Below are positions 1-64,000 of a DNA stretch of 64,000 bases, piece after piece; position 1 is the stretch's first letter, and every line of letters starts with the position of its first letter. The translations under genes and the position numbers were made by a program. The notes under the pieces were generated by a model. That model searched no databases. It saw only the letters and a program-made list of their open reading frames with translations, and had not been told where the DNA came from. The DNA is taken from NCBI GenBank assembly GCA_046760445.1, contig JBHIEE010000001.1, positions 19,497 through 83,496 of the forward strand. The letters are read 5' to 3'. Origin of the DNA: Candidatus Aminicenantia bacterium (GTDB lineage: Bacteria > Acidobacteriota > Aminicenantia > JdFR-78).

Positions 1-498
1 ATTATAAGTCACTGAATTCAGCTCCATATCTATTTCTCGAGTTATCTTTATTAATTCTTCCTCGGAAGGGGGAAAAGTAATAATTGAATTAAGGTCATCG
101 ATCGGGGCGTCAGAAAAATTATTACTTTCTGAAAAGCCGTCACCTTCTTTAAATGCTTCTAATTCCAAAGAATGAATTTCAGTGACATAGTAATCAAAAG
201 CAGACTTTAGCTCAGGATGAGCATTGATTGATAGAAAACTTGTAAGGAAAGTGTCAATACAATGATTGAAATAAATCCTGGCTTGCTCCAGGTGTCCCAG
301 GGAGTATTCGTTCAATCCTTTTTCATAAAATTTTGTAGCAGTGTCAATTATCTTATTAATTTCTTCCTTATAAATTGTTTTCTTATTTCTTTCTGATTCA
401 GAGAGAGAAAAACGAGACGAGGAGATAGTGGAAGAAGTTTGACAGGCATAACTTATTAAGAATAGAAGAAAAATTGGATAAAAATATTTTATTTTCAT
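1..498 (-). CDS. Lipoprotein-like protein, first 166 codons only (runs off the left edge). The N-region loosely resembles MltD-type lytic transglycosylases.
   Basis: Not in the supplied ORF track because it has no stop in the window. The reverse-strand ATG at 498-496 overlaps the upstream stop as ATGA (495-498). Translation starts MKIKYFYPIFLLFLISYACQTSS, a signal peptide ending in a lipobox-like YAC. The frame stays open to position 1. Confidence 0.6.
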   Translation of the reverse strand, partial: MKIKYFYPIFLLFLISYACQTSSTISSSRFSLSESERNKKTIYKEEINKIIDTATKFYEKGLNEYSLGHLEQARIYFNHCIDTFLTSFLSINAHPELKSAFDYYVTEIHSLELEAFKEGDGFSESNNFSDAPIDDLNSIITFPPSEEELIKITREIDMELNSVTYN

Positions 499-1265
499 TC
501 CCTTTTTTTCTTAATAATTGACTCGGAAGTATATTCTTTTATTAAAGATTCAACTTCTTGCTCAAGTTCAGCATCAGACTTCAGTTTTATTTTTTTTATC
601 TTCAGCGGTTCTTTTTTTTCTTTTTGGGTAAACTCAATTTCTTCTTTTTTAATCACTCTTTTTTCTTTATATTCTTGGATAAATTTCTGTTTTACCAAAG
701 GAATAACTAACCGGCCGATTTCTTTCAATGTTTCCAGGACTCCCCAGCCTTGAAGGGCTGAAGCTTCAATATATGGAGAATTTCTTGAGTTTAAAAGACT
801 ATTAAAGGTTTCTACTGGAATCAATCTTTTTAAATCTCGCTTATTGTATTGGAAAACTAGCGGTATCTGAAAGAGATCAGCCTTATATTCTAACAAGTTC
901 TCCCTTAAGTTATTGAAACTTTCGATATTAGCATCCAAAAGGGGAATCTGGGAGTCAGCAACAAAGACTATTCCGTCTACCCCTTTTAAAATAAGCTTTC
1001 TGGAGGCTTCATAAAACACCTGGCCAGGAACAGTCAGCAGCTGTAGATGAGTTTTAAAGATGTCAATTTGGCCCACTTTTACTGGAAGCAAATCAAAAAA
1101 GAACGTTCTCTGGATCTCTGTTTCTAAGCAAATTAGTTCTCCTCTCGAGGACTTATCTAATTTTTGATAAATATATTTTAAATTAGTTGTTTTCCCACTT
1201 AATCCAGGGCCATAGTAAACAATTTTAATCGCTACTTGATTAGTCACAGGATTGAAAAAAGCCAT
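495..1265 (-). CDS. mglA: MglA-family Ras-like small GTPase with a ~60-aa Lys/Glu-rich C-terminal extension
   Basis: KIVYYGPGLSGKTTNL P-loop, switch-I QRTFFFD, TVPGQVFYEASRKLILKGVDGIVFVADSQ and YNKRDL. The first ~195 aa are collinear with MglA. Confidence 0.8.
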   Translation of the reverse strand: MAFFNPVTNQVAIKIVYYGPGLSGKTTNLKYIYQKLDKSSRGELICLETEIQRTFFFDLLPVKVGQIDIFKTHLQLLTVPGQVFYEASRKLILKGVDGIVFVADSQIPLLDANIESFNNLRENLLEYKADLFQIPLVFQYNKRDLKRLIPVETFNSLLNSRNSPYIEASALQGWGVLETLKEIGRLVIPLVKQKFIQEYKEKRVIKKEEIEFTQKEKKEPLKIKKIKLKSDAELEQEVESLIKEYTSESIIKKKRE

Positions 1266-1328
1266 TTTTTACCTTTTAAGAGAAATAACATATTTATCCT
1301 TTCCTCGTCAAGTCTCTATATCAAGGAG

Positions 1329-2519
1329 TTATCTTTCCGGAGATTTACTTTCAGGAAGTATTTCCTTGAAAGCTTTTTTATATTTTTCAACAATTTTTTG
1401 CCAGGAATAGCTTTCTTTTATATATTTAAAACCATTTTCTGCTAATTTTTCTCTTATCCTTTTCTCTCTGAGAAGAAAATGTAAAGCTTGAATAAATTCT
1501 TCACAGTTTGAATAATAAAGGCCTGCATTGCTTTTAAGACAGTGCTCCATTAGTACAGGACATTTTTTTTGAACTAAGACAGGAGTTCGGCAAGCTAAAG
1601 ACTCCAAAAGAGCAATAGAAAAACTTTCCAAGCGAGAAGGATGAACAGTTACTTCAGCATTAACAATTGCTTCAAGCTTCTCGTCTTCAGAAAGAAAACC
1701 TAAATACCTTATATCCGGATCAGAGGGAAGGTTCATATTTAATTTGCCAATCAATACCAAATGGATAAAAGGATAATTTTTTTTAAACTGAAAATAGCAA
1801 TCAATTAGTTCTTGACATCCTTTTCCTTCATCAATTCGCCCAGCATAAAGAATATAAGGGAAATATAAGCCATGTTTCTTTTTAAAAGATGATTTTTCTA
1901 AAGGGGAGGGAATTCTAATCCCCTTTCCTCCAATAAGTCTGAGTTTATCCTTGATTGAAAAATTCTTTTCGACCAACTCTTTTTCTGCCTGAGTATTAAA
2001 GATAAAACCATCTGGAGTGGAGAAAACTTCTTTCATTAAGTCTAAATACAAAGGAGGTTCGTCATGAGCAAAAGGGACTAAAATCTTTCTTTTCTTGATT
2101 TTTTTTAATCCCCAATAGGTTGGATAATACAGATAGGTAAAAAAAACAACTAAATCAAAGTCTTCTTGTTCTTTCTCTAAGCTTTTTATTAAATCCGGGC
2201 ATACTGGTCCTTGAGCCTCTACCCATCTTGTTTCATCTTGATAAGTATGGGGATTAAAAAATATCCAGTCGGAGAATTTATTGAAAGTTTTTAAATTTCT
2301 TTGTTTTTTAACTTTGTATCTTTTTATGGTTACTCCCTTGAGAATAGTTATGCCTGAAGGATATCTATTTTTCCAGGTTAGATAGTCCTTAGCAGTAGTG
2401 GTATAAACACTAATCTCTTCTCCTGAAAGAGCTAAATTTTCTGCTACTTCTCGACATAATGATTCACCACCGCCTAAAATTTCTTCTCCATACCGCTGAA
2501 TGACAAAAGCAAGTTTCAT
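1329..2519 (-). CDS. Glycosyltransferase, GT4/GT1 family (type A)
   Basis: N-terminus MKLAFVIQRYGEEILGGGE and a GT-B C-terminal half (ESFSIALLESLACRTPVL). Paralogue of 4677-5849. Confidence 0.8.
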   Translation of the reverse strand: MKLAFVIQRYGEEILGGGESLCREVAENLALSGEEISVYTTTAKDYLTWKNRYPSGITILKGVTIKRYKVKKQRNLKTFNKFSDWIFFNPHTYQDETRWVEAQGPVCPDLIKSLEKEQEDFDLVVFFTYLYYPTYWGLKKIKKRKILVPFAHDEPPLYLDLMKEVFSTPDGFIFNTQAEKELVEKNFSIKDKLRLIGGKGIRIPSPLEKSSFKKKHGLYFPYILYAGRIDEGKGCQELIDCYFQFKKNYPFIHLVLIGKLNMNLPSDPDIRYLGFLSEDEKLEAIVNAEVTVHPSRLESFSIALLESLACRTPVLVQKKCPVLMEHCLKSNAGLYYSNCEEFIQALHFLLREKRIREKLAENGFKYIKESYSWQKIVEKYKKAFKEILPESKSPER

Positions 2520-2536
2520 CTTTTACTCTTTTAATT

Positions 2537-3601
2537 TCATAAGTTATTTATGTATTTTATTAGGATTCCTCTTAAATCCTGATTCTTAAATTCTTTCAAT
2601 CTTTTTCTTTGATTTGTGATTATCTTTTCCTGGAAATGAGAATTTTTTACTAAGATGTTGATTAATTCAGCAATGTAAGCGATTTCTTTAGTTTTGATTA
2701 ATATTCCAGCCCGGCCTAAGGTATAAGGAACAGCCGTTGAATTGTAAGCGATTATGGGTAAATCAAAAATCATGCTTTCAATTAATGGCAGACAAAAACC
2801 TTCGTGTTCACTTAAGGAAAGAAAAACATCTGAGACTCGGTAAAAAGCAAATAATTCCTCATCCGGGATATGTCCGGTAAATATAATTTCTTCTTCTTTT
2901 AAAAGAAACTCATCGGCTAATCTGACTAAACTATGATAATAAGTTGGAAGAGAGATTGTTTTTCCTACAGGAATAAATCTAACCAAGGGAGAGATGTATT
3001 TTTTATAATAAAAAACAACTTTTATTATTTCGTCAATTTTTTTATTAGGAACAATCCGTCCAACGAATAAAATATTTACTCGGTCATCATTAAAAAGATT
3101 ATAGATTGAAGGATTTATTGGCTTTTTATACTTGTTAAAGTCAACAAATAAAGAGAAAACTGCTGTGTTCCGATAACCAATGGCATCTAATTCTTGTTTG
3201 TTAAATTCCGAATCTGCTAAGGCTAAATCAATATAAGAGACTAAAGACTTCAATTGGTTTCTGCCTTCAATGGAGATAAAGCTCATTTCAGAACTATAGT
3301 CAATAAAGAATTCAGATGGAGTTATATTATGATAAATCATAATTTTTTTTCCAGGGATTCTTTTCACTTCTTCTGTTAAAGGCGAAGGTAGAGCGAAGTG
3401 AAAGATGACTACATCTGCTTGGGATGGGGTAGGGAACTGGGAAAATAATTCAGCTTCAGGTTTTAATTGCTCATCAATAGTTAAGGAATAAATCTGAGAA
3501 GAAAATCCGCAAGAATTTAAAATTTTTTTAATATGGAGAGCTGTATCTCCAATGGCATCTCCTTGGTGAAGAGCAGGTAAAAGTTGATCTACTCGTCTCA
3601 T
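2537..3601 (-). CDS. Glycosyltransferase, group 1 (type B)
   Basis: SEHEGFCLPLIESMIFDLPIIAY (E-x7-E type motif). Paralogue of 3610-4674. Confidence 0.75.
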   Translation of the reverse strand: MRRVDQLLPALHQGDAIGDTALHIKKILNSCGFSSQIYSLTIDEQLKPEAELFSQFPTPSQADVVIFHFALPSPLTEEVKRIPGKKIMIYHNITPSEFFIDYSSEMSFISIEGRNQLKSLVSYIDLALADSEFNKQELDAIGYRNTAVFSLFVDFNKYKKPINPSIYNLFNDDRVNILFVGRIVPNKKIDEIIKVVFYYKKYISPLVRFIPVGKTISLPTYYHSLVRLADEFLLKEEEIIFTGHIPDEELFAFYRVSDVFLSLSEHEGFCLPLIESMIFDLPIIAYNSTAVPYTLGRAGILIKTKEIAYIAELINILVKNSHFQEKIITNQRKRLKEFKNQDLRGILIKYINNL

Positions 3602-3609
3602 CTTAATTA

Positions 3610-4674
3610 CTAATCATTTATACTTTTTATATGATTGATTAAAATTTTTCTTAAATTTTCCCGGCTGTATTTTTTCAGAGCTTTTAATTGAGATTGAATT
3701 ATTTTCTGCCGGAATTTGTCATCAGTAATGATTAAGTCAATCAAAGCAGCTATTTCATCTAGATTTTTTTTATTAAGGATGATTCCTCCACTGTTCATTG
3801 TTTCTTCGACTGCTCCTGCCGTATAAGCAATAACTGGAATTTTAAGATAAAATGATTCTAAAAGAGGAACACCAAATCCTTCATGTTCGCTCAAACACAG
3901 GAAAATATCAGCTAATCGATAAAAAGCTACCAGTTCTGGAAACTCAATATGTCCTGTAAAATAGACATTATTTAATTTTAATCGATCAATTAATTCATTA
4001 AGAGTACAAAAATAGCGTTCAAATCCATTATAATCACCAGCCAAGATAAGCTGGGAATTTTTATTGTAATATTTCTGGTAGAGGTAAAAAACTTTAATCA
4101 ACTCTTCATATTTTTTATTGGGAATAAGGCGTCCGACAAAAAGAATAGTTGTTCTATCTCGGTCAAATATTTCTTTAACAATCTGATCGCCAGGAATATC
4201 AAATTTGGAAAAATTCGAAATAATGGGAAGAACACCTGTTTTGCGATATCCTGCTTGTTCTAATTCCTGACGATTAAATTCTGAATCACCCAAGGCTAAA
4301 TCCACTTTATTGATAAATGTTTTTAACTCTAATCTACCCTTGTAACATTCCTTGGCTAAAATTCGATGAGAATCTAAGAAATAATAATAAGGAGTAATGT
4401 TGTGATAAATTAATATTTTCTTTTCAGGGATGCGAAAGAAGAGTTTTGAAATAGGGGAGCCAATTGAAAAATGAAAAATTACAATATTTTCTGGAGAGCT
4501 AAATTTGCTATATTCTCGATGATGAATCATAAATTTTGCCATTTTAGGATGATAAAAGTGAGCAAAAATTTTGGACTGATAACCTTCTTCTCTCAGAATT
4601 TTTTGAATTTCTAATGCCTCATCAGATATTGCATCACCATATGATAAAGAGGTAACAAATTGATGAATTTGCAT
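3610..4674 (-). CDS. Glycosyltransferase, group 1 (type B')
   Basis: SEHEGFGVPLLESFYLKIPVIAY. Same 354-aa length and collinear with 2537-3601. Confidence 0.75.
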   Translation of the reverse strand: MQIHQFVTSLSYGDAISDEALEIQKILREEGYQSKIFAHFYHPKMAKFMIHHREYSKFSSPENIVIFHFSIGSPISKLFFRIPEKKILIYHNITPYYYFLDSHRILAKECYKGRLELKTFINKVDLALGDSEFNRQELEQAGYRKTGVLPIISNFSKFDIPGDQIVKEIFDRDRTTILFVGRLIPNKKYEELIKVFYLYQKYYNKNSQLILAGDYNGFERYFCTLNELIDRLKLNNVYFTGHIEFPELVAFYRLADIFLCLSEHEGFGVPLLESFYLKIPVIAYTAGAVEETMNSGGIILNKKNLDEIAALIDLIITDDKFRQKIIQSQLKALKKYSRENLRKILINHIKSIND

Positions 4675-4676
4675 AA

Positions 4677-5849
4677 TTATTTTTTCCTTAACTGGTCAAT
4701 AATAGAAAGATATTTATTTTCAATAACATCCCAGGAGTAGTTTTCAACAAAATATTTGTTGCCATTTTTTCCCAAGCTCCTTCTTAATTTGGGAGAAGAA
4801 AGCAAAAGAGCTAAAGTTTCTCTAAATTCGTCATAGTCTTCGTAATAAAGACCTCCATTGCTTCTCAGGCACTGTCCTTTTAGCACCTCACAATTACCAT
4901 TGGTTAAGACAGGTTTATTCAAAGCCCAGGCTTCTAAGGTAACCATAGAAAGACTTTCATAAAAAGAAGACATAACCAACAATTGAGCAGCTTCAAGAGC
5001 ACCAAACTTGTCTTTCTCCTCTAAAAATCCTAAATGAATTATATTAGGATGAGAAGGGACATTTAAAACAGAAGTCCCGATCAAGACTAACTTAATAGGT
5101 GAATTTGTTTCTCGAATAAATTTAATAAAATAGTCAAAAAGCTGGAGACACCCTTTATTTTTGTCAATTCTTCCAATGTAAAGAATAAAATCGTCTTTAA
5201 TTTTGAATTTTTTTCTAAACTCCTTGCCAGAATAACTAGGAGGAATCTCGACACCGACTCCAACTATATCTCCCAAAATATTTTCATTTCGGGAAAGAGT
5301 ATTAATTATTTTCTTCTCTTCGAATGAATTATAAATAAAAGCCCTCGGTTTTCTAAAGAATTCTCTGAATATTTTCAGGTGAATTACTGGGTCATGTTCA
5401 GCAGTCGGAACTAAAATACTTTTTTCAGGAACTGAGTTTATTCCCCGATAAGAGTGGTAGTAACGATAACTGAAGAAAATAAAGTAATCATATTTCTTTT
5501 TATTCTTCTTGAGGTAACTTATTAAAGAAGGGCAGTAAGGACCTTCCTCTTTTAACCACTTTAACTCGTCCTTTTCTTTATGTTCATTATTTAAAATGAA
5601 ATCTTGAATTCTGCCGAATTTTTCTGGATGCCTTTTTTTTAAGACCTTAAATCTTTTCACCGGAATTTCATTAATAAGTTCAAATTTTTGAGGGTAGAAA
5701 TTTTTCCAGGTAATATAATCCAATGCTCGGGTGGTAAAAACTTCAATATCAAAGTGTTTTTTCAAATGTTCAGCTACCAGTCGACAGTGATACTCTGCTC
5801 CACCACTGATTTCTAACCCGTATCTTTGAACAACAAAAGCAATTCTCAT
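4677..5849 (-). CDS. Glycosyltransferase, GT4/GT1 family (type A')
   Basis: MRIAFVVQRYGLEISGGAEYHCRLVAEHL and YESLSMVTLEAWALNKPVL. Collinear with 1329-2519. Confidence 0.8.
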   Translation of the reverse strand: MRIAFVVQRYGLEISGGAEYHCRLVAEHLKKHFDIEVFTTRALDYITWKNFYPQKFELINEIPVKRFKVLKKRHPEKFGRIQDFILNNEHKEKDELKWLKEEGPYCPSLISYLKKNKKKYDYFIFFSYRYYHSYRGINSVPEKSILVPTAEHDPVIHLKIFREFFRKPRAFIYNSFEEKKIINTLSRNENILGDIVGVGVEIPPSYSGKEFRKKFKIKDDFILYIGRIDKNKGCLQLFDYFIKFIRETNSPIKLVLIGTSVLNVPSHPNIIHLGFLEEKDKFGALEAAQLLVMSSFYESLSMVTLEAWALNKPVLTNGNCEVLKGQCLRSNGGLYYEDYDEFRETLALLLSSPKLRRSLGKNGNKYFVENYSWDVIENKYLSIIDQLRKK

Positions 5850-5860
5850 GTTAGAAGTAA

Positions 5861-5912
5861 GCCTTCGCCCTGAGGCTCAGGCCGAAGGGAAGCTTGAAGC
5901 AGGAGGCAAGAA
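5861..5912. repeat. GC-rich mini-palindrome (5861-5889) followed by a gaagc stutter (5889-5912)
   Basis: gccttcgccctgaggctcaggccgaaggg is a near-perfect palindrome. gaagcttgaagcaggaggcaagaa matches the reverse strand of 53166-53189 at 22/24. Confidence 0.7.
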
Positions 5913-5939
5913 TTTTCTTCCTGATTTTGATTTTTCAAT

Positions 5940-6548
5940 CTATTCCTTACTACTTTTAAATATTGATTTTTCTAAGATTTTTTCTCTTTTTTCTAAAAAC
6001 TCTATCTTATTCTCCAGTGTTCTCATCTTATTTTTCAATCCCTCTTTTTCTACTTTTAACTTGGTCAATTCAGCGACTAAATTGTGAACTAAATTATGAA
6101 GAAGTTTTACATATTCAGCTGTTTTAGCGAGTATTTCGTTTGTTTTAATTAGTCTTTCGTTTGTTTGAGCTAATCTTTCATTGGTATCCACTACTTCCTG
6201 ATGCACAGGTAAAACTAAAGTTTTAATTAGAGGAGATAAAGGAGTCATAATCCGTAGGAGAATTCCTTTTATTCTTTTCTTTAAGGTTATTGGTTGAGGT
6301 TTTTCCTGGGTTATTTCTAATTGTTCAGGTTGAGGATGAATTTTCTTTTCTTGGTATAAATGCTGGGAATAAAAATGGTGAATATCTTGAATATCGGGTA
6401 GAGGGTAAAGTTTCATTTCTTCGATTTCTTTTATTTCTTTATTGGTGACAATGCCCTCTTTTTTCTTTTGTTCAATGCTCTTTTTTATTTTCTCCATAAT
6501 CTCCTGAACATTGATTTCATTGTCTTTAATTTCTATAAAATCTACCAT
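5940..6548 (-). CDS. Coiled-coil protein of unknown function, part of the glycosyltransferase cluster
   Basis: Charged heptad-like sequence with internal repeats TNERLAQTNERLIKTNEILAKT. Good SD (ggagaaaaaga) before the ATG. Confidence 0.6.
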   Translation of the reverse strand: MVDFIEIKDNEINVQEIMEKIKKSIEQKKKEGIVTNKEIKEIEEMKLYPLPDIQDIHHFYSQHLYQEKKIHPQPEQLEITQEKPQPITLKKRIKGILLRIMTPLSPLIKTLVLPVHQEVVDTNERLAQTNERLIKTNEILAKTAEYVKLLHNLVHNLVAELTKLKVEKEGLKNKMRTLENKIEFLEKREKILEKSIFKSSKE

Positions 6549-6594
6549 TCTTTTTCTCCTTTGCTCACCATGAGCTCTTTTTTGTTGTTGAATA

Positions 6595-6623
6595 ATTTTA
6601 TAAATTTGAGATTAATTTGTCAA
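6595..6623 (-). promoter_or_regulatory. Sigma70-type promoter, TTGACA-17-TAAAAT
   Basis: The reverse strand reads ttgacaaattaatctcaaatttataaaat, about 45 nt upstream of the 6548 start. A second TTGACA lies at 6630-6635. Confidence 0.55.
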
Positions 6624-6631
6624 TTTTGTTG

Positions 6632-8581
6632 TCAATTTTGAATATAACCTAAGGCTTTTAGCTGTTTTTTTAATTCGTTTTCAATAGTCATTTTTTGGGG
6701 GCGGCCTTTTTTAGTTGAGACATAAACATTGTTTAATTTTTTAAGCAGTTTTTCAATTATTTCTTTTTTTTCAAAAGCAAGATTTTTTTGTTCCCCAGGG
6801 TCTTTGGTAAGATTATAAAGTTCAAGGTGAGGAATAGGAGAGGGAGAAAAAGAATAAAAAGACAAGTCTTGAGGAGGATAATTTTCATTAAAAATCAATT
6901 TGTATCGGCCGTCATTGATGGATATTTTTTTAGGGTTATGGAGATTTATAATATTTCGAGCGACATCGCTTATAAACACCCTATCTCCTTTTTCCTTACC
7001 GGATAATAAGTTGATTAAACTCTTTCCGTCAAACTCTTTCTCAGAATAATCTATTTTCATTTCCTCTAACACGGTAGGCATAATGTCTATGAGGCGGGTG
7101 ATATCTTTAATTTTTTTTCCTTTAAATTTAGATTGGGGAAACTTAATAATTAGTGGAACCCTAATTGACTCAGAATAAAGACTATGGCCATGAGTCCACC
7201 CTCCATGGTCGTAGAATTCTTCTCCGTGATCACTGGTAAAAATAATCATTGTCTGATGATAAAGTTTCAACCTTTTAAGTTCATTAATTAGGGGTTTAAT
7301 TAAACACTCATCAGTATATCTAATCTCTCCATCGTAAAGATCAATTATATTCTGTCTTTCCTCAGCTGAGAGAGGCTTAAATATACCAGCGTTTCCTCCT
7401 AACACTCCTTTTAAATTGATATACCTCCGTTTAGCCTTTTCGTTTAAAAACATCAAGTTAAAAGGATAGGGAGAGAAATAAGGGTCATGGGGCTGATAGG
7501 TATGTAGAAAAAGGAAGAATTTCTTATCTTTGTTTTTATTTAGCCAGGATGAAGCAGCTTTAAAAACGCGTTCAGCCGAGTCACGATGAAAAACTCCGCC
7601 CACATTTTCATTATAGTTATCAAAACCCTTAGAAAATCCATAAATACCGCTTATAAATCCACCCCCAGTATAAGCAGAGCAAAAATAGTTATTCTCTCTT
7701 AGAATATCAGCCAAAGTGATTATTGATGGAGACAATTTCTGATTTTTATAATAAACTTTATGATTAATTGTATTTAGAGAGGTCATCATAGAGAGATGTG
7801 AAGGAAGTGTCCAGGGAGATGAAGCAAAAGTCTTGGTAAAAAGAACACTATCTTTAGCCAATAAATCTATATTTGGGCTTGTTTTTCTTTGGTATCCATA
7901 ACAGCCTAAATGATCAGCTCTTAAAGTATCAATAGAGATAAGAATAAGGTTTTTGTTTTCTTTTCGTGGTTGGTAAATTACTGGGTTAAACCAGAAAGAT
8001 TGAACTTTTTTAGTTCCTTTTGTGAGTAAATAAAGATGAACTTTTTTCCCTTTTAAATAAGATAAGTCAATTTTTCTAAGAGGAAATATTTTGTTTTCTT
8101 TAGTAGTAATAGTTTTTTTAAATAAATAATTTGTTTTGTTTTTCTCAACAAGAATAATTTCAAATTCTACCTGACTGAAGTAAGTTTGTTTGGAGGAAGT
8201 TAGCACTCCATATCCAAATTCTAAGATTCCATTTTTGGGCAGCTTCACTTCAAATTTAAATAGACTTTTCGGTGGAGCAAATAAAGTGTTCAGTTCTGTC
8301 CCACCTATTTTTAATTTTCTTTTAATTAAAAATGGATTTCCAGTCTTGCTTGAAGCTTCAATTAATGGCCTGCTGGATAACACTTCCCTTAGGTAGGTGG
8401 TTTTTACATTTAAAGTTTTCAAAGGACTGTGAATAACATTTTCTTTGCTTAACTGGTCGATCAGTCGAAAGACTGTGAATTTTTCAGAAGAAATGCGGAA
8501 GCAACAGGTAAAATTTATAGTAAGCCAGCCTAAAACAACTGAAATGATCGTTAACCTTAGTTTAGTGTTTTTTAAACTCAT
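6632..8581 (-). CDS. Membrane-anchored sulfatase-like (alkaline-phosphatase superfamily) hydrolase/transferase
   Basis: ILISIDTLRADHLGCYGY, SDHGEEFYDHGGWTHGHSLY and an N-terminal TM helix. The nucleophile-position motif is TLPSH rather than C/S-x-P-x-R. Confidence 0.75.
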   Translation of the reverse strand: MSLKNTKLRLTIISVVLGWLTINFTCCFRISSEKFTVFRLIDQLSKENVIHSPLKTLNVKTTYLREVLSSRPLIEASSKTGNPFLIKRKLKIGGTELNTLFAPPKSLFKFEVKLPKNGILEFGYGVLTSSKQTYFSQVEFEIILVEKNKTNYLFKKTITTKENKIFPLRKIDLSYLKGKKVHLYLLTKGTKKVQSFWFNPVIYQPRKENKNLILISIDTLRADHLGCYGYQRKTSPNIDLLAKDSVLFTKTFASSPWTLPSHLSMMTSLNTINHKVYYKNQKLSPSIITLADILRENNYFCSAYTGGGFISGIYGFSKGFDNYNENVGGVFHRDSAERVFKAASSWLNKNKDKKFFLFLHTYQPHDPYFSPYPFNLMFLNEKAKRRYINLKGVLGGNAGIFKPLSAEERQNIIDLYDGEIRYTDECLIKPLINELKRLKLYHQTMIIFTSDHGEEFYDHGGWTHGHSLYSESIRVPLIIKFPQSKFKGKKIKDITRLIDIMPTVLEEMKIDYSEKEFDGKSLINLLSGKEKGDRVFISDVARNIINLHNPKKISINDGRYKLIFNENYPPQDLSFYSFSPSPIPHLELYNLTKDPGEQKNLAFEKKEIIEKLLKKLNNVYVSTKKGRPQKMTIENELKKQLKALGYIQN

Positions 8582-8585
8582 ATTC

Positions 8586-9164
8586 TTATTTTTTAGAGAT
8601 AAAAGGACTCCCTTTTAAATAACCCCGCCATAGTCTGTCAGTGCCCTCTTTAATACCTATTCGCGGTCTCCAGACCAATTCTTTCTTAAAAGATTTCCCT
8701 TTCTCCACAAAAAGTGGGGAGTAAGAGGAAGTTAAATCCAGACCATTTAAAGAATCATCAATAGCAAAGGCTTGAGTTAATTTTCCGGGTCCAGAAGTTA
8801 AATTGGATAAATCGTTGGTTTTTCTTCTTTCTTTCATTAATTCAATTCCTTCTAATGGTTCAACAGTTCTAATTAAAATTGCTGCCGGGAAATTTTCTTT
8901 TTCGGTAATAATATTAAGCAAATAATACATTCCATAAGTCAAGTAAATAAATGATCTGCCCGGTGAGTGATAAAGAGAGTTGCTTTTTTTGGTTCTTCCT
9001 CTGAAAGCAAAACTGGCTGGATCGTCTTCTCCGCGATAAACTTCTACTTCGACGATCATTCCAGAAGTAGTTCCTTGAAGAGATTTTCTGACTAAAATAT
9101 GTCCAATAATCTCCTCAGCAACTTCTAAACTTGGACGATTATAAAATGCTCTCTTTAAAATCAT
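8586..9164 (-). CDS. DNA-3-methyladenine glycosylase (Mpg/AAG family)
   Basis: FYNRPSLEVAEEIIGHILV, GMIVEVEVYRGEDDPASFAFRG, LTYGMYYLLNI, AILIRTVEP. Confidence 0.8.
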   Translation of the reverse strand: MILKRAFYNRPSLEVAEEIIGHILVRKSLQGTTSGMIVEVEVYRGEDDPASFAFRGRTKKSNSLYHSPGRSFIYLTYGMYYLLNIITEKENFPAAILIRTVEPLEGIELMKERRKTNDLSNLTSGPGKLTQAFAIDDSLNGLDLTSSYSPLFVEKGKSFKKELVWRPRIGIKEGTDRLWRGYLKGSPFISKK

Positions 9165-9179
9165 CGATATTATATTATT

Positions 9180-9632
9180 TTATTTTTCGATTAATTTCCA
9201 TCTTTCTACTGTCCAGCCATTCTCGTCCTGGATCGGCGAACCAATCATTTCTACATTTAAATTAAAAAGTTTATTCAGAGCAGCCACTATAAGAGAAGTA
9301 GAAATATGAGGAGGAACATAATTCTCTTTGATTAATCTAAAAGCTGATTTTAAGATAGAAGGATTTCTCATCTTATATTCAATTTCGTCTTTTTTTGTAA
9401 AAACGATTTCAATTTTCTCAATATAACCAACTTCTTCCAAGTATTTGGTTAGAGCAGCTAAGACTTCATTAATTTTGCCTTTTTTAAGGTTGAGCTGGTT
9501 GTTGAGTTCAGAAAAAAGTATTTCTCCTGATCTCCAGACTACTTTCCAGGCTTTTTCTCCCCATAACTCTCCAATTGCTCGATAAATAGAATACATCTCC
9601 AGGTCAAAAAAATCTTGATTTATTCCTTTCAT
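9180..9632 (-). CDS. Hypothetical protein (150 aa)
   Basis: Clean ORF with an SD (ggaaggaattaaaaa) and a strong promoter upstream. No motif recognised. Confidence 0.55.
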   Translation of the reverse strand: MKGINQDFFDLEMYSIYRAIGELWGEKAWKVVWRSGEILFSELNNQLNLKKGKINEVLAALTKYLEEVGYIEKIEIVFTKKDEIEYKMRNPSILKSAFRLIKENYVPPHISTSLIVAALNKLFNLNVEMIGSPIQDENGWTVERWKLIEK

Positions 9633-9674
9633 TTTTTAATTCCTTCCAGAAATTTCCATTTCACTTGGGGGTTT

Positions 9675-9703
9675 ATTATATTTATAAATGCATAGATAAT
9701 CAA
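9675..9703 (-). promoter_or_regulatory. Sigma70-type promoter, TTGATT-17-TATAAT, probable start of the 9.6-kb to 0-kb minus-strand operon
   Basis: The reverse strand reads ttgattatctatgcatttataaatataat, about 40 nt upstream of the ATG at 9632. Confidence 0.6.
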
Positions 9704-9776
9704 TTTTCCTGGGGCTGGATATATGAGAAAATTAATATTTCACGGCATTTAGAGATTAGTTAAATTAGAAGAGACT

Positions 9777-10487
9777 TTATCCGCTGTAGTATTTCAGGGC
9801 AAGAATTCCCAGAATACTGTAAATTATGCTTTTTACCAGCCAGAACCCAAAGGAAATAAATAAAGATTTTTTTAATGGAAGTTTGAAAACATGAGCAATA
9901 CCATAGCCTAATACTCCGAACATCCAGAGCTGAAAAAAATCAAACTGAGATAGAATAGTATATAAAGGAGAGGTTACTTCCAGGTGGGGAAAGAAGATGG
10001 GCAATCCAGTACTTGTTTGGAAAACTGATTTCTTGGAAATTATTAGAAAATACCTGACTATATTCCCAAATATCCGATCAATATAAGCAGCTTGCAGAAA
10101 AGAAGAAAAAAGTTGTTTGAAATTTCCCTGGGTAGAAAAGATTCGACCTGCTCCAAAGAGTATTCCACTCGAGAGGAGAAAGCCAAGGATAGCGCCAATT
10201 GGAGTCATAATTAAAGCTTGGATTATTCTTCCTTTTTGAGATGGGTTTTCCAGTCTTTCTATCATTTGGTTGAATCTTTCTTCACCCATTCTTTCTTGAA
10301 GTTTAACATTATCTTTTAAAAGCACTAATCTATCTTTGGTCGAGTAGGAAGTGGTTAAATAAGAGAAGAAAATCAAAACAATTAATAAAAGCACAAGTTC
10401 TGTTCTCCAAGTTGGTTTTTCTGAAATAGATTTAAAAGTTGAATCTGGATTTAAAAAAACACCAAAAAAGCGTTGAAAAAAGCTCAT
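9777..10487 (-). CDS. Yip1-domain-like multi-pass membrane protein
   Basis: N-terminus MSFFQRFFGVFLNPDSTFKSI followed by about 5 hydrophobic helices. Confidence 0.6.
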   Translation of the reverse strand: MSFFQRFFGVFLNPDSTFKSISEKPTWRTELVLLLIVLIFFSYLTTSYSTKDRLVLLKDNVKLQERMGEERFNQMIERLENPSQKGRIIQALIMTPIGAILGFLLSSGILFGAGRIFSTQGNFKQLFSSFLQAAYIDRIFGNIVRYFLIISKKSVFQTSTGLPIFFPHLEVTSPLYTILSQFDFFQLWMFGVLGYGIAHVFKLPLKKSLFISFGFWLVKSIIYSILGILALKYYSG

Positions 10488-10738
10488 TTTTTTCTCCTAA
10501 AGAGGATTTAGATGTTGTCAAATTTAACCACAGAGGCCACCTGCTTTAATAAATCCCAAATACCAAGCCCCGTAGTCCCGAGTACTCGGGATGTACGGGG
10601 CAAGCACCAAATACCAAACAATATCCAATAACCTAATACCAAACGTAAACTTTGTCTGTGAAGTGTAAAGTGTAAGGTGTCATTTGTCACTTTACTCCTT
10701 ACTCTTTACGATTTACAGTTTTTGTAATTTGGAATTTT
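10488..10738. repeat. Composite intergenic repeat element made of stutter words and two hairpins
   Basis: GC-rich hairpin at 10567-10601 (gccccgta..cccgagtactcggg..tacggggc). 25-nt-arm imperfect hairpin at 10658-10709. aatacc-type stutter at 10610-10640. Shares ggtatttgggattt with 23152-23166. Confidence 0.7.
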
Positions 10739-11443
10739 TCATTGTATTCTGCTATATGTTCTTCCTTCTTCCTTTTCAATTACTCCATCTCTCAAGTAAA
10801 TAATTCTTTCCGTAGAGGAAGCTACTTCTTTGTTATGAGAGACAAGGATGATTGTATTACCTTGAGAATGGATTTTTTTAAAAAGATTGAGAATTTCTTT
10901 CCCTGTTCGGGAATCAAGATTTCCAGTTGGTTCATCAGCTAACAATAGTGAAGGATTATTAACTAAAGCTCGGGCAATGGCGACTCGCTGCCTTTCTCCG
11001 CCAGAGAGCTCACTCGGGCGATGATTCATTCTATCTTCCAGCTCGACTAACTTCAGGGCATTCCTGGTTCTTTCTATTCTTTCTGATTTTGGGGTGCCAT
11101 TATAGATTAAAGGTAATTCAACATTTCGAAAAGCTGTTGCTCTGGGAAGGAGATTAAATACCTGAAACACAAAACCAATTTCTTTATTTCTAATATAAGC
11201 CAGCTCATTTTCATTTAATAAACTGACCAATTTACCATTTAAATAGTATTCGCCTTTAGTTGGGGTATCAAGACATCCAATAAGATTCATAAGAGTTGAT
11301 TTTCCGGAGCCTGAAGGGCCCATAATGGCAACGAGTTCATTTTTTTCAATAGAAAAAGTTATTCCCTGCAAAGCTGGAACTTCTGTTTTGCCCAATTGAT
11401 ATATTTTCCATAAGTTAATCGTTCTTATCAAAGGATCACTCAT
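10739..11443 (-). CDS. ABC transporter ATP-binding protein (MacB/LolD-type)
   Basis: Walker [10 protein letters not shown], signature [15 protein letters not shown], Walker B LLLADEPT. Confidence 0.9.
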
Positions 11444-11482
11444 TTTCTTTCCTTTTTAACTCTGTATTCAAAATAATGCGCA

Positions 11483-12679
11483 TTAGGAAGAAGACTTTTC
11501 CTCAGATTTAATCAAACGGCCATCTTTTAATTGTCGAAGAGCACTGTAGGGACCAACGATTACTTCTTGCCCTTCCTTCAGGCCTGATTTTATTTCTACC
11601 ATCATTTCTCCCATAATTCCTTTTTCAACTGGTTGAAAATAGGCTCTACCTTCTTTAACAATATAGACCCCTTCTTTTTCTTCCTTCTTTTTGTCCTCTT
11701 TTTCCTCTTCTTTTAATACTAAAGAGGAAATAGGCACAGCTAATACATTTTCTCTTTTGGCAGTAATTATATCAGCTGAAGCAGAAAGTCCTGGCTTAAG
11801 AGTCTTTGGAGAATCAATAAGTGTAATAACCACTTTGAAATCTTTTGCTTCTTCACTGGTTACCTGACCTAATTTTGCCAAGGCTGAACTTCCCACTTCT
11901 GTTACTTTTCCCTTAATTATTCTCTCCGGAAGAGCATCTACCCTCACTTCAGATGGCTGTTCAAGTTCAACAGCAATGACATCTGTTTCATCAACTTCGA
12001 CTTCAACTTCCATAACAGAGAGATCTGCAATAGTCATTAATACTGTTCCTGGATTGTTCATTGTCCCGGTTATCACTACTTCTCCTTCTTCAATCCGCAA
12101 GCTGGTAATAATTCCATCAATGGGCGAGTGATAAACGGTTTTATTTAGATTATCAAGAGAGCTTTGCAGAGAGGCCTTTGCTTCATCAATCCGATGGGTA
12201 ATTGCTTGATAACTGGCTAAGGAAATTTCATGCTGAGTCTTGGCATTTTCTAATTGTTCATCAGAAATTAGATTTTCCCGATGAAGTTTCTTTGCCCTTT
12301 GATAGGCTTGTTCGTCCCTTTTTAGTCTTGCTCGGGCTTGAATTAAATCAGCCTGTAAGGAGGCAATCATTGCTCTATCCCGTTCGACATAAGCCTCATA
12401 TTGGGTTGAATCGAGTTTCAAAAGAAAATCTCCCTTATTGACATACTGTCCTTCTTCTACTCCGATTTTAACTACTCTTCCCGGAATATGAGCACTGATA
12501 TTGATATTTTTCCTTGGTTTGACTTCTCCTGAAGCTGAAACAATAGAGGTCAGATTATGTGTTTTTACTTTTTCTATTTTCACTTTAATTGCTCTCTCTC
12601 GTTGGACTTGTAAATTGAAAAATATTATCAGAGCAATTATCACAATCACAATTAAGCCAATAATTACTTTTTTCTTCAT
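11483..12679 (-). CDS. Efflux periplasmic adaptor (HlyD/MacA family)
   Basis: N-terminal TM helix, a long coiled-coil hairpin region and lipoyl/beta-barrel segments. Sits upstream of the ABC ATPase. Confidence 0.8.
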   Translation of the reverse strand: MKKKVIIGLIVIVIIALIIFFNLQVQRERAIKVKIEKVKTHNLTSIVSASGEVKPRKNINISAHIPGRVVKIGVEEGQYVNKGDFLLKLDSTQYEAYVERDRAMIASLQADLIQARARLKRDEQAYQRAKKLHRENLISDEQLENAKTQHEISLASYQAITHRIDEAKASLQSSLDNLNKTVYHSPIDGIITSLRIEEGEVVITGTMNNPGTVLMTIADLSVMEVEVEVDETDVIAVELEQPSEVRVDALPERIIKGKVTEVGSSALAKLGQVTSEEAKDFKVVITLIDSPKTLKPGLSASADIITAKRENVLAVPISSLVLKEEEKEDKKKEEKEGVYIVKEGRAYFQPVEKGIMGEMMVEIKSGLKEGQEVIVGPYSALRQLKDGRLIKSEEKSSS

Positions 12680-12741
12680 TCTTTCGTTCCTCCTAACATC
12701 ATATTATAATACGAGAGATTTTTCAAAAAGTTTAGCTCTTT

Positions 12742-12776
12742 CAAGATAGTCAGCCTGTTTACCCCTGACTATCTTG
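12742..12776. promoter_or_regulatory. 12-bp-arm inverted repeat in a divergent promoter region
   Basis: caagatagtcag-N11-ctgactatcttg, followed by tttt on the plus strand. Confidence 0.5.
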
Positions 12777-12804
12777 TTTTACAATGAAATTTTACATTTT
12801 TACC

Positions 12805-12835
12805 CAATATCGGAATTTGAAAAATTCCGATATTG
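12805..12835. promoter_or_regulatory. Perfect 31-bp palindrome (14-bp arms, 3-nt centre), operator-like
   Basis: caatatcggaattt-gaa-aaattccgatattg, immediately upstream of candidate -35 boxes (TTGATT at 12843, TTGCTT at 12850) for the IMPase gene. Confidence 0.6.
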
Positions 12836-12888
12836 AAATCTATTGATTCTTGCTTCATATCAGAATAATTGATATTATTTAGGATACA

Positions 12889-13680
12889 ATGGTTAAGTAC
12901 TTGAAGATAGCTAAGAAAGTAGTTAAAGAAGCAGGAAAGATTTTAAAGGAAAATTTATCTCGAGAGATGAAAGTTGAGTATAAAGGAGAGGTTAATTTAG
13001 TTACTTCCCAAGACAAATTATCCCAGGAAATTATTTATCAGAAATTGAGCTCTCTTTTTCTAGAACATGATTTTTTAGCTGAAGAAGAGCTCGAAAAAAT
13101 AAAGGGGTCAGAATTCAGATGGATAATAGATCCCTTAGATGGTACAACTAATTATGCTCATCGATTCCCCATTTTTTGCGTTTCAATTGCCTTAGAGTAC
13201 CGAGGAAAAGTAATTTTAGGAACAATTTATAATCCAATGCTAGATGAGTTATTTTGGGCAGTAAAGGGAGAGGGTGCCTTTTTGAATAATAAACCAATTA
13301 AAGTTTCCTCTACTCAAGAATTGGATAAAAGCTTACTGGCTACAGGATTTCCTTATGATTTAAGAGAGAGTGAGGAAAATAATATAAATCACTTTAATAA
13401 TTTTCTTGTTCGAACTCAAGCCATAAGAAGATGTGGTTCAGCTGCTCTTGATCTTTGTTATGTGGCCTGTGGAAGATTTGATGGCTTTTGGGAGTTAAAG
13501 CTATTTCCATGGGATTTAGCTGCTGGAATACTTATTGTTGAAGAGGCTGGAGGTCGGATTTCTGATTTTAGAGATAAAGAAGTTAATATATACGCAAAGG
13601 AAATTGTGGCGAGTAATGGCTTAATTCATCAACAGATGATTGAAGTCTTGGATTTGGAAAACTATTCGGTTAAAAAATAA
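12889..13680 (+). CDS. Inositol monophosphatase family protein (SuhB-like)
   Basis: WIIDPLDGTTNYAHRFP, RRCGSAALDLCYVACGRFDGFWE. Confidence 0.85.
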   Translation: MVKYLKIAKKVVKEAGKILKENLSREMKVEYKGEVNLVTSQDKLSQEIIYQKLSSLFLEHDFLAEEELEKIKGSEFRWIIDPLDGTTNYAHRFPIFCVSIALEYRGKVILGTIYNPMLDELFWAVKGEGAFLNNKPIKVSSTQELDKSLLATGFPYDLRESEENNINHFNNFLVRTQAIRRCGSAALDLCYVACGRFDGFWELKLFPWDLAAGILIVEEAGGRISDFRDKEVNIYAKEIVASNGLIHQQMIEVLDLENYSVKK

Positions 13681-13717
13681 GTGATTTGAATTAACAAATG
13701 AAGGGAAAGTTATAGAA

Positions 13718-14998
13718 ATGAAACTGTCGGGAAAACATAATCTAAAAATTATTCCGAGTTTAATTGTCTATTTTCTCTATTTGTGGTTGATGCGCTGTGC
13801 TCCGGTAAGGGGTCCTTGGGAAATTGAGGAAAGTAAAGTTGGTCATGGTTTCAATTTGATGTCAAAAGAAACAGAGATTGAATACAGCCAGCAAATAGTC
13901 AAGGATATAGAACAGGAAGTGGAGATTCTGGATGACCCGGTTTCAAATAGATATATCACTTATCTTGGGGAAAGAATAGTTAGGAATACTCATCTTAAAC
14001 ATTTAGTCAAAGATTATGACTGGTCTTTCAAAATAATTAATTCTTCAGTAGTAAATGCTTTTGCCACTTTAGGAGGGAAGATTTATATTAATCGAGGATT
14101 AATTGAAAAAGCCGAGAGTGAGGCAGAATTAGCAGGAGTAGTAGGGCATGAAATTGGACATGTAATGGGCAGGCACATCAGTCAGCAGATTTCAAAGATT
14201 GCCTTAATGAATTTATTAGTTCAAGCAGGGACTTTAATTATTGGTGGTGAGGGAAAAAAGATTCTTTCTGATATCTTTAAAACAGCAGGAGGAATAGGAA
14301 CATTTTTTGCCAGCTTGAAATACTCCCGAGATGCGGAAAGAGAAGCAGATTACTTAGCTGTTCAGAACGTTCATGATGCAGGGATTGATCCTCGAGGGAT
14401 GGTCACTTTTTTTTATCGACTTTTAGAAATAGAAAAGGAAAAGGGTGCATCTATTTGGTGGCTTTCTACTCATCCACCTACCCAAGAAAGGACTGAATGG
14501 GTTACTTTTCATATCGAGAACCTTCCCCGAAGCAAATATAAATCAGACGAGATCAACTTTAAGAAAGTAAAATTACATCTTCAATCCCTCCCTCCTCCAG
14601 TGGAGCCAAAGAAATCAGAAGTCTCTTCTCCAGAATTAGTGAAAACAGTCGCTGTGCATGGTAATTCAGGTTGGGTAGACACCGAGATAGATATTGAGAG
14701 TAATCAGGAAATATTTATTCAAGCATCAGGGGAAATTTGTTTACAGAAAGGAAATCCAAAAGCGTGGTGTGACCCAGATGGGTTGCCCTATAGAAGTATG
14801 CAACAGCCATTTCCTCAGCAAAATATTGGAGCATTAATTGGAAAAATAGGGCGAGATGGCCTTGATTATTTCCTTGTTGGAACGAGAAATACGATTAAGA
14901 TTTTGGAGGGGGGACGTCTATTCTTAGGAATTAATGAAAATCTGATTAAAGATAATAGCGGTTCCTTTATAGTTAAGATTTATCTTCGGCCAAGTTAG
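13718..14998 (+). CDS. M48 family metallopeptidase with a C-terminal PA-IL/LecA-like lectin domain
   Basis: HEIGHVMGRH zinc motif and an N-terminal signal/TM segment. The C-terminal ~115 aa end in NIGALIGKIG...NENLIKDNSGSFIVKIYL, which resembles PA-IL. Confidence 0.8.
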   Translation: MKLSGKHNLKIIPSLIVYFLYLWLMRCAPVRGPWEIEESKVGHGFNLMSKETEIEYSQQIVKDIEQEVEILDDPVSNRYITYLGERIVRNTHLKHLVKDYDWSFKIINSSVVNAFATLGGKIYINRGLIEKAESEAELAGVVGHEIGHVMGRHISQQISKIALMNLLVQAGTLIIGGEGKKILSDIFKTAGGIGTFFASLKYSRDAEREADYLAVQNVHDAGIDPRGMVTFFYRLLEIEKEKGASIWWLSTHPPTQERTEWVTFHIENLPRSKYKSDEINFKKVKLHLQSLPPPVEPKKSEVSSPELVKTVAVHGNSGWVDTEIDIESNQEIFIQASGEICLQKGNPKAWCDPDGLPYRSMQQPFPQQNIGALIGKIGRDGLDYFLVGTRNTIKILEGGRLFLGINENLIKDNSGSFIVKIYLRPS

Positions 14999-15001
14999 AT
15001 A

Positions 15002-16342
15002 TTATTTTTTCGGTAAGAATTTATTCATAAAATAAGTAGTGTATTTTCCTTTCCTGAAATTTGTGTTACTCAGTATATTTAAGTGGAGAGGGATATTCGT
15101 CTTTACTCCGACTATAGTTGCCGTTTCCAAAGCTACTCTCATCTTATTGATTGCTTCTGGCCGTGTAGGAGCGTGAACAATAATTTTAGCTATAAGAGAA
15201 TCATAGAAAGGAGGAATTTCATACCCACAGTAAATGGCTGTGTCAACTCTAACCCCAGGGCCACCAGGGAGAGCTAAAAAATCAACTTTTCCTGGAGAAG
15301 GAGCGAAGGTTTCTGGGTCCTCTGCGTTTATTCGACATTCTATACTATGGCCTTTCATCTCTATATTCTTTTTGATAGAAAATTTTTCTCCAGCAGCCAG
15401 TTTAATCTGCTCCTTAAGTAAATCCACTCCAAAAACCATTTCTGTAATTGGATGCTCAACTTGAATTCGAGTATTAGCTTCCATAAAATAATAATTTTTG
15501 TTTTCATCCAATAAAAATTCAAAAGTTCCCAGACTTTGATAACCAATAGATTCTGCTGCTTCCTCAACCTCTTTAATCATCTTTTTTCTTAATCGGTCAT
15601 CTACTACTGGAGAAGGGGTTTCCTCGATGATTTTTTGATGCTTTCTTTGAATTGAACATTCTCTTTCACCCAGGACAATTACTTTACCAGTGGAGTCTCC
15701 AATGATCTGGACTTCAATATGACGAGCTTCTTCTAAATATTTTTCTAAGTATAAGGAAGAATTCCCAAAAGCAGCATTAGCTTCACTTTGAGCAATCCGG
15801 AATGAATCTTCTAATTGTTTGGGGGAATAGACGATTCTCATTCCCTTTCCTCCTCCTCCAGCAACTGCCTTAAGCATAACTGGATAGCCAATTTGAGAAA
15901 TAATTTTTTTGGCTTCTTTTAGATCAGTTACTATCTCTTTGCTTCCGGGAATGACAGGAAGCTTGGCTTTCTGCATAGTCTGTCGAGCTTTTTGTTTATC
16001 CCCCATTAATCTAATTATTTCTGCAGGAGGCCCAATAAACTTAATGCCAGATGTTTCACATATTTCTACAAATCGAGGGTTTTCAGCTAAAAAGCCATAT
16101 CCTGGGTGAATAGCATCTGCCTTCGTGATTTCAGCCGCACTAATGATAGCAGGAATATTTAGGTAGCTGTCAATCGCTCTGGCTGGTCCAATACATATTT
16201 TTTCATCAGCCAGGAGCACAGGTAAGGAATTTTTATCAGCCTCTGAATAAATGGCAACTGTTTTTAACCCTAATTCCTTGCAGGCCCGAATTATTCGGAG
16301 AGCTATTTCTCCTCGGTTAGCAATTAATACTTTAGAAAGCAT
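15002..16342 (-). CDS. accC: Acetyl-CoA carboxylase, biotin carboxylase subunit
   Basis: KVLIANRGEIALRIIRACKELG, ATP-grasp GGGGKGMRIV, EMNTRIQVEHP-type MEANTRIQVEHPITE. Confidence 0.95.
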   Translation of the reverse strand: MLSKVLIANRGEIALRIIRACKELGLKTVAIYSEADKNSLPVLLADEKICIGPARAIDSYLNIPAIISAAEITKADAIHPGYGFLAENPRFVEICETSGIKFIGPPAEIIRLMGDKQKARQTMQKAKLPVIPGSKEIVTDLKEAKKIISQIGYPVMLKAVAGGGGKGMRIVYSPKQLEDSFRIAQSEANAAFGNSSLYLEKYLEEARHIEVQIIGDSTGKVIVLGERECSIQRKHQKIIEETPSPVVDDRLRKKMIKEVEEAAESIGYQSLGTFEFLLDENKNYYFMEANTRIQVEHPITEMVFGVDLLKEQIKLAAGEKFSIKKNIEMKGHSIECRINAEDPETFAPSPGKVDFLALPGGPGVRVDTAIYCGYEIPPFYDSLIAKIIVHAPTRPEAINKMRVALETATIVGVKTNIPLHLNILSNTNFRKGKYTTYFMNKFLPKK

Positions 16343-16348
16343 TTTGAG

Positions 16349-16807
16349 TTATTTTGAAGGTTGGATAGCAAATAATTTCTGCCCATATTCAACCGGTTGT
16401 CCATTTTCAACATAAATCTTCTTAATTACTCCCTCTACTTCAGATTCAATTTCATTCATTAATTTCATTGCTTCCACAATACATAATACTTGGTTTTTTT
16501 CAACTTTATCTCCTTCCTCCACATAAGGCGGTGAGGAAGGGTCTGGAGATTGGTAAAATGTTCCTACAATGGGAGACTTAACATAATAGATGTTGTTTGA
16601 AGTACTTTCTGGGATGGCTTCTTCAGTCTCAGAAGGAGAGAGTTGAGTTTTTTCTTCTTTTGAAATAATAGTTGAAGGAGAAACAGGAGGATTTTTAGCT
16701 ATTCTGATTTTAAATCCTTCTATCTCTAATTCAAACTCAGCTAAGTTTCTTTCATCTATTAAATTGATAATTTTTTCGATTTCTTTAAAATCAATTTTAG
16801 CACTCAC
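16349..16807 (-). CDS. accB: Biotin carboxyl carrier protein
   Basis: Biotinylation motif VEAMKLMNEI and a Pro/Ser-rich linker. Lies directly upstream of accC. Confidence 0.9.
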   Translation of the reverse strand: MSAKIDFKEIEKIINLIDERNLAEFELEIEGFKIRIAKNPPVSPSTIISKEEKTQLSPSETEEAIPESTSNNIYYVKSPIVGTFYQSPDPSSPPYVEEGDKVEKNQVLCIVEAMKLMNEIESEVEGVIKKIYVENGQPVEYGQKLFAIQPSK

Positions 16808-16867
16808 TTCTCCTCTCCCTTAATTTTTATCTCCGCCAATTATAAAGCGGATATAAAAAGTATTAAT

Positions 16868-16896
16868 ACCATAATGCTAATAAATTAAAAAGTCAA
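16868..16896 (-). promoter_or_regulatory. Sigma70-type promoter for accBC, TTGACT-17-TATGGT
   Basis: The reverse strand reads ttgactttttaatttattagcattatggt. Confidence 0.5.
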
Positions 16897-16903
16897 GTTT
16901 AAT

Positions 16904-16932
16904 TTGACTTATCAGGAGAGTTTCTTTAAAAT
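16904..16932 (+). promoter_or_regulatory. Sigma70-type promoter for ffh, TTGACT-17-TAAAAT
   Basis: ttgacttatcaggagagtttctttaaaat, 48 nt upstream of the ffh ATG. Confidence 0.6.
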
Positions 16933-16979
16933 GGCATTGTTTTTAGTGAGTTTATTATTTTGAATAAAATTGATCAGAA

Positions 16980-18326
16980 ATGTTAGACCATTTATCAAAT
17001 AGACTTCAAAAAGTATTAAAATTTATCCGGGGAGAGGGAAAGGTTACAGAGAGTAATATGTCAGAGGCACTCCATCAGATTAAACTTGCTTTGCTTGAAG
17101 CAGATGTCAATTATAAAATAGTTAAGGAATTCATTGAGAAAGTGAGGATTAAAGCTTTTGGGCAGGAAGTGCTGGATAGTTTGACCCCGGGCCAGCAAGT
17201 GGTTAAAATCGTAAAAGATGAATTGACCTCTCTTTTAGGAAATCAAGCCCAATTATTAAATTTTTCTAAGAAAGGTCCGTCTGTTTTTCTTTTGGTTGGA
17301 CTTCAAGGGTGTGGAAAAACCACCACCTGTGGCAAATTAGCTAAATTGGTCTTGAAAATTAATAAAAATCCACTTTTAGCTTCTTTAGATTTAAAAAGAT
17401 TTGCTGCTCAGGAGCAATTAAAGAAAATTGCTCAGGCGATTAACATTCCTTTTTATGAAATTAAAAAAGAAGATATAGAAGAGAATAATTCTTTATCGCG
17501 AAGGGCGGAAGAAATTTCAAATAAACTTCTAAAATATGCTCAGAATATGGGCTTTGACTCATTGATTGTTGACACTGCGGGAAGACTTCATATTGACGAA
17601 CAGTTAATGGAAGAGTTAGAGATAATTAAGAAATCTCTTCAGCCAACTGAAATAATTTATATTGGAGATTCAATGACTGGGCAGGATGCAGTTAAAAGCG
17701 CTCAAATTTTCGATCAGAGAATAGAGATTGATTCTATTATTTTGACCAAATTAGACGGTGATGCTCGAGGTGGGGCAGCGTTGTCTATTGTTTCGATTAC
17801 TGGTAAACCGATTAAATTCATCGGAGTTGGAGAAAAATATGACCAATTGGAAATATTTCATCCTGACAGATTGGCTTCACGAATATTAGGTTTAGGCGAT
17901 GTGCTGAGTTTAATTGAGAAAGCAGAAGAGGTGGCTGATCTTAAAAGAGCAGAGGAGGTAGCAAAGAAAATACGACGCCAGGAATTTAACTTGGAAGATT
18001 TCAGAAAGCAGTTAGCTCAGATAAGAAAAATAGGTTCGTTTTCTCAAATAATTAAACTTTTACCTTCGGTCGGTCCATTAAAGAATTTGAGCAAAGTCAA
18101 CATAGAAGATAAAAAGTTAGTGATATATGAGTCAATTATAAATTCTATGAGTTATCGAGAAAGAGAAAACCCAAAGATAATTAATGGGAGAAGAAAATTA
18201 AGAATTGCTAAGGGAAGTGGAAGGTCAGTTCAGGAAGTAAATCAACTTTTAAAACAGTATTTTCAGATGAAAAAGATGATAAAAGAACCGATATTTCGAA
18301 AAATGATAAATTCCCTTAATCAGTAA
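16980..18326 (+). CDS. ffh: Signal recognition particle protein
   Basis: GLQGCGKTTTCGKLA, DTAGRLH, TKLDGDARGGAALS, and an M-domain. Confidence 0.95.
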   Translation: MLDHLSNRLQKVLKFIRGEGKVTESNMSEALHQIKLALLEADVNYKIVKEFIEKVRIKAFGQEVLDSLTPGQQVVKIVKDELTSLLGNQAQLLNFSKKGPSVFLLVGLQGCGKTTTCGKLAKLVLKINKNPLLASLDLKRFAAQEQLKKIAQAINIPFYEIKKEDIEENNSLSRRAEEISNKLLKYAQNMGFDSLIVDTAGRLHIDEQLMEELEIIKKSLQPTEIIYIGDSMTGQDAVKSAQIFDQRIEIDSIILTKLDGDARGGAALSIVSITGKPIKFIGVGEKYDQLEIFHPDRLASRILGLGDVLSLIEKAEEVADLKRAEEVAKKIRRQEFNLEDFRKQLAQIRKIGSFSQIIKLLPSVGPLKNLSKVNIEDKKLVIYESIINSMSYRERENPKIINGRRKLRIAKGSGRSVQEVNQLLKQYFQMKKMIKEPIFRKMINSLNQ

Positions 18327-18332
18327 AAGATA

Positions 18333-18361
18333 TTGACTTAAATCATTCTTTTAGGTAAGAT
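18333..18361 (+). promoter_or_regulatory. Sigma70-type promoter for the rpsP operon, TTGACT-17-TAAGAT
   Basis: ttgacttaaatcattcttttaggtaagat, 26 nt upstream of the rpsP ATG. Confidence 0.6.
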
Positions 18362-18386
18362 AAGACAGTCTAAGGAGTTAAAACAG

Positions 18387-18650
18387 ATGTTAAGAGTTAG
18401 GTTGATGAGAATGGGAGTGAAAAAGAAACCTTTTTATAGAATTGTTGTGGTTGACTCGAGAAGACCAAGAAAAAGTAAATACAAGGACATTATCGGCTAT
18501 TATAATCCCATGAAAGAACCAGCAGAAATAAAAATTGATCGAGAAAAAGTTAACCTTTGGGTGAGCCGAGGGGCTCAACCTTCCGAAACAGTCAAATCTC
18601 TTTTGACTAAAGTTAAAGAGTCAAAGGAAGCATCAATTAAAAACGCTTAA
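18387..18650 (+). CDS. rpsP: 30S ribosomal protein S16
   Basis: [25 protein letters not shown]. Confidence 0.95.
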
Positions 18651-18661
18651 AGGAGGTTACA

Positions 18662-18898
18662 GTGAAAGAACTCGTGGAAATGATTGCCAAATCGTTAGTT
18701 GACAATCCAGATAAGGTTAATGTTTCCCAATTAGAAGGGGAACAGACAACCATTCTGGAGCTGAAGGTTGCTCCTGAAGATTTAGGCAAGGTAATTGGCA
18801 AACAAGGAAGGACAGCTAGGGCTATCCGAGTTATTCTTGGAGCAGCTGGGATGAAGATGAAGAGGAGATTCAATCTGGAGATAATTGAAAAAGTTTAA
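18662..18898 (+). CDS. KH-domain RNA-binding protein (YlqC-like)
   Basis: [18 protein letters not shown] and the conserved rpsP-KH-rimM order. Confidence 0.8.
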
Positions 18899-18900
18899 TT

Positions 18901-19410
18901 TTGATTACAATTGGACAAATTGTTAGCCTGCAGGGAAACAAAGGTGAAGTTAAAGTAAGAGTTTACAGCGAAGAAACACAGAATCTTACAAGGTTCAAAA
19001 CAGTTCAGTTAGAAAGTAGGGGAAAAGAAGAAACAAAAGAGATTGAGGGTATCCGCCCCGGTAGGAATTGTATAATAGTTAAGTTCAAGGGGGTGGATAC
19101 AAGGGACCAGGCTTACGAATTAATAGGTTCTCAGATAAAAAGAGGAGAGGAACATTTCCATCCTTTAGAAAAGAATACATATTATATTTTTCAACTTATT
19201 AGTTGTTCTGTCTGGGACAAAAAGGATAGTTATGTAGGAAAAGTAAAGGATGTCCTTTCAATAGGTGAGAATGAGCTGTTGGTGATTGAAGGAGAGAAAG
19301 AGGAAATCCTTATCCCTTTTGTTAAATCTATTTGTTTAGAAGTTATTCTTAAAGAGAAAAAAATAATTATTGACCCACCGGATGGGCTTTTAAATTTAAA
19401 TGAGATTTGA
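18901..19410 (+). CDS. rimM: 16S rRNA processing protein RimM
   Basis: ITIGQIVSLQGNKGEVKV, a PRC-barrel C-terminus and synteny. TTG start. Confidence 0.85.
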   Translation: MITIGQIVSLQGNKGEVKVRVYSEETQNLTRFKTVQLESRGKEETKEIEGIRPGRNCIIVKFKGVDTRDQAYELIGSQIKRGEEHFHPLEKNTYYIFQLISCSVWDKKDSYVGKVKDVLSIGENELLVIEGEKEEILIPFVKSICLEVILKEKKIIIDPPDGLLNLNEI

Positions 19411-20173
19411 TATAATAACTTTACTTCCGAAGATATTTGAAAGTAGTTTCAGTTGCGGAGTAATCAAAAAAGGGATAGATAAAGGAATAATTGAAATCAG
19501 AATTCACAACTTGCGAGATTTTGCCAAGGATAAGCACCATCAAGTTGATGATCGACCATTTGGAGGAGGAGAAGGAATGATTCTTAAGCCAGAGCCATTA
19601 TTTATTGCTGTAGAAAACATTAGAGAAGATAATAATACTCCAGTGATTTTTCTTTCGCCTCAAGGTAAAAAATTTAATCATCATATGGCTCAGGAATTGT
19701 CGTACTTTTCTCAGCTTATTCTTATCTGTGGAAGGTATGAAGGAATTGACGAGAGAGTAATAGAGCATTTAATTACTGATGAAATATCAATTGGAGATTA
19801 TATTTTAAGTGGAGGAGAACCAGCTGTTCTTGTCTTGATTGATGCTATTTCAAGATTAATTCCTGGAGTTGTTGGAAAACAGAAGTCAGTTAAAACTGAT
19901 TCCTTTTCTGATGGTCTCCTTGATTATTCTCATTATACTCGTCCGAGAGAATTTCGAGGAATGAAAGTTCCTCAAATATTGTTTTCAGGTAATCATCAGA
20001 AAATTGCTCTCTGGAGGAAGAGAAAATCGTTGGAGAAAACTTTACTCAAAAGACCCGATTTACTCGAAAAAAGAAAGTTGACTTTAGAAGAAAAAAGATT
20101 ACTTAATCAAATAAAAAAAGAAAGTGATAGAAATAAGAGAAAGGGGAAAAATGAGCTTAGTCAGTTTGGTTGA
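19400..20173 (+). CDS. trmD: tRNA (guanine37-N1)-methyltransferase
   Basis: [45 protein letters not shown]. Confidence 0.95.
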
Positions 20174-20492
20174 GGACTCTCAATTAAGAAATAATTTACC
20201 TGCATTTGGAGTTGGTGACACAGTTAAATTGCATATTAAAGTAAAAGAAGGAGATAAAGAAAGAATTCAGGTATTCAAAGGAGTAGTCATTGCTAAAAGA
20301 GGCTCAAAAACAAGGGCGACTTTCACTGTGCGGAAAATTTCTTTTGGAGTGGGAATAGAACGGATATTTCCTCTTCATTCAAAAATTATTGAAAAAATAG
20401 AAATAATTAGAAAATCTAAAGTCAGAAGGGCTAAATTATATTATCTTAGAGAATTAAAAGGTAAAGCAGCCCGGCTTAAGGAAAAGAAATAA
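20151..20492 (+). CDS. rplS: 50S ribosomal protein L19
   Basis: [31 protein letters not shown] prefer the ATG at 20151 (SD aaagggg) over the track start at 20124. Confidence 0.9.
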
Positions 20493-20495
20493 AAA

Positions 20496-21104
20496 TTGTT
20501 AGCTCATTTTGAAATTGAATATGAATTAATAAAATTAGGTTATCGAAAGATAACCGGATTAGATGAAGTGGGGAGAGGAGCACTTTTTGGTCCAGTAGTC
20601 GCAGCAGCTGTTATTTTAAATCCCAAAAAATTAATAGAAGGAGTGAAAGATTCAAAATCGATTTCCCCCAAAAAAAGAAAAGAATTAGCCGAGATTATTT
20701 TTGGTCAAGCGATGGCTGTGGGTATTGGTTTGTCTTCAAATTTTGAAATAGATGAATACAATATTTATCGGGCAACAATGAAAGCTATGATAAGAGCAAT
20801 AGACAATTTAAATCTTGAACCAGATTTTCTATTAATTGATGGTTATCCTATTAAAAATATTCCTTATCCTCAAATGAATATAATTGGCGGAGATGAAAAA
20901 AGCATGTCAGTTGCTGCTGCTTCTATTGTGGCTAAAGTAATCAGAGACGAAATGATGAATATTTATAATCAGGTTATTCCAGGATATTTACTTGACAAGA
21001 ACAAAGGATATGGTACAAAAGAACATTTCCTTGCCTTACAGAAAAAGGGGCCCTCCTTTTTTCACCGTTTTTCATTTAATTTAAAAACCAATGGCAATAG
21101 ATAG
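20496..21104 (+). CDS. rnhB: Ribonuclease HII
   Basis: GLDEVGRGALFGPVVAAAV, DSKSISPKKR, AAASIVAKVIRD. Confidence 0.9.
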   Translation: MLAHFEIEYELIKLGYRKITGLDEVGRGALFGPVVAAAVILNPKKLIEGVKDSKSISPKKRKELAEIIFGQAMAVGIGLSSNFEIDEYNIYRATMKAMIRAIDNLNLEPDFLLIDGYPIKNIPYPQMNIIGGDEKSMSVAAASIVAKVIRDEMMNIYNQVIPGYLLDKNKGYGTKEHFLALQKKGPSFFHRFSFNLKTNGNR

Positions 21105-23136
21105 AAATAAAATATTTAAGACTGCGGAAAAATACATTAAAAGCGGCAAGATGAAAGCTGCCATTGATGAATATTATAAGTTACTTGAGGAAAATCCGGA
21201 AGATTGGTCAATTATAAATACTATCGGTGATTTATATGTCAGACTGGGGAAAAAAGATGAAGCAATAAAAGAATTTACCAAAATAGCTGATTACTATTAT
21301 AACGAGGGATTTTATCCTAAAGCAATTGCTATTTTAAAAAAAATTTACCGATTAGATTCCACCAGAGGGGATATAATCTTAAAGTTAGCTGAATGCTATT
21401 CTTTGCAAGGTTTACCAGCTGAAGCTCGGTCATTATACTTTGATTTAGCAGAGAGTTATGTAGCCCAGAAAAAACTAAAAGAAGCAATTGAAATTTATGA
21501 AAAAATAGCTGATTTGGATAAGAGCAATTTGAAATTAAGACAAACTTTAGCCATGCTTTACCAGAAGGAAAAGATGAATGACAAGGCCTTGGAAGAATTT
21601 AACTGGGTAGCTGAATCTTATTTAAACTCGGGGAAATTAAAAGAAGCAGAAGAAGTACTAAACCAGGCAAAAGAAATTAAATCTAATCATCTTCGAACGA
21701 TAAATAATTTATTAACTATTTATAAAAAAACTGGAGAAAGCCGCAAAGCTCTTCCCTTGGTAAAAGAAGCTTTAAGTCTGGACAAGGATAATATACATTT
21801 ACTAAAATTAGTAGGAAGTTTATATTACCAAGAAGGAAAATTCTCAGAAGCAGAAGAACTATTTAACAAAATATTAGAAAAAAATCCTACAGAACCAGAT
21901 GTGATCATTAAATTGGGCAAGCTCTACATAAGCCGGCGGGAAACGGATAAAGCTTATGAATTGTATGAACCTTTAGTCAACAGATTAATTAATCACGGTA
22001 AAGAAGATAAAGCTGTTTCTCTTTTAGGGTTAATAATCTCTTCTGAGAAAGCTCATCTTCCCTCGCTCGAAAAACTTGCTGAGATCTATCAAATGAAAGG
22101 TCAAACAGAGGATTTGTTTATAATTTATCAGGCTCTATTTGAAGAGTATAAGAAGCGGGAAATGAAAGATAAGCTTTCCTTTTTGATAAATGAGATCGCT
22201 AAATTGGAGCCAAGAGATATGGAATTATTGGAGAAGTATCCAGCCTTTAAAGAAGAGGTAGAGAAAGTTATAGATTTAGGAGAAAGAGAAATAGTGGTTG
22301 AAACAAAGGAATTTGAAATTCTACCAGAAGAGAAGGTTGATTTGGATGAAAAATTGAAAGAAATAGATTTTTATATTGATCAAGGTTTTTATAAAAATGC
22401 TCGGGATTTATTAGATGCTCTTAAGCAACATTTTCCGGAAGAAACTAAAATAGAACAGAGGTATTTATATTTATCTGAGTTTGAAGAAGAAAGAGAGGTT
22501 AAACCTGTTCAAGAAAAGAAAGAGGAAACCTTAGACGAAATGACGATTGAGGATATATTTAGAGGAATTGATATTTTTCCAACGGAAGAGAAAAAAGAAG
22601 AAAAGATTAAATTTTATGAGTTAACAGAAAAAGCTAAAACAGAAATAAAAGATATTGAGGATCTGATAAAAAAAGAAAGAGACTATCGAGCCGTTTCTTT
22701 TGATCGCAAAATAGAAGATATATTAAAACAATTTAAAGAAGGAATAGAAAAAGAAGTACCAAAGGAAGATTATGAAACAAGGTATAATTTAGGTATTGCT
22801 TACAAGGAATTAGGCCTATTAGAGGAAGCAATAAGAGAATTCGAATTAGCTGCTAGAGACCCTCAGAGAACTCTGGAATGTAGCATTCTTATTGCTGAAT
22901 GCTTTAAAGAAAAAGGGATGATTAAAGAAGCAATTACTTGGTTACAAAAAGCAATGGAAGGGTTAACTGAACGAGATGAAGAATGGCTAAGTTTAAAATA
23001 CGATCTAGCTCTTCTTTACCAACAAACAGAAGACTTAAAAAAAGCTTTGACTCTCTTTAAAGAAATATCCTCTCAAAATAATATGTATCGTGATGTCTTA
23101 GAAAAAATAAAGCAGATAGAAGGGAGTATCAGTTAA
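21091..23136 (+). CDS. TPR-repeat protein (681 aa)
   Basis: Multiple 34-aa TPR units at both ends and an acidic central linker. Overlaps the rnhB stop by 14 nt. Confidence 0.75.
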   Translation: MAIDRNKIFKTAEKYIKSGKMKAAIDEYYKLLEENPEDWSIINTIGDLYVRLGKKDEAIKEFTKIADYYYNEGFYPKAIAILKKIYRLDSTRGDIILKLAECYSLQGLPAEARSLYFDLAESYVAQKKLKEAIEIYEKIADLDKSNLKLRQTLAMLYQKEKMNDKALEEFNWVAESYLNSGKLKEAEEVLNQAKEIKSNHLRTINNLLTIYKKTGESRKALPLVKEALSLDKDNIHLLKLVGSLYYQEGKFSEAEELFNKILEKNPTEPDVIIKLGKLYISRRETDKAYELYEPLVNRLINHGKEDKAVSLLGLIISSEKAHLPSLEKLAEIYQMKGQTEDLFIIYQALFEEYKKREMKDKLSFLINEIAKLEPRDMELLEKYPAFKEEVEKVIDLGEREIVVETKEFEILPEEKVDLDEKLKEIDFYIDQGFYKNARDLLDALKQHFPEETKIEQRYLYLSEFEEEREVKPVQEKKEETLDEMTIEDIFRGIDIFPTEEKKEEKIKFYELTEKAKTEIKDIEDLIKKERDYRAVSFDRKIEDILKQFKEGIEKEVPKEDYETRYNLGIAYKELGLLEEAIREFELAARDPQRTLECSILIAECFKEKGMIKEAITWLQKAMEGLTERDEEWLSLKYDLALLYQQTEDLKKALTLFKEISSQNNMYRDVLEKIKQIEGSIS

Positions 23137-23156
23137 GTTTAAGGTATTTGTTTGGT

Positions 23157-23189
23157 ATTTGGGATTTTGCCGAACGAAGTGAGGCATAT
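23157..23189 (+). repeat. 33-nt element, 31/33 identical to 55741-55773, carrying the SD of the giant regulator
   Basis: atttgggattttgccgaacgaagtgaggcatat. Its GAGG lies 10 nt before the GTG start at 23195. Confidence 0.7.
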
Positions 23190-23194
23190 TTAAG

Positions 23195-26100
23195 GTGTCT
23201 TTTCTCCCTCGCACTCAATATGAATTACTCCAGAAAATTGATGAATGTAAAGTCTCCTCTCTCTATCAGGCTTATGATTATTTACACAATCAAGAACTGT
23301 TGATTAAAATATTTCCTCCTGGTTCTCATATCTCTTGGAAGTGTTTAACCAAATTTCCTTTTTTGCTTCATCCTAATATTCTTCCCATAACTGATACAGG
23401 TTACCTGTTTAAAAATAAATTTTTCACAGCCAGTCCAAAAATTGAAGGATTACCCCTTTCTTCCTCTCTTTCTCAAGCCAAAGAGGATTTTATTTCCATA
23501 GCTTTTCAATTAGCTAATGCCCTTTCTTTTTTGCATCAGCAAGAAATTATCCATCGGGATATTTCTCTCAATAATATTATCTTGACCCCAGAAGGAAGGA
23601 TATATCTCGCTGATTTAGATTTTTGTTGGTCTATTTCTTCCCGTCAATCTAAGAGAATAGTAGTTGGAACTTTTCCCTATCTTAAGCCAGAAATAATTCA
23701 AAGGAAGGAATATTATACTTATCAATCAGACCTTTATGCTTTGGGTATTGTTTTATTAGAATCATACTTAGGGGAGAAATTTGTTCAAAAGACCCCTGAT
23801 TTTCGGATTAACCAGGAGATTGATTTAGTTGAAGAGACAGGAATTCAAAGGCTAATTGAAAAACTTCTCGGAATGGAAAGGAAAAAATATGAAAAAGGAA
23901 AGGATTTTTTATTAGATTTGTTAATCTATATTCAGAAGAATAAAATTTCACTCGAAAAAATTCCTCTAGAGTATTTAATTGGATTTACCTTTCTGGAAGA
24001 GAGGAGAGAAGAAAAGATACTTAAAGGAATATTAGCTCAAGTAGAAGATTCCCATTCCCGGATAGCAGTATTAATTGGTGAAAAGGAATGTGGAAAAACT
24101 TCCCTTCTTAATAATTTTTGGTTAAGGAATAAATCTTCATCTTCTCTAGGTGTATTTTTGAAAGGAGAGAAATTTTTTAGCTTTCTTAACTCATTAAGCC
24201 AACAGTTAAAATTTTTAATCTCTGAGGAAAACCTTTTTTCGATTAATGATTTTTTTCGGCTTAGAGAGAATCAAAACTTAGATTCATTGACTTTTTCTCA
24301 ATCAGCTAAATTTTCTTTTTTTGAAGAGATGCTCTCCTGTTTAAAGCAGATTATTGCTAAAACCAAATGCTCAAGTTTTATCTTCATTGTCGATGATATT
24401 GATCAGAGCGATTCTTTGCTTAAAGAATGCTTAGACTATTTGACTAAAAATTCCCAGAAACTTCCCATTTTGTATATTTTTTCCGTATCTAATCAGAACT
24501 CATTTCTCAGTTCTGATTTTTCTGAGATTAGAATTAAACAATTATCCTTGGAACAATATGAAAGAACAGTTTATTTCCCTTTTTCTACTAAGAAGGGTTT
24601 TTTTAAATATTTATACTTAAAAAGTTCGGGTCATCCCTTTTATTTTGTGGAAATATTGAGAGAATTTTTAAAAACGAAAGAAAAATGCTTGGATTTTTTG
24701 CTTTCAGAGGAACAAAGCTATGACTTTTCTTTTGTTAAGTCTCCTGTGATTAGAGACTTATATCAAAAGAAAGTATCTCGACTTAACCCCATTGAAAAAG
24801 AACTATTAGAATTTTGTTCATTTTTTCCTGATAAATTTGAGATTGACCAAATTTCCTATCAAAAGCCATATCCTAATATTCAAAAATCTTTATCTCGGTT
24901 AGTCGAATTTGGTTTTATAAAAAGAGTAGATGAGGATAAGTATTGTTTTCTTCAGCCTTGGAAGGATTTGATTTATAGTCAGATTTCCAAAGAGAAACGA
25001 AAGGAAATTCATGCTAATTTAGCCCATCAGGCAGTAAAAGAAGGATTATCTAAATCAACCATAGCTTTTCACTTCCTTCACAGTCAGGATTGCTCGAAAG
25101 GAATAAAATTTGCCTTAGAAGCAGCCATAGAAGGAAAGGAGAAGTTAATACATGAGGATGGATTGAATATTTTAGAGCAATATCTTACGGTGGTTGACTC
25201 AATCCAAGACAATTGTCTTAAATCAAAATATTTTTTTCTTAAGGGCGAGTTAAACTTGTTAGCGGGCAATTTTTACAAGTCTCAGGAGGACTTGGAGAAA
25301 GCTCTTCAGTTTTCTATTCCAGGGGAGATTGAACAAGGAGAGATTAGACTGAACTTAGCTCGAGCCCTCTATGGTAGTCAGAAGTATGAGTTGGCTCTAA
25401 AAGTGCTAATGGAAAATAAAAATTATTTAGATGAATTAACTTTTTCTTCCGAAATAGAATCCCTTCGTATCAAAAATAACTATTTATTAGCTAAAAATTT
25501 ATGGTTGACTGGGCAAACCCAAAAAGCAATTAATGAATTACAAAATTCATATCATCAGGCTTTAAATTTTGATGAACTTTTGGCTGCAAAAGGAAGACTT
25601 GACCTGGGGTATTTTTTAATAATGAGAGGAGAAAAAGAAGAAGCGGAAAAGCATTTGAACGAATGTCTGAAAATTTTCGAGCAATATGAAAAAATAGATG
25701 AAACTGGCTTTTGCCAGCTGTACTTGGCTTATTTAGAGAGAGAAAAACGTCACTGGAAAGAGTCACTTATTCTTTTGGAAAAAGCTCATAAAAGTTTCTC
25801 TATGGCACGGGATTTATTTTCATTGGCTAAGGTGAGCTCGGATCTCGGCCGGCATTATCTCACCATGGAAAACTGGGAAGAGGCGAAGAATTGGTTTGAG
25901 AAAAGCGAAGAATTATTTTCACAAATCAACAATCCCCGAGGGATTACTCTAGCAAAGTTTAACTTAGGAGAAGTGGCGTTACATGAAGGTGAATGGCACC
26001 AGGCAGAGGAGATTTTTAGAGAAAGTTTAAATTTAGATAGAAAATCAGGCAATCAATGGTCAGTAGCGTATGATTTGAATAGTCTCGGTTATTTATATTA

Positions 26101-28201
26101 TCTAAAAGGACAATTTAATTCAGCTGAAGAATGTTTGAAAGAAGGTGTTAAGATATTCCAATCCCTTGAGGGCTTTCAGGAAGAAGCTGATTGTTGGTCT
26201 AAATTAGCTGAACTCTATATTGAAAAAAAGGAATACCAAATAGCTCGGGATTGTATTAGCCAAGGAAGTAAAATTGTCCAGAATATTAATTCAGCTGAGT
26301 TAAAATTAAAGTTCGGATTTCTCAGTGGAATGCTGGCTTTTTATCAGAATGATTTAATCGCAGAGAAGATAGTCTCAGATATTCTAACTGAGGCTCAGGA
26401 GATGGGAATAAAGTCCTTAGTTGGCCGAGCCTGGCTATTAAAAGGAAAAGTTCTTAAAGATAAACATCCCCGAGAGGCAAAAGCTGCTTTTTTAGAAGGA
26501 ATAAGAATATTTAAAAAGCTTAAAGATCCATATTGGCAGGCCGAAGCTTTTATTGACTACTATCAGGTCTTTCCAGATTTGCTCAGTCAATCCTCAGCCA
26601 GAGCTAATCTTCTCTGGGCAAAGGATACCTTAAAGAAATTGGCTTCTTTTAAAGCAAACTCGGCAGAGGAGTTAATTTCTCATTATCTTCCTCAAGAGGC
26701 AATAACTTACCAGATAAAGGAGGAAGCAACCGAGTGGGTGGGGCGGTCACTCCCTGCTCTCCAGCAACTTCAGCCACCCTCTGGTATTCTCAACCAGCTT
26801 TTAGACTTGATTCTTCAGGAAATTCCAGCCGAAAGGGCAGCAGCTTTTTTGCTCGATGATCAAGGAGAAATTGTTTATAGAAAGTCGCGAAATAAAAATA
26901 TAGATGAACAGGATATCAGTATTAGCTTAATTAAAAGATCATTTAGAGAAAAGAGAGCGTTAATATTAAATAATCTAAAAACAGATCCTCAATTTAAAGA
27001 TAATGAGAGCGTCATTATTCATGACTTGGATAGTGTCGTTTGTCTTCCTTTGACTATTGAAGGTAAGACAGCTGGGGTAATTTACTTAGATCGAAAAATA
27101 GGTTTTAGGCCATTTTCCCATCGGGATGTGGAGTTTTTAATTGCTATTTCAACACCAATTAGCTTGGTCTTGAAAAATTCTCTCGAATTTCAGACCCTGA
27201 GAGAGAAACTGGATGCTAAATATAAATTTCCCATAATTGGGCAGTCTCGGCAGATGGAAAGGGTCTTTTCCATTATGGATAGAGTTAAAGATTTAGATGT
27301 TCCGGTTTTAATTTCAGGAGAAAGTGGAACAGGAAAGGAACTCATTGCTCGAGCAATCCATTACCAAGGAGCAAGAAAAAATAAAGAATTTGTGGCTGTT
27401 AACTGCAGTGCTTTGCCGGAGAATTTGCTGGAAGCAGAATTATTTGGCTATATTAAAGGAGCTTTCACGGGAGCAAACCGTGATAGAAAAGGGTTGATTG
27501 AGGAAGCTGAGGGTGGGACTTTTTTTCTGGATGAAATAGGGGACTTATCTCTTAGCCTTCAATCTAAATTACTTCGAGTTCTTCAGGAAAAAGAAATAAG
27601 AAGGATAGGTGAGAACAAAACCCGTAAGATTAATGTTCGATTTATCAGTGCGACCAATAAAAATTTAGACAGGGAAATAGAAAAAGGTAATTTCAGGGAG
27701 GATCTTTACTATCGTATTAAGGTAATTCCCATTGAAGTGCCCCCACTTAGAAAAAGAAGAGAAGATATACCTTTATTGGCTGATCACTTTTTGAAAAAAT
27801 ATAGCCAGCAAATGGGAAAAGAAAGAGTTTATTTTTCTCCAGAAGCAATAGAAATGTTAATCAATTATTCTTGGCCAGGAAATATCAGAGAATTGGAAAA
27901 TGAGATTCAGCGAATATTAGTGTTTTTAGGAGAGGAAACTTTAATTAAAAAAGAGCATCTTTCTTTTAAAATAATTCCTGAAGAGGAAAGAGAAATTACC
28001 TTTGATTCATATCCCAATCTTAGTCAGGCGAGAGAACAATTCGAGAAAAATTTTGTACTTCAGGCTTTAGTCAGAAACAACTACAATCAGTCTAAGACTG
28101 CACGAAATATTGGTCTTTCCCGTCAAGGTCTTCTTAAGGCAATGAAAAAATATAACATAGCATTAAAGAGAGACTTAATGAAAAACGAACAAGAAGAATA
28201 A
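23195..28201 (+). CDS. 1668-aa multidomain sigma54-dependent activator: divergent Hanks-type kinase, STAND/AAA ATPase, TPR array, GAF, sigma54-interaction AAA+ domain and Fis-type HTH
   Basis: HRDISLNN, DFC, GTFPYLKPE; Walker A GEKECGKTS and Walker B FIFIVDDID; TPR-like repeats; GAF (AAFLLDD...VCLPL...GVIYLD); ESGTGKE, GAFTGA, GGTFFLDEIGDL; SKTARNIGLSRQGLLKAMKKY. Confidence 0.85.
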   Translation: MSFLPRTQYELLQKIDECKVSSLYQAYDYLHNQELLIKIFPPGSHISWKCLTKFPFLLHPNILPITDTGYLFKNKFFTASPKIEGLPLSSSLSQAKEDFISIAFQLANALSFLHQQEIIHRDISLNNIILTPEGRIYLADLDFCWSISSRQSKRIVVGTFPYLKPEIIQRKEYYTYQSDLYALGIVLLESYLGEKFVQKTPDFRINQEIDLVEETGIQRLIEKLLGMERKKYEKGKDFLLDLLIYIQKNKISLEKIPLEYLIGFTFLEERREEKILKGILAQVEDSHSRIAVLIGEKECGKTSLLNNFWLRNKSSSSLGVFLKGEKFFSFLNSLSQQLKFLISEENLFSINDFFRLRENQNLDSLTFSQSAKFSFFEEMLSCLKQIIAKTKCSSFIFIVDDIDQSDSLLKECLDYLTKNSQKLPILYIFSVSNQNSFLSSDFSEIRIKQLSLEQYERTVYFPFSTKKGFFKYLYLKSSGHPFYFVEILREFLKTKEKCLDFLLSEEQSYDFSFVKSPVIRDLYQKKVSRLNPIEKELLEFCSFFPDKFEIDQISYQKPYPNIQKSLSRLVEFGFIKRVDEDKYCFLQPWKDLIYSQISKEKRKEIHANLAHQAVKEGLSKSTIAFHFLHSQDCSKGIKFALEAAIEGKEKLIHEDGLNILEQYLTVVDSIQDNCLKSKYFFLKGELNLLAGNFYKSQEDLEKALQFSIPGEIEQGEIRLNLARALYGSQKYELALKVLMENKNYLDELTFSSEIESLRIKNNYLLAKNLWLTGQTQKAINELQNSYHQALNFDELLAAKGRLDLGYFLIMRGEKEEAEKHLNECLKIFEQYEKIDETGFCQLYLAYLEREKRHWKESLILLEKAHKSFSMARDLFSLAKVSSDLGRHYLTMENWEEAKNWFEKSEELFSQINNPRGITLAKFNLGEVALHEGEWHQAEEIFRESLNLDRKSGNQWSVAYDLNSLGYLYYLKGQFNSAEECLKEGVKIFQSLEGFQEEADCWSKLAELYIEKKEYQIARDCISQGSKIVQNINSAELKLKFGFLSGMLAFYQNDLIAEKIVSDILTEAQEMGIKSLVGRAWLLKGKVLKDKHPREAKAAFLEGIRIFKKLKDPYWQAEAFIDYYQVFPDLLSQSSARANLLWAKDTLKKLASFKANSAEELISHYLPQEAITYQIKEEATEWVGRSLPALQQLQPPSGILNQLLDLILQEIPAERAAAFLLDDQGEIVYRKSRNKNIDEQDISISLIKRSFREKRALILNNLKTDPQFKDNESVIIHDLDSVVCLPLTIEGKTAGVIYLDRKIGFRPFSHRDVEFLIAISTPISLVLKNSLEFQTLREKLDAKYKFPIIGQSRQMERVFSIMDRVKDLDVPVLISGESGTGKELIARAIHYQGARKNKEFVAVNCSALPENLLEAELFGYIKGAFTGANRDRKGLIEEAEGGTFFLDEIGDLSLSLQSKLLRVLQEKEIRRIGENKTRKINVRFISATNKNLDREIEKGNFREDLYYRIKVIPIEVPPLRKRREDIPLLADHFLKKYSQQMGKERVYFSPEAIEMLINYSWPGNIRELENEIQRILVFLGEETLIKKEHLSFKIIPEEEREITFDSYPNLSQAREQFEKNFVLQALVRNNYNQSKTARNIGLSRQGLLKAMKKYNIALKRDLMKNEQEE

Positions 28202-28233
28202 TCACCCCTTTTTGTTTTAATAGGCAGGATAAA

Positions 28234-29166
28234 GTGAGCCGATTTTTATTAAGAAGATTTACTACCACTCTAATTGTCCTCTGGGGAGTAGGAACGCTGG
28301 TTTTTTTGTTAATTCATTTTATTCCCGGAGACCCTATTGAGGCAATGTTAGGAGAGACTGCTCAACAGACTGATATTGAGGATCTGAGAGAAAGATTAGG
28401 CTTAAATCAACCATTATTAATTCAATATAAAAACTATTTTTTGGGATTAATTCAGGGGGATTTGGGAATTTCCATTGCTTCTGGTAGAAAAGTCACTCAG
28501 GAAATTTGGCATCATTTTCCTGCTACAGCAGAATTAGCCCTGGCAAGCATTGTGGTTGCTCTTTTAGTCTCTTTTCCTCTGGGCATTTTGGCTGCGGTGA
28601 AAAAGGATTCTCCCTGGGATATAACAGCCACGGTAGTTTCTACCTTAGGATTAGCTATCCCTAATTTCTGGCTTGGACCTTTACTAATTATTTTATTTTC
28701 AATAAAATTTGGTATCTTTCCGGTTTCAGGTCGAGGAAGTATCGCTCACCTCATTTTACCCGCAATTACATTAGGCACTGCTTTAGCAGCACTTTTAACC
28801 AGAATTATTAAAACAAGCGTTGTTGAGGAATTAAGAGAAGATTATGTCCGAACTGCTCTGGCCAAAGGATTAAGCAAGAGAAAAGTATTAATGAAACATG
28901 TTCTTAGAAATGCCTTGATTCCTATTGTGACCATTATGGGATTACAGATTGGTAGTTTATTGACGGGAGCAATTATTACTGAGACTATATTTTCCTGGCC
29001 AGGAATAGGAAGATTAATTATTCGGGCCATAAATCAGAGAGATTATCCCTTGGTTCAAGGAGTAATTATTTTTATTGCTTTTATTTATATTAGTGTCAAT
29101 TTCATAACTGATATAGTTTATGCCATTATTGACCCAAGAATAAGGTATGAGGCTTCACCAAGATGA
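28234..29166 (+). CDS. ABC peptide/nickel-type permease (DppB/OppB family)
   Basis: FLLRRFTTTLIVLWGVGTLVFLLIHFIPGDP and the EAA-loop region EDYVRTALAKGLSKRKVLMKHVLRNAL. GTG start. Confidence 0.85.
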   Translation: MSRFLLRRFTTTLIVLWGVGTLVFLLIHFIPGDPIEAMLGETAQQTDIEDLRERLGLNQPLLIQYKNYFLGLIQGDLGISIASGRKVTQEIWHHFPATAELALASIVVALLVSFPLGILAAVKKDSPWDITATVVSTLGLAIPNFWLGPLLIILFSIKFGIFPVSGRGSIAHLILPAITLGTALAALLTRIIKTSVVEELREDYVRTALAKGLSKRKVLMKHVLRNALIPIVTIMGLQIGSLLTGAIITETIFSWPGIGRLIIRAINQRDYPLVQGVIIFIAFIYISVNFITDIVYAIIDPRIRYEASPR

Positions 29167-29978
29167 AAATTAGAGAGAATTTATCATTATCGCTCGGATT
29201 TTTTTTATTAATTCTAATCTCTCTTTTTGCGGTATTGATTCCTATCTTCCACAAGGGTTCGATTACTGAAATTGACTTAGAGCATCGTCTTTCCCCTCCA
29301 TCTAAATCTTATCCTCTAGGGAGAGATGAATTAGGAAGGGATGAACTGGCCAGGATTGCTTATGGAGCCAGAATTTCTTTGTTTGTTGGCTTCTCAGTTG
29401 TTTTTATTTCAGCTTTTGTAGGTCTAATTATGGGGCTCATTTCTGGGTTTGTCGGAGGAATGATGGATGAGATAATTATGCGTCTGGTAGACATTTTGCT
29501 TTCTTTTCCCGGGATATTATTAGCTATTGCTATGGTTGCTTTTTTTGGGCCGAGCCTTCCCAATTTGATTTTTGCTTTGGTAATAACTGGATGGGTGGGC
29601 TATTCCCGCCTGGCAAGAGGTCAAGTTTTAAAACTCAAAGAGATGGATTTCATTTTGGCTGCCCGGGCAATCGGTGCTTCTTCTTGGAGAATAATATTTC
29701 ATCATTTAATGCCAAATGTTTTGCCTCTCTTGGTTGTTCAAGCCTCTCTTGGGATTGCGGCTGCTATTTTGGCTGAATCAGGACTTAGCTTTTTGGGTCT
29801 TGGAGTTCAACCTCCTACCCCTTCCTGGGGAGCAATGATAGATCAGGGGAGAAATCATCTTTTTGAAGCTTCCTGGTTAACTATATTTCCTGGAGTAGCT
29901 TTGCTAATTACTATTCTAGGATTTAATTTATTAGGTGAAGGCTTAAGGAAAATATTAACTCCTAAAGAAATAAGGTGA
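29163..29978 (+). CDS. ABC peptide/nickel-type permease (DppC/OppC family)
   Basis: PLGRDELGRDELARIAYGARISL and DFILAARAIGASSWRIIFHHLMPNV. 4-nt overlap with the previous permease. Confidence 0.85.
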   Translation: MKIRENLSLSLGFFLLILISLFAVLIPIFHKGSITEIDLEHRLSPPSKSYPLGRDELGRDELARIAYGARISLFVGFSVVFISAFVGLIMGLISGFVGGMMDEIIMRLVDILLSFPGILLAIAMVAFFGPSLPNLIFALVITGWVGYSRLARGQVLKLKEMDFILAARAIGASSWRIIFHHLMPNVLPLLVVQASLGIAAAILAESGLSFLGLGVQPPTPSWGAMIDQGRNHLFEASWLTIFPGVALLITILGFNLLGEGLRKILTPKEIR

Positions 29979-30002
29979 TTTTTCAGATTAAATTTCAATA
30001 AA

Positions 30003-30236
30003 AAAATAAATTCATTTTTGAACTGCCGATCTGGGTCTCATCACCCCGGATTTTGGATGCCATAGTAAAGCCAGTAAAACCATAAATAGTTAAAATGATA
30101 ACAGAGGCATAGTTCATTATTGCCTAAGGAAGATACTTAAGGTTGGAACACTAATTGTTCCAGTGATATAAACCCCAGCCATACTCCAAGGTATAATAGG
30201 AACGATGATTGCACCTGACTCTTCAATAATTCGTGG
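30003..30236 (-). pseudogene. C-terminal remnant of an NhaC-family Na+/H+ antiporter gene (frameshift plus in-frame stop; N-terminal part absent)
   Basis: The reverse strand gives PRIIEESGAIIVPIIPWSMAGVYITGTISVPTL in one frame. In another frame it gives KYLP*AIMNYASVIILTIYGFTGFTMASKI. These resemble the NhaC C-terminal PLIPW..G.Y..G and YLPY..FN...IYGFTGF blocks. Confidence 0.55.
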
Positions 30237-30435
30237 CTTTGTTATTTGACATTTTATGTATTTCCTCTGTGTTCTCTATGATTTTCATAATTCTTTCATG
30301 TTATTCTTGATACTACCGATATATGAAATTTCTTTTTCTAAAATACTTGAGCAAGGACATTTTCTTATAGCCAATTAAATATTATCTAACTTGTTTCGAT
30401 TCAAGAGATTTTCAGAAATTATTATTTATCCATGA

Positions 30436-31755
30436 TTATCGCAGGATGTCATTTTTCTTAATCCAGATTTCAAGCGTTCTCAAGGCCCTTTGAGCTAAAA
30501 TAAATCTCCTTTTTCTTTTTCCTCTCACAGGGGGAGAAAGAGAAGGGAGTAGTCCAAAAGTAAATTTTACAGGCTGGAAGTTTTCTGAATTAGCTTTAGA
30601 TATATAATTTCCAAGGGTTCCAAGAGCTGCTTCCTGAGGAAAGGGAAGGAGCTTTTTGCCTTGAACCAATCTTGAGACATTAATTCCTGCTATCAGTCCT
30701 GAAGCAATTGATTCAACATATCCTTCTACTCCTGACAACTGGCCAATAATGAATAAGCTTTTTCTTTTTTTTGTCTGGAAAAAATTATTAAGAATTGAAG
30801 AAGCATTAATATAGGTATTCCGATGCATCACTCCAAATCGGACAAATTCTGCCTTTTCCAATCCAGGAATCATTCGGAAAATTCTCTCTTGTTCTTTCCA
30901 TTTGAGTCGTGTCTGAAATCCAACGAGCTGATAATGTTCAACTGCTAAATCATCTTGTCGGAGCTGGACAACGGCATAGGGTCTTTTTCCTGTTTGAGGA
31001 TTAATTATTCCGACAGGTCTTAATGGCCCAAAAAGAAGAGTATTCTTTCCTCGACGAGCCATTTCCTCGATAGGGAGACAACTTTCAAAAAAATTATTTT
31101 TTTCGAAAGGATGAAGTTCTACTACTTCTGCTTTGATTAAAGCCTGATAAAAATTTTCATATTTTTCTTCACTCAGCGAAGCATTCAAATAATCAGGGCT
31201 TCCTTTGTTATATCTTGATGCTCGGAAAACCTTGGTGTAATCAATTGACTCGGCCAAAACAATGGGAGAGGTGGCGTCATAAAAATAAAGATTTTCCTTC
31301 CCTGTAAATTTCATTAAATTTTGGAGAAGGTTATCTGAAGTAAGAGGGCCAGAGGCAATAATTACTATTTCAGATGAAGGTATTTCCTTTACTTCTTTCC
31401 TTTTAATCTCAATGTTTTTATTTAATCCAATCTGGTAGGTTACCCATTCAGCAAATTTTTTACGGTCAACACAGAGAGTCTGACCTCCGGGGACCCTGAA
31501 TTTTTCTGCCCCTTTTATTAGTAATGAGTCAATTCTTTTTAATTCTTCCTTTAAAAGCCCACTTGGCGTACCAAAGTTCATTGAGCCAAGTGAATTAGAG
31601 CAAACCAGCTCAGCAAAATAGGAAGAATTATGAGCTGGGGTAAATTTCTCTGGTCTCATCTCATAAAGTAAGACTTTTATTCCCCTTTTAGCTATTTGAT
31701 ATGCTGCTTCTGAACCAGCAAGTCCAGCACCAATAATAATTATTTGATTCTTCAT
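30436..31755 (-). CDS. trmFO: Methylenetetrahydrofolate-tRNA-(uracil54-C5)-methyltransferase
   Basis: IIIIGAGLAGSEAAYQIAKRGIKVLLYEMRP, AELVCSNSLGS, QLSGVEGYVES. Confidence 0.9.
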   Translation of the reverse strand: MKNQIIIIGAGLAGSEAAYQIAKRGIKVLLYEMRPEKFTPAHNSSYFAELVCSNSLGSMNFGTPSGLLKEELKRIDSLLIKGAEKFRVPGGQTLCVDRKKFAEWVTYQIGLNKNIEIKRKEVKEIPSSEIVIIASGPLTSDNLLQNLMKFTGKENLYFYDATSPIVLAESIDYTKVFRASRYNKGSPDYLNASLSEEKYENFYQALIKAEVVELHPFEKNNFFESCLPIEEMARRGKNTLLFGPLRPVGIINPQTGKRPYAVVQLRQDDLAVEHYQLVGFQTRLKWKEQERIFRMIPGLEKAEFVRFGVMHRNTYINASSILNNFFQTKKRKSLFIIGQLSGVEGYVESIASGLIAGINVSRLVQGKKLLPFPQEAALGTLGNYISKANSENFQPVKFTFGLLPSLSPPVRGKRKRRFILAQRALRTLEIWIKKNDILR

Positions 31756-31829
31756 TTTATTAGTATTAAATTATAGCCATAAATTATTTTTAATTTAAGA
31801 GGTTATTATAGTATATTAATAAAGAAAAA

Positions 31830-32876
31830 ATGAAAATTATTCATACGGCTGATATTCATCTTGGAGGAAGAAGGACAGAAGATATTTTTGCTCAGCTAAA
31901 AAAAATAATAGATTTAATTCAAAAAGAAAAAGTGGAAGTTTTGATTATTGCCGGTGATTTGTTTGACCGGGAAATGAGCGCTACCTCTACCATTCGGGAC
32001 AGAGTGAAAAATCTATTTTCTCAAATTCCTCAAACTGAAATATTTATCCTTCCCGGAAATCATGATCAGGAAGAGCCTTATCGGGATGAGTTTTATTATG
32101 GTCCTAATGTAGAAGTATTGAAGAAGAGACCAATGGAAGTAAAAAAAATAGGCAATGTAGAAATATATTTTTTTCCTTTTTATGATCAAGGCTCAAGTCA
32201 GGAAATGGTGAAGTCTGCAATTGCTAATCCCTCGCAGGCTGAATTCAAAATTGGGGTTGTTCATGGTACCTATATGGAAAACAAGGAAATAAGAGACCAT
32301 CTTCTTTTTCAAAATGAAGGTTATTATCCCATCTTTTCTTCTGATTTAAGAGAAATGAATTTAGATTATTTAGCTTTGGGACATTTTCATTATCACCGTT
32401 TGTGGCAGGATGGAGAAACCTGGTGCGGTTATCCAGGAACAATTGAAATCCTTTCCTTTAAAGAACTTGATGAGCGAAAAGTAATAATGCTTGAAATTAA
32501 GGATAAAGTAAGTCCTTACCCTATCAATATTGGAATGCAGAAAAAAGTTGGCTCAGTTACTCTCGATATCCAGGAGATAGATAAATTAAAAGAAATAAGA
32601 AAAAATTATGATATTTTGAAAGTGACTGTTAAAGGAATAGTTAAAAATGAAAAAGAAACAGCTAAGAAACTCATTCAATTGGAAAAAGAATATAGTTTTT
32701 ATCAACTGGAAAACCAGACCAAATCATTTGCTTCAATTGAAGAAACTAAATTAGGGCAGATGATCAAAGAGAGGATTGAAGAGAAAATAAAGCTTGAACC
32801 AGAAAAAAAAGAATTCTGGAAAGATGTTTTAATGGCTGGTTTTGAAATCTTAGAATCTGGAATGAGTCGTAAATGA
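31830..32876 (+). CDS. Metallophosphoesterase, SbcD/Mre11-like (YhaO-like) nuclease subunit
   Basis: MKIIHTADIHLGG, IIAGDLFD, LPGNHD, ALGHFH. Confidence 0.8.
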   Translation: MKIIHTADIHLGGRRTEDIFAQLKKIIDLIQKEKVEVLIIAGDLFDREMSATSTIRDRVKNLFSQIPQTEIFILPGNHDQEEPYRDEFYYGPNVEVLKKRPMEVKKIGNVEIYFFPFYDQGSSQEMVKSAIANPSQAEFKIGVVHGTYMENKEIRDHLLFQNEGYYPIFSSDLREMNLDYLALGHFHYHRLWQDGETWCGYPGTIEILSFKELDERKVIMLEIKDKVSPYPINIGMQKKVGSVTLDIQEIDKLKEIRKNYDILKVTVKGIVKNEKETAKKLIQLEKEYSFYQLENQTKSFASIEETKLGQMIKERIEEKIKLEPEKKEFWKDVLMAGFEILESGMSRK

Positions 32877-34972
32877 GACTAAAAGAACTAATCATTAATG
32901 AATTTGGTAAATTTAAAAATAAAACTCTGGATTTAAGTTTTCCCATTACCCTTCTTTATGGTCCCAATGAAAGCGGAAAAACGACTATTTTAGAAGCTTT
33001 GGAATATGCTTTAATTCCTAAAGCCTCTTTAAGCCGAGATTATCCATGTAAAGAAGCAAGGCTCAGGTTGGTGAAAAATAATCAAATTTTTGAGCTGGAA
33101 AAAGGAAAATTGAAGTCAGGAGGGAAGTCTCCTTTTATTGATTTCATTACCTCGATGAAACCAAGATTTTTTCGAAATATATTTTATATTAGAACAGGAG
33201 AACTCGAAATCTCAAAAGAAATTGAAAGCGGAGTTGATTTTGCTTCTCATCTTAAAGAAAAAATTCTTGAACTCGAGAATTTCTATCAGGTGAAAAATAG
33301 GCTTGAGGAAGAGCTCGGTTATTTAGTCCATCCTTCCAAAAGAAAATCAAAAATAGAGGAAGAAATTAAAAGCTCAAAAGAAAAAAGGGATGAAATGGAA
33401 AGAAAAAGAAAAGATTGGCAGGATGTTAGAAATTTAGAGATAAGGAAGGAACAAAAGAACAGAGAAAAAATGAGCTTCGAGAAAGAACTTAAAGAAAAAG
33501 AGAAAAGACTGGAGAAAATGGAACAGGCAAGGAAAATAGATGAATATGAAAAGGAATTAAAAAACAGACAGAGTTTAAAGCGGTGTTATGAAGATTTAGA
33601 CCTTTATGATTCTTTTTCCAAAGAGGATTTAGAATCAATAGAAAACGTAGAAAAAAAAGAAATAGAGATAAATAATCAAATTAAAATTTTAAAAGAAAGA
33701 GAATCAAGTTTCAGTCAGAGGATAAATGAGATTAGTCAGGAAATAGAGCGATTGACGAAAGATATAGAAAAGCTTTCTCTGGAAATAGGGAAAGAGGTTT
33801 CGAAAAGTAAGATAAAATGGATCTTAATTTTATCTGCCTTATTAATCGTCAATCTTTTCCTCAAAATTTTAATTCCTTTACCCTGGTGGAGCTTAATCAC
33901 TACGGGCATTTTATTCCTAACTATTTTAATCCTAATTTTCTCTTGGGTAATTAGAAGAAAAATAACCTGGGGTCAGGCATTAAGAATTGACGAGAAAAAG
34001 AAAGCCAAGGATGAGGAAGAAAACAAACTTAAAGAAGAAAAAAGAAAGATAGAGGGAATTATTCAGCAAATCAAGGATCATCAAGATAAGTTAAATGAAA
34101 TAAAGAATAAAAAGCAAAAAATTTTACAGAAATCAGGGGTGAATTCCCTTGGAGAATACAGGAAAAAATGGGAAAAAAAGTCCCATCTCATGAATGAAAT
34201 TGAAAATATAAAGAAAAACTTGGAGGATAAAGATGCTTCAAAAGAAGAAAACAGAGACAGAATAGACTGGTTAAGTGGAGAACTAAGTATATTAAGACAC
34301 AAGCCGTCCGAAAAATATATTGAAAAAGAATATTTAAAATTAAAGAATGAAACTCAATCTCTTAGAGAAGAATTTACTCAGCTCAGCGAGGAAATAGCTC
34401 ATCTCGAAGGAGAAATAAGTGTTCTCAGGGTAAATTTAGATGAAGATGAAAGCCAGATTATAAAGCAAATTGATCAACTTGAAGAAGAAATAGAAAAAAA
34501 AGAAAATAATAAAAATTTATTAAAAAATTTTTATGATATTCTGAAAGAAATTGAAGAAGAAACAGAAAAATTTTTAAAAGATGTAATTGAGAAAGATGGA
34601 AGCAGCTGGTTTTCAAAGATTACTCACAATAGATATAAAAAAGTTGAAATTTCAAAATGGAAGGATTTTTATGTTATTTTGGGTAATAATGAGAAAAAGG
34701 AGTTTTCCTGGCTGAGTAGAGGCACACAGGATCAACTTTATTTTTCTTTAAGATTGGCTTTAGCTCAAAGAGTTGCCGGAGAAGGAGCTAACTTCTTTTT
34801 AATTTTGGATGACCCTTTTATTACTTTTGACCACCAAAGAATAAAACAAGCAATAAATATCTTGCAAGAAATTTCCAAAGAACATCAAATAATATTAGCC
34901 ACTAAAGATGAGTTTACCAAAGAGTTAGCTCAAAAGATTGGGGGGAAGATAATAGAAGTAGAAAAATTGTAA
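32873..34972 (+). CDS. SbcC/Rad50-like (YhaN-like) AAA ATPase with a coiled coil interrupted by a two-helix membrane hairpin
   Basis: Walker A GPNESGKTTILEAL, a long K/E coiled coil, signature-like LSRGTQDQLYFSLRLAL and Walker B FFLILDDPF. Hydrophobic WILILSALLIVNLFLKILIPLPWWSLITTGILFLTILILIFSWVI at 33818-33952. 4-nt overlap with the upstream gene. Confidence 0.75.
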   Translation: MRLKELIINEFGKFKNKTLDLSFPITLLYGPNESGKTTILEALEYALIPKASLSRDYPCKEARLRLVKNNQIFELEKGKLKSGGKSPFIDFITSMKPRFFRNIFYIRTGELEISKEIESGVDFASHLKEKILELENFYQVKNRLEEELGYLVHPSKRKSKIEEEIKSSKEKRDEMERKRKDWQDVRNLEIRKEQKNREKMSFEKELKEKEKRLEKMEQARKIDEYEKELKNRQSLKRCYEDLDLYDSFSKEDLESIENVEKKEIEINNQIKILKERESSFSQRINEISQEIERLTKDIEKLSLEIGKEVSKSKIKWILILSALLIVNLFLKILIPLPWWSLITTGILFLTILILIFSWVIRRKITWGQALRIDEKKKAKDEEENKLKEEKRKIEGIIQQIKDHQDKLNEIKNKKQKILQKSGVNSLGEYRKKWEKKSHLMNEIENIKKNLEDKDASKEENRDRIDWLSGELSILRHKPSEKYIEKEYLKLKNETQSLREEFTQLSEEIAHLEGEISVLRVNLDEDESQIIKQIDQLEEEIEKKENNKNLLKNFYDILKEIEEETEKFLKDVIEKDGSSWFSKITHNRYKKVEISKWKDFYVILGNNEKKEFSWLSRGTQDQLYFSLRLALAQRVAGEGANFFLILDDPFITFDHQRIKQAINILQEISKEHQIILATKDEFTKELAQKIGGKIIEVEKL

Positions 34973-35079
34973 AAATAAGGGAGTTAGGAGTAAATCTCCA
35001 TCTTGAGCTTCAAAACGAGTGGCAAGAAAAAATATTCAAAAAATTTTCCTTAATTCAATTTTTAAAATTTTGTGTATGA

Positions 35080-37659
35080 TTAAAGATACAAAATTGCATT
35101 AAAAATAAACTTAAAAGTTCCATGTGCCTGGGCCCGATGGATTGGTTTAAAGCCAAACATTATTACTTTTCCTTTTCCAAGAGGACATTCCACTGCAGAT
35201 GCTTTTCCTTGTAATTTTTCTCCATTCTCGATAATTCCACTTAATAAGGGATTGTAATCAGGATAGCGAGCAATAATTTCCCCTTTTTCCACTTCAAAGA
35301 CAGGGCTATTGCGGAAGAAGATGGCTCCGCTGCTGGATAATCCATATCCTACAGGATGTGAATTATCTGTTTTTACTTTAAGAATTGAACCAGGACAGTA
35401 AATTCTTTCTTTCTCTTCATCGCCTCTTTCAGACTGTTTTCGGTGATCTCTCCAGGGTAATAAATTTTTAACCGCAACATCCAGATACTGTATAGCCAAG
35501 TCTGAAGAATGACCAATAGTAATTAGCTTTCCTCCCTGAGTAACAAAATTTTCCAAGCTGGTTATCCCTTTCTGTCCCAGTCCACCGCTATACTGAGGAG
35601 GAACTTCTCCTTTTCTTTGGCCTTCTATTAGAGTCTTTAAATTCATATTGGGCAGGATAATTGTTTGGTATCTCTTAATCAAATCTCCTGCTTTCATTTC
35701 ATCGTTATGAATCGTTCGAAAAGGAAATTCAAATTTTTCAAGCACCCATCTTAGCCAGCCCTCATCCATATTAGGCACCCAGGACTGGTAAATACCCAGT
35801 TGGGGAGGATTGATTCGAGATTTTTTGACTTTTATTTCCTGATTAGTAGAATAAACGCTTACTCCCAGTTCTTTGAGAGAAGCAAGGACAATTTTTCGGC
35901 TGGTTTTATTGACAGGAATAGCAATGCAGCCTGGGGAAAATGATTTTCCTTTGATGGTAAAAGATTGGGATAAGATATAAGGTTGAATATTTTGCTGGAG
36001 TAATCGATTAATTATTTTTACTTCATCGTTAGTTTGGTTGGATAAAAGGTAATATCTGTTTCCTTTACCCGAAATTTTCTCTTCCGGCATGGTAATTTGA
36101 TTAACTGGTATTAAATCAGCCTGAAAAGGATTGGTTACTTCTATTACTTTAACTCCCATTTGTAGAGGAAGAGTCCAGCTTGCTTCGTCATATGGCCTTT
36201 CAAGAATTCCCTTTTGTATTTCTCGGAGGGGATAAACTTTGTATTCCAACAAGTCTTTAATAAATGCCCGGTAAGGCTGAGCAAGAGGAATAACCCAAGT
36301 TCCTGATGGATAGATTACCTTATCTGCTTCAAAAGAATTTTTTGACTGCCGTATTTCAGCTCCACCCCAGTGGAGCACTTTAATTAATTTTAAGGCAGTT
36401 GGATAGTCTCTCTGGTCTAAAGGAACTAGATAAGCAAAAGGTGGTTCGTTTTTCCCTTTTTCAATTTGCCTCTGCCCGAATAAATAATAATTAAACAAAA
36501 ATTCTTTTTTTCGGGTAGCTACTGTTTGGAGAAGAGAAAAACTGATGATTTCTTCATAATCTATGATATCTCTGATTCTCCACCATCCTCCAGGCCAAGG
36601 CTCAAGATAGCTGGATTGTATATCAGAGCCGAAAAATCCTCTTCCTGTAAGTTTAAGCTCCTTTTTTCGGAGAAAAATAGGTGAGGCGATATTAACACTG
36701 GCTGCTTCGGATAAGATGCCAATGACATTGTGTCGTAAAGGAGAGGCTCGATTAGCCATATTATACCAGGCATCAAAAATAGCATGAGTAGCCACCCCCT
36801 TTTTTCCTCGTTGGGTCAGATCCCAAGCCATCTGAGCAGTTATTAAATGGAGTTCTCTTAAAAGAAGAGGATCGATATTAGGATTAATTGGGTCATAGTA
36901 AGGAGGAATGAATAATCGTGCACCATTTTTCCCCATTTGATGCACATCATAAACGATAATAGGAAACCATTCATGGTAAAGAACATTAGTCAAAAGTTGA
37001 GTTTCTTTCTGGCTGACCATAAACCAGTCTCGGTTATTGTCATGTCCGACATAATAATGATATAACCAAGGCATTGGGCAGGCTTCATAAGGGGTATCTA
37101 AATATTTATTGTACCAGTCGTAAACCAAATCAATTCCATCTGGATTGACTGAAGGAATAAGAAGGAGAACCACCTCATTTAAGATTTTAAGTGATTGAGG
37201 ATCATCGGCCGTAGCAAGTTGATAAACCAGTTCCATAGACATTAAAGAAGAGGCGATTTCAGTTGAGTGGATGGAACAGGAAATAAGGACAACTGCTTTT
37301 CCTTGTTCTGATAGTTTTTTTGCTTCTTTCTCAGATATCTTTCTCGGCTCTTGAAGTTTTCGCTGAATAGCTTTAATTTCCTCCAGTCGAGATAAATTCT
37401 CTGGTGAAGAGATAGCCGCCATAATGAATTTACGACCCAGAGTGGATTGCCCAAGATTAAATACTTTTACCCGGGAAGAAGTTTTGTCCAGTTGAGTAAA
37501 ATAATCCACTATCTGAGCCCAATTGGCCAACTTGAAGTCTTCACCAATTTTAAAGCCCAGTATTTCTTCTGGAGGAGGGATTTTTTCCTCTAAAGAAAAT
37601 AAAAAGGATGTTAAAATGAAATACAAGAAGAAAGGAATAATCGATTTTTTCAGTTTCAT
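35080..37659 (-). CDS. M14 family zinc carboxypeptidase-like protein, secreted, with a large C-terminal extension
   Basis: Signal peptide, HSTEI (HxxE), IPSVNPDGIDL, NNRDW. Confidence 0.8.
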   Translation of the reverse strand: MKLKKSIIPFFLYFILTSFLFSLEEKIPPPEEILGFKIGEDFKLANWAQIVDYFTQLDKTSSRVKVFNLGQSTLGRKFIMAAISSPENLSRLEEIKAIQRKLQEPRKISEKEAKKLSEQGKAVVLISCSIHSTEIASSLMSMELVYQLATADDPQSLKILNEVVLLLIPSVNPDGIDLVYDWYNKYLDTPYEACPMPWLYHYYVGHDNNRDWFMVSQKETQLLTNVLYHEWFPIIVYDVHQMGKNGARLFIPPYYDPINPNIDPLLLRELHLITAQMAWDLTQRGKKGVATHAIFDAWYNMANRASPLRHNVIGILSEAASVNIASPIFLRKKELKLTGRGFFGSDIQSSYLEPWPGGWWRIRDIIDYEEIISFSLLQTVATRKKEFLFNYYLFGQRQIEKGKNEPPFAYLVPLDQRDYPTALKLIKVLHWGGAEIRQSKNSFEADKVIYPSGTWVIPLAQPYRAFIKDLLEYKVYPLREIQKGILERPYDEASWTLPLQMGVKVIEVTNPFQADLIPVNQITMPEEKISGKGNRYYLLSNQTNDEVKIINRLLQQNIQPYILSQSFTIKGKSFSPGCIAIPVNKTSRKIVLASLKELGVSVYSTNQEIKVKKSRINPPQLGIYQSWVPNMDEGWLRWVLEKFEFPFRTIHNDEMKAGDLIKRYQTIILPNMNLKTLIEGQRKGEVPPQYSGGLGQKGITSLENFVTQGGKLITIGHSSDLAIQYLDVAVKNLLPWRDHRKQSERGDEEKERIYCPGSILKVKTDNSHPVGYGLSSSGAIFFRNSPVFEVEKGEIIARYPDYNPLLSGIIENGEKLQGKASAVECPLGKGKVIMFGFKPIHRAQAHGTFKFIFNAILYL

Positions 37660-37672
37660 CTTATCACTTTAT

Positions 37673-38620
37673 TTAAATTAAGAACTTACCATCTTTAGCA
37701 ATATAGGTTTCACCTATCTGGATAGTAACTTTTTCTACCAAAGCATCATAGTGGTGTTTGCTCGTGTTTTTTCCCAATCCATAAGAATCGCCCAGCGCAA
37801 AATGGACCGTTCCAAAGGCTTTTTCTGCTTCTAACATATTAGGACAAATTCGGGCATTTTTGTTTGTGCCAATACCAAATTCACCAATAATCAAACCAGT
37901 TTCATCTGAGCCAATATTTTTCACTATTTCTTCAATTCCTTTTCCCTTGAAATTAACTAATTTCCCATTTTTAAATTCCATTTCTCCGTAACCTAATTTG
38001 TCATCAATCAGACTGATGATTATTTTGCCATTGAAAGTTTCTTCTACTGGTGCAGTGTAGCATTCTCCAGCTGGAAGATTACCATGTTTTCCTTTGGTGC
38101 TTATATCACCATTATCGTTTTCCCATTTTCTTCCTTTGACGCTGAATTCAATTTTTGTTCCTTTCTTATTCTCGATTACCACTTGATTGGCATCTTGCAG
38201 AGCCTCGATAACTCGTCTGGTAAAATTATTCATTTCGGTAAAATCAATATTGACCAATCTTTCCATCATATGCCTGGTAATACCAGGCATCATACATATT
38301 CGGCCGTAAGACGAGCCCATTTTGACCATAAAACCTCGGAAAGGTTTTTCTTCAATTCTTGAGTCAAGCATATAAACAGTTACAGTTGCTCTTTTAATCA
38401 TTTCTTCAAAAATTTTAGTTGGTTGGACAATTGGCCTCAGAGTTTCAATCATTAAATAGGTAGTTGTTTCTGCTTCAACTTGCTTTGCCCAGTAAGCCAG
38501 AGCTTCAGCTATTTCCATTTTTTGTTTGTCTGTTACCAAAAGAAAACTTTCCCCTTTTTGAATTTTAAGAGAGTGTTTGACTGCCTTTTCTCCTGCGGAT
38601 AATAATTTTGTCTTTTTCAT
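37673..38620 (-). CDS. Aminopeptidase, M29 (aminopeptidase T-like) family
   Basis: N-terminal GESFLLVTD block, LPAGECYTAPVE and GTVHFALGDSYG, as I remember the family. Sits next to other peptidases. Confidence 0.6.
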   Translation of the reverse strand: MKKTKLLSAGEKAVKHSLKIQKGESFLLVTDKQKMEIAEALAYWAKQVEAETTTYLMIETLRPIVQPTKIFEEMIKRATVTVYMLDSRIEEKPFRGFMVKMGSSYGRICMMPGITRHMMERLVNIDFTEMNNFTRRVIEALQDANQVVIENKKGTKIEFSVKGRKWENDNGDISTKGKHGNLPAGECYTAPVEETFNGKIIISLIDDKLGYGEMEFKNGKLVNFKGKGIEEIVKNIGSDETGLIIGEFGIGTNKNARICPNMLEAEKAFGTVHFALGDSYGLGKNTSKHHYDALVEKVTIQIGETYIAKDGKFLI

Positions 38621-39040
38621 TTTTTTCTCCTTTAAGTTTATAGAGTATTGTCAAGCTTAATCACAGAAGTCTCCTATTATATTAAATCACAAATATATCA
38701 ATGCTTCGCATGCTACAGGGCAAGCAAATTCTAATGACCCCTTCGGCCCGAGCTCAGAACGAGGGCAAATGACCAAAACGATTATCATGATTTCTCTATT
38801 ATAGAAGAGAAATTTTTCCTTAATTCTAAAAAGTTACTTTTTTTAGCAAACTGATAAGTTCGCTCTTCTAAGTCGTAATTACTTGTTTTTTTGTTTCGGT
38901 CATTGGGATTTTGGTCATTGGAACTTATTTGCTTCGCACCGAGGCTCAGTACGAGGTGTAATTTGTGATTTGGAATTTGGAATTTTTTATCATTTGTGTT
39001 CTCTGTGGTTTCTTTCATAATGTTTTACACCTCTTGCTTT
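38621..39040. repeat. 420-bp composite intergenic repeat region
   Basis: Contains mini-palindromes at 38738-38765 and 38931-38958, a 46-nt repeat at 38886-38931 (44/46 to 50449-50494), tttggaa stutters at 38966-38986, and ctctgtggtt at 39003-39012. Confidence 0.7.
38785..38880 (-). pseudogene. Truncated four-helix-bundle (23S rRNA IVS protein / Avd-like family) N-terminal fragment
   Basis: The translation NYDLEERTYQFAKKSNFLELRKNF... resembles the YDLEERT..FAK......K.LPK start of four-helix-bundle proteins, but stops after 31 codons. The upstream part of the track ORF (to 39018) is only translated stutter repeat. Confidence 0.45.
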
Positions 39041-40216
39041 TCATATATGAATTAACTCTTTCTGGGGATGGGAGAGAAACTCTGTTCCATTTTCAGTAAT
39101 CAAAATTATTTCTTCAACTGAAACTACACCATAATCTATAAGATTTATTCTTGGCTCTAAAGTGAAAACCTGGCCTTTTTCTAATTTTTCAAAAGGTCTC
39201 TGACCATACCTTTCCCATCGAGGAGCTAACAACGCTGAGCCATCATGAGCTGTTCTGCCCACTTGATGACCTAAGGCATGTGGATATTCTTCAAAACCTT
39301 GTGATAGGATATAGTTTCGAGCAAGTTTATCTATTTCCCATCCTTGCTTTCCAGGTTTGATTGCCTGGCCAGAAATTTGAATTGCCTCTCGAACTGTTTG
39401 GAATGCTTTTTCTACTTCTTCAGGTGCTTCCTTTTCTCCTTTTCGCCGAAAATACCAAACTCTCTGTAAATCCGAGACATAATTTTCCTTTTTTACACCA
39501 AAATCAATATTGAGAATATGACCTGGTTCAATTTTTCTTTTGGTTGGTCCTGAATGAGCGCCGCCTTCTTGAGGTCCGGTATAGACTGAAGGACAATAAG
39601 CTTCATTCCAAGCAAAGCCCAAGTTTAGTTTTAATGTTTCTTTTTTAATGAAGCGGGCAATCTCTATTTCAGTTAATTCAGGTTTAAAAAACTTAGTCAA
39701 TTGGTTAAATATTTTTTCAGTCGCAGCAATTGCTTCTTTTATTCTTTTTATTTCCTCTTGAGATTTTCTTCCTCTTAAAGCAGAGATAATTTCTTCTGCA
39801 GAGATTAATTTTTTCTGATAGGGAGTGTTGGTTAAATAATCAATAAGAGATAGATACATTCCGTATGTCAGTCCATCAGCAACTTCACTATCTTTGGAAT
39901 AATTAATCGCTATTTTCTGGGGTTTGATTCTATCCAAAACTTTGATTAACTCTTCTCGAATAGAACCAATGTAATCTATTACCTCATCATAAATTTCCTG
40001 ATTTTTTATATTTTCCACATCTAAACTACCGACAATAGCAATTTTTTTCCCAGTGTTGGTTAGAATAAAAGCTGATTGCCAGACACAAGTGGTTCCCAAA
40101 ATAAAATCCAAGATAGGATCAGCCATTACATCTGTTTCCCTGACAAAAGTTAACCACAAATCAATATTTTTTTCTTTTAAAATTTCTATTGCCTGAGCAA
40201 TTTTTTCTCTAGTCAT
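39041..40216 (-). CDS. M24 family metallopeptidase (Xaa-Pro aminopeptidase-like)
   Basis: Creatinase-like N-domain, ILNIDFGV..YVSDLQR, HALGHQVGRTAHDG, VFTLEPRI, VSVEEIILIT. Confidence 0.85.
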   Translation of the reverse strand: MTREKIAQAIEILKEKNIDLWLTFVRETDVMADPILDFILGTTCVWQSAFILTNTGKKIAIVGSLDVENIKNQEIYDEVIDYIGSIREELIKVLDRIKPQKIAINYSKDSEVADGLTYGMYLSLIDYLTNTPYQKKLISAEEIISALRGRKSQEEIKRIKEAIAATEKIFNQLTKFFKPELTEIEIARFIKKETLKLNLGFAWNEAYCPSVYTGPQEGGAHSGPTKRKIEPGHILNIDFGVKKENYVSDLQRVWYFRRKGEKEAPEEVEKAFQTVREAIQISGQAIKPGKQGWEIDKLARNYILSQGFEEYPHALGHQVGRTAHDGSALLAPRWERYGQRPFEKLEKGQVFTLEPRINLIDYGVVSVEEIILITENGTEFLSHPQKELIHI

Positions 40217-40254
40217 GTCGCAGGTCTCATGTCAGCTTGTGGCTTGTGGCTTTA

Positions 40255-42267
40255 TTATTTTGCTGCTCGTTTTGAGTCCCAATAGACATAGTAACAAAGA
40301 GCAATAAAGGCTATAAGGCTGATAATCTCTCCATAGTTGGTGTACCATGTAGCAGGTGTTCCTTCAACCCATTTGCCAGCTTCTTGAATCATAGGAACCC
40401 CAAAGCTGATAAATCTATCTACTTTCGCAACTTTTAAAACAGCAAGCAAAATTCCCATTAAAGCACCTCCAGCAATAAAACCAGAGGCAATTAATGTACC
40501 TCTTTCTTTTCTTTTGTTTCCAATTTTTTCATCTTTACTGGATTTTTTTACAAAGTGAGAGACAAGCCCACCAATTAAAAGAGGAGTTGTTAATGCCAAA
40601 GGAAGATACATGCCTAAGGCAAAAGCTAAAGTTGGAACAACTGACATTTCAACCACCAGAGCTACCAAAGCCCCTATTCCAAAAAGAAGCCAGGTGACTG
40701 GTTCGCGAGACATAAGAGATTGAATAATAGTTGCCATCAAATTTGCTTGGGGGGCAGGAAGGACACCACTTTTAAATGAAAAGGCTTTATCTAAGAGAAA
40801 TATGGCTACACCAATAGCTAAAGCAGCAACTAACACACCTGAAAATTTAAATCTCTCCTGATTTCGAGGAGTGGCACCTAACCAGTAACCGATTTTTAGA
40901 TCAGTGATAAATGATCCAGACAAGGATAAAGCAGTACAAACGACAGCTCCAATTAATAAAGCAACTGCCATTCCTTCTTTACCAGAAAGACCAGCGCCTA
41001 TTAGAATAACACTACTGATAATCAAAGTGATTAGAGTCATTCCGGAAACCGGATTTGTGCCAACAATAGCAATTGCATAAGCAGCCACAGTGGTGAAAAG
41101 AAATGCTAAAACAAAACAAAGCAGTACCCCCAAAATAGCAATTTTAACATTATTAGAAATCCAAAAGAAATAGATGAACAAACAAAGGGTTGTTATTAAG
41201 GTTCCAATAATAATGGTTGACATTTTCAAGTCTGTATCTGTTCTCACTGGATTAGTCAGTGTTCCTTTTTTTCCTTTAAAAATCTCTCTAAATCCAATAG
41301 AAAAAGATTTAATCATAACAGGCATAGATTTGACTATGCCCAAAAATCCAGCCATAGCAATGGCTCCGATTCCTATTTTTTGGACATAGGTTCTAAAAAT
41401 ATCTACTTCAGTCATCTGAGCAATAGGAACTGTGCCAGGATAAATAGGATTGGGAAGATGCTGACCTAAAAACCAAATTAAAGGAATAAATGCAAAATGA
41501 GAGAGAAAACCACCTGCAACTATGACTGCATTGTAGCGAAGGCCAATAATATAACCTAAACCAAGAAAAGCAGATAAGGCATCTATTTTAAGAATCATTC
41601 GTGCTTTTTCACCTATTTTTTGAGCAAAACCTATCCATTGAAAGGTTAACATCTCATTCCATAATTTGACAGCAATAGCTATGAAGTCGTAAATTCCACC
41701 AATAATCATACTTAAGATTAAAACTTTAGCCTGCTCCCCTCCTGTTTCACCGGTGACTAAAATTTCAGTTGTAGCTGTGGCCTCAGGAAAAGGGAGTTTT
41801 CCGTGTTGCTCAGCACAAAAGTATCTCCGCAAAGGTATAAGGAAGAAGATACCTAAGCATCCACCTAAGAAAGCAGACAAAAATATCATCAAGAAATTTA
41901 CAGGTAAATCCAGGATAAAAAGAGCTGGAAGAGTAAATATTGCACCAGCAACAATCACTCCAGAAGCTGCTCCAATTGACTGAATAATAACATTTTCCAG
42001 AATGGTGTTTTTTCGGCTGTACCAAGTACCAATTCCAACAGCCAAAATAGCGATGGGAATAGCTGCTTCAAAGACAGTTCCTACTTTTAGGCCCAGGTAA
42101 GCAGCAGCAAAAGTAAATAAAAGGGTCATAAAGAGACCCCAAGAAACTGAACGAAAAGTAATTTCAGCTACTTTGGATTCAGAAGGAACGTAAGGAGTGT
42201 ATTTTTCCCCTGGTTTTAGTTCCCGATAAGCTTCTGGAGGTAAGGTTTTTTTAGTTGGTTGTGTCAT
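40255..42267 (-). CDS. OPT-family oligopeptide transporter
   Basis: About 16 predicted TM helices. The N-terminal EITFRSVSWGLFMTLLFTFAAAYLGLKVG block is typical of the OPT superfamily. Confidence 0.85.
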   Translation of the reverse strand: MTQPTKKTLPPEAYRELKPGEKYTPYVPSESKVAEITFRSVSWGLFMTLLFTFAAAYLGLKVGTVFEAAIPIAILAVGIGTWYSRKNTILENVIIQSIGAASGVIVAGAIFTLPALFILDLPVNFLMIFLSAFLGGCLGIFFLIPLRRYFCAEQHGKLPFPEATATTEILVTGETGGEQAKVLILSMIIGGIYDFIAIAVKLWNEMLTFQWIGFAQKIGEKARMILKIDALSAFLGLGYIIGLRYNAVIVAGGFLSHFAFIPLIWFLGQHLPNPIYPGTVPIAQMTEVDIFRTYVQKIGIGAIAMAGFLGIVKSMPVMIKSFSIGFREIFKGKKGTLTNPVRTDTDLKMSTIIIGTLITTLCLFIYFFWISNNVKIAILGVLLCFVLAFLFTTVAAYAIAIVGTNPVSGMTLITLIISSVILIGAGLSGKEGMAVALLIGAVVCTALSLSGSFITDLKIGYWLGATPRNQERFKFSGVLVAALAIGVAIFLLDKAFSFKSGVLPAPQANLMATIIQSLMSREPVTWLLFGIGALVALVVEMSVVPTLAFALGMYLPLALTTPLLIGGLVSHFVKKSSKDEKIGNKRKERGTLIASGFIAGGALMGILLAVLKVAKVDRFISFGVPMIQEAGKWVEGTPATWYTNYGEIISLIAFIALCYYVYWDSKRAAK

Positions 42268-42425
42268 CTTATTCTCCTTGTCGTTTTAGCTGTTAGGCTT
42301 TAACTATTAGTTAGAAACTACCTGCCTTCGGCAGTCTAATTCGCTGAAGGCGGATAAGAAACTAAAAGCAAAAGATAATCCTTAGGATTCGGGATTGTTT
42401 CTTACCCGTAGACTTTTTCGATTCA
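42268..42425. repeat. Intergenic repeat region (ttagct stutter, two inverted gccttc hairpin units, ccttaggattcggg module)
   Basis: ttagctgttaggc (42286-42298) resembles the reverse strand of the 44.37-kb gap (ttagctcttagcc). ccttaggattcggg resembles 45567-45589. Confidence 0.5.
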
Positions 42426-44351
42426 TTATTCAAATCGGGATAAAATATCATTATTAACTTCTTCGAAAGCTTTGGAATTAATTTTTATACCAAGTTGTTC
42501 CATTAATTTAGAAAGATAAGAATTTAAAAATTGATTTCTTTTAATAGTTCGTAATTTTTCTCTTTCTTTTTCTTTGTTTTTCCTAAATTCATCTAAATTG
42601 ATTTCTTTCCTTTCTAACACCTTTATCAGAATATATCCTTTGTCAAAACCTAAAGGTCCGCTCACTTTATTTACCTCAATAGAAAATATCTCTTTTTCTA
42701 TTTCTGGATTGATGCCTACTTCAGTTAAGAATCGTCCTCTTTGAAATTTATCTTCTTTTTGGTAATTAACATTAAACTCTTCACTGACCTTTCTCATCTC
42801 TTTTTTGTTCAATTCTCGTTTTATCTGGTTAGCCAATTTTAGAGCTTGTTCTTTCTTCATTTTCTCTTTCAAATCATTTTTTACTTTATCTTTGACTTCC
42901 TCAAATTTAGCTTGGCGAGAAGGCTGGATTTTTTCAAGTTCAACCAGTCCTATTCCCTGATAAGTATAAATTGGTAAGCTTATTTCTTTTTCTTTTATCT
43001 TAAACAGATTTTGACTGATTGCTCCTGAAGGGTCGATATCTTTAATTGCTTCTCCTTTGGTTAAAAACTCCGTAAACTCAACTTTAAAGTTCATTTTTTC
43101 AGCAGCTTTCTTCAGACTTTTTTCCTTCTTTGCTTCTTTTTCTAATTCTTTAATCTTATTTTCAGCCAATTCGCCTGCTTTTTCAAAAAGAATTGTGTCT
43201 TTAATCATTTCTTTTACTTCTTGAAGTGGTCTTATATAGGAAGGTTCTTTTTCGGTGATTTTAATAATTGATAATCCATCTTTTAATTCAATTAAATCAG
43301 AAGTTTCTCCTTGAGGTAAATCTTGGATACTTTTTTGTTCTTCGGCGGATAATCTTCGCCATTCGTATAATCCCCAGTCTCCTCCCTGGTCTTTTTTTTC
43401 ATCCTGAGAATATACTTTTGCCAAGAGAGCAAAGTCTTCACCTTCTTTAATCTTTTCTAAGATATTTCTTGCTTTTTCCTTAAGTTTTTCTTTATCTTGT
43501 TCTTCGTAAGGGAGGTATATTCTGCTTACTTTAATTTTTTCTGGAATTTCAAAGCGAGAAATATTTTCCTGGTAATATTTTTCAATATCTTGGTCAGTAA
43601 CTTTAAATTCAGATTTTAAGTCATCTATCTTGAAAAAAACAAGGATTCCTTTTCTTTTTTCAGGGATTTTATATTTTTTTGGGTTAAGGGCGAAGTACTG
43701 TTTGAGTTGGTTATCATCGGGTTCTCTTTCTAACTCAATTCTTTCGGTGCTAATAGTTAAATATTCTAATCTTGCTGATTCGTTTTCTCTTTTATAATTT
43801 TCCAGAACTTCTTGGTCAGTTACTGGAAGTCCAGCCGTAAGAAGTTGGATAACTTTGTTAATGATAATTTCTTTTCTTAAACCTCGTTCAAATTCCTCAA
43901 CTGAAATTCTATTCCAGCTTAAGATTTTTTTATATTCCTCAAATCCGATGAATTTCCCATTTCTTTGAAAAGCCTCATAACTTAAAATTTTGTCTCTAAT
44001 TTCCTGATCAGTTACTCCTAAGCCCATTTCTTTAGCTAAATGAAGGACTAATCTTTCTTGAATCATTTGACTTAATATCTGTTGAGGAAGGTTGAGCTGT
44101 TCAATTATTTTCCGGTTCAATTCTTTTTTTGATTGATTTCTTAGCATTTGGAGACGTTGAATTAAGGTGTTACGGTAAATCTCAACCGGAATTTTTTCTT
44201 TTCCTATATGAGCAATATATTTAGCTGCCCTTCCTCCGCCTAATCTTCCTGCTCCACCCCAGACAGCGAAAATAGTGATAATAAAAGCAGCAATGACCAG
44301 CCAGAGAGTAGGAGCTAAGGCTTTAATGTTTTTTCTCATTGCTTTGAGCAT
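42426..44351 (-). CDS. ppiD: Periplasmic chaperone / peptidyl-prolyl isomerase, PpiD-like
   Basis: N-terminal anchor MLKAMRKNIKALAPTLWLVIAAFIITIF and a parvulin-like segment VSRIYLPY...ILEKIKEGEDFALLAKVYSQD. Confidence 0.8.
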   Translation of the reverse strand: MLKAMRKNIKALAPTLWLVIAAFIITIFAVWGGAGRLGGGRAAKYIAHIGKEKIPVEIYRNTLIQRLQMLRNQSKKELNRKIIEQLNLPQQILSQMIQERLVLHLAKEMGLGVTDQEIRDKILSYEAFQRNGKFIGFEEYKKILSWNRISVEEFERGLRKEIIINKVIQLLTAGLPVTDQEVLENYKRENESARLEYLTISTERIELEREPDDNQLKQYFALNPKKYKIPEKRKGILVFFKIDDLKSEFKVTDQDIEKYYQENISRFEIPEKIKVSRIYLPYEEQDKEKLKEKARNILEKIKEGEDFALLAKVYSQDEKKDQGGDWGLYEWRRLSAEEQKSIQDLPQGETSDLIELKDGLSIIKITEKEPSYIRPLQEVKEMIKDTILFEKAGELAENKIKELEKEAKKEKSLKKAAEKMNFKVEFTEFLTKGEAIKDIDPSGAISQNLFKIKEKEISLPIYTYQGIGLVELEKIQPSRQAKFEEVKDKVKNDLKEKMKKEQALKLANQIKRELNKKEMRKVSEEFNVNYQKEDKFQRGRFLTEVGINPEIEKEIFSIEVNKVSGPLGFDKGYILIKVLERKEINLDEFRKNKEKEREKLRTIKRNQFLNSYLSKLMEQLGIKINSKAFEEVNNDILSRFE

Positions 44352-44418
44352 CTTTTTGCCTCATAGAGCATATAGCCTTTAGCTCCTAGCTAATGGCTAA
44401 GAGCTAACGACTAATGGC
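44352..44418. repeat. Short intergenic stutter (tagct / taatggct words)
   Basis: agcctttagctcctagctaatggctaagagctaacgactaatggct. Confidence 0.4.
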
Positions 44419-45558
44419 TTATTTTAAAAGATTTCTTGCAATTATTAATCTTTGAATTTCAGAAGTGCCTTCATATATAGGTAATGCTCGAGCATCGCGA
44501 TAGAGTTTTTCAATAATAAATTCTTTCGAGTATCCATAAGCCCCATGGATTTGTAGTGCTTGATAGACTATTTTATTAGCTGCTTCAGAGGCAAACAGTT
44601 TGGCCATTGATGCTTCTTTAGTGAAAGGTTTTCCTTTATCTTTTAAGTCAGCTGCTCGATAAGTTAATAGCCGAGCTGCCTCTATTAATGTTGCCATGTC
44701 AGCAATCATAAATTGGATCGCTTGGAATTCAGCTAATGGCTTATTGAAAGCATATCTCTGCTTGGCATATTTTACCGCTTCTTCCAAAGCTCCCTGAGCT
44801 AAGCCAACTGATTGGGCTCCAATTCCAATTCGAGAAACATCAAGAGAATGAAGAGCAATTTTAATTCCCATTCCTTCTTCACCAAGTAAATTTCCAGCTG
44901 GCACTCGACATTCTTCTAAAACTATTTCTGCTGTTTTAGATGAACTTAAACCCATTTTTTCTTCTATTTTAGAAACTTTTAGTCCGGGTGAAGAGGTATT
45001 AACAATAAAAGCACTAATTCCTTTATGTCCTGCTTTGGGATTTGTAACAGCAATTATTATCAAGGCTTGAGCCACACTACCATTAGTTATCCAAGATTTG
45101 GTTCCATTTAGAATGTAGTAATTACCATCCCTTATTGCTTTCGTTTTCTGGTTAGTGGCATCTGAACCCGCTTGAGGTTCGGTTAGACAAAGACCACCGA
45201 TAATCTCTCCTTTGGCTGCTAAAGGTAAATATTTGCTTTTTTGATCTTCGTTTCCAAATTTTGAAATAGGATAACAAAAGACCGAATTATGAACAATCAC
45301 TGCTAAAGAGGTGGCAGGGCAGATTCGAGCTAATTCTTCCATAACTATTGACTGGGAGACCTTAGGTAATTCGCTTCCTCCATATTGGGAGGGAATTTCC
45401 ATTCCCATTATTCCCAGTTCAGCTAATTTTCCTATTATCTTTGCTGGAAATTCCTGTTTAATTTCTAATTCTTTTACCTGAGGGGCAATTTCTTTTTCAG
45501 TAAATTCCCGAATCATATCCTGGAGTAAAATTTGTTCTTCACTAAATTCGAAATTCAT
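44419..45558 (-). CDS. Acyl-CoA dehydrogenase (short/butyryl-chain type)
   Basis: GLCLTEPQAGSDA, YEGTSEIQRLIIAR. Confidence 0.9.
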   Translation of the reverse strand: MNFEFSEEQILLQDMIREFTEKEIAPQVKELEIKQEFPAKIIGKLAELGIMGMEIPSQYGGSELPKVSQSIVMEELARICPATSLAVIVHNSVFCYPISKFGNEDQKSKYLPLAAKGEIIGGLCLTEPQAGSDATNQKTKAIRDGNYYILNGTKSWITNGSVAQALIIIAVTNPKAGHKGISAFIVNTSSPGLKVSKIEEKMGLSSSKTAEIVLEECRVPAGNLLGEEGMGIKIALHSLDVSRIGIGAQSVGLAQGALEEAVKYAKQRYAFNKPLAEFQAIQFMIADMATLIEAARLLTYRAADLKDKGKPFTKEASMAKLFASEAANKIVYQALQIHGAYGYSKEFIIEKLYRDARALPIYEGTSEIQRLIIARNLLK

Positions 45559-45574
45559 CTTATTCCTTAGGACT

Positions 45575-45641
45575 CAAGGATTCGAGGGGTCGAGGATTCA
45601 AGTGAAATTTCCACTTGATCCCTTGGATCCTTGAATCCTTG
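45575..45641. repeat. Long imperfect hairpin (30-nt arms, 7-nt loop) built from ggattc/cgagg words, followed by CCCCCTTTATTTTTT on the plus strand
   Basis: 23 Watson-Crick pairs, 4 G-U-compatible pairs and 3 mismatches when read on the plus strand. It overlaps the last ~15 codons and the stop of the HIT gene. Confidence 0.7.
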
Positions 45642-46131
45642 CCCCCTTTATTTTTTCGAATAAGGGTAAAAGGCGACGATAAGTTGTTTTTAGGTCTTCA
45701 AGAACTACTTTTGTTTTCCCAAAAAGCGGCATAAAATTAGTGTCTCCTTCCCATCTCGGAACAATGTGGAGATGATAGTGATCTATTACTCCTGCTCCAG
45801 CGCTTCGACCTAAATTCATTCCAATATTGAAACCGTTAGGTCGGTAAGCGTCCTTTAGAACTTTTAAGCAAAGATTGATAATCTCCGGTATTTCTTGTAA
45901 AACATCACTCGGCGAATCTTCAGGAGAAGAAAGATGGGAATAAGGAGCAATCATTAAGTGGCCACAATTATAAGGAAAGGCATTCATAATTACAAAATTA
46001 TATTTTCCTCGGGAGAGAATTAATGCCTGTTCGTCGTTTTTTGCTTCTAAAGCCTGACAGAAAATACATTCATTCATTAGATGAACTTGCTTGACATATT
46101 TTTCCCGCCAGGGAGCCCAGATATACTCCAT
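45598..46131 (-). CDS. HIT-family nucleotide hydrolase/transferase
   Basis: Histidine triad HYHLHIVPRW. The C-terminal tail KGARIQGSKGSSGNFT is encoded by the hairpin repeat. Confidence 0.8.
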   Translation of the reverse strand: MEYIWAPWREKYVKQVHLMNECIFCQALEAKNDEQALILSRGKYNFVIMNAFPYNCGHLMIAPYSHLSSPEDSPSDVLQEIPEIINLCLKVLKDAYRPNGFNIGMNLGRSAGAGVIDHYHLHIVPRWEGDTNFMPLFGKTKVVLEDLKTTYRRLLPLFEKIKGARIQGSKGSSGNFT

Positions 46132-46132
46132 T

Positions 46133-46408
46133 TTATTGGTTAATATATTCCTTCAGTAATTTGCTCGGTTTGAAATAGAGAACTTTTTTGGTGGGGACTT
46201 GAACTTTTTCTCCTGTTCGAGGATTTCTTCCTATTCGTGGTTTTCTTTCTCTGAATCGAAAGCTACCAAATCCTCTCAATTCAATTTCTTCTTCATTTAG
46301 AATCGCTTCTTTTATTGATTTGAAAAAGAGATTGACTGCTACTTCTGCTTGTTGCTTTGAAATATTTAGTTCTTCTGCAAGTATATTGACTAAGTCTGCC
46401 TTAACCAT
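46133..46408 (-). CDS. HU/IHF-family DNA-bending protein, IHF-beta-like
   Basis: IELRGFGSFRFRERKPRIGRNPRTGEKV. Directly downstream of rpsA, as ihfB is in proteobacteria. Confidence 0.8.
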   Translation of the reverse strand: MVKADLVNILAEELNISKQQAEVAVNLFFKSIKEAILNEEEIELRGFGSFRFRERKPRIGRNPRTGEKVQVPTKKVLYFKPSKLLKEYINQ

Positions 46409-48161
46409 TTTTGTTCCTCCTTTTTTTACTTATTTTATTTCCTGTTTCTTGGGGAGTTATTTTTTTGAACTGATCCTTTAATATATCTCCTAAAGTAGCT
46501 GTTTTTCTTATCGTTTGTTGATATTTTTGGTATTCTCTCTTTTGAATTTCTGTCTGAGCTTGTTTAAAACTCAACCCGATTTTCTTTTCCTTAGGGTTCA
46601 TTTTGATAATCATTGCTGGCTTTATTTCACCAAGAGTAAAATATTCAGAAGGCTTGTCTATCCTTTTTTCACTCAATTCCGAGAGAAAAACAAGTCCTTC
46701 CACCCCTCGACAGATTTCCGCAAATACACCAAAATCAGTTAATCTGGTTATTTTTACATCAATGACATCTCCAATTTTGTATTTTTTGAAGACTTCTTCC
46801 CACATATCACCTTCCAACTGCTTTATTCCCAGAGACAGTTTTTGTTTTTCAGGGTCCATTTTTAAAATCACAGCTTCAATCTCTTGTCCAGAACGAAGAA
46901 CTTCAGAAGGGTGACTTATTTTTTCCCAAGAAATATCAGAAATGTGGATTAACCCTTCAACTCCTTCTTGAACTTCGAGAAATGCTCCAAAATCAGTTAG
47001 ATTAGTTACCTTACCACGGACAATAGAACCCTCTTTGTGTTTTTCAGCAAAGATTTTCCAGGGATGAGGTTCTGTCTGTTTTAAACCGAGAGAGATTCTT
47101 CGAGCAGAGCGATTGACATCAAGAATTACTACCTCCACCTTATCACCACAGGATAATATTTTTTTAGGATGAATTGTTTTTCGGGACCAAGTGAGATCAG
47201 AAACATGAATTAGGCCCTCTACTCCTTCTTCCAGTTCAATAAAGGCACCAAAATCAGTTAGGCTGACTACAGTGCCTCTTACTCTTTGTCCAACCTTATA
47301 TTTTTGATCTACACTCTCCCAAGGGGTAGGTGTTTTTTGTTTAAATCCAAGAGATATTTTTTCTTCTTGTTCGTTGTAACTAAGAACGATTACTTCAACT
47401 TCTTGTCCTACTTTAAACATTTCCGAAGGATGATTCATTCTTCCCCAAGACATATCATTAATATGAAGTAGGCCATCCACACCCCCCAAGTCAATGAATG
47501 CTCCAAAATTAGTTAAAGAAGATACTTTACCTTTAATTAATTTCCCTGCGCTGAGATTATCAAAAACTCTTCTTTTGGCTTTTTCTCGTTCATCTTTGAG
47601 AAAAAGCCTTCTCGAAAGAATGGCACTTTCGTTTTTTCGATCAAGTTTTAAAACTTTAAACTTATACTCATTACCAATGATATTATCTGAACCTTTACCT
47701 TTTTTAATGTCTACTTGGGACTCAGGGAGAAAAGCATTTATCCCTAAATTGACAATATATCCGTTTCTTACTTTGTGAATTACTCTTCCACGTACCCAAG
47801 AATTATGGTTATATGCTTTTTTTAATTCATTCCAAGCTCTTATTTCATCTGCTTTTCTTTTAGAAAGAAGAAGATAACCATCTTTATAGTTTGTTTTTTC
47901 AATAATAACATTAATTTTATCTCCTTCTTCAACTGATGCTTTTCCCTGCCAATCGAGAAAGTCTTCTATCGGGACGATCCCTTCTGCTTTATATCCAATA
48001 TCAACGAGCACATCATTTGAGCTGATTTTAATTACTTTTCCTTGAACTATTTTTCCCTCAGAAATATCTTTTATATTAAATTGATATTTTTCTAAAAGAT
48101 GGCGATAATCCTCGGCAGAAATATCTTCTTGAGCAGGTGTTTTTTTATTCAATTCATCCAT
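46401..48161 (-). CDS. rpsA: 30S ribosomal protein S1
   Basis: Six S1 domains (repeated GxVxxxxxFGAFxxL...GLxHxS pattern). Confidence 0.95.
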   Translation of the reverse strand: MDELNKKTPAQEDISAEDYRHLLEKYQFNIKDISEGKIVQGKVIKISSNDVLVDIGYKAEGIVPIEDFLDWQGKASVEEGDKINVIIEKTNYKDGYLLLSKRKADEIRAWNELKKAYNHNSWVRGRVIHKVRNGYIVNLGINAFLPESQVDIKKGKGSDNIIGNEYKFKVLKLDRKNESAILSRRLFLKDEREKAKRRVFDNLSAGKLIKGKVSSLTNFGAFIDLGGVDGLLHINDMSWGRMNHPSEMFKVGQEVEVIVLSYNEQEEKISLGFKQKTPTPWESVDQKYKVGQRVRGTVVSLTDFGAFIELEEGVEGLIHVSDLTWSRKTIHPKKILSCGDKVEVVILDVNRSARRISLGLKQTEPHPWKIFAEKHKEGSIVRGKVTNLTDFGAFLEVQEGVEGLIHISDISWEKISHPSEVLRSGQEIEAVILKMDPEKQKLSLGIKQLEGDMWEEVFKKYKIGDVIDVKITRLTDFGVFAEICRGVEGLVFLSELSEKRIDKPSEYFTLGEIKPAMIIKMNPKEKKIGLSFKQAQTEIQKREYQKYQQTIRKTATLGDILKDQFKKITPQETGNKISKKRRNKNG

Positions 48162-49036
48162 TGGATTAAATTCTCCTCAATTTGTTGGTTGGATTTTGAT
48201 TTTTTAATTTCCTTTATTCTTTCTACAACTTCCATAATTAGTTCATGAGGAGTGGAAGCGCCAGCTGACACTCCAATCTCTTCAGCGAAGGCAATCATTT
48301 TAGGAGTGAGATTATCTGTTTTTTCAATGAAATAGGTATTTTCCTGAATCCTCTTTGCCAGATTATATAATTTATTTGTATTTGAACTTTTTCTATCTCC
48401 AATGATTAACATTATATCCACTTGGGCAGCCAGTTGAGCAGTTGCTTTTTGCCTTATTTGAGTCGAGTCACAGATTGTATTAAATACTTTTAGTTCTCTG
48501 GTTTTTTCAATAAGTTTAGAAACAATTTTTTGATAGAGAGTGATATCTTGAGTTGATTGAGCGATAACCCCTCTTTTGTTTTTTTTGGGCAATAAATCAA
48601 CTTCTTCTTCGCTTTTAATTACTACTTCTTTTCCCTGAGAAAAACCAATTAAACCTTTAATTTCTGGATGTGGTTTATTTCCAACAATAATAATTTCGTA
48701 GTCCTCGTCAGCCAATTTCTTGACCAGTTTTTGACTTTTTTTGACAAAAGGACAGGTAGCATCAATTACTTCTATTCCCTTGTCAACCAATTGTTGAAAA
48801 ATGTGAGGAGAAATCCCGTGGGATCTAATGATTATTGTTCCTCCCTTTATTTGGCTAATATCATCAATTGATTCTATCCCTTCTTTTCTCAAATTTTCTA
48901 CCACTTGTTGATTATGAATTAAATCACCAAAGGTAAAAACTTTTCCTTTTTTCTCCCTCCGAATTTGTCGGGCAATGTTTATTGCTCTTTTTACCCCGAA
49001 GCAAAAACCCGATTTGGTGACCACTCTAATCTTCAT
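48149..49036 (-). CDS. ispH: 4-hydroxy-3-methylbut-2-enyl diphosphate reductase
   Basis: GFCFGVKRAI, DATCPFVKK, NTICDST, SSNTNKL. Confidence 0.95.
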   Translation of the reverse strand: MKIRVVTKSGFCFGVKRAINIARQIRREKKGKVFTFGDLIHNQQVVENLRKEGIESIDDISQIKGGTIIIRSHGISPHIFQQLVDKGIEVIDATCPFVKKSQKLVKKLADEDYEIIIVGNKPHPEIKGLIGFSQGKEVVIKSEEEVDLLPKKNKRGVIAQSTQDITLYQKIVSKLIEKTRELKVFNTICDSTQIRQKATAQLAAQVDIMLIIGDRKSSNTNKLYNLAKRIQENTYFIEKTDNLTPKMIAFAEEIGVSAGASTPHELIMEVVERIKEIKKSKSNQQIEENLIQWMN

Positions 49037-49100
49037 GGAACTAACAATGGTAATTATACTATCTTAATTATATAAGTTTTGTCAATACCAAAAGAAGATG

Positions 49101-50207
49101 TTAAGACATCTGATTTAGAACTTCTTTTATTTTTTCTAAGAAAAAAAGGTTCTCCTTAGGAGTACCAACAGTAACTCGAAATGCCTCTGGAACTTCAAAG
49201 GCTTCTAATGGTCGAATAATTACTCCTTTTTTAATTAACTCCGAATATGTCTTTTTAACTGGATAAGGAGTTTTAAACATAATAAAATTAGCCACTGAAG
49301 GAATTACCTCTAATCCAAGTTTTGTTAATTCTTTCTGTAAAAATTCTCTTTGTTTAAAGTTTAACTCCCGACTTTTCCTGACGTGCTGTTTATCTTCTAG
49401 GGCGGATAAAGCTCCCTGTTGAGAAGAACGAGGAACATTAAAAGGAGTTTTAGTTCTCCTTAAGACATTAATAATTTCCTTTTGAGATATTCCATAACCT
49501 ACTCGAAGACCAGCTAATCCATAAATTTTAGAAAATGTTCTTAGGACAATTACTTTTTTCCCCTGTCTGATATATTTTGTTCCGTCTGGATAATCGGGTC
49601 GAGTTATATATTCTTTATATGCCTCATCAAAAATAACAATTATTTCTTCTGGTACCTTAGCTAAAAAATTATCTACTTCTTCTTCAGTAACCATGGTTCC
49701 AGTTGGATTGTTTGGGTTAGCAATAAAAATTAGTTTAACTTTAGGATTGAGATGTTCAATGAAACCTTCTAAATCATAGGTATAATTATTTTTCAAAGGG
49801 ACTTTGATAATAGCTTCTTTTCCATTTACTTCACAGATTGCTAAGCGATACATAAGGAAGGTTTTTTCTGAGATTATTGCTTTATTTTGGCGATCAAGAA
49901 ATGCATGGGAAATCATTTTTATTAAATCAGTTGACCCACCACCTAAGATTATTTGATCCATTGGAAAGTCTAATTTTCCAGATAAAGCCCGCTTTAAATA
50001 AAAGCCATCATCGTACGGATATCGATGAGAGGAGTTTAATTCTTTTTTTATTGCTTCAATCGCTTTGGGTGAAGGACCCAAAGGATTTTCATTTGAAGCT
50101 AATTTAACTATTTTTTTTAGCCCTAATTCTCGCTGAATTTCCTCTATTGGTTTCCCCGGAACATAGGGTTGGATTTGAAGAATGTGAGGTGGAATTAAAT
50201 TTTTCAT
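49101..50207 (-). CDS. hisC: Histidinol-phosphate aminotransferase
   Basis: LASNENPLGPSP, NPNNPTG, RTFSKIYGLAGLRVGY. Confidence 0.9.
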   Translation of the reverse strand: MKNLIPPHILQIQPYVPGKPIEEIQRELGLKKIVKLASNENPLGPSPKAIEAIKKELNSSHRYPYDDGFYLKRALSGKLDFPMDQIILGGGSTDLIKMISHAFLDRQNKAIISEKTFLMYRLAICEVNGKEAIIKVPLKNNYTYDLEGFIEHLNPKVKLIFIANPNNPTGTMVTEEEVDNFLAKVPEEIIVIFDEAYKEYITRPDYPDGTKYIRQGKKVIVLRTFSKIYGLAGLRVGYGISQKEIINVLRRTKTPFNVPRSSQQGALSALEDKQHVRKSRELNFKQREFLQKELTKLGLEVIPSVANFIMFKTPYPVKKTYSELIKKGVIIRPLEAFEVPEAFRVTVGTPKENLFFLEKIKEVLNQMS

Positions 50208-50289
50208 TATTAGACCTCTCTCTTTAATATTGAATTTTTTAAGTTTAAAAACTTAATACTAGCAAGGTTTTTAAAGGCTATTTTTTGAC

Positions 50290-50510
50290 TTCACCTCTCT
50301 ATAAAAATTAAAAATCAAATATCAAAAATCAAAATGACAAATTAAAACTCAAAACTAATACTAATACTAATAGTTCTGCGGTGCTGCCGTTCTGCAGAAC
50401 TAATGTAAAAGACATTTTTGCATTTTGATTTATTCCAAGATTATTTGCTTTTTTTGTTTGAGTCATTGGGATTTTGGTCATTGGAACTTATTTGTAATTT
50501 GGGGTTTTTA
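50290..50510. repeat. Composite intergenic repeat region with a TIR-bounded ~106-nt unit (50326-50431) and a 46-nt repeat (50449-50494)
   Basis: aaatcaaaatg at 50326-50336 is inverted at 50421-50431. Central 9-bp-stem hairpin at 50371-50402. 50322-50341 is identical to 53032-53051. Confidence 0.7.
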
Positions 50511-50594
50511 TATAAACCTTTAACATCTTTAACTCATCTTCTTTCTGTTATGATTATTTGAGAACCCTTATATTCTGTTTTATTAATTAAATTA

Positions 50595-51284
50595 TTATAT
50601 GTCAATCTTCTCTGGAAAAGAAGCATTTTCTTCCTCAATAATGTCTTTTAATTCCTCTATAGATGGTAAATCTTCCAGACTGTTTAGACCAAAATAAGTT
50701 AGGAATTCTTTAGTAGTTCGGTAAATAAGAGGTCGTCCTGAAGTCTTCTTTCGTCCCACAATTTTGATAAATTTTAGTTTAAGTAAAGTTCGAAGAGTAT
50801 ATGAAGAATCAACTCCCCGAAGGGCAGAAATTTCAGGTAGGGTAACTGGTTGATGATAAGCAATCGCTGCAAGAGTCTCCAGGGCAGCAGGAGAAAGTTT
50901 GGATTGTTTTTTAATGTTGAGCAGTCTTTTAATCCAAGAATCGTATTTTGGCTTAGTGGTGAATAAATAGCCACCGCCTGCTTTAATAATGTGTATTCCA
51001 TGATGGCTGTTTTTATAAGATTTAGCTAACTCTTCCAGGGCTTGAGTAATTTTTTCCTTGGGCACATCTTTAAGGATTTCAGCTATCTTATCTACAGTTA
51101 AAGGTTCGTTAGATATAAAGATTAAAGCTTCAATTATTGAGGCCTCAAGACCTTGAGCTCCTAAGACTTTAAGACCTTTTTTATTAAGTCTGGGAGTCTT
51201 GGTGACCTCGGGTCTTGATGTCTTAGGCTTCCTTCTCAATTCTCTCCCCTTAATTCTTTCCTCAGATAATGTCTTCTCAGCCAA
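50595..51284 (-). CDS. scpB: Segregation and condensation protein B
   Basis: IIEALIFISNEPLTVDKI and AALETLAAIAYHQPVTLPEISALRG. The start is uncertain (TTG, basic 50-aa leader overlapping scpA). Confidence 0.85.
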   Translation of the reverse strand: MAEKTLSEERIKGRELRRKPKTSRPEVTKTPRLNKKGLKVLGAQGLEASIIEALIFISNEPLTVDKIAEILKDVPKEKITQALEELAKSYKNSHHGIHIIKAGGGYLFTTKPKYDSWIKRLLNIKKQSKLSPAALETLAAIAYHQPVTLPEISALRGVDSSYTLRTLLKLKFIKIVGRKKTSGRPLIYRTTKEFLTYFGLNSLEDLPSIEELKDIIEEENASFPEKIDI

Positions 51285-51976
51285 ACCTTAATAGTCTGAA
51301 AAAGATTTTCTTGAATAGCTACTACATTTCGGCTTTTAATTAATTCTAATAAGCCGAAAAAAGAAATTATTGCTTCTTGTAAAGAAGTCTGAGAATTAAA
51401 GTAGTCTAAAAAATCTAAGTTTTTGTTTTTTCTAAGAAAAAACAAAATTTCTTCCATTTTTTCTTCAACTGAAAATTTCCGACCCTCAATCGTCTGTATT
51501 TCTTCTCTTTCTTTTCTTTTTAATATCTTGTAAAATGCCTCAGCTAAATCAAAGACTGAAGCTTCCTTCAAGATGATTTCTTCTTTCAAATTCAAGTTAG
51601 AATGAAATCGTTTCCATTGAACTAATTGTTCAGATTCCTTTTGAGAAAGAATAAAAGAAATATTCTTAATTTTTTGATACTCGAGTAATTGATCAACTAA
51701 TGACTGACGCGGGTCTTCTTCAAACTCAATTTCTTTTTCACGAGGAAGAAGCATTTGAGATTTAATATAAATCAATGTTGCCGCAACTAAAAGAAAATCT
51801 CCCTCCCTATCTAAGTTGATTTTATCCTTTCTATTCAAATAATCGAGGTATTCATGGGTTATTTTGGCCATAGGAATGTCGTAGATGTCAATTTTGTTTT
51901 TTCTGATTAAAAAGAGGAGAAGTTCTAAGGGGCCTTCAAATATTTCAAGTTTAACTTGGTAACCGGCTGTCTTCAT
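51236..51976 (-). CDS. scpA: Segregation and condensation protein A
   Basis: FEGPLELLLFLIRKNKIDIYDIPMAKIT. Confidence 0.85.
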   Translation of the reverse strand: MKTAGYQVKLEIFEGPLELLLFLIRKNKIDIYDIPMAKITHEYLDYLNRKDKINLDREGDFLLVAATLIYIKSQMLLPREKEIEFEEDPRQSLVDQLLEYQKIKNISFILSQKESEQLVQWKRFHSNLNLKEEIILKEASVFDLAEAFYKILKRKEREEIQTIEGRKFSVEEKMEEILFFLRKNKNLDFLDYFNSQTSLQEAIISFFGLLELIKSRNVVAIQENLFQTIKVWLRRHYLRKELRGEN

Positions 51977-51979
51977 CAG

Positions 51980-52984
51980 CTAAAATCCTATTGCCTGTCG
52001 CACTTCTTCCATGGTTTGCTGAGCTTTTTTCCGAGCCTTCTTATTCCCTTCAGCTAATATTTCCCAGACAGTTTGAGGTTTCTTTAAAAACTCTTTTTTC
52101 CGCTCTCGAAAGGGAGCAAATCTTTCTGTTAATTCATCGATGATTACCTGCTTGCATTCTAAACAACCAATCGAAGCTGTTCGACAGGCTTGGGCTAACT
52201 CTACTTTTTTTTTCGATGGAGTAAAGGCTTTGTGTAGAGTAAAGACTGGGCAGTCCTCTGGTTCACCGGGATCAGTTCTTCTTTTCCTTTGAGTATCAGT
52301 CATCATTGGTTTAATTTTTTGTTCAATAATCCGGGGAGAATCTCCAAGGTAAATAGCATTGTTATATGATTTACTCATTTTCCGACCATCAGTGCCAGCC
52401 AATTTTGGTACTTCAGTTAATAGAACTTGTGGTTCAGGAAAAACTTCTCCGAAAAATCGATTAAATCGGCGGACAATTTCCCTAGCCAGTTCAATGTGAT
52501 ACACTTGATCTTCTCCCACTGGAACATAATGAGCTTTGTAAATGATAATATCAGCTGTTTGAAGAAGCGGATAGCCTAAGAATCCATATGTATTAAGATC
52601 TTTATCAGGCAATTGTTGCTGGAGTTCTTTAAAAGTAGGAACCCTTTCCAGCCAGGGAAGGGGAGTTATCATTGACAGTAAAAGATGGAGCTCAGCATGT
52701 TCTTTAATTTCAGACTGGAGAAAAATGACACTTTTTTCTGGATCAAGACCTACACTTAGCCAGTCGACAGCCAGTTCAAATATATAGTCTTTTATAATTC
52801 TTGAGTTTTGATATTCTGAGCTTAAAGCATGCCAAGAAACAATTGAAAAGTAACACTGATATTCGTCTTGCAATTCAATCCAGTTTCTTAAGGCACCAGC
52901 CATATGCCCTAAATGAAGAGCACCCGTTGGCCGCATCCCACTTAATACTGTTTTCTTTTTGCTTTTCTTAGTGTGGATATTCAT
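51980..52984 (-). CDS. trpS: Tryptophan-tRNA ligase, variant with a C-terminal four-Cys cluster
   Basis: HIGH-type GALHLGH, KMSKS, and C245-x21-C267-x6-C274-x2-C277. Confidence 0.95.
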   Translation of the reverse strand: MNIHTKKSKKKTVLSGMRPTGALHLGHMAGALRNWIELQDEYQCYFSIVSWHALSSEYQNSRIIKDYIFELAVDWLSVGLDPEKSVIFLQSEIKEHAELHLLLSMITPLPWLERVPTFKELQQQLPDKDLNTYGFLGYPLLQTADIIIYKAHYVPVGEDQVYHIELAREIVRRFNRFFGEVFPEPQVLLTEVPKLAGTDGRKMSKSYNNAIYLGDSPRIIEQKIKPMMTDTQRKRRTDPGEPEDCPVFTLHKAFTPSKKKVELAQACRTASIGCLECKQVIIDELTERFAPFRERKKEFLKKPQTVWEILAEGNKKARKKAQQTMEEVRQAIGF

Positions 52985-53019
52985 CTCATCAATCTTAATA
53001 GTTTAACTATTTGAAAAGG

Positions 53020-53189
53020 CTTTAATTAAATTCAAAAATCAAAATGACAAACCAAAATGTAAAGCAATATTCATTAAATTGTAAATTTTTGACTTTTAAT
53101 CTGTCATTTCTATCTTTGATTTTTAAATTTTGATTTAACATTTGGTAGCTTAATTGTTATTTTCCTTCTTGCTTCCTGCTTCATGCTTC
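53020..53189. repeat. Composite intergenic repeat: TIR-bounded ~100-nt unit (about 53036-53137) plus a gaagc heptad stutter (53166-53189)
   Basis: tcaaaaatcaaaatgacaaa (53032-53051) is identical to 50322-50341. Inverted copy tgtcatttctatctttgattttt at 53102-53124. Confidence 0.65.
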
Positions 53190-53869
53190 TATAAAAATAT
53201 TATTGTATAAATCACTATCAATATTGGTCTTATTATCAGGGATAGAAGACCAAGATAGATAAGGGCTAAAATTATAATAAACCCAAAGGGACGAATTCGG
53301 TCATATTTCTCAGCTGCCTCATCGGATAACAGCCCCATAAGTACTCCACTTCCATCCAGAGGAGGGACAGGAATGAGATTGAATACAGCTAAATAGGTGT
53401 TAATTAAAGTTCCATAAAAAAGAATTAAGGACAAACCCTCTAAAGGATGAAATCCAGGACTAAAGACTAAATGTCCTGTTAGAAGGCTCTTTAAAAAATA
53501 GCCTACCCTTGGGGTTATTCCTTTAAAAAAAACAATAGCCATAAGACAAAAGAAAGCTACCATTATATTGGACAATGGCCCAGCCGCTGAGATCCAGAGA
53601 TTGTCTCTTTTGGGATTTCTTAAATTATATGGATTAACCATAACTGGTTTCGCCCAACCAAAAGCTGGTGCACCCAAAAGAATAAGAAAGAGAGGAAGAA
53701 TAACTGTTCCAAAAGGATCAATATGAGCCAAAGGATTAAGGGTTACTCTTCCCTGAAGATAAGCTGTTGGATCACCTAATTTATGGGCTGTCCATCCATG
53801 GGAAGCTTCATGTATAGTTATTGCAAAAAGAAGTACAAAGATTTGAATAATGCCTAAAGCAATACTCAT
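53189..53869 (-). CDS. Site-2 protease family (M50) membrane metalloprotease
   Basis: HEASHG zinc motif in the first TM helix, LNLIPVPPLDG, polytopic. Confidence 0.75.
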   Translation of the reverse strand: MSIALGIIQIFVLLFAITIHEASHGWTAHKLGDPTAYLQGRVTLNPLAHIDPFGTVILPLFLILLGAPAFGWAKPVMVNPYNLRNPKRDNLWISAAGPLSNIMVAFFCLMAIVFFKGITPRVGYFLKSLLTGHLVFSPGFHPLEGLSLILFYGTLINTYLAVFNLIPVPPLDGSGVLMGLLSDEAAEKYDRIRPFGFIIILALIYLGLLSLIIRPILIVIYTIIFL

Positions 53870-54017
53870 TTCCTTTCCTTTATAACATAATAAACATTCC
53901 TGAGCAAGATTAAGGCTTAATTACTTGCTATTTTTTAGAAAAAATATTAATAGAACAGGTGGAGGGAAGAAAAGATGAATTCATTAGAACAATTAAAAAA
54001 TCAAGAGGAGGTACATT

Positions 54018-54923
54018 ATGATTTCAAAAATCTTAAAAGTAACAATTTTAATCATCATTTTCCTTTTATTTAACATTAGTTACTTATCTTCGAGTCAAAA
54101 ACTTAAGGTTTACATCTCAGTGGATATGGAAGGAATTACTGGAGTAGTGAATCGAGACCAAGTATCATCAGAGGGTAAAGATTACAATTTAGCCCGAAAA
54201 TGGATGATGGAGGAAACAAACGCTGCTATTCAGGGTGCTCTTGATGCAGGAGCAACTAAAATTATGGTTAATGATTCTCACGGGAATATGAGAAATATAA
54301 TAATTAGCGAGCTCAATCCAACGGCCTATCTCATCACTGGTTCTCCAAAGTCTCTCAGTATGATGCAGGGAATTGATAACACTTTTGATGTCGTAATATT
54401 TATTGGGTATCATGCTAAGGCTGGAACGAAAGATGGAGTCTTAGACCATACTTATTCCAGTGCTTCAGTCTATTCCATAAAAATTAATGGAATCGAAATG
54501 CCAGAAGTTGGAATAAATGCTGCAGTAGCAGGTTATTTTGATGTGCCAGTAGTCTTAATTGCTGGAGACTCAGCCGTTTGTCAGCAAGCAAAAAATCTTT
54601 TAGGAAAAGAAATTGAAACAGTGGCGGTCAAGGAAGGTATTGGAAGATATGCTGCAAAATGTTTACCATTTGAAAAAGCTCTTCAATTAATAAGAGAAAA
54701 AACAAAAATAGCTCTTGAAAAAAGAAAAGAAATAAAGCCTTTCAATCTTGATCCTCCTTACAAATTTGAATTAGAGTTTCTTTATAGCTATCAAACTGAT
54801 TATGCTGAGCTTATTCCTGGAGTAAAAAGAATAGGTGGGAGAACAGTTGTTTTCACCACGAATGACCTGATTGAAGGCTTCAAGCTTATGCGGGCGCTTA
54901 TTGCTTTAGCTCGAACTCTATAA
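54018..54923 (+). CDS. M55 family D-aminopeptidase (DppA-type), with signal/anchor
   Basis: KVYISVDMEGITGV, VNDSHGNMRN, GYHAKAGT. Confidence 0.85.
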   Translation: MISKILKVTILIIIFLLFNISYLSSSQKLKVYISVDMEGITGVVNRDQVSSEGKDYNLARKWMMEETNAAIQGALDAGATKIMVNDSHGNMRNIIISELNPTAYLITGSPKSLSMMQGIDNTFDVVIFIGYHAKAGTKDGVLDHTYSSASVYSIKINGIEMPEVGINAAVAGYFDVPVVLIAGDSAVCQQAKNLLGKEIETVAVKEGIGRYAAKCLPFEKALQLIREKTKIALEKRKEIKPFNLDPPYKFELEFLYSYQTDYAELIPGVKRIGGRTVVFTTNDLIEGFKLMRALIALARTL

Positions 54924-55320
54924 ACATGAAATCTGATATCCACAAAATTCACCTGTTCGCAATTTGAAATTTTTGCTCGACTTTATTTTCTTGAGCTTGG
55001 AATCACAAATAGAGTCTTTGAAATTAAGACCGAGATTAATTCAAAAAAATTTTAAAAAATTTCAAGTTTTTTGCTTTTCAAAAGACTAAATTATATGGAG
55101 AGAAAAAGTTATGGATTTAAGAATTAAGGAGGCTCTCAAATTCATAGATGACCCTTCTGACATGACAGATAAGTCAACATTTGGGTTTTTGTTTTGATCT
55201 ATTACTTTATTTTTCGAGTGAAATTTAAAAATTTTTTACAGATGTAATTTTTTTTTACACTCAGATTTCATCTTTTAATTTAAATTATGTCCAGATAATA
55301 GAGAAATTCCTCTCTTGAAT

Positions 55321-55336
55321 TGGCACAAATATTGCA
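55321..55336 (+). promoter_or_regulatory. Sigma54 (-24/-12) promoter, TGGCAC-N5-TTGCA
   Basis: tggcacaaatattgca matches the TGGCAC-N5-TTGC core perfectly. The predicted start near 55347 precedes SD ggggagggag and the ATG at 55362. Confidence 0.7.
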
Positions 55337-55361
55337 TAAGAAAAAGGGGAGGGAGAAACGA

Positions 55362-55688
55362 ATGGAATATTTAGAGTATTCAGCTTTCCGGAAACAAATT
55401 GAGGCTGCTATGAAAAGAGCAAAGTGTAAAAAAGTGCTGTATTTTTATGATAATTTAGGTTATAAGAGGTTGTTAGGGGTTTTTAATAAAAAAACAGCTT
55501 ATCAAATCAGGAGATATCTTCGAACAAAAAAATTAGTTGATCGGATGACCGAATTTGATATAAAAACAACTGAGCCACCTAAAAGTTTCCTTGAAGCAAT
55601 TGATTTAATAACAGAGTATTCATCAAGCAGAAAATCTGGCTCACATAGTAATTTTCATTTTGAGAAGCAGCTCATAAATTATCGATAA
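55362..55688 (+). CDS. Orphan basic protein, 108 aa, unknown function
   Basis: ATG with a strong SD, downstream of the sigma54 promoter. MEYLEYSAFRKQIEAAMKRAKCKK... is Lys/Arg-rich with no recognisable motif. Confidence 0.55.
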   Translation: MEYLEYSAFRKQIEAAMKRAKCKKVLYFYDNLGYKRLLGVFNKKTAYQIRRYLRTKKLVDRMTEFDIKTTEPPKSFLEAIDLITEYSSSRKSGSHSNFHFEKQLINYR

Positions 55689-55740
55689 ATCAGGCTTTTC
55701 AATAAACTCATAATAACCACTCTTGACTTGCTGCTTCAGA

Positions 55741-55773
55741 ATTTGGGATTTTGCCGCACGAAGTGAGGTATAT
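55741..55773 (+). repeat. Second copy of the 33-nt element (31/33 to 23157-23189)
   Basis: atttgggattttgccgcacgaagtgaggtatat. Lies between the orphan gene stop (55688) and the stop of the convergent GTPase gene (55775). Confidence 0.7.
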
Positions 55774-55774
55774 C

Positions 55775-56764
55775 TTATATGTGTAATTCGATAATATCTT
55801 CTTCCTGAAGGATGTAGTCTTTAGTCACTTTTTGCCCATCATATTTGTTCGAGCCCCAGATACGAGCATATTTCAGCTTATAGGCAAAATCTTTATGAAT
55901 TCTTTCTGCCATATCCATTACAGTGGCTCCTTTTTTAAAAATAAACGGTTCATTCAAATCAGGTTTTTTGCCTGGAATTTTACTGTACACACGAATGATA
56001 TCCAGTATGTTATAAATTCGATCTTTTAAATTATCCAAATTAACTTTTTCTTTGGCTGAGATAGAAATCACTGGAAATTTTTGTGCATAGAATTCCTTAA
56101 GGAACTCAAGATTTTCTGTTGCTCCGGACAGATCATTTTTATTTCCAATAATTAGAGCTCTTTTTAAAAAAGGTTTTTTCTCAGACTCTATTACCATTTT
56201 TGGTTCAACAAGAGTTATTTTTTTATCTTCCAATCTCTTGAAAATTACTTCTATCTGGTCTAAGCAATTATCGTCATTTAAATCAACAACTAATAAGACA
56301 GCATCAGCTACTTTAATTATTTCTGGAAGCCAGGGTTCAAGATATTCTTCCGTAATAGGAGGGGTATCAATTAACTGAATCTGAATATTTTTATAAGGCA
56401 TCATACCAGGAACAGGTTTTTGAGTAGTAAAAGGATAATCAGCCACTTCAGCCGGAGCATTAGTTAAACTGTTCAAGATCTGAGATTTTCCAGCATTTGG
56501 AGGACCAATTAATATCACTTGACCGGCGCCAAGCTTTTCAATATAAAAAACTGGTCCATGCCTTGCAGTAGCTTGCTTTTTTTGAAGTTGATCCTTAAGT
56601 TTGGAAATTTTAGTTTTAAGAAGAGCCTGGAGTTTTTCTGTTCCCTTATGTTTTGGGACAATAGAAAGCATTTCCTCAAGGATTCCAATTTTATCAGGGA
56701 TGTTTTTAGCTGTTTTTAATTTTCTTTCTGCTTCAAAATATTGAGGTGGTAAGTTAGCTGGCAT
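55775..56764 (-). CDS. Obg-superfamily GTPase of DRG/Rbg type with a C-terminal TGS domain
   Basis: G1 GPPNAGKSQ, G3 DTPP, G4 NKND. N-terminal helical region like DRG (KHKGTEKLQALLKTKISKLKDQL). TGS-like C-terminus. Confidence 0.75.
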   Translation of the reverse strand: MPANLPPQYFEAERKLKTAKNIPDKIGILEEMLSIVPKHKGTEKLQALLKTKISKLKDQLQKKQATARHGPVFYIEKLGAGQVILIGPPNAGKSQILNSLTNAPAEVADYPFTTQKPVPGMMPYKNIQIQLIDTPPITEEYLEPWLPEIIKVADAVLLVVDLNDDNCLDQIEVIFKRLEDKKITLVEPKMVIESEKKPFLKRALIIGNKNDLSGATENLEFLKEFYAQKFPVISISAKEKVNLDNLKDRIYNILDIIRVYSKIPGKKPDLNEPFIFKKGATVMDMAERIHKDFAYKLKYARIWGSNKYDGQKVTKDYILQEEDIIELHI

Positions 56765-56845
56765 TTTGTAGCCTCTTTTCTCATTCTATTATAAAAGAAG
56801 ATGAGTGATTTTGAAAGATGGGAAGAAAATATTCTGAGAAAATTT

Positions 56846-57928
56846 TTATTTTGCAAATTTATCCCAGTGGCTATCAACAGCATTTTTCACTTCATCCAAG
56901 GTGATTTTCTCCATACACTTAAAATCCTTACATTTCAAAAACTCTTTCTTATGAACAGTTTGAGGAACATAACAAGGACTGCACTCAATTTTTTTCCAGA
57001 TGAATATATGTTTTTGTCCTCGGGGTGCAACCAATCTGGGATCAGACGGACCGAAAAGTCCAATCGTGGGAGTTCCAACTGCAGCTGCTAAATACAAAAG
57101 ACCTGAATCTCCACCAATGAATAAATGACTTTTTTCTATGGCAGCTGCTGACTCTCGGAAAGTGAGTTTTCCGGCAAGATTTATTGGTTGGGTTTTCATT
57201 TGAGAAATAATTTCCTGGATAATTTTTTTATCACTTTCTCCACCAAGAAAAATAATTTTGGCTTTATATTTCTCTGAGATCCAATCGCTTAAACGAGCAA
57301 ATCTTTCAGGAATCCATTTTTTACTTAACATCACTGTTTTTGGATTTTTTCCTCCTCCTGGGAAGACAGAAATTAATTTATTTTCAGAAAGATTTAATTT
57401 TTTTAATAATTCTTCAGCAAATTCTCTTTCTTCTTTCTTCAATCCTATTTCCAGGTAGTTGTCTTGAGGAGTTAAATTTAATCCACGAGCAATATCTAAA
57501 TATCTTTCCACTTCATACTTAGTGTAGTCAAAAGGAATTTTTTTGGCTAAGGCAAAGCCTTGATGGTGCCAATTAAATCCCACTCGATACCGAATACCAG
57601 ATAGAAAAAGGAAAAGACTACTACTTAAAGAACGATGACAGTTAATAGCTAAATCAAATTTTTCTTTCCTGATTTTGAGAATAAATCTTAAAGTTTTTAT
57701 TATTTTAATCAGCCAATTAGATTTTTCAAAAGGAACATTATAGATAATAGTCTGGTTCAAATGAGGATTGGTTTCTATTACCTGCTTTGACCATTCCCCA
57801 ACCAGATAGGTGAGATTAGCTTCAGGGAAACCTTTTCTTAATGTCCTGAGCAAGGGAGTGGTAAACATCACATCACCAATGCAGCATAATTTGACAATAA
57901 GGATTTTCCTCACTTGGGATAATTTCAT
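56846..57928 (-). CDS. Glycosyltransferase family 9 (LPS heptosyltransferase-like)
   Basis: ILIVKLCCIGDVMFTTPLLRTLRKGFP, FIGGDSGLLYLAAAVGTPTIGLFGPSDP. Confidence 0.85.
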   Translation of the reverse strand: MKLSQVRKILIVKLCCIGDVMFTTPLLRTLRKGFPEANLTYLVGEWSKQVIETNPHLNQTIIYNVPFEKSNWLIKIIKTLRFILKIRKEKFDLAINCHRSLSSSLFLFLSGIRYRVGFNWHHQGFALAKKIPFDYTKYEVERYLDIARGLNLTPQDNYLEIGLKKEEREFAEELLKKLNLSENKLISVFPGGGKNPKTVMLSKKWIPERFARLSDWISEKYKAKIIFLGGESDKKIIQEIISQMKTQPINLAGKLTFRESAAAIEKSHLFIGGDSGLLYLAAAVGTPTIGLFGPSDPRLVAPRGQKHIFIWKKIECSPCYVPQTVHKKEFLKCKDFKCMEKITLDEVKNAVDSHWDKFAK

Positions 57929-58845
57929 TATTTCTTTTCTGTAACTACTTGAAGAATTTTCAAATAAATCTCTGAAGCAATTTTTGCTTTTCCAAAGAAA
58001 GGGAAAATTTTACTAAGCAAGAAAAGTAATCCAAATTTAATGACTAAATAGAATTTCAAAAGATTAAATTCTATCTTCGCGCAGTGCTTTTGATAAAAGT
58101 AAAGTTGACTTTTTCTATATTCCAGTGCATGTTTTTGAGGGACAACATCTCGGCTCTTTCCTAAATAGTGAAAGATTTTCGCCTTGGGGAAGTAAAAAAT
58201 CTTTTTCCCTAATTTTTTGATTTGAGTGCATAAATCAGGATCATCAAAGTATAAAAAGAATCTCTCATCTAAAAGGTTCACTTTGTCCAAAATATCTCTT
58301 GTAGTTAAAAAACAAGCTCCACTGACCCAGTCAACCTCTTTTTCCCAGTTATCTCCTTTTTTCTTTATTATTGATTTAAAGAATAGGTTAGCGAAGTATT
58401 TCTGCCAGAATTCATTTTTAAGATTGGGGCGCAACCCATAGGATAATTGATAAGAGTAATCTTCATTCAATAAAGCCGGAGCAATCACCCCTATCTCAGG
58501 ACGTTTTTTTATTTCATGTAATAAAATATCTAAAGAATGGGCCAAAATTCGAGTATCATTATTCAAAAAAAGAATAAATTTACCTTGACTCAATTGTATT
58601 CCTTTGTTATTTGCTCGGGTAAAACCCAAATTTTCCTTATTACAAATCAATTTTACTTCCGGGAAACTTTTTCTGACCATTTTTTGACTGCTGTCATTCG
58701 AATTATTATCCACTACAATGATTTCAAATTTTTGACTCGGGGGAAATTGATAAATTGATTTTAAACATCGAGAGAGGTAATTTTTGCCATTATAGTTTAC
58801 GATAATTATGGAAAGTTCAACCGTCCGATTTCTACTTTCAACCAT
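57928..58845 (-). CDS. Glycosyltransferase family 2
   Basis: LSIIIVNYNGKNYL, IIVVDNNSNDSS, LFLNNDT. Confidence 0.8.
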   Translation of the reverse strand: MVESRNRTVELSIIIVNYNGKNYLSRCLKSIYQFPPSQKFEIIVVDNNSNDSSQKMVRKSFPEVKLICNKENLGFTRANNKGIQLSQGKFILFLNNDTRILAHSLDILLHEIKKRPEIGVIAPALLNEDYSYQLSYGLRPNLKNEFWQKYFANLFFKSIIKKKGDNWEKEVDWVSGACFLTTRDILDKVNLLDERFFLYFDDPDLCTQIKKLGKKIFYFPKAKIFHYLGKSRDVVPQKHALEYRKSQLYFYQKHCAKIEFNLLKFYLVIKFGLLFLLSKIFPFFGKAKIASEIYLKILQVVTEKK

Positions 58846-59004
58846 TTTCTTTAAATAAATTTATTATTTGGACAATTGTTTTTTCAAGGATAAATTAATT
58901 TTAACCGTACTCTATATTTTTTTACTTCCCGCATTAAGGGTATTTCCATAGACTCTTTAAAAAACTTCATTAAAAAGAGACATCTTCAGGGAATGTTTTT
59001 TCCT

Positions 59005-59985
59005 CTAATTGTTCAAATATAAAACACCTTTTAGAATCTTCTTTTCTTTCAAATCTTTAAGTGCAAATTCTAATTCATTTACATTATAGATCTTACTAAT
59101 AAAACCTTTTAAAATTTCTGAAAATTTATCAATTATTTCAATTGAAATCTTGAAATCTTCTCTGTCGTAACCTTTACTTCCTATTAAGATATATTCATTA
59201 GAATAAATTTTATTTAAATCTAAATTATAAAGTCTTCCCTTTAATTCTCCAATAAACACTAAATTTCCACCTGGATATAAAAATCTATTCAAATTATTTA
59301 TTATCTCTTTTTCTTCCACTGTAAAAACAATATTGTCGAATTTATTTAACTTTGAAATAGTATTTTTGATATTAAAAACATAATCAACACCTATTCTTTT
59401 GGCTATTTTAAGTCTATCATTATGGTGTCCAGCTAAAGTAACAGATTTGTTCCTTATTACTTTTCCTACAAAACTTGCTAACATACCCATAATTCCGTCT
59501 CCGATAACCAAAAAAGAATTTTCTTTCCTAAGTTTAATTTTCTTGAAACCATGAATGATGCAAGCTAATGGTTCGGCTAATGTTCCAACTACTAAATCTG
59601 AATTTGGTGAGACTTTAAAGACATTCTCTTGGGAAGCAAGAATATATTGAGAAAATCCATTTGAAGCTTCTGAATTTAGACATCTGCTTTCTAACCCTTT
59701 CAAGCAATTAATGCATTTTCCACACTTTATTTTTACATCTACGATAACTTTGTCTCCCTCTTTAAAATTTTCCACTTCTGATCCAGTTTCTTCTACTATA
59801 CCTGAAGGCTCGTGACCTAAAATTACAGGATAATTTGTATCTTTTAATCCTAAATACCTTTTTAAATCATATGTGCAAATTCCACAGTATTCTATTTTGA
59901 CCAATACTTTATCGTTTTTTATCTCTGGAATTTTAGCTTCCTCAATTGTAATTTTCTTAGGAGCTTTGCAAACTAAGACCTTCAT
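59005..59985 (-). CDS. Zinc-dependent medium-chain dehydrogenase/reductase (sugar or polyol dehydrogenase-like)
   Basis: CGICTYDL, GHEPSG and a structural-zinc CGKCINCLKGLESRC. Confidence 0.8.
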   Translation of the reverse strand: MKVLVCKAPKKITIEEAKIPEIKNDKVLVKIEYCGICTYDLKRYLGLKDTNYPVILGHEPSGIVEETGSEVENFKEGDKVIVDVKIKCGKCINCLKGLESRCLNSEASNGFSQYILASQENVFKVSPNSDLVVGTLAEPLACIIHGFKKIKLRKENSFLVIGDGIMGMLASFVGKVIRNKSVTLAGHHNDRLKIAKRIGVDYVFNIKNTISKLNKFDNIVFTVEEKEIINNLNRFLYPGGNLVFIGELKGRLYNLDLNKIYSNEYILIGSKGYDREDFKISIEIIDKFSEILKGFISKIYNVNELEFALKDLKEKKILKGVLYLNN

Positions 59986-59997
59986 TAATTACAAAAA

Positions 59998-61032
59998 TTA
60001 AAAGATTTTTCCTGTGATTTTAATTATTTCATCAGCTTTTTCTAATGTTCTCATCCAGTTGATGTTATAATAAATTGGGTCTTCAAAATTTAAATAATTA
60101 TATTCTTTGATTCTCTCTGCCATATCTACTACAGAATCTTCTACAGAAATAGAAGGACTGAAACCTAATTTATTTTTTATCTTTTCTCCTGAGACCCTAT
60201 AACTTCTGACTCCTCTATACTTATAATCAGGTTTTATGTCAATGTTTATATCTATTGATTTTAAAGCATTCCTGACCCTTAAAGCGAGCTCAGATATTCT
60301 GAAATTCCTATAGACCAAATTAAAAATTTCTCCTTTTACATTCTCTTCATCTGCTTCAATACAAGTTATGTAAGCTTTTGCCGTATCTCGTATATCAACT
60401 AAAGGTCTCCACATTTCTCCACCATAAAATGGAGTTATATATCCTTTTGTTAAGGCATCTCTTAAAAATGTATTGACTACCAAATCATATCTCATTCTGT
60501 AAGAAAAGCCATAAATTGTTCCTTTTCTCAATATTACAGGAGAGAAATTTTTATCTTGCATTGAAAGAAGAATTTTTTCAGCTTCATATTTAGATGAAGA
60601 ATAAGCAGCTTTGGGAGATACCTTTGTGTTTTCGTCAAAAATGACATCCTTTTCTTCATCCTTAGCTCCAATATCATATATGGAACATGAAGAAGCAAAA
60701 ATATATCTTTTTATACCAACTTTCTTACAAAGTTCAGCTGATAATTTTGTGGCTAAAGTGTTCATTTCATAATTTGCCTTAGGATTATACTCTGCAGTTG
60801 GATCGTTTGATAAGCCGCCTATGTTTATTACTACTCCCACTTCCTCTAAAACATCCGGCTCTAAATTCCTCATATCTTCCATTATTATTTCCACTCTATC
60901 TTTAAATTTTTCAATACCCATGTCTCCATAATAAAATCTATCAAATATTTTTATACTGTAACCTCTTTCTAATAATTCCTCTGTCAATACTGAGCCTACA
61001 TACCCTGCTCCTCCAATTAATAATACTTTCAT
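59998..61032 (-). CDS. NAD-dependent nucleotide-sugar epimerase/dehydratase (extended SDR)
   Basis: GGAGYVGS Rossmann motif and YSSSK catalytic YxxxK. Confidence 0.85.
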   Translation of the reverse strand: MKVLLIGGAGYVGSVLTEELLERGYSIKIFDRFYYGDMGIEKFKDRVEIIMEDMRNLEPDVLEEVGVVINIGGLSNDPTAEYNPKANYEMNTLATKLSAELCKKVGIKRYIFASSCSIYDIGAKDEEKDVIFDENTKVSPKAAYSSSKYEAEKILLSMQDKNFSPVILRKGTIYGFSYRMRYDLVVNTFLRDALTKGYITPFYGGEMWRPLVDIRDTAKAYITCIEADEENVKGEIFNLVYRNFRISELALRVRNALKSIDINIDIKPDYKYRGVRSYRVSGEKIKNKLGFSPSISVEDSVVDMAERIKEYNYLNFEDPIYYNINWMRTLEKADEIIKITGKIF

Positions 61033-61062
61033 TCTATTCTCCTTAATTATTTTTAATTTTTA

Positions 61063-61512
61063 TTACCTTCCTTTAACTGTCCATACATCTCCAAACGAAT
61101 CTGGAGGAATCCTTACTTCATCGGGATTTTCTCTATTATAAACTTCACTTGCTGTGCTTATCATTTGAGTATCATCTTCCAAAGACATCCAGCCATGATA
61201 TACTCCAGGTGGGACTACAATTAAACTCGGATTACGAGAACTAACTACAAAAATATTTTGTTCTTTGTAAGTTGGACTATCTTTTCTATCATCGACTAAA
61301 ATAAATTTTGCTGAACCATGAGAAATAAAAAACCAATCCCATAATATTTTGTGCTTATGAAAAGCCCGTATTGTCCCTTTAGCAAAGTTACCTACAAGAT
61401 ATACTTGTCCAAATTTAGTAAAATGTGGATCTGTGGCTCTGATGATTTCAATTAAATATCCTCTATCGTCGACATGAGCCACTAAATCAATTTTTACTGC
61501 ATCTCTAATCAA
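61063..61512 (-). CDS. RmlC-like cupin (short sugar-nucleotide epimerase/isomerase-like)
   Basis: HVDDRGYLIEI, RAFHKHK, PPGVYHGW. Confidence 0.65.
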   Translation of the reverse strand: MIRDAVKIDLVAHVDDRGYLIEIIRATDPHFTKFGQVYLVGNFAKGTIRAFHKHKILWDWFFISHGSAKFILVDDRKDSPTYKEQNIFVVSSRNPSLIVVPPGVYHGWMSLEDDTQMISTASEVYNRENPDEVRIPPDSFGDVWTVKGR

Positions 61513-61513
61513 T

Positions 61514-62371
61514 TTAAACCTCCCTTAATTTATATTTTTCTTCTCCTAAATAAGCCTTTAAAGCTTCTTTCCAGTGTCTCAATAGCTTTATTTTTCTACT
61601 GATTAAAGGAGTATAAATAGGTCTTTTTATCCCTTCCATCTCTTCTTTTTCAATTTTCTTTTCTACTTTAGTTGTTGCTTCTATTTGTTTAAATATTTCC
61701 AAAGCAAATTCATACCAACTACAGTATCCGCTGTTAGTGACATGATAAATACCGGATGGAAAATCATCCTCCAAAATTTCTTTAATTTTTAAAGCTGCAT
61801 CAAAAGTATAAGTAGGACTACAAATTATATTTGAGGTAACTTGAATATTATCTTTACTTTTAGCTAAATTTAGCATTGTTTTAACAAAATTTCTACCTCC
61901 TTTAGCTCTGCAACCACTAACTCCAAACAAACTTGCTACTCGAATAATATAATGTTTTTCTACTTTTTTAACAAAAAATTCTCCAGCCAATTTAGAAATA
62001 CCATAAACGTTTAAAGGGTTAGGAACATCTTCCTCTGTATATGGAGTATTTTTTCTACCATCAAATACATAGTCTGTACTTAAATGAACTAGTTTCATTT
62101 GATTATCTCGACATATATCTGCCAAATTTTTCACACCTATACTATTTACTAAGAATGCCTTTTCAGGATTTCTTTCGCATTCTGGGACATTATGGTAAGC
62201 AGCAGTGTTTATAATGATTTCCGGTTGATGTTTATCAATTATTTTTTTTATTTGTTCATAGTCTGTTATCTCAATTTCTTTATGAGATAGAGGAATTAAT
62301 TCGTTCTCTTCAAAAACTTTTAAAATATCTGTTCCTAATTGACCATTCGCTCCAATAAGCAATATTTTCAT
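61514..62371 (-). CDS. RmlD-like sugar-nucleotide 4-keto reductase (dTDP-4-dehydrorhamnose reductase family)
   Basis: MKILLIGANGQLG, HLSTDYVFDG, YGISKLAGE. Confidence 0.8.
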   Translation of the reverse strand: MKILLIGANGQLGTDILKVFEENELIPLSHKEIEITDYEQIKKIIDKHQPEIIINTAAYHNVPECERNPEKAFLVNSIGVKNLADICRDNQMKLVHLSTDYVFDGRKNTPYTEEDVPNPLNVYGISKLAGEFFVKKVEKHYIIRVASLFGVSGCRAKGGRNFVKTMLNLAKSKDNIQVTSNIICSPTYTFDAALKIKEILEDDFPSGIYHVTNSGYCSWYEFALEIFKQIEATTKVEKKIEKEEMEGIKRPIYTPLISRKIKLLRHWKEALKAYLGEEKYKLREV

Positions 62372-62489
62372 TCTTTTCTTATTGATTTTTAATTTATATC
62401 AAAATTTCATAATTAAGGTCAAATAAAAGTGAGATTTCCTCACAGTAAAGCTGTAGGGCATTTTATAATCTCATAAGTTTTTCCCTGTA

Positions 62490-63497
62490 TTAATATCTCA
62501 TTAAGGCTTTTGTGTTAATCTTATTTAAGATATCTTTCTTTAATTTGAATAACCGTTTTTTTAAGGGAGATAGAATTCCTCTCGTTTTGCTTTCGTCTAA
62601 TGTGCCAATATATTTACCCAAAAAATCTGCTGTTAAAAGCTTAATATTATATACAATCCAATATATTTTTTTCCCCAGAGATATATCTAATTTAAAAAGT
62701 GCAATGTAAGAGCGATAAAGTGCTCTTATTACTATTGCTTTTACAACACCTATCAATCTTGACACATAATAAAGCCCAAACTCCTTTATACTTAAATGTT
62801 GATCTATACACATTCTCTTTAAGACATAACTGAACGAAGAGTTATGCCAATGATAGAATTTAGCTTTTTTAGCTAAGGCGACTCTACAATTATTTAATAT
62901 AAGTCTCTTGGCAAAGCACATATCTTCTCCATAAGGCACATCTGGCAATTTGAACTTCAGAAGAGTATCTTTATTTATACAAGAAGCGCAATTATCAAAA
63001 TTACATATTTTTCTTCTAATTTCTGGTTTCATTCTATGCCAATCATTCATCGAGATTGGCTCAGAAATATCTTCATATTCAAGATACCACTTATTATGCA
63101 AAAATGCATCAATGGGATCATACAATTTATTCCCACCTACCTGATGAACCCCATAAGAAGCTTCAGCTTTACCCTCAAGAACTGGCTTGGTTAAATTTTC
63201 TAAAAAATAACTACCTGTCGGTAAAATGTCATCTGTAAGAAAAATCACGAATTTCCCTTTGGCTAATTTTGCCGCTCTCATACGAGTACGACTGTGATGA
63301 AACTCTCTTTCTGGAATTTGGATAAGCCTCATATTATTACTTTTAAGATATTCAACAGTGCCATCTTTTGAACCTGAATCTACGCAAATTATCTCATAGT
63401 TATGATTAACCTTCTGAGTCTTTAAACTTTCTACCAGATCTTTAATTGTGCTTATTGAATTTTTTGTGAAGATAATAACTGAAAAAGTTACTTCCAT
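62490..63497 (-). CDS. Glycosyltransferase family 2
   Basis: FSVIIFTKNS, IICVDSGSKDGT, IFLTDD. Confidence 0.75.
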   Translation of the reverse strand: MEVTFSVIIFTKNSISTIKDLVESLKTQKVNHNYEIICVDSGSKDGTVEYLKSNNMRLIQIPEREFHHSRTRMRAAKLAKGKFVIFLTDDILPTGSYFLENLTKPVLEGKAEASYGVHQVGGNKLYDPIDAFLHNKWYLEYEDISEPISMNDWHRMKPEIRRKICNFDNCASCINKDTLLKFKLPDVPYGEDMCFAKRLILNNCRVALAKKAKFYHWHNSSFSYVLKRMCIDQHLSIKEFGLYYVSRLIGVVKAIVIRALYRSYIALFKLDISLGKKIYWIVYNIKLLTADFLGKYIGTLDESKTRGILSPLKKRLFKLKKDILNKINTKALMRY

Positions 63498-63598
63498 TTT
63501 ACTTTCATTTGCATTCTTTTATCAGGCAGAAATATCTTGCTTACAAAATTTATACTTTTAGCTTTTATCATGAGTTCTTTATCATCTTCTTGAGAAGT

Positions 63599-64000
63599 TC
63601 ATACCATTCCAAAGAAACAATAATTTTTAAATATTTCCTGGAAAAAAATCTTAACTTCTTTTTCAAAAACCCTCTTGCTAAAAATTTCACCGCGCTTGTA
63701 AGCGTTTTGACTAAGCCAACTAAATAAATCTTGATCATCGATAACCTTAGTTGTTAATTCAATTAAATCTTCTAAAGAATCAAAACGAAATCCTGATACT
63801 CCGTTTCCCACAATTTCTTTTTGGCCTCCACCATTAAATACAATAGGCACACAGCCATTTTGCATAGCCTCCACTGTAGTCATTCCGAAATGTTCAATCA
63901 GTTGTGGTTCAATCTGAGTTAATCCACAGAAGTGCCAAAATATTTTGGCTCTTCTATAAAGAGATTTAAGTTCATCTAAAGGAATATTCACCTTCAATTC
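63599..64000 (-). CDS. Glycosyltransferase group 1, C-terminal part only (N-terminus beyond the right edge)
   Basis: EHFGMTTVEAMQNGCVPIV (E-x7-E). The frame is open to the window end. Confidence 0.7.
   Translation of the reverse strand, partial: ELKVNIPLDELKSLYRRAKIFWHFCGLTQIEPQLIEHFGMTTVEAMQNGCVPIVFNGGGQKEIVGNGVSGFRFDSLEDLIELTTKVIDDQDLFSWLSQNAYKRGEIFSKRVFEKEVKIFFQEIFKNYCFFGMV

Follow-up and report, generated by a model that had tools for sequence, protein, structure and literature searches.

Intergenic gaps of a low-GC Aminicenantes genome carry a mosaic of heptamer stutter arrays and GC-rich mini-hairpins, including a 27-nt hairpin that looks mobile

About one third of the gaps between genes in the window (the whole 64-kb stretch of DNA analysed, from a low-GC Candidatus Aminicenantes genome, 33% GC) carry 7-base stutters, often folded into hairpins and with GC-rich mini-hairpins inserted in them. 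We consider it probable (roughly 60%) that what fills these gaps is selfish or neutral DNA in two layers, one superimposed on the other, rather than dedicated regulatory elements. The mosaic is of a kind known from heterocystous cyanobacteria, in which STRR arrays and very small dispersed repeats (SDRs) form the same two-layer architecture, now in a new phylum; an earlier note on this sequence could not match it to REP/BIME, a named MITE, or CRISPR. In filamentous cyanobacteria, operons contain hairpin-forming STRR repeats, tandem units of 7 bp (PMC2670836), and SDRs have been reported as short mobile elements of cyanobacterial genomes, one of them, SDR5, with precise insertion inside HIP1 (Elhai et al. 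2008, cited in PMC5861425 and PMC4390886).

The period-7 signal is confined to non-coding DNA. Across the pooled intergenic DNA (31 gaps, 4372 nt), 35.5% of positions matched at lag 7, compared with 29.7% after shuffling (z=8.4), with further peaks at lag 8 (z=3.9) and lag 14 (z=3.5). The lag-7 signal was absent from the coding DNA of the window (27.8%), and 21-nt windows with at least 10 of 14 lag-7 matches made up 3.07% of intergenic but only 0.07% of coding windows (0.03-1.3% at other lags), which agrees with the earlier note that nothing comparable occurs within coding sequences. When each gap was scored against dinucleotide shuffles (z7), values above 2 were obtained for those starting at 5850, 10488, 23137, 38621, 40217, 42268, 44352, 45559, 50208, and 52985, so that the mosaic is real and 10 of the 12 gaps named by the note are individually significant. 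The gaps 34973-35079 (z7=0.4) and 55689-55774 (z7=1.4) were not significant; 55741-55773 nevertheless belongs to the mosaic as a copy of 23157-23189, whereas 35002-35026 is only an unsupported 4-bp stem and drops out, leaving 11 supported gaps. The five word series quoted in the note were all found at their coordinates, while the span 45559-45658, taken there as purely intergenic, also includes the final codons of the HIT gene (45598-46131), which are covered by an 8-mer hairpin. The units are degenerate (~60-67% lag-7 identity), mostly 7 nt and sometimes 8 nt long, and many are of CCAAnnn or nnnTTGG type. Within a gap a C/A-rich array usually precedes a G/T-rich one, so that the entire gap can form a long hairpin with several pairing registers.

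The arrays differ in word and extent from gap to gap (folds computed with RNA parameters). A purine-rich stutter (GGGAAGC TTGAAGC AGGAGGC AAGAA) and, after it, a T-rich partner, TTTTCTTCCTGATTTTGATTTTTCAAT, occupy 5887-5939 (lag-7 match 0.63; gap z7=4.3). The CCAAATA-type heptamer array at 10546-10643 (gap z7=8.1) is split by a palindrome at 10568-10601; its units read AAATCCC AAATACC AAG|CACC AAATACC AAACAAT ATCCAAT AACCTAA TACCAAA. Inverted heptamer arrays then form a hairpin with a TTTGG-type tail, TTTGTAATTTGGAATTTT, at 10652-10738 (period-7 match 0.66), with arms GTGAAGT GTAAAGT GTAAGGT and ACTTTAC TCCTTAC TCTTTAC; the fold of 10645-10722 reaches -23.3 kcal/mol (z=-4.4) on the + strand and -15.6 kcal/mol (z=-2.5) on the - strand. 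The 420-nt gap (z7=4.6) contains a C/A-rich arm of CAAAT/AATGACC-type words at 38685-38780, with a small GC-rich stem at 38701-38726, and an AATTTGG-type stutter (TAATTTG TGATTTG GAATTTG GAATTTT ...) on the + strand at 38958-39006 (Tandem Repeats Finder period 7, 3.7 copies; lag-7 match 0.65). The stutter GTCGCAG GTCTCAT GTCAGCT TGTGGCT TGTGGCT fills the whole 38-nt gap at 40217-40254 (z7=4.1) and folds solely on the non-coding + strand, via G-U pairs (-15.8 vs -1.4 kcal/mol). A weaker mosaic at 42268-42425 (z7=2.9; fold z just -1.6) comprises TTAGC-type words at 42285-42312 and further short stems, among them a terminator-like CTGCC-TTCG-GGCAG tetraloop hairpin at 42322-42334 with a poor T tail.

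Further along, a period-7 stutter hairpin occupies the ACAD|PpiD junction at 44360-44418 (z7=6.4; on the transcribed strand 44360-44420 folds at -26.8 kcal/mol, with z=-4.3), with units AGCCTTT AGCTCCT AGCTAAT GGCTAAG AGCTAAC GACTAAT. A period-8 hairpin at 45565-45650 spans both the stop codon of HIT and its junction with ACAD (45562-45652, -42.5 kcal/mol, z=-5.5); its units are GGACTCAA GGATTCGA GGGGTCGA GGATTCAA / TTGATCCC TTGGATCC TTGAATCC TTGCCCCC. At 50298-50402 an A-rich AAAATCA-type stutter (Tandem Repeats Finder period 7, 7.6 copies), an ACTAAT hexamer run, and a GC-richer period-8 palindrome, TTCTGCGGTGCTGCCGTTCTGCAGAA, follow one another (50296-50436, -29.3 kcal/mol, z=-5.8), and inverted AAATCAA/TTGATTT arrays at 53026-53143 (gap z7=5.3) form a long AT-rich hairpin (53024-53146, -24 kcal/mol, z=-3.1, on the - strand). 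The stutter CTTCTTG CTTCCTG CTTCATG CTTC at 53158-53193 extends into the stop codon of the ORF at 53189-53869. Five folds are thus significant (z -3.1 to -5.8), in keeping with the long imperfect hairpins described earlier.

Pieces recur between loci, as the earlier note had claimed. Different gaps had 65 non-low-complexity 12-mers in common, compared with 7.8 +/- 4.4 in dinucleotide shuffles and 6.3 +/- 3.5 in size-matched, non-overlapping coding controls; this roughly eightfold excess comes mostly from about five module pairs. On the + strand at 23141-23189 (gap z7=2.2), a TTTGG-type stutter (GGTATTT GTTTGGT ATTTGGG ATTTTG) is joined to a small GC-rich stem, GCCGAACGAAGTGAGGC, and the 33-nt module 23157-23189 (repeat family D14) has its second copy, TTTGGGATTTTG plus GCCGCACGAAGTGAGG, on the + strand at 55741-55773, a convergent gene junction. 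The pattern GCCGNACGAAGTGAGG for this module gave two exact matches and one 3-mismatch match within a gene (chance expectation 0.21 with up to 3 mismatches allowed). The TTGGTCA/TTGGGAT-type module TTTTTTTGTTTCGGTCATTGGGATTTTGGTCATTGGAACTTATTTG at 38886-38930 (+) is 96% identical to 50449-50494 (family D9, 46 nt), within a second copy at 50449-50510 (+). Words of 11-21 nt are common, in inverted orientation, to the array at 10546-10643 and 23148-23168, and words of 11-19 nt to 50298-50402 and 53032-53050; inverted repeat I1 pairs the 53026-53143 region with 50303-50347. The 23-nt core of the 38886-38930 module also occurs in six metagenome contigs of 34-56% GC, and the heptamer words TTGGTCA/TTGGGAT in unrelated contigs of the same GC range.

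The second kind of piece named in the note, the GC-rich mini-palindrome, is present as mini-hairpins of 25-34 nt sitting in phase within the arrays. The 27-nt family CTTCGYCCYGAGGCTCAGCCCGARGGG has three copies in the window, one of them marginal, as scored with a covariance model that used sequence only and was derived from 35 variants of different phyla. The best member, CTTCGCCCTGAGGCTCAGGCCGAAGGG (5863-5889, +), scored 33.3 bits (E=3e-9), matched the pattern with 0 mismatches (0.00 expected by chance), and gave a DNA fold of -9.5 kcal/mol. A second copy, CTTCGCACCGAGGCTCAGTACGAGGTG (38931-38957, exact reading 38932-38958, +), lies between TTATTTG and TAATTTG (15.3 bits, E=1.4e-3; 0 mismatches) and is missing from the paralogous module, where an empty site TTATTTG|TAATTTG stands at 50494/50495. 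The filled/empty indel is 41 nt, or 27 nt plus two 7-nt units, in a paralogous pair whose boundary is not unique; removal of 38932-38958 restores the heptamer units. The third copy (38741-38765) is degenerate and one base shorter (8.1 bits, E=0.25), with a similar score on the opposite strand, and it keeps the helix of positions 6-9 with 24-27 via a G-C swap. Single-sequence folds of the 27-mer were no better than those of shuffles. A 34-nt GC-rich two-stem palindrome, CCCCGTAGTCCCGAGTACTCGGGATGTACGGGGC (10568-10601), with AAG...AAG flanks and a single copy in the window, has a DNA fold of -15.3 kcal/mol (z=-6.0; equalled by none of 200 shuffles), and removing it together with one AAG restores the 7-nt unit AAGCACC; its core pattern GTAGTCCCGAGNNCTCGGGA had no matches in viral contigs. 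SDRs, too, are reportedly often located inside heptamer arrays.

In a scan of a genome collection, CTTCGYCCYGAGGCTCAGCCCGARGGG was found at no fewer than 118 loci and in at least six phyla, Aminicenantes included. Hosts among the matches listed were mostly Chloroflexota, with Margulisiibacteriota, Elusimicrobia, a cyanobacterium, and Ignavibacteriales; canonical flanks were present at 96 of the 120 pattern matches listed, and these came from at least about 47 assemblies. All hosts other than Aminicenantes are metagenome-assembled genomes, some of which may be mis-binned, but the Margulisiibacteriota and Elusimicrobia loci have 37-46% GC, which argues against Chloroflexota contamination. There again the 27-mer sits in stutter arrays, at hairpin tips, and within itself: removing 27 nt restored the period in four arrays (L062, L115, L106, and L013), and nested AABB self-insertions at GAGG|CTCAG were seen at six loci (L032, L067, L076, L089, L092, and L108). 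In Elusimicrobia UBA5214 the 27 nt form an exact in-frame 9-codon insert (PLGLSLGAK) in an mrpD-like gene; the insert is missing from the closest ortholog (72% identity) in the protein and in the DNA alike. Judged from these sequences, the 27-base hairpin looks mobile, and as a cross-phylum mini-element it appears to be undescribed. The earlier suggestion of lineage-specific structured or mobile elements therefore holds for structure and partly for mobile behaviour, while the spread of the heptamer words and of the 27-mer contradicts lineage specificity. In the covariation check that the note had proposed, the 4-bp helix 6-9/24-27 had changes on both sides at three of four pairs (two of these being the A-T and G-C of window copies), and none of 500 shuffles equalled its covariation score, percentage of paired cells, or both-side-change count; positions 9/24 were T-A in 40, C-G in 31, and discordant in 4 of 75 copies deduplicated by context, a linkage that could reflect two founder subfamilies instead of a base pair, most other columns being fixed by the search pattern.

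Comparison with relatives (64-65% PpiD identity), in which the gene order LytB-S1-HU-HIT-ACAD-PpiD-OPT is conserved, shows the stutter hairpins to be insertions. In L002 and L006, two sister lineages, the HIT|ACAD overlap is 4 nt and ACAD|PpiD measures 15 nt; at these junctions the window has, respectively, an 8-mer hairpin of 86 nt and a heptamer hairpin of 59 nt. Since the orthologous junctions work with 0-15 nt, the elements appear to be dispensable additions. A lag-7 peak is present in L002 as well (z=4.8) but absent from more distant Aminicenantes of 40-42% GC.

That the mini-palindromes are strict REP sequences (REP/BIME/REPIN), spread by a RAYT (TnpA-REP) elsewhere in the genome over an unrelated background of arrays, we regard as unlikely. 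They are imperfect, extragenic, multi-copy, and 25-34 nt long, can form single-strand hairpins, and lack terminal inverted repeats and long target duplications, and GTAG, the tetranucleotide conserved in REP sequences, occurs in the 34-nt palindrome. The 27-mer, however, has no GTAG/GTGG head, copies occur singly rather than as inverted pairs, and no RAYT was found among the scanned ORFs of the window. REP sequences are normally species-specific and RAYT-specific, whereas the 27-mer is almost identical in hosts as far apart as Aminicenantes at 33% GC and Chloroflexota at 70% GC, and we know of no REP that nests in itself or inserts in phase into heptamer arrays. Selection as cis-regulatory RNA (mRNA stabilisers, attenuators, terminators, or translational couplers), with likeness arising from function, seems to us somewhat less plausible still. 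It would fit the placement of nearly all structures between co-directional genes and of none in the four divergent promoter gaps, the better sense-strand folding of 44360-44420 and 53024-53146, and the transcript-stabilising or translation-coupling role proposed for STRR hairpins in cyanobacterial operons (PMC2670836). Against it, three of six stutter hairpins fold better on the non-transcribed strand, and this inconsistent preference argues against RNA function; the stems lack a T tract and a consensus scan flagged only one weak terminator site inside the mosaic, which is not a set of intrinsic terminators; Rfam gave no matches even at a permissive threshold; sister junctions manage with almost no spacer; and one hairpin has rewritten the HIT C-terminus.

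Simple-sequence slippage plus chance GC-rich stems, with nothing mobile and with convergent cross-genome matches, is improbable as a full account. In many bacteria heptamers are reported to be over-represented relative to other simple repeats, with polymerase slippage suggested as the source (PMC4692102, which cites Mrazek et al. 2007), and the degeneracy of the units is as expected for old slippage products. For the 27-mer this explanation is already contradicted, with at least 23 positions identical across six phyla and far more loci than the ~9 estimated by chance; neither the exact in-frame insert nor the nested AABB copies are accounted for, nor is a 23-nt stutter word common to contigs of 34-56% GC. 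A CRISPR remnant, a classical MITE family, or an assembly artefact would also place short repeated sequences in non-coding DNA, and we give these almost no weight: the window has no regularly spaced 24-40-nt repeats with unique spacers and no CRISPR family at the Rfam threshold, and neither terminal inverted repeats nor 50-500-bp units were found. A Logan contig from an independent assembly matches 38983-50330 with 100% identity (11.3 kb; five gaps and parts of two more), which excludes an artefact there.

Under the two-layer explanation that we prefer, the degenerate tandem arrays would have grown by replication slippage, been inverted by template switching, and moved into the tight operon junctions of this low-GC sublineage of Aminicenantes, with the GC-rich mini-hairpins inserting in phase into the arrays. 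The 27-nt family would be a very small non-autonomous mobile element mobilised in trans, inserting as a unit beside a GG dinucleotide (TG in the window), preferentially in stutter arrays, at the tips of hairpins, and in the middle of its own copies. A mover reading both the sequence and the 4-bp helix could explain the near-identity across phyla; our best guess is a HUH/Y1-type transposase specific for single-strand hairpins, of the sort found in REP/RAYT and IS200/IS605 systems. No mobilising gene was found among the window ORFs scanned (all but about a dozen), which fell into housekeeping families or had no Pfam match. Side effects in the window are predicted RNA structures in the intercistronic spaces, genes set further apart, and a changed C-terminus of HIT, whose new 16-residue tail is, by coordinates, encoded by one hairpin arm.

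The tandem stutter that the earlier note had reported from the intergenic gaps of the window is real. In pooled intergenic DNA, self-match at a lag of 7 nt was 35.5% compared to 29.7% after shuffling (z=8.4), with weaker echoes at lags 8 and 14, and 7 was also the dominant period of the intergenic tandem repeats. As had been claimed, nothing comparable occurs inside the CDSs, where we detected only the coding period of 3 and no lag-7 excess; when 21-nt segments were asked to match at 10 of 14 positions at this lag, 3.07% of the intergenic ones passed versus 0.07% of the coding ones, and no other lag came near. Ten of the 12 gaps that had been named were individually significant against dinucleotide shuffles, while 35002-35026 was unsupported and 55741-55773 is not periodic but is a copy of a 33-nt module at 23157-23189. 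The long hairpins were borne out (z=-3.1 to -5.8 for the five main folds), as was the recurrence of pieces between gaps: 65 non-trivial 12-mers are common to different gaps, compared to 7.8 +/- 4.4 in shuffles and 6.3 +/- 3.5 in non-overlapping coding controls. The observation is thus sound and its description accurate, except that the mosaic is not everywhere intergenic, since the 8-mer hairpin at 45565-45650 reaches into the end of the HIT gene and the array at 53158-53193 extends into a stop codon.

These features lie in a window of 33% GC with tightly packed housekeeping genes, including glycosyltransferases, a Ffh-RpsP-KH-RimM-TrmD-RplS cluster, peptidases, an OPT transporter, an acyl-CoA dehydrogenase (ACAD), ScpA/B and TrpS, together with a sigma-54 activator of 1668 residues (kinase/TPR/GAF/sigma-54). 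No transposase, integrase or reverse transcriptase was found among the ~40 window ORFs scanned. Homologs of the PpiD-like protein (42426-44351) number in the hundreds and are assigned by their sources to Candidatus Aminicenantes or Aminicenantales; even the nearest share only 64-65% identity with it. Positions 38983-50330 are 100% identical to an independently assembled Logan contig (SRR29324583), so the sequence features are not artefacts of one assembly.

The mosaic is built in two layers. The first consists of degenerate tandem arrays of 7-nt words (8-nt words at two places), which are short (3-10 units, ~65% identity from unit to unit); among the words (AAATACC, AATGACC, GGTCATT, GGGATTT and GGAATTT), the CCAAnnn / nnnTTGG type is common. 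The second consists of GC-rich mini-hairpins of 25-34 nt within the arrays. Excising the 27-nt hairpin at 38932-38958 in silico makes TTATTTG abut TAATTTG, and the unit AAGCACC reappears once a 34-nt palindrome (10568-10601) is cut out together with one AAG; because excision restores heptamer units, the arrays are likely older and the hairpins later arrivals. We also observed that a CCAA-type array precedes a TTGG-type array in four of four large gaps (10488-10738, 38621-39040, 50208-50594 and 52985-53188), so that each would form a long imperfect hairpin with pairing possible in several registers. The same polarity was seen in the clearest of the unrelated metagenome contigs (L131, L132), and, being strand-symmetric for an inverted repeat, it would not be produced by random inversion.

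Comparison with relatives suggests that the stutter hairpins were added to tight operons. The gene order LytB-S1-HU-HIT-ACAD-PpiD-OPT is kept in relatives. The two lineages closest to the window (31-33% GC) have a 4-nt overlap between HIT and ACAD and, between ACAD and PpiD, a spacer of 15 nt that holds a ribosome-binding site only. In the window, the first of these junctions is occupied by an 8-mer hairpin of 86 nt and the second by a heptamer hairpin of 59 nt. The C-terminus of the window HIT protein is KGARIQGSKGSSGNFT (45598-45650), replacing KREKILNKK of relatives and lying, by coordinates, inside a single arm of that 8-mer hairpin; the HIT proteins of four relatives have other ends and are shorter by 7-9 residues. 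Heptamer hairpins of independent position occur in further gaps of a sister lineage (L002; lag-7 z=4.8), and two more distant Aminicenantes (40-42% GC) show no lag-7 peak. Taken together, the relatives' tight junctions, the positive sister and the negative distant lineages suggest that the stutter is a trait of the low-GC sublineage, and the same comparisons suggest that individual arrays are young relative to the gene order. A Candidatus Aminicenantes genome of 42% GC without heptamer stutter (CP070825.1, locus L135) has a different repeat of ~200 nt, in three copies within 22 kb, one of them inverted (1517-1822, 4995-5362 and 17081-17390 of the locus; core ...GGCATCGCTCCCGTTCAGA...CGGTGTCCGGCTCCGCCGGATTCCCTCAAAG...).

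The words themselves extend beyond this lineage. Six JGI metagenome contigs (34-56% GC), of which five are independent, contain a 23-nt piece, GTCATTGGGATTTTGGTCATTGG, compared to a roughly estimated chance expectation of ~0.01, and there it is again embedded in CCAA...TTGG stutter. The word TTGGTCA of the window also corresponds to the STRR2 unit, which belongs to the original set of three STRR units from cyanobacteria; STRR heptanucleotide repeats were reportedly described in heterocystous and filamentous cyanobacteria by Mazel et al. in 1990. In filamentous cyanobacteria these 7-bp repeats form hairpins of unknown function between the genes of an operon (hupS-hupL) (PMC2670836). The window shares with them tandem 7-bp units confined to non-coding DNA, several word families per genome, and hairpin arrays between genes of one operon, here HIT-ACAD-PpiD(-OPT). 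Unlike in the STRR case, the host is a member of the Aminicenantes (Acidobacteriota-related, with a sigma-54 activator) rather than a cyanobacterium, and the arrays are short and degenerate, include some 8-nt units and use words found in unrelated contigs as well. Heptamer repeats are likewise over-represented intergenically in Xanthomonas and Nostoc, where slippage has been proposed as their cause, some units form inverted pairs capable of stem-loops, and repeat length varies between close relatives (PMC4692102). The Xanthomonas and Nostoc units (GGGAATC, GGGGAYT) are rich in G, nearly perfect and quadruplex-capable, whereas the window arrays are AT-rich, degenerate and interrupted by inserted mini-hairpins.

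Among the mini-hairpins, a 27-nt family (consensus GGCTTCGYCCYGAGGCTCAGCCCGARGGG) is represented in the window at 5863-5889 and 38932-38958 and, in degenerate form, at 38741-38765. The pattern CTTCGNNCYGAGGCTCAGNNCGA matches two window sites (0.00 expected by chance), and when scanned against one genome per GTDB species it was found at no fewer than 118 loci, with a chance estimate of ~9. Among the matches listed, 96 of the 120 scored carry the extended consensus aGGCTTCGYCCYGAGGCTCAGCCCGARGGg, and the remaining 24, without canonical flanks, are taken to be mostly chance occurrences in high-GC coding sequence. The canonical-flank matches listed come from ~47 assemblies, of which ~42 are Chloroflexota (Anaerolineae, Caldilineae, Dehalococcoidia, Roseiflexaceae); the other hosts among the matches listed are two Margulisiibacteriota (44-46% GC), Elusimicrobia UBA5214 (37% GC), a Leptolyngbyaceae cyanobacterium and an Ignavibacteriales MAG. 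The 27-mer is nearly sequence-identical in genomes of 33% to 70% GC and in at least six phyla, Aminicenantes included. A sequence-only model made from 35 distinct variants gave 33.3 bits (E=3e-9) for the copy at 5863-5889, 15.3 bits (E=1.4e-3) for that at 38932-38958 and 8.1 bits (E=0.25) for the degenerate one. Coding and intergenic placements are mixed among the copies in low-GC loci, and the syntenic loci of the closest Aminicenantes relatives lack the 27-mer. It had no match in 72,556 plasmid records (PLSDB) or in a literature search with its sequence, and 18 loci bearing it gave no Rfam match (only noise at the L062 site). Phages do not suggest themselves as its carriers, since only 3 viral contigs contain it; the pattern of the 34-nt palindrome had no match in any viral contig. 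Many Chloroflexota loci (e.g., L025, L050, L053, L058, L064, L090 and L095) also contain another short motif, CCTTCGACAGGCTCAGG, which resembles the 27-mer in part and in assembly CAKZKA01 directly adjoins it inside a larger repeat.

Several observations indicate that the 27-mer moves. In Elusimicrobia UBA5214 (L051), it lies in frame within a mrpD-like gene and encodes PLGLSLGAK, and exactly these nine residues are missing from the closest ortholog (L137; 72% identity overall, 89% locally). The DNA of the two genes likewise differs by exactly 27 nt, with CGT[CCCCTCGGGCTGAGCCTCGGGGCGAAG]CCTTT in L051 and CGC directly followed by CCTTT in L137. The insert was established by protein homology search, the alignment to solved structures being too divergent to show it. 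At six loci (L032, L067, L076, L089, L092 and L108), all in other genomes than that of the window, where no nesting was seen, one copy sits at the centre of another, between GAGG and CTCAG, in an AABB arrangement. At many loci a 7- or 8-nt array runs on past both sides of the 27-mer (e.g., L062, L115, L106, L013, L079, L116 and the window copy between TTATTTG and TAATTTG), and its period is restored when the 27 nt are removed. Within the window, the paralogous modules 38886-38992 and 50449-50512 are 96% identical and differ by the 27-mer and two heptamer units. The ortholog pair and the arrays fit a 25-nt core with repeated GG flanks (TG...TG at the window copy) and fit a 27-nt insertion without duplication equally well. 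Among the Chloroflexota loci compared, none showed the larger repeats that bear the 27-mer in an empty state. The ortholog L137 (JGI Ga0315312_1000139) has a GC-rich in-frame insert of its own, ~19 codons at ~1405-1480 in another loop of the mrpD-like gene, which contains the palindrome TAGTCGGCCCTTAAGGGCCGGCTA and is missing from the L051 protein; mini-palindromes seem to have entered genes of low-GC genomes in frame repeatedly.

Evidence on the structure of the 27-mer is more equivocal. In 75 copies deduplicated by context, positions 9/24 are T-A in 40, C-G in 31 and discordant in 4. Across the 4-bp helix 6-9/24-27, changes on both sides with pairing kept were seen at three of four pairs, two of them supported by a single sequence each, and an A-T and a G-C swap in two window copies are among these changes; the covariation score was reached by none of 500 shuffles. 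If the full palindrome is considered instead, 45% of variants carry a C.A mismatch and covariation is absent, although most of its columns were fixed by the search pattern. Single-sequence fold energies are unremarkable. These alignments are only suggestive of a real helix at 6-9/24-27, and the 9/24 linkage could be the mark of two founder subfamilies.

The nearest precedent for the second layer is again cyanobacterial. Elhai et al. 2008 (Genome Res 18:1484) are said to have described small dispersed repeats (SDR), "very small mobile repeated elements" of 21-27 nt in Nostoc punctiforme and relatives, reportedly embedded in heptamer arrays and nested in themselves. According to later authors, they were found only in Nostocaceae (PMC5861425, PMC4390886). 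The 27-mer resembles them in size (exactly 27 nt for the insert of L051 relative to L137), in being embedded in heptamer arrays, nested in its own copies and present or absent between otherwise matching sequences, and in having no known mobilising enzyme; SDRs reportedly have a small conserved secondary structure with compensatory changes, to which the tentative helix 6-9/24-27 would correspond. It differs in its hosts, which span Chloroflexota, Margulisiibacteriota, Elusimicrobia, Ignavibacteriales, a Leptolyngbyaceae cyanobacterium and Aminicenantes rather than the Nostocaceae alone, as stated for SDRs (PMC5861425), and in occurring as an in-frame 9-codon insert in a gene. Since it has no PLSDB match, and assuming that Nostoc and Anabaena plasmids are included there, it is probably not one of SDR1-8. 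The earlier note, which could not match the mosaic to REP/BIME, a named MITE or CRISPR and thought that it might be a lineage-specific class of structured or mobile intergenic elements, was therefore right in spirit as to structured or mobile elements and not right in taking the mosaic as lineage-specific and unmatched: the two-layer architecture is common to the window and cyanobacterial STRR/SDR and is thus of a kind already known. New are the phylum in which this architecture occurs, the particular 27-nt family, the fact that the family stays nearly identical in six phyla and over a broad span of GC, and its in-frame insertion into a gene.

Other known classes account for the mosaic less well. 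REP/BIME/REPIN elements of enterobacteria and pseudomonads are likewise short extragenic imperfect palindromes (20-40 nt), non-autonomous and often between co-transcribed genes, and with RAYT they are thought to move as single-strand hairpins, as the window mini-hairpins may also do. Mechanistically, REP/RAYT is the closest counterpart. However, the 27-mer consensus lacks the GTAG/GTGG head (GTAG is internal only in the 34-nt palindrome), its copies lack REPIN pairing, there is no RAYT among the ~40 window ORFs scanned, and we know of no REPs that are conserved across phyla, nested in themselves or in phase within heptamer arrays. A classical MITE (50-500 bp, with a target-site duplication) does not fit shared modules of 33-46 nt without terminal inverted repeats, and the 25-nt core of the 27-mer has at most a 2-nt GG/TG repeat beside it. 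For CRISPR, repeat and tandem-repeat searches returned no regularly spaced 24-40-nt repeats with unique spacers, and no CRISPR repeat reached the Rfam threshold. A known RNA family can likewise be rejected, as Rfam gave no gathering matches in the whole window and four at E<=1, all outside the gaps. Intrinsic terminators would have T tails, which the hairpins lack; in 38000-57000 only one stem within the mosaic was flagged (42322-42334), with a poor tail. Nor do the hairpins consistently look like selected sense-strand RNA structures, since half of them fold better on the non-transcribed strand. Telomere-like templated addition and a role of CA-rich arrays as Rho-loading sites were considered and set aside.

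The most likely account is that the stutter arrays grew by slippage and were colonised by very small hairpin elements mobilised in trans, which would enter existing arrays. A much bolder reading, which we consider improbable, is that the 27-mer is among the smallest mobile DNA elements, spreads horizontally in at least six phyla, and itself seeds the arrays: its positions 6-7 would choose a GG/TG target by pairing, like the guide sequences of IS200/IS605, and repeated insertion and excision, duplicating a few bases each time, would seed or extend heptamer arrays. If so, the long-unexplained abundance of 7-nt repeats between bacterial genes would have the same cause as the mobility of cyanobacterial SDRs, and the enzyme behind both could be found by phylogenetic profiling. 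Returning to slippage-grown arrays colonised in trans, heptamer arrays with nested mini-hairpins were previously known from one cyanobacterial family. The same architecture in an unrelated uncultured phylum, the near-identity at 33-70% GC and an exact filled/empty ortholog pair make the question of how mini-hairpins move, posed since 2008, tractable: in search of the mobilising enzyme, gene families can be screened across tens of thousands of genomes for those that track the presence or absence of the 27-mer. The elements lengthen operon junctions, place strong hairpins in polycistronic transcripts, alter protein ends and insert nine codons into genes, of which gene callers and comparative work on metagenome-assembled genomes should take account.

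Some non-coding stretches of the window deserve separate mention. The divergent gap 12680-12888 contains two strong ordinary hairpins, AAGATAGTCAGCCTGTTTACCCCTGACTATCTT and ATATCGGAATTTGAAAAATTCCGATAT (fold z -5 to -6), which have no period-7 signal and are thus distinct from the stutter hairpins. Positions 29979-30435, 457 nt without an ORF of at least 100 aa, contain a stutter of 9 nt (AGTAAAGCC AGTAAAACC) and are weakly periodic at lag 7 (z=2.1); they may conceal a small or decayed gene. [quoted passage not shown]

Follow-up and report, generated by a model that had tools for sequence, protein, structure and literature searches.

A 27-nt insertion in an intergenic hairpin repeat and the family of small, putatively mobile repeats to which it appears to belong

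Two intergenic sites in the 64-kb stretch of Candidatus Aminicenantia DNA analyzed here (the window) carry related copies of one repeat; the first lies between genes for M24 and M29 peptidases and the second between scpB and hisC, and the neighbors at both sites are minus-strand genes. A repeat search of the window matched positions 38886-38931 to 50449-50494 at 96% identity (44/46), and both copies continue with TAATTTG (38959-38965 and 50495-50501). The 32-nt core of the repeat, TCATTGGGATTTTGGTCATTGGAACTTATTTG, has two exact matches in the window, where 0 were expected from 100 shuffles. The 38.9-kb copy alone has 27 additional nucleotides, CTTCGCACCGAGGCTCAGTACGAGGTG, at 38932-38958; this sequence occurs once in the window even with up to three mismatches allowed, and a MAFFT alignment of copies of the host core (defined below) contains one 27-column gap at the junction. 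In these particulars the sequence is as the preliminary description had claimed. TG both precedes the insert and ends it, which leaves its boundaries ambiguous by as much as 2 nt, from 38930-38956 through 38932-38958. The features at these sites, together with the copies of a small repeat family that we call X, are as follows.

5862-5888, plus strand: third X copy, 25-nt-core form, CCTTCGCCCTGAGGCTCAGGCCGAAGG (nhmmer, 27.8 bits)
38720-38988, no strand assigned: host element 1, an imperfect long inverted repeat with X in both arms, located between the two peptidase genes (M24 and M29)
38740-38765, plus strand: second X copy, 24-nt-core form, CCTTCGGCCCGAGCTCAGAACGAGGG (nhmmer, 25.6 bits, E 1.2e-5)
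38886-38931, plus strand: interrupted copy of the host repeat, the 46 nt left of the insertion, part of the 3' arm of the hairpin element
38930-38958, plus strand: 29-nt unit required for the conserved pairing (from the sequence and the pairing scheme)
38932-38958, plus strand: 27-nt insert, a divergent X copy and a weak match to the family profile (nhmmer, 11.2 bits, E 0.41)
38959-38965, plus strand: host repeat resuming with TAATTTG, followed by the heptamers TGATTTG and GAATTTG (sequence and MAFFT)
50300-50509, no strand assigned: host element 2, of the same kind as element 1, between scpB and hisC
50449-50501, plus strand: uninterrupted (empty-site) host repeat, 46 nt plus TAATTTG (repeat search and MAFFT)

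The 46-mer belongs to the 3' arm of a long AT-rich hairpin element with heptamer periodicity, and both window loci fold alike, as long hairpins. The 5' arm of host element 2 holds an unrelated 30-nt GC-rich palindrome (50372-50401). A 21-nt host core, TTGGTCATTGGAACTTATTTG, had exact matches in eight MAG contigs, labeled Phycisphaeraceae, Omnitrophica, Flavobacteriales, Bacteroidota, Saccharibacteria, Nitrospiria, Syntrophaceae, and one unclassified bacterium; the Saccharibacteria copy has 31 identical bases in common with the window. At all MAG loci except one (L006) the core forms the G/T-rich arm of a long imperfect hairpin. These hairpins are built from degenerate heptamers of the CCAAATN and NATTTGG types, and in the MAGs they occupy intergenic sites and point either way with respect to their neighboring genes. 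A search of viral contigs gave no match to the host core.

The preliminary description had left it open whether the 27 nt had been inserted into the host repeat or excised from it, and had proposed looking for copies of the 46-mer elsewhere. When ten host-core copies were compared, sequence was present between TTATTTG and the next heptamer in the 38.9-kb copy only; the other nine (the 50.4-kb copy and the eight MAG loci) are uninterrupted at the junction. Because these nine copies come from several phyla and all lack the 27 nt, we regard the empty state of the host repeat as ancestral: the 38.9-kb copy gained the 27 nt, and the 50.4-kb copy did not lose them. The proteins flanking the locus were found in one sequencing run only (SRR29324583), whose contigs break at the repeats, and their best database homologues are only ~60% identical, which makes comparison with an orthologous intergenic site impossible.

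We built a sequence pattern for X from the three window copies and ran it against JGI metagenomes, where it matched at least 120 contigs with GC contents of 33-73%. The consensus is (G/A)CCTTCG-N-CCCGAGCTCAGG-Y-CGAGGG, and each insertion adds a net 26-27 nt. The pattern itself fixes 19 positions, and only the free positions are informative; in a logo of 87 copies with a 24-nt core these free positions were still nearly invariant, and conservation dropped abruptly outside the 27-nt unit. The 24-nt core is the commonest form and a 25-nt core, for example GGCTTCGTCCTGAGGCTCAGCCCGAAGG, is the second; the window insert and the 5.8-kb copy have the length of the latter. Searched with the family profile (nhmmer), the window contains three X copies in total. 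The copy at 38740-38765 lies in the 5' arm of host element 1, and that at 5862-5888 is intergenic, among NNNGAAG heptamers. In the metagenomes X copies are single, with occasional direct tandems on two contigs (L119 and L130).

Searches of other collections and of the literature yielded no convincing match to X: viral contigs gave only two pattern matches, which were chance-like and in GC-rich coding DNA; PLSDB plasmids gave none; no Rfam 15 family matched X at gathering thresholds in the window or at 24 further loci; Rfam at an E-value threshold gave only chance-level snoRNA matches across 38650-39040; and a full-text literature search with X sequence strings matched no paper. Judging from these comparisons, we conclude that the insert at 38932-38958 is a copy of X, a very small, GC-rich, non-coding repeat family. 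The same sequence evidence places X, as one discrete unit, at numerous unrelated sites and in a wide range of unrelated uncultured bacteria, whose diversity is read from the 33-73% GC range and from one contig that could be named, L052, which is Patescibacteria/Uhrbacteria-like by the names of its homologues.

The central proposal of the preliminary description, that a discrete small unit had inserted into another repeat, was borne out by comparisons of filled and empty sites. At least five independent comparisons at unrelated sites gave a difference that was always 26-27 nt; the continuum of indels that would have pointed to slippage was absent, and X was found at more than 100 independent sites. 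In unrelated heptamer arrays, removal of exactly 27 nt restored the 7-nt phase (GTCGAAA in L052, GCAGATA in L084, GCGCAAA in L024, NNNAAAT in L046, GAGTCGA in L062, and GGATGAA in L093), as it did for the window copy at 38932. A recurrent MITE-like host of ~170 nt contributed two sites. Site 1 is empty in L132 and L069 and filled by 26 or 27 nt in many contigs, with X present in both orientations at one point. Site 2 is empty in L074, L020, and others; in L069, cttg and gcgcc are separated by precisely CCTTCGACCCGAGCTCAGGCCGAGGGT, an insertion of 27 nt whose junctions show neither identity nor duplication. A second host, carrying a 25-nt-core X, is filled in L044 and empty in L043, again with a 27-nt difference, and in L037 a 24-nt-core X is nested in the center of a 25-nt-core X. 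We considered whether X always resides in heptamer arrays and rejected this, because the period-7 enrichment around X is modest (0.356 versus 0.313) and many copies lie at other kinds of site, namely palindrome centers, the MITE-like host, or ORFs.

Within genes, X is tolerated in frame. The linker between the HhH and BRCT domains of ligA contains X in two contigs, in different reading frames; relative to one of them (L052), a homologue with 84% identity is shorter by exactly nine residues, SRPSSRAQV, and so are ten further homologues. In-frame copies also occur in L120 (an Eco57I-like methyltransferase), L119 (a beta-propeller protein), and L130 (ispH). A truly mobile X would add nine-residue stretches to proteins, with ligA, ispH, and a methyltransferase as the cases here.

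The TG on either side of the window insert had suggested a 2-nt target duplication. Across 48 non-redundant contexts, junction identity was 0 nt in 19, 1 nt in 21, and 2 nt in 8, so that 1-2 nt of identity occurred in 29 of 48 where 18.4 were expected. X has no regular target-site duplication, and a strict 2-nt duplication is excluded by the exact insertion at site 2 of the MITE-like host; the proposal does not hold for the family. Each TG of the window copy forms pairs in the conserved scheme described next. With 27 nt and variable junction identity, X also lies outside the definition of a MITE (terminal inverted repeats, a fixed-length duplication, 50-500 bp).

Positions in X are numbered here on the 24-nt-core form, from C1 to G26, with the flanking bases as 0 and 27. 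Among 52 non-redundant contexts, position 7 covaried with flanking base 27 (MI 0.90, exceeded in 0 of 300 permutations), the pairs being T/G in 16, G/C in 14, A/T in 7, and T/A in 5. Flanking base 0 covaried with position 20 (MI 0.60, likewise exceeded in 0 of 300 permutations; G/C in 39 and A/T in 6 of the 52), and positions 10 and 24 combined as C-G 98 times, T-A 44, T-G 7, and C-A once. The 7-27 and 0-20 partners differ from those of a simple palindrome. They fit a scheme of two helices of 4 bp each, offset by 7 nt, in which 0-3 pair with 17-20 (aCCT/AGGa') and 7-10 with 24-27 (bCCC/GGGb'). The conserved "defects" of the palindrome are explained by this scheme, since T3 pairs with A17 and C10 with G24.

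We compared the interleaved scheme with a simple palindrome by shuffling, a test that is inflated because X copies are mutually related. For the 24-nt core, the interleaved scheme left 95.9% of cells paired against 87.5 ± 0.9% in shuffles (reached by 0 of 500), with a covariation score of 0.236 against 0.088; the simple palindrome paired 80.1%, no better than shuffles, and its covariation was below theirs. For the 25-nt core, a set that includes the window insert and mixes both orientations of the near-palindrome, the interleaved scheme paired 90.5% against 70.4 ± 2.1% and scored 0.485 against 0.180, and the simple palindrome paired 71.2%, worse than all 500 shuffles. Each 4-bp helix is weak individually. 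In the window insert, helix I would join 38930-38933 (TGCT) to 38948-38951 (AGTA) and helix II 38937-38940 (CACC) to 38955-38958 (GGTG), with TCG, GAGGCTC, and CGA unpaired; helix II departs from the consensus by two compensatory changes made together, C8 to A and G26 to T. Both helices are perfect in the 5862-5888 copy once flanking bases 5861 and 5889 are counted. In the copy at 38740-38765 helix II is intact, and helix I is decayed because of AA at positions 19-20.

As a nested hairpin, X is about as stable as shuffled sequence (z of 0.16 for the consensus and 0.59 for the window insert), and the copy at 5861-5889 alone among the sequences tested forms a stable simple hairpin. The preliminary description had assigned the insert to a family of mini-palindromes. 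Its membership in a family stands, given its relatives at 38740-38765 and 5862-5888; the word palindrome is only partly apt, since neither the consensus nor the window insert forms a stable simple hairpin. We infer that the covariation in X fits two interleaved 4-bp helices and not a simple hairpin. Similar covariation could also arise, with no folding of the strand, if a dimeric protein recognized inverted half-sites.

What might move such a unit? X encodes nothing, and a trans-acting enzyme must therefore move it if it is mobile. We found no mobilizing enzyme or transposase in the 64-kb window, which holds housekeeping genes only, and no recurrent gene family beside X among 120 loci, where ABC ATPases and response regulators made up the top clusters without being enriched. 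Relative to the flanking genes, X lay in the same orientation in five cases and the opposite in six; this lack of bias gives no support for a strand-specific mechanism. The comparisons show insertions that are seamless and discrete, occur in either orientation, and fall in DNA prone to form hairpins. With reasonable confidence, we favor reading X as a tiny non-autonomous element that is mobilized in trans, most likely in the form of a folded single strand.

Other explanations were weighed against this one. A local indel with no mobile element, arising by slippage or by a 27-nt deletion from the 50.4-kb copy, would be permitted in the window by the TG...TG junction identity, which could mediate deletion between 2-nt direct repeats. 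Slippage of AT-rich heptamers cannot yield a GC-rich 27-mer, however, the 27 nt are missing from nine of nine other host-core copies (eight of them in other phyla), and the unit lies at more than 100 unrelated sites; these observations and the filled/empty pairs effectively refute a local indel, to which we give almost no credence. X might instead be a selected functional motif, either a dimeric-protein site or a small structured RNA, with filled and empty sites produced by repeat recombination. Its strong conservation across 33-73% GC would be expected of such a motif, and the covariation is equally compatible with inverted half-sites read by a dimer. But X occupies one host site in both orientations and ligA in different reading frames in two organisms; it is nested in another X and present in unrelated ORFs; it has no orientation bias relative to genes and no Rfam match; and, since its flanks are unrelated from one site to the next, it cannot have arrived by homologous recombination. 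A functional motif is for these reasons quite improbable. An origin by RNA or a free oligonucleotide, whether a reverse-transcribed structured transcript or an msDNA-like filler end-joined at breaks in heptamer arrays, seems unlikely to us, even though it accounts for several details: the excess of 1-2-nt junction identity resembles microhomology-mediated joining, the 16 to 1 ratio of T/G to A/C at the 7-27 pair fits a single strand tolerating G.U or G.T wobble, and the heptamer arrays and hairpins in which X lands are prone to slippage and breakage. Set against it, no reverse transcriptase was present in the window or recurrent near X, the insertion at MITE-like site 2 has no microhomology at all, and the discrete length of 26-27 nt, from which no copy in six filled/empty pairs departs by truncation or extension, argues against imprecise repair.

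X shares with the REP/REPIN-RAYT system (Nunvar 2010; Bertels & Rainey 2011, PMC3116915; Ton-Hoang 2012) the form of a short, GC-rich imperfect palindrome that is non-autonomous. X could be an ordinary REP that depends on a RAYT (REP-associated tyrosine transposase) gene at another locus of each genome, and its size of 26-27 nt, within the 20-40 nt or so of REPs, near-palindromic non-coding sequence, and intergenic position in the window agree with this. RAYT genes are typically flanked by their cognate REPs. One X-bearing contig, L120, even has a RAYT-like gene (E 1e-5 against E. coli RayT), but that gene is flanked by its own, different palindromes (GCAGACAAGAGTGTCTGC) and is the single RAYT-like match among 5200 ORFs from all X loci, with 0 in the window. 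X also lacks the conserved 5' GTAG or GTGG tetranucleotide, having (G/A)C directly upstream and nothing conserved further out in the logo of 87 copies; it occurs singly rather than as inverted REPIN doublets; many copies are in frame within ORFs, unlike REPs; and its covariation contradicts a simple REP hairpin, with neither the consensus nor the window insert forming a stable stem-loop. An HUH enzyme appears to process REPs in single-stranded form, and REPs are usually species-specific, whereas one 26-nt X sequence is common to very different genomes across phyla. There is in our view little chance that X is an ordinary REP.

We return to X as a very small element moved in trans, for which other known systems offer partial parallels. 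Small dispersed repeats (SDR1-8) have reportedly been found in Nostoc punctiforme and relatives. These SDRs and X are alike in being dispersed non-coding repeats of 21-27 nt without a transposase of their own, whose mobility is inferred from filled and empty sites and from nesting in other repeats, and X shows each of these SDR-type features. Compared with SDRs by description only, X differs in having non-cyanobacterial hosts (the window organism, which looks FCB-like, and the Patescibacteria-like L052) and in spanning contigs of 33-73% GC. We know of no description of interleaved two-helix covariation for SDRs. According to PMC5861425, SDRs are reported only in Nostocaceae.

Like IS200/IS605 elements, X inserts seamlessly without target duplication and has a flanking base that correlates with an internal base by Watson-Crick complementarity (0 and 20 in X). 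In IS608, TnpA is said to read its cleavage and target sites through an internal guide sequence. IS200/IS605 elements are at least 0.6 kb, encode TnpA, and have two separate subterminal hairpins and a 4-5-nt target; X, at 27 nt, is too small to be a family member, and only 1-2 of its flanking bases covary, which a protein might read instead. Transposons of this type rely on a Y1 HUH TnpA and are biased in strand relative to replication. No Y1 enzyme was found near X among the ORFs of the X loci. The palindromic elements of Rickettsia, which are ~100-150 bp and restricted to that genus, resemble X as palindromic selfish DNA whose in-frame insertion into genes is tolerated, but X, at 27 nt or 9 codons, is shorter and widespread. 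In yeast mitochondria, the mobile GC clusters are, like X, nested GC-rich mini-palindromes of tens of nucleotides in AT-rich DNA; they are eukaryotic and organellar, make target duplications, and differ from X in sequence. Our best reading of these comparisons is that X resembles the Nostoc SDRs and REPs and yet appears distinct from both, with an unusual structural signature.

A trans-acting enzyme that moves non-coding X would, we propose, recognize it as a folded single strand and insert it seamlessly into DNA that is single-stranded or readily forms hairpins, including heptamer arrays, the centers of palindromes, and the arms of hairpins. An internal base would read the flanking base by pairing with it, the outermost pair of helix I using the host base 5' of the insertion; HUH transposition of the IS200/IS605 type follows this logic. 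The window copy may illustrate such guide reading, with TA at positions 19-20 and host TG adjoining. That the intermediate is a folded single strand whose insertion point is read by pairing of host base 0 with position 20 is suggested by the covariation and is plausible, although we hold this part at somewhat under even chances. More speculatively, X could be the prototype of a cross-phylum class of ~27-nt mobile DNAs with a pseudoknot-topology single-stranded fold and guide-read insertion, moved by an enzyme common to many uncultured bacteria and landing in heptamer arrays and hairpin arms; we put forward this broader reading tentatively, as one that is probably not correct in full. Under it, the target preference would shift when the internal guide mutates, and the 9-codon length would let X survive inside genes.

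To our knowledge, mobility of DNA shorter than ~30 nt has been argued convincingly only in Nostoc, for the SDRs, and indirectly for REPs. The window offers a clean filled/empty case of putative sub-30-nt mobile DNA in a different, uncultured lineage, and it is tied to a family found in many environmental genomes of very different base composition. If X is truly mobile, indels in intergenic hairpins would have a widespread source that has been overlooked, and X would also cause assembly breaks. Its covariation makes a prediction about what the mobilizing enzyme recognizes, and the link between flanking and internal bases hints at a re-programmable choice of target, as in IS608. If the prototype reading is true, X would be among the smallest transposable units known.

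Copies of X, the GC-rich mini-element family of 26–27 nt, were found in frame within protein-coding genes on metagenome contigs, at the following positions:

L024, 2949–2975, in-frame X copy
L052, 1758–1784, in-frame X copy
L130, 1158–1208, in-frame X
L119, 5847 and 7783, in-frame X copies
L120, ~2744, in-frame X copy

The genes concerned are ligA, ispH, a gene for a beta-propeller protein and one for an Eco57I-like methyltransferase, and each in-frame copy adds nine residues to the product. In ligA, X was present in two contigs and was read in different frames, and in L119 it was accompanied by a larger nested repeat, with PSTGPSSSSGGASGHR encoded twice. The methyltransferase ORF of L120 also contains a segment coding for a RAYT-like protein (REP-associated tyrosine transposase; positions 1500–2210, minus strand), with the FPEVF motif on one side and the NPPY motif on the other; the methyltransferase frame is intact despite this segment. 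This segment is bordered by palindromes of its own (GCAGACAAGAGTGTCTGC) and by 15-nt tandem repeats.

X was also seen in combination with itself and with a MITE-like host. Three kinds of arrangement were observed: X in the centre of another X, a direct tandem of two X copies, and a tandem array of units, each made of the heptamer GAATCCA plus X, which extends past the end of its contig. The loci with such arrangements were as follows:

L037, ~2241, minus strand, X arrangement
L119, 2877–2928, X arrangement
L130, 1158–1208, X arrangement

This host, a MITE-like element of ~170 nt whose ends resemble TCAACCCTTCGAC...GCCGAATGGGTCAA, recurs in L020, L032, L069, L074, L091, L113, L132, L133 and others; it contains two distinct hot spots of X insertion, and its copies in L080 and L090 carry additional nested small insertions.

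Within the window, we noted further GC-rich palindromes and small repeats:

10568–10600, GC-rich palindrome of 33 nt, CCCCGTAGTCCCGAGTACTCGGGATGTACGGGG, inside a CCAAAT-type heptamer array
50372–50401, GC-rich palindrome of 30 nt, AGTTCTGCGGTGCTGCCGTTCTGCAGAACT, within the 5' arm of the hairpin element at 50.4 kb
23157–23198 and 55741–55782, pair of 42-nt repeats (D14), 86% identical

The 33-nt palindrome differs from X and looks like another mini-insertion family. The 30-nt palindrome, which breaks up an ACTAAT array, has no sequence kinship with X. In the D14 pair, ATTTGGGATTTT flanks a GC-rich core, GCCGAACGAAGTGAGGC; the pair may represent a further small-element family.

Window GC content is 33%, and heptamer arrays are unusually abundant in its intergenic DNA. 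SRR29324583 was the only run with the genes flanking the repeat-rich intergenic regions at ~38729–38982 and ~50208–50474, and because its Logan contigs stop at or beside these regions, we conclude that the repeats break assemblies. The protein database yielded no close relative of the organism; the best homologues of its M24 peptidase were ~60% identical, under names including KSB1, Calditrichaeota, Ignavibacteriae and Bacteroidota. One gene call appeared truncated:

20712–21104, RNase HII ORF, Pfam profile match to positions 73–197 of 199 only

The ORF as called lacks its N-terminal part; the gene may use another start, or the 20493–20711 gap may hold a disruption.

The 46-nt host repeat that X interrupts belongs to a family of heptamer-periodic intergenic hairpins found in several phyla:

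38886–38965 and 50449–50501, host-repeat copies in the window
L004–L011, further host-repeat loci in MAGs

All of these hairpins share a 21-nt core without any difference, and in one Saccharibacteria MAG (L008) 31 nt are identical to the window. Rfam returned no match for the family; its members could be mobile elements, or they could serve as a conserved binding site.
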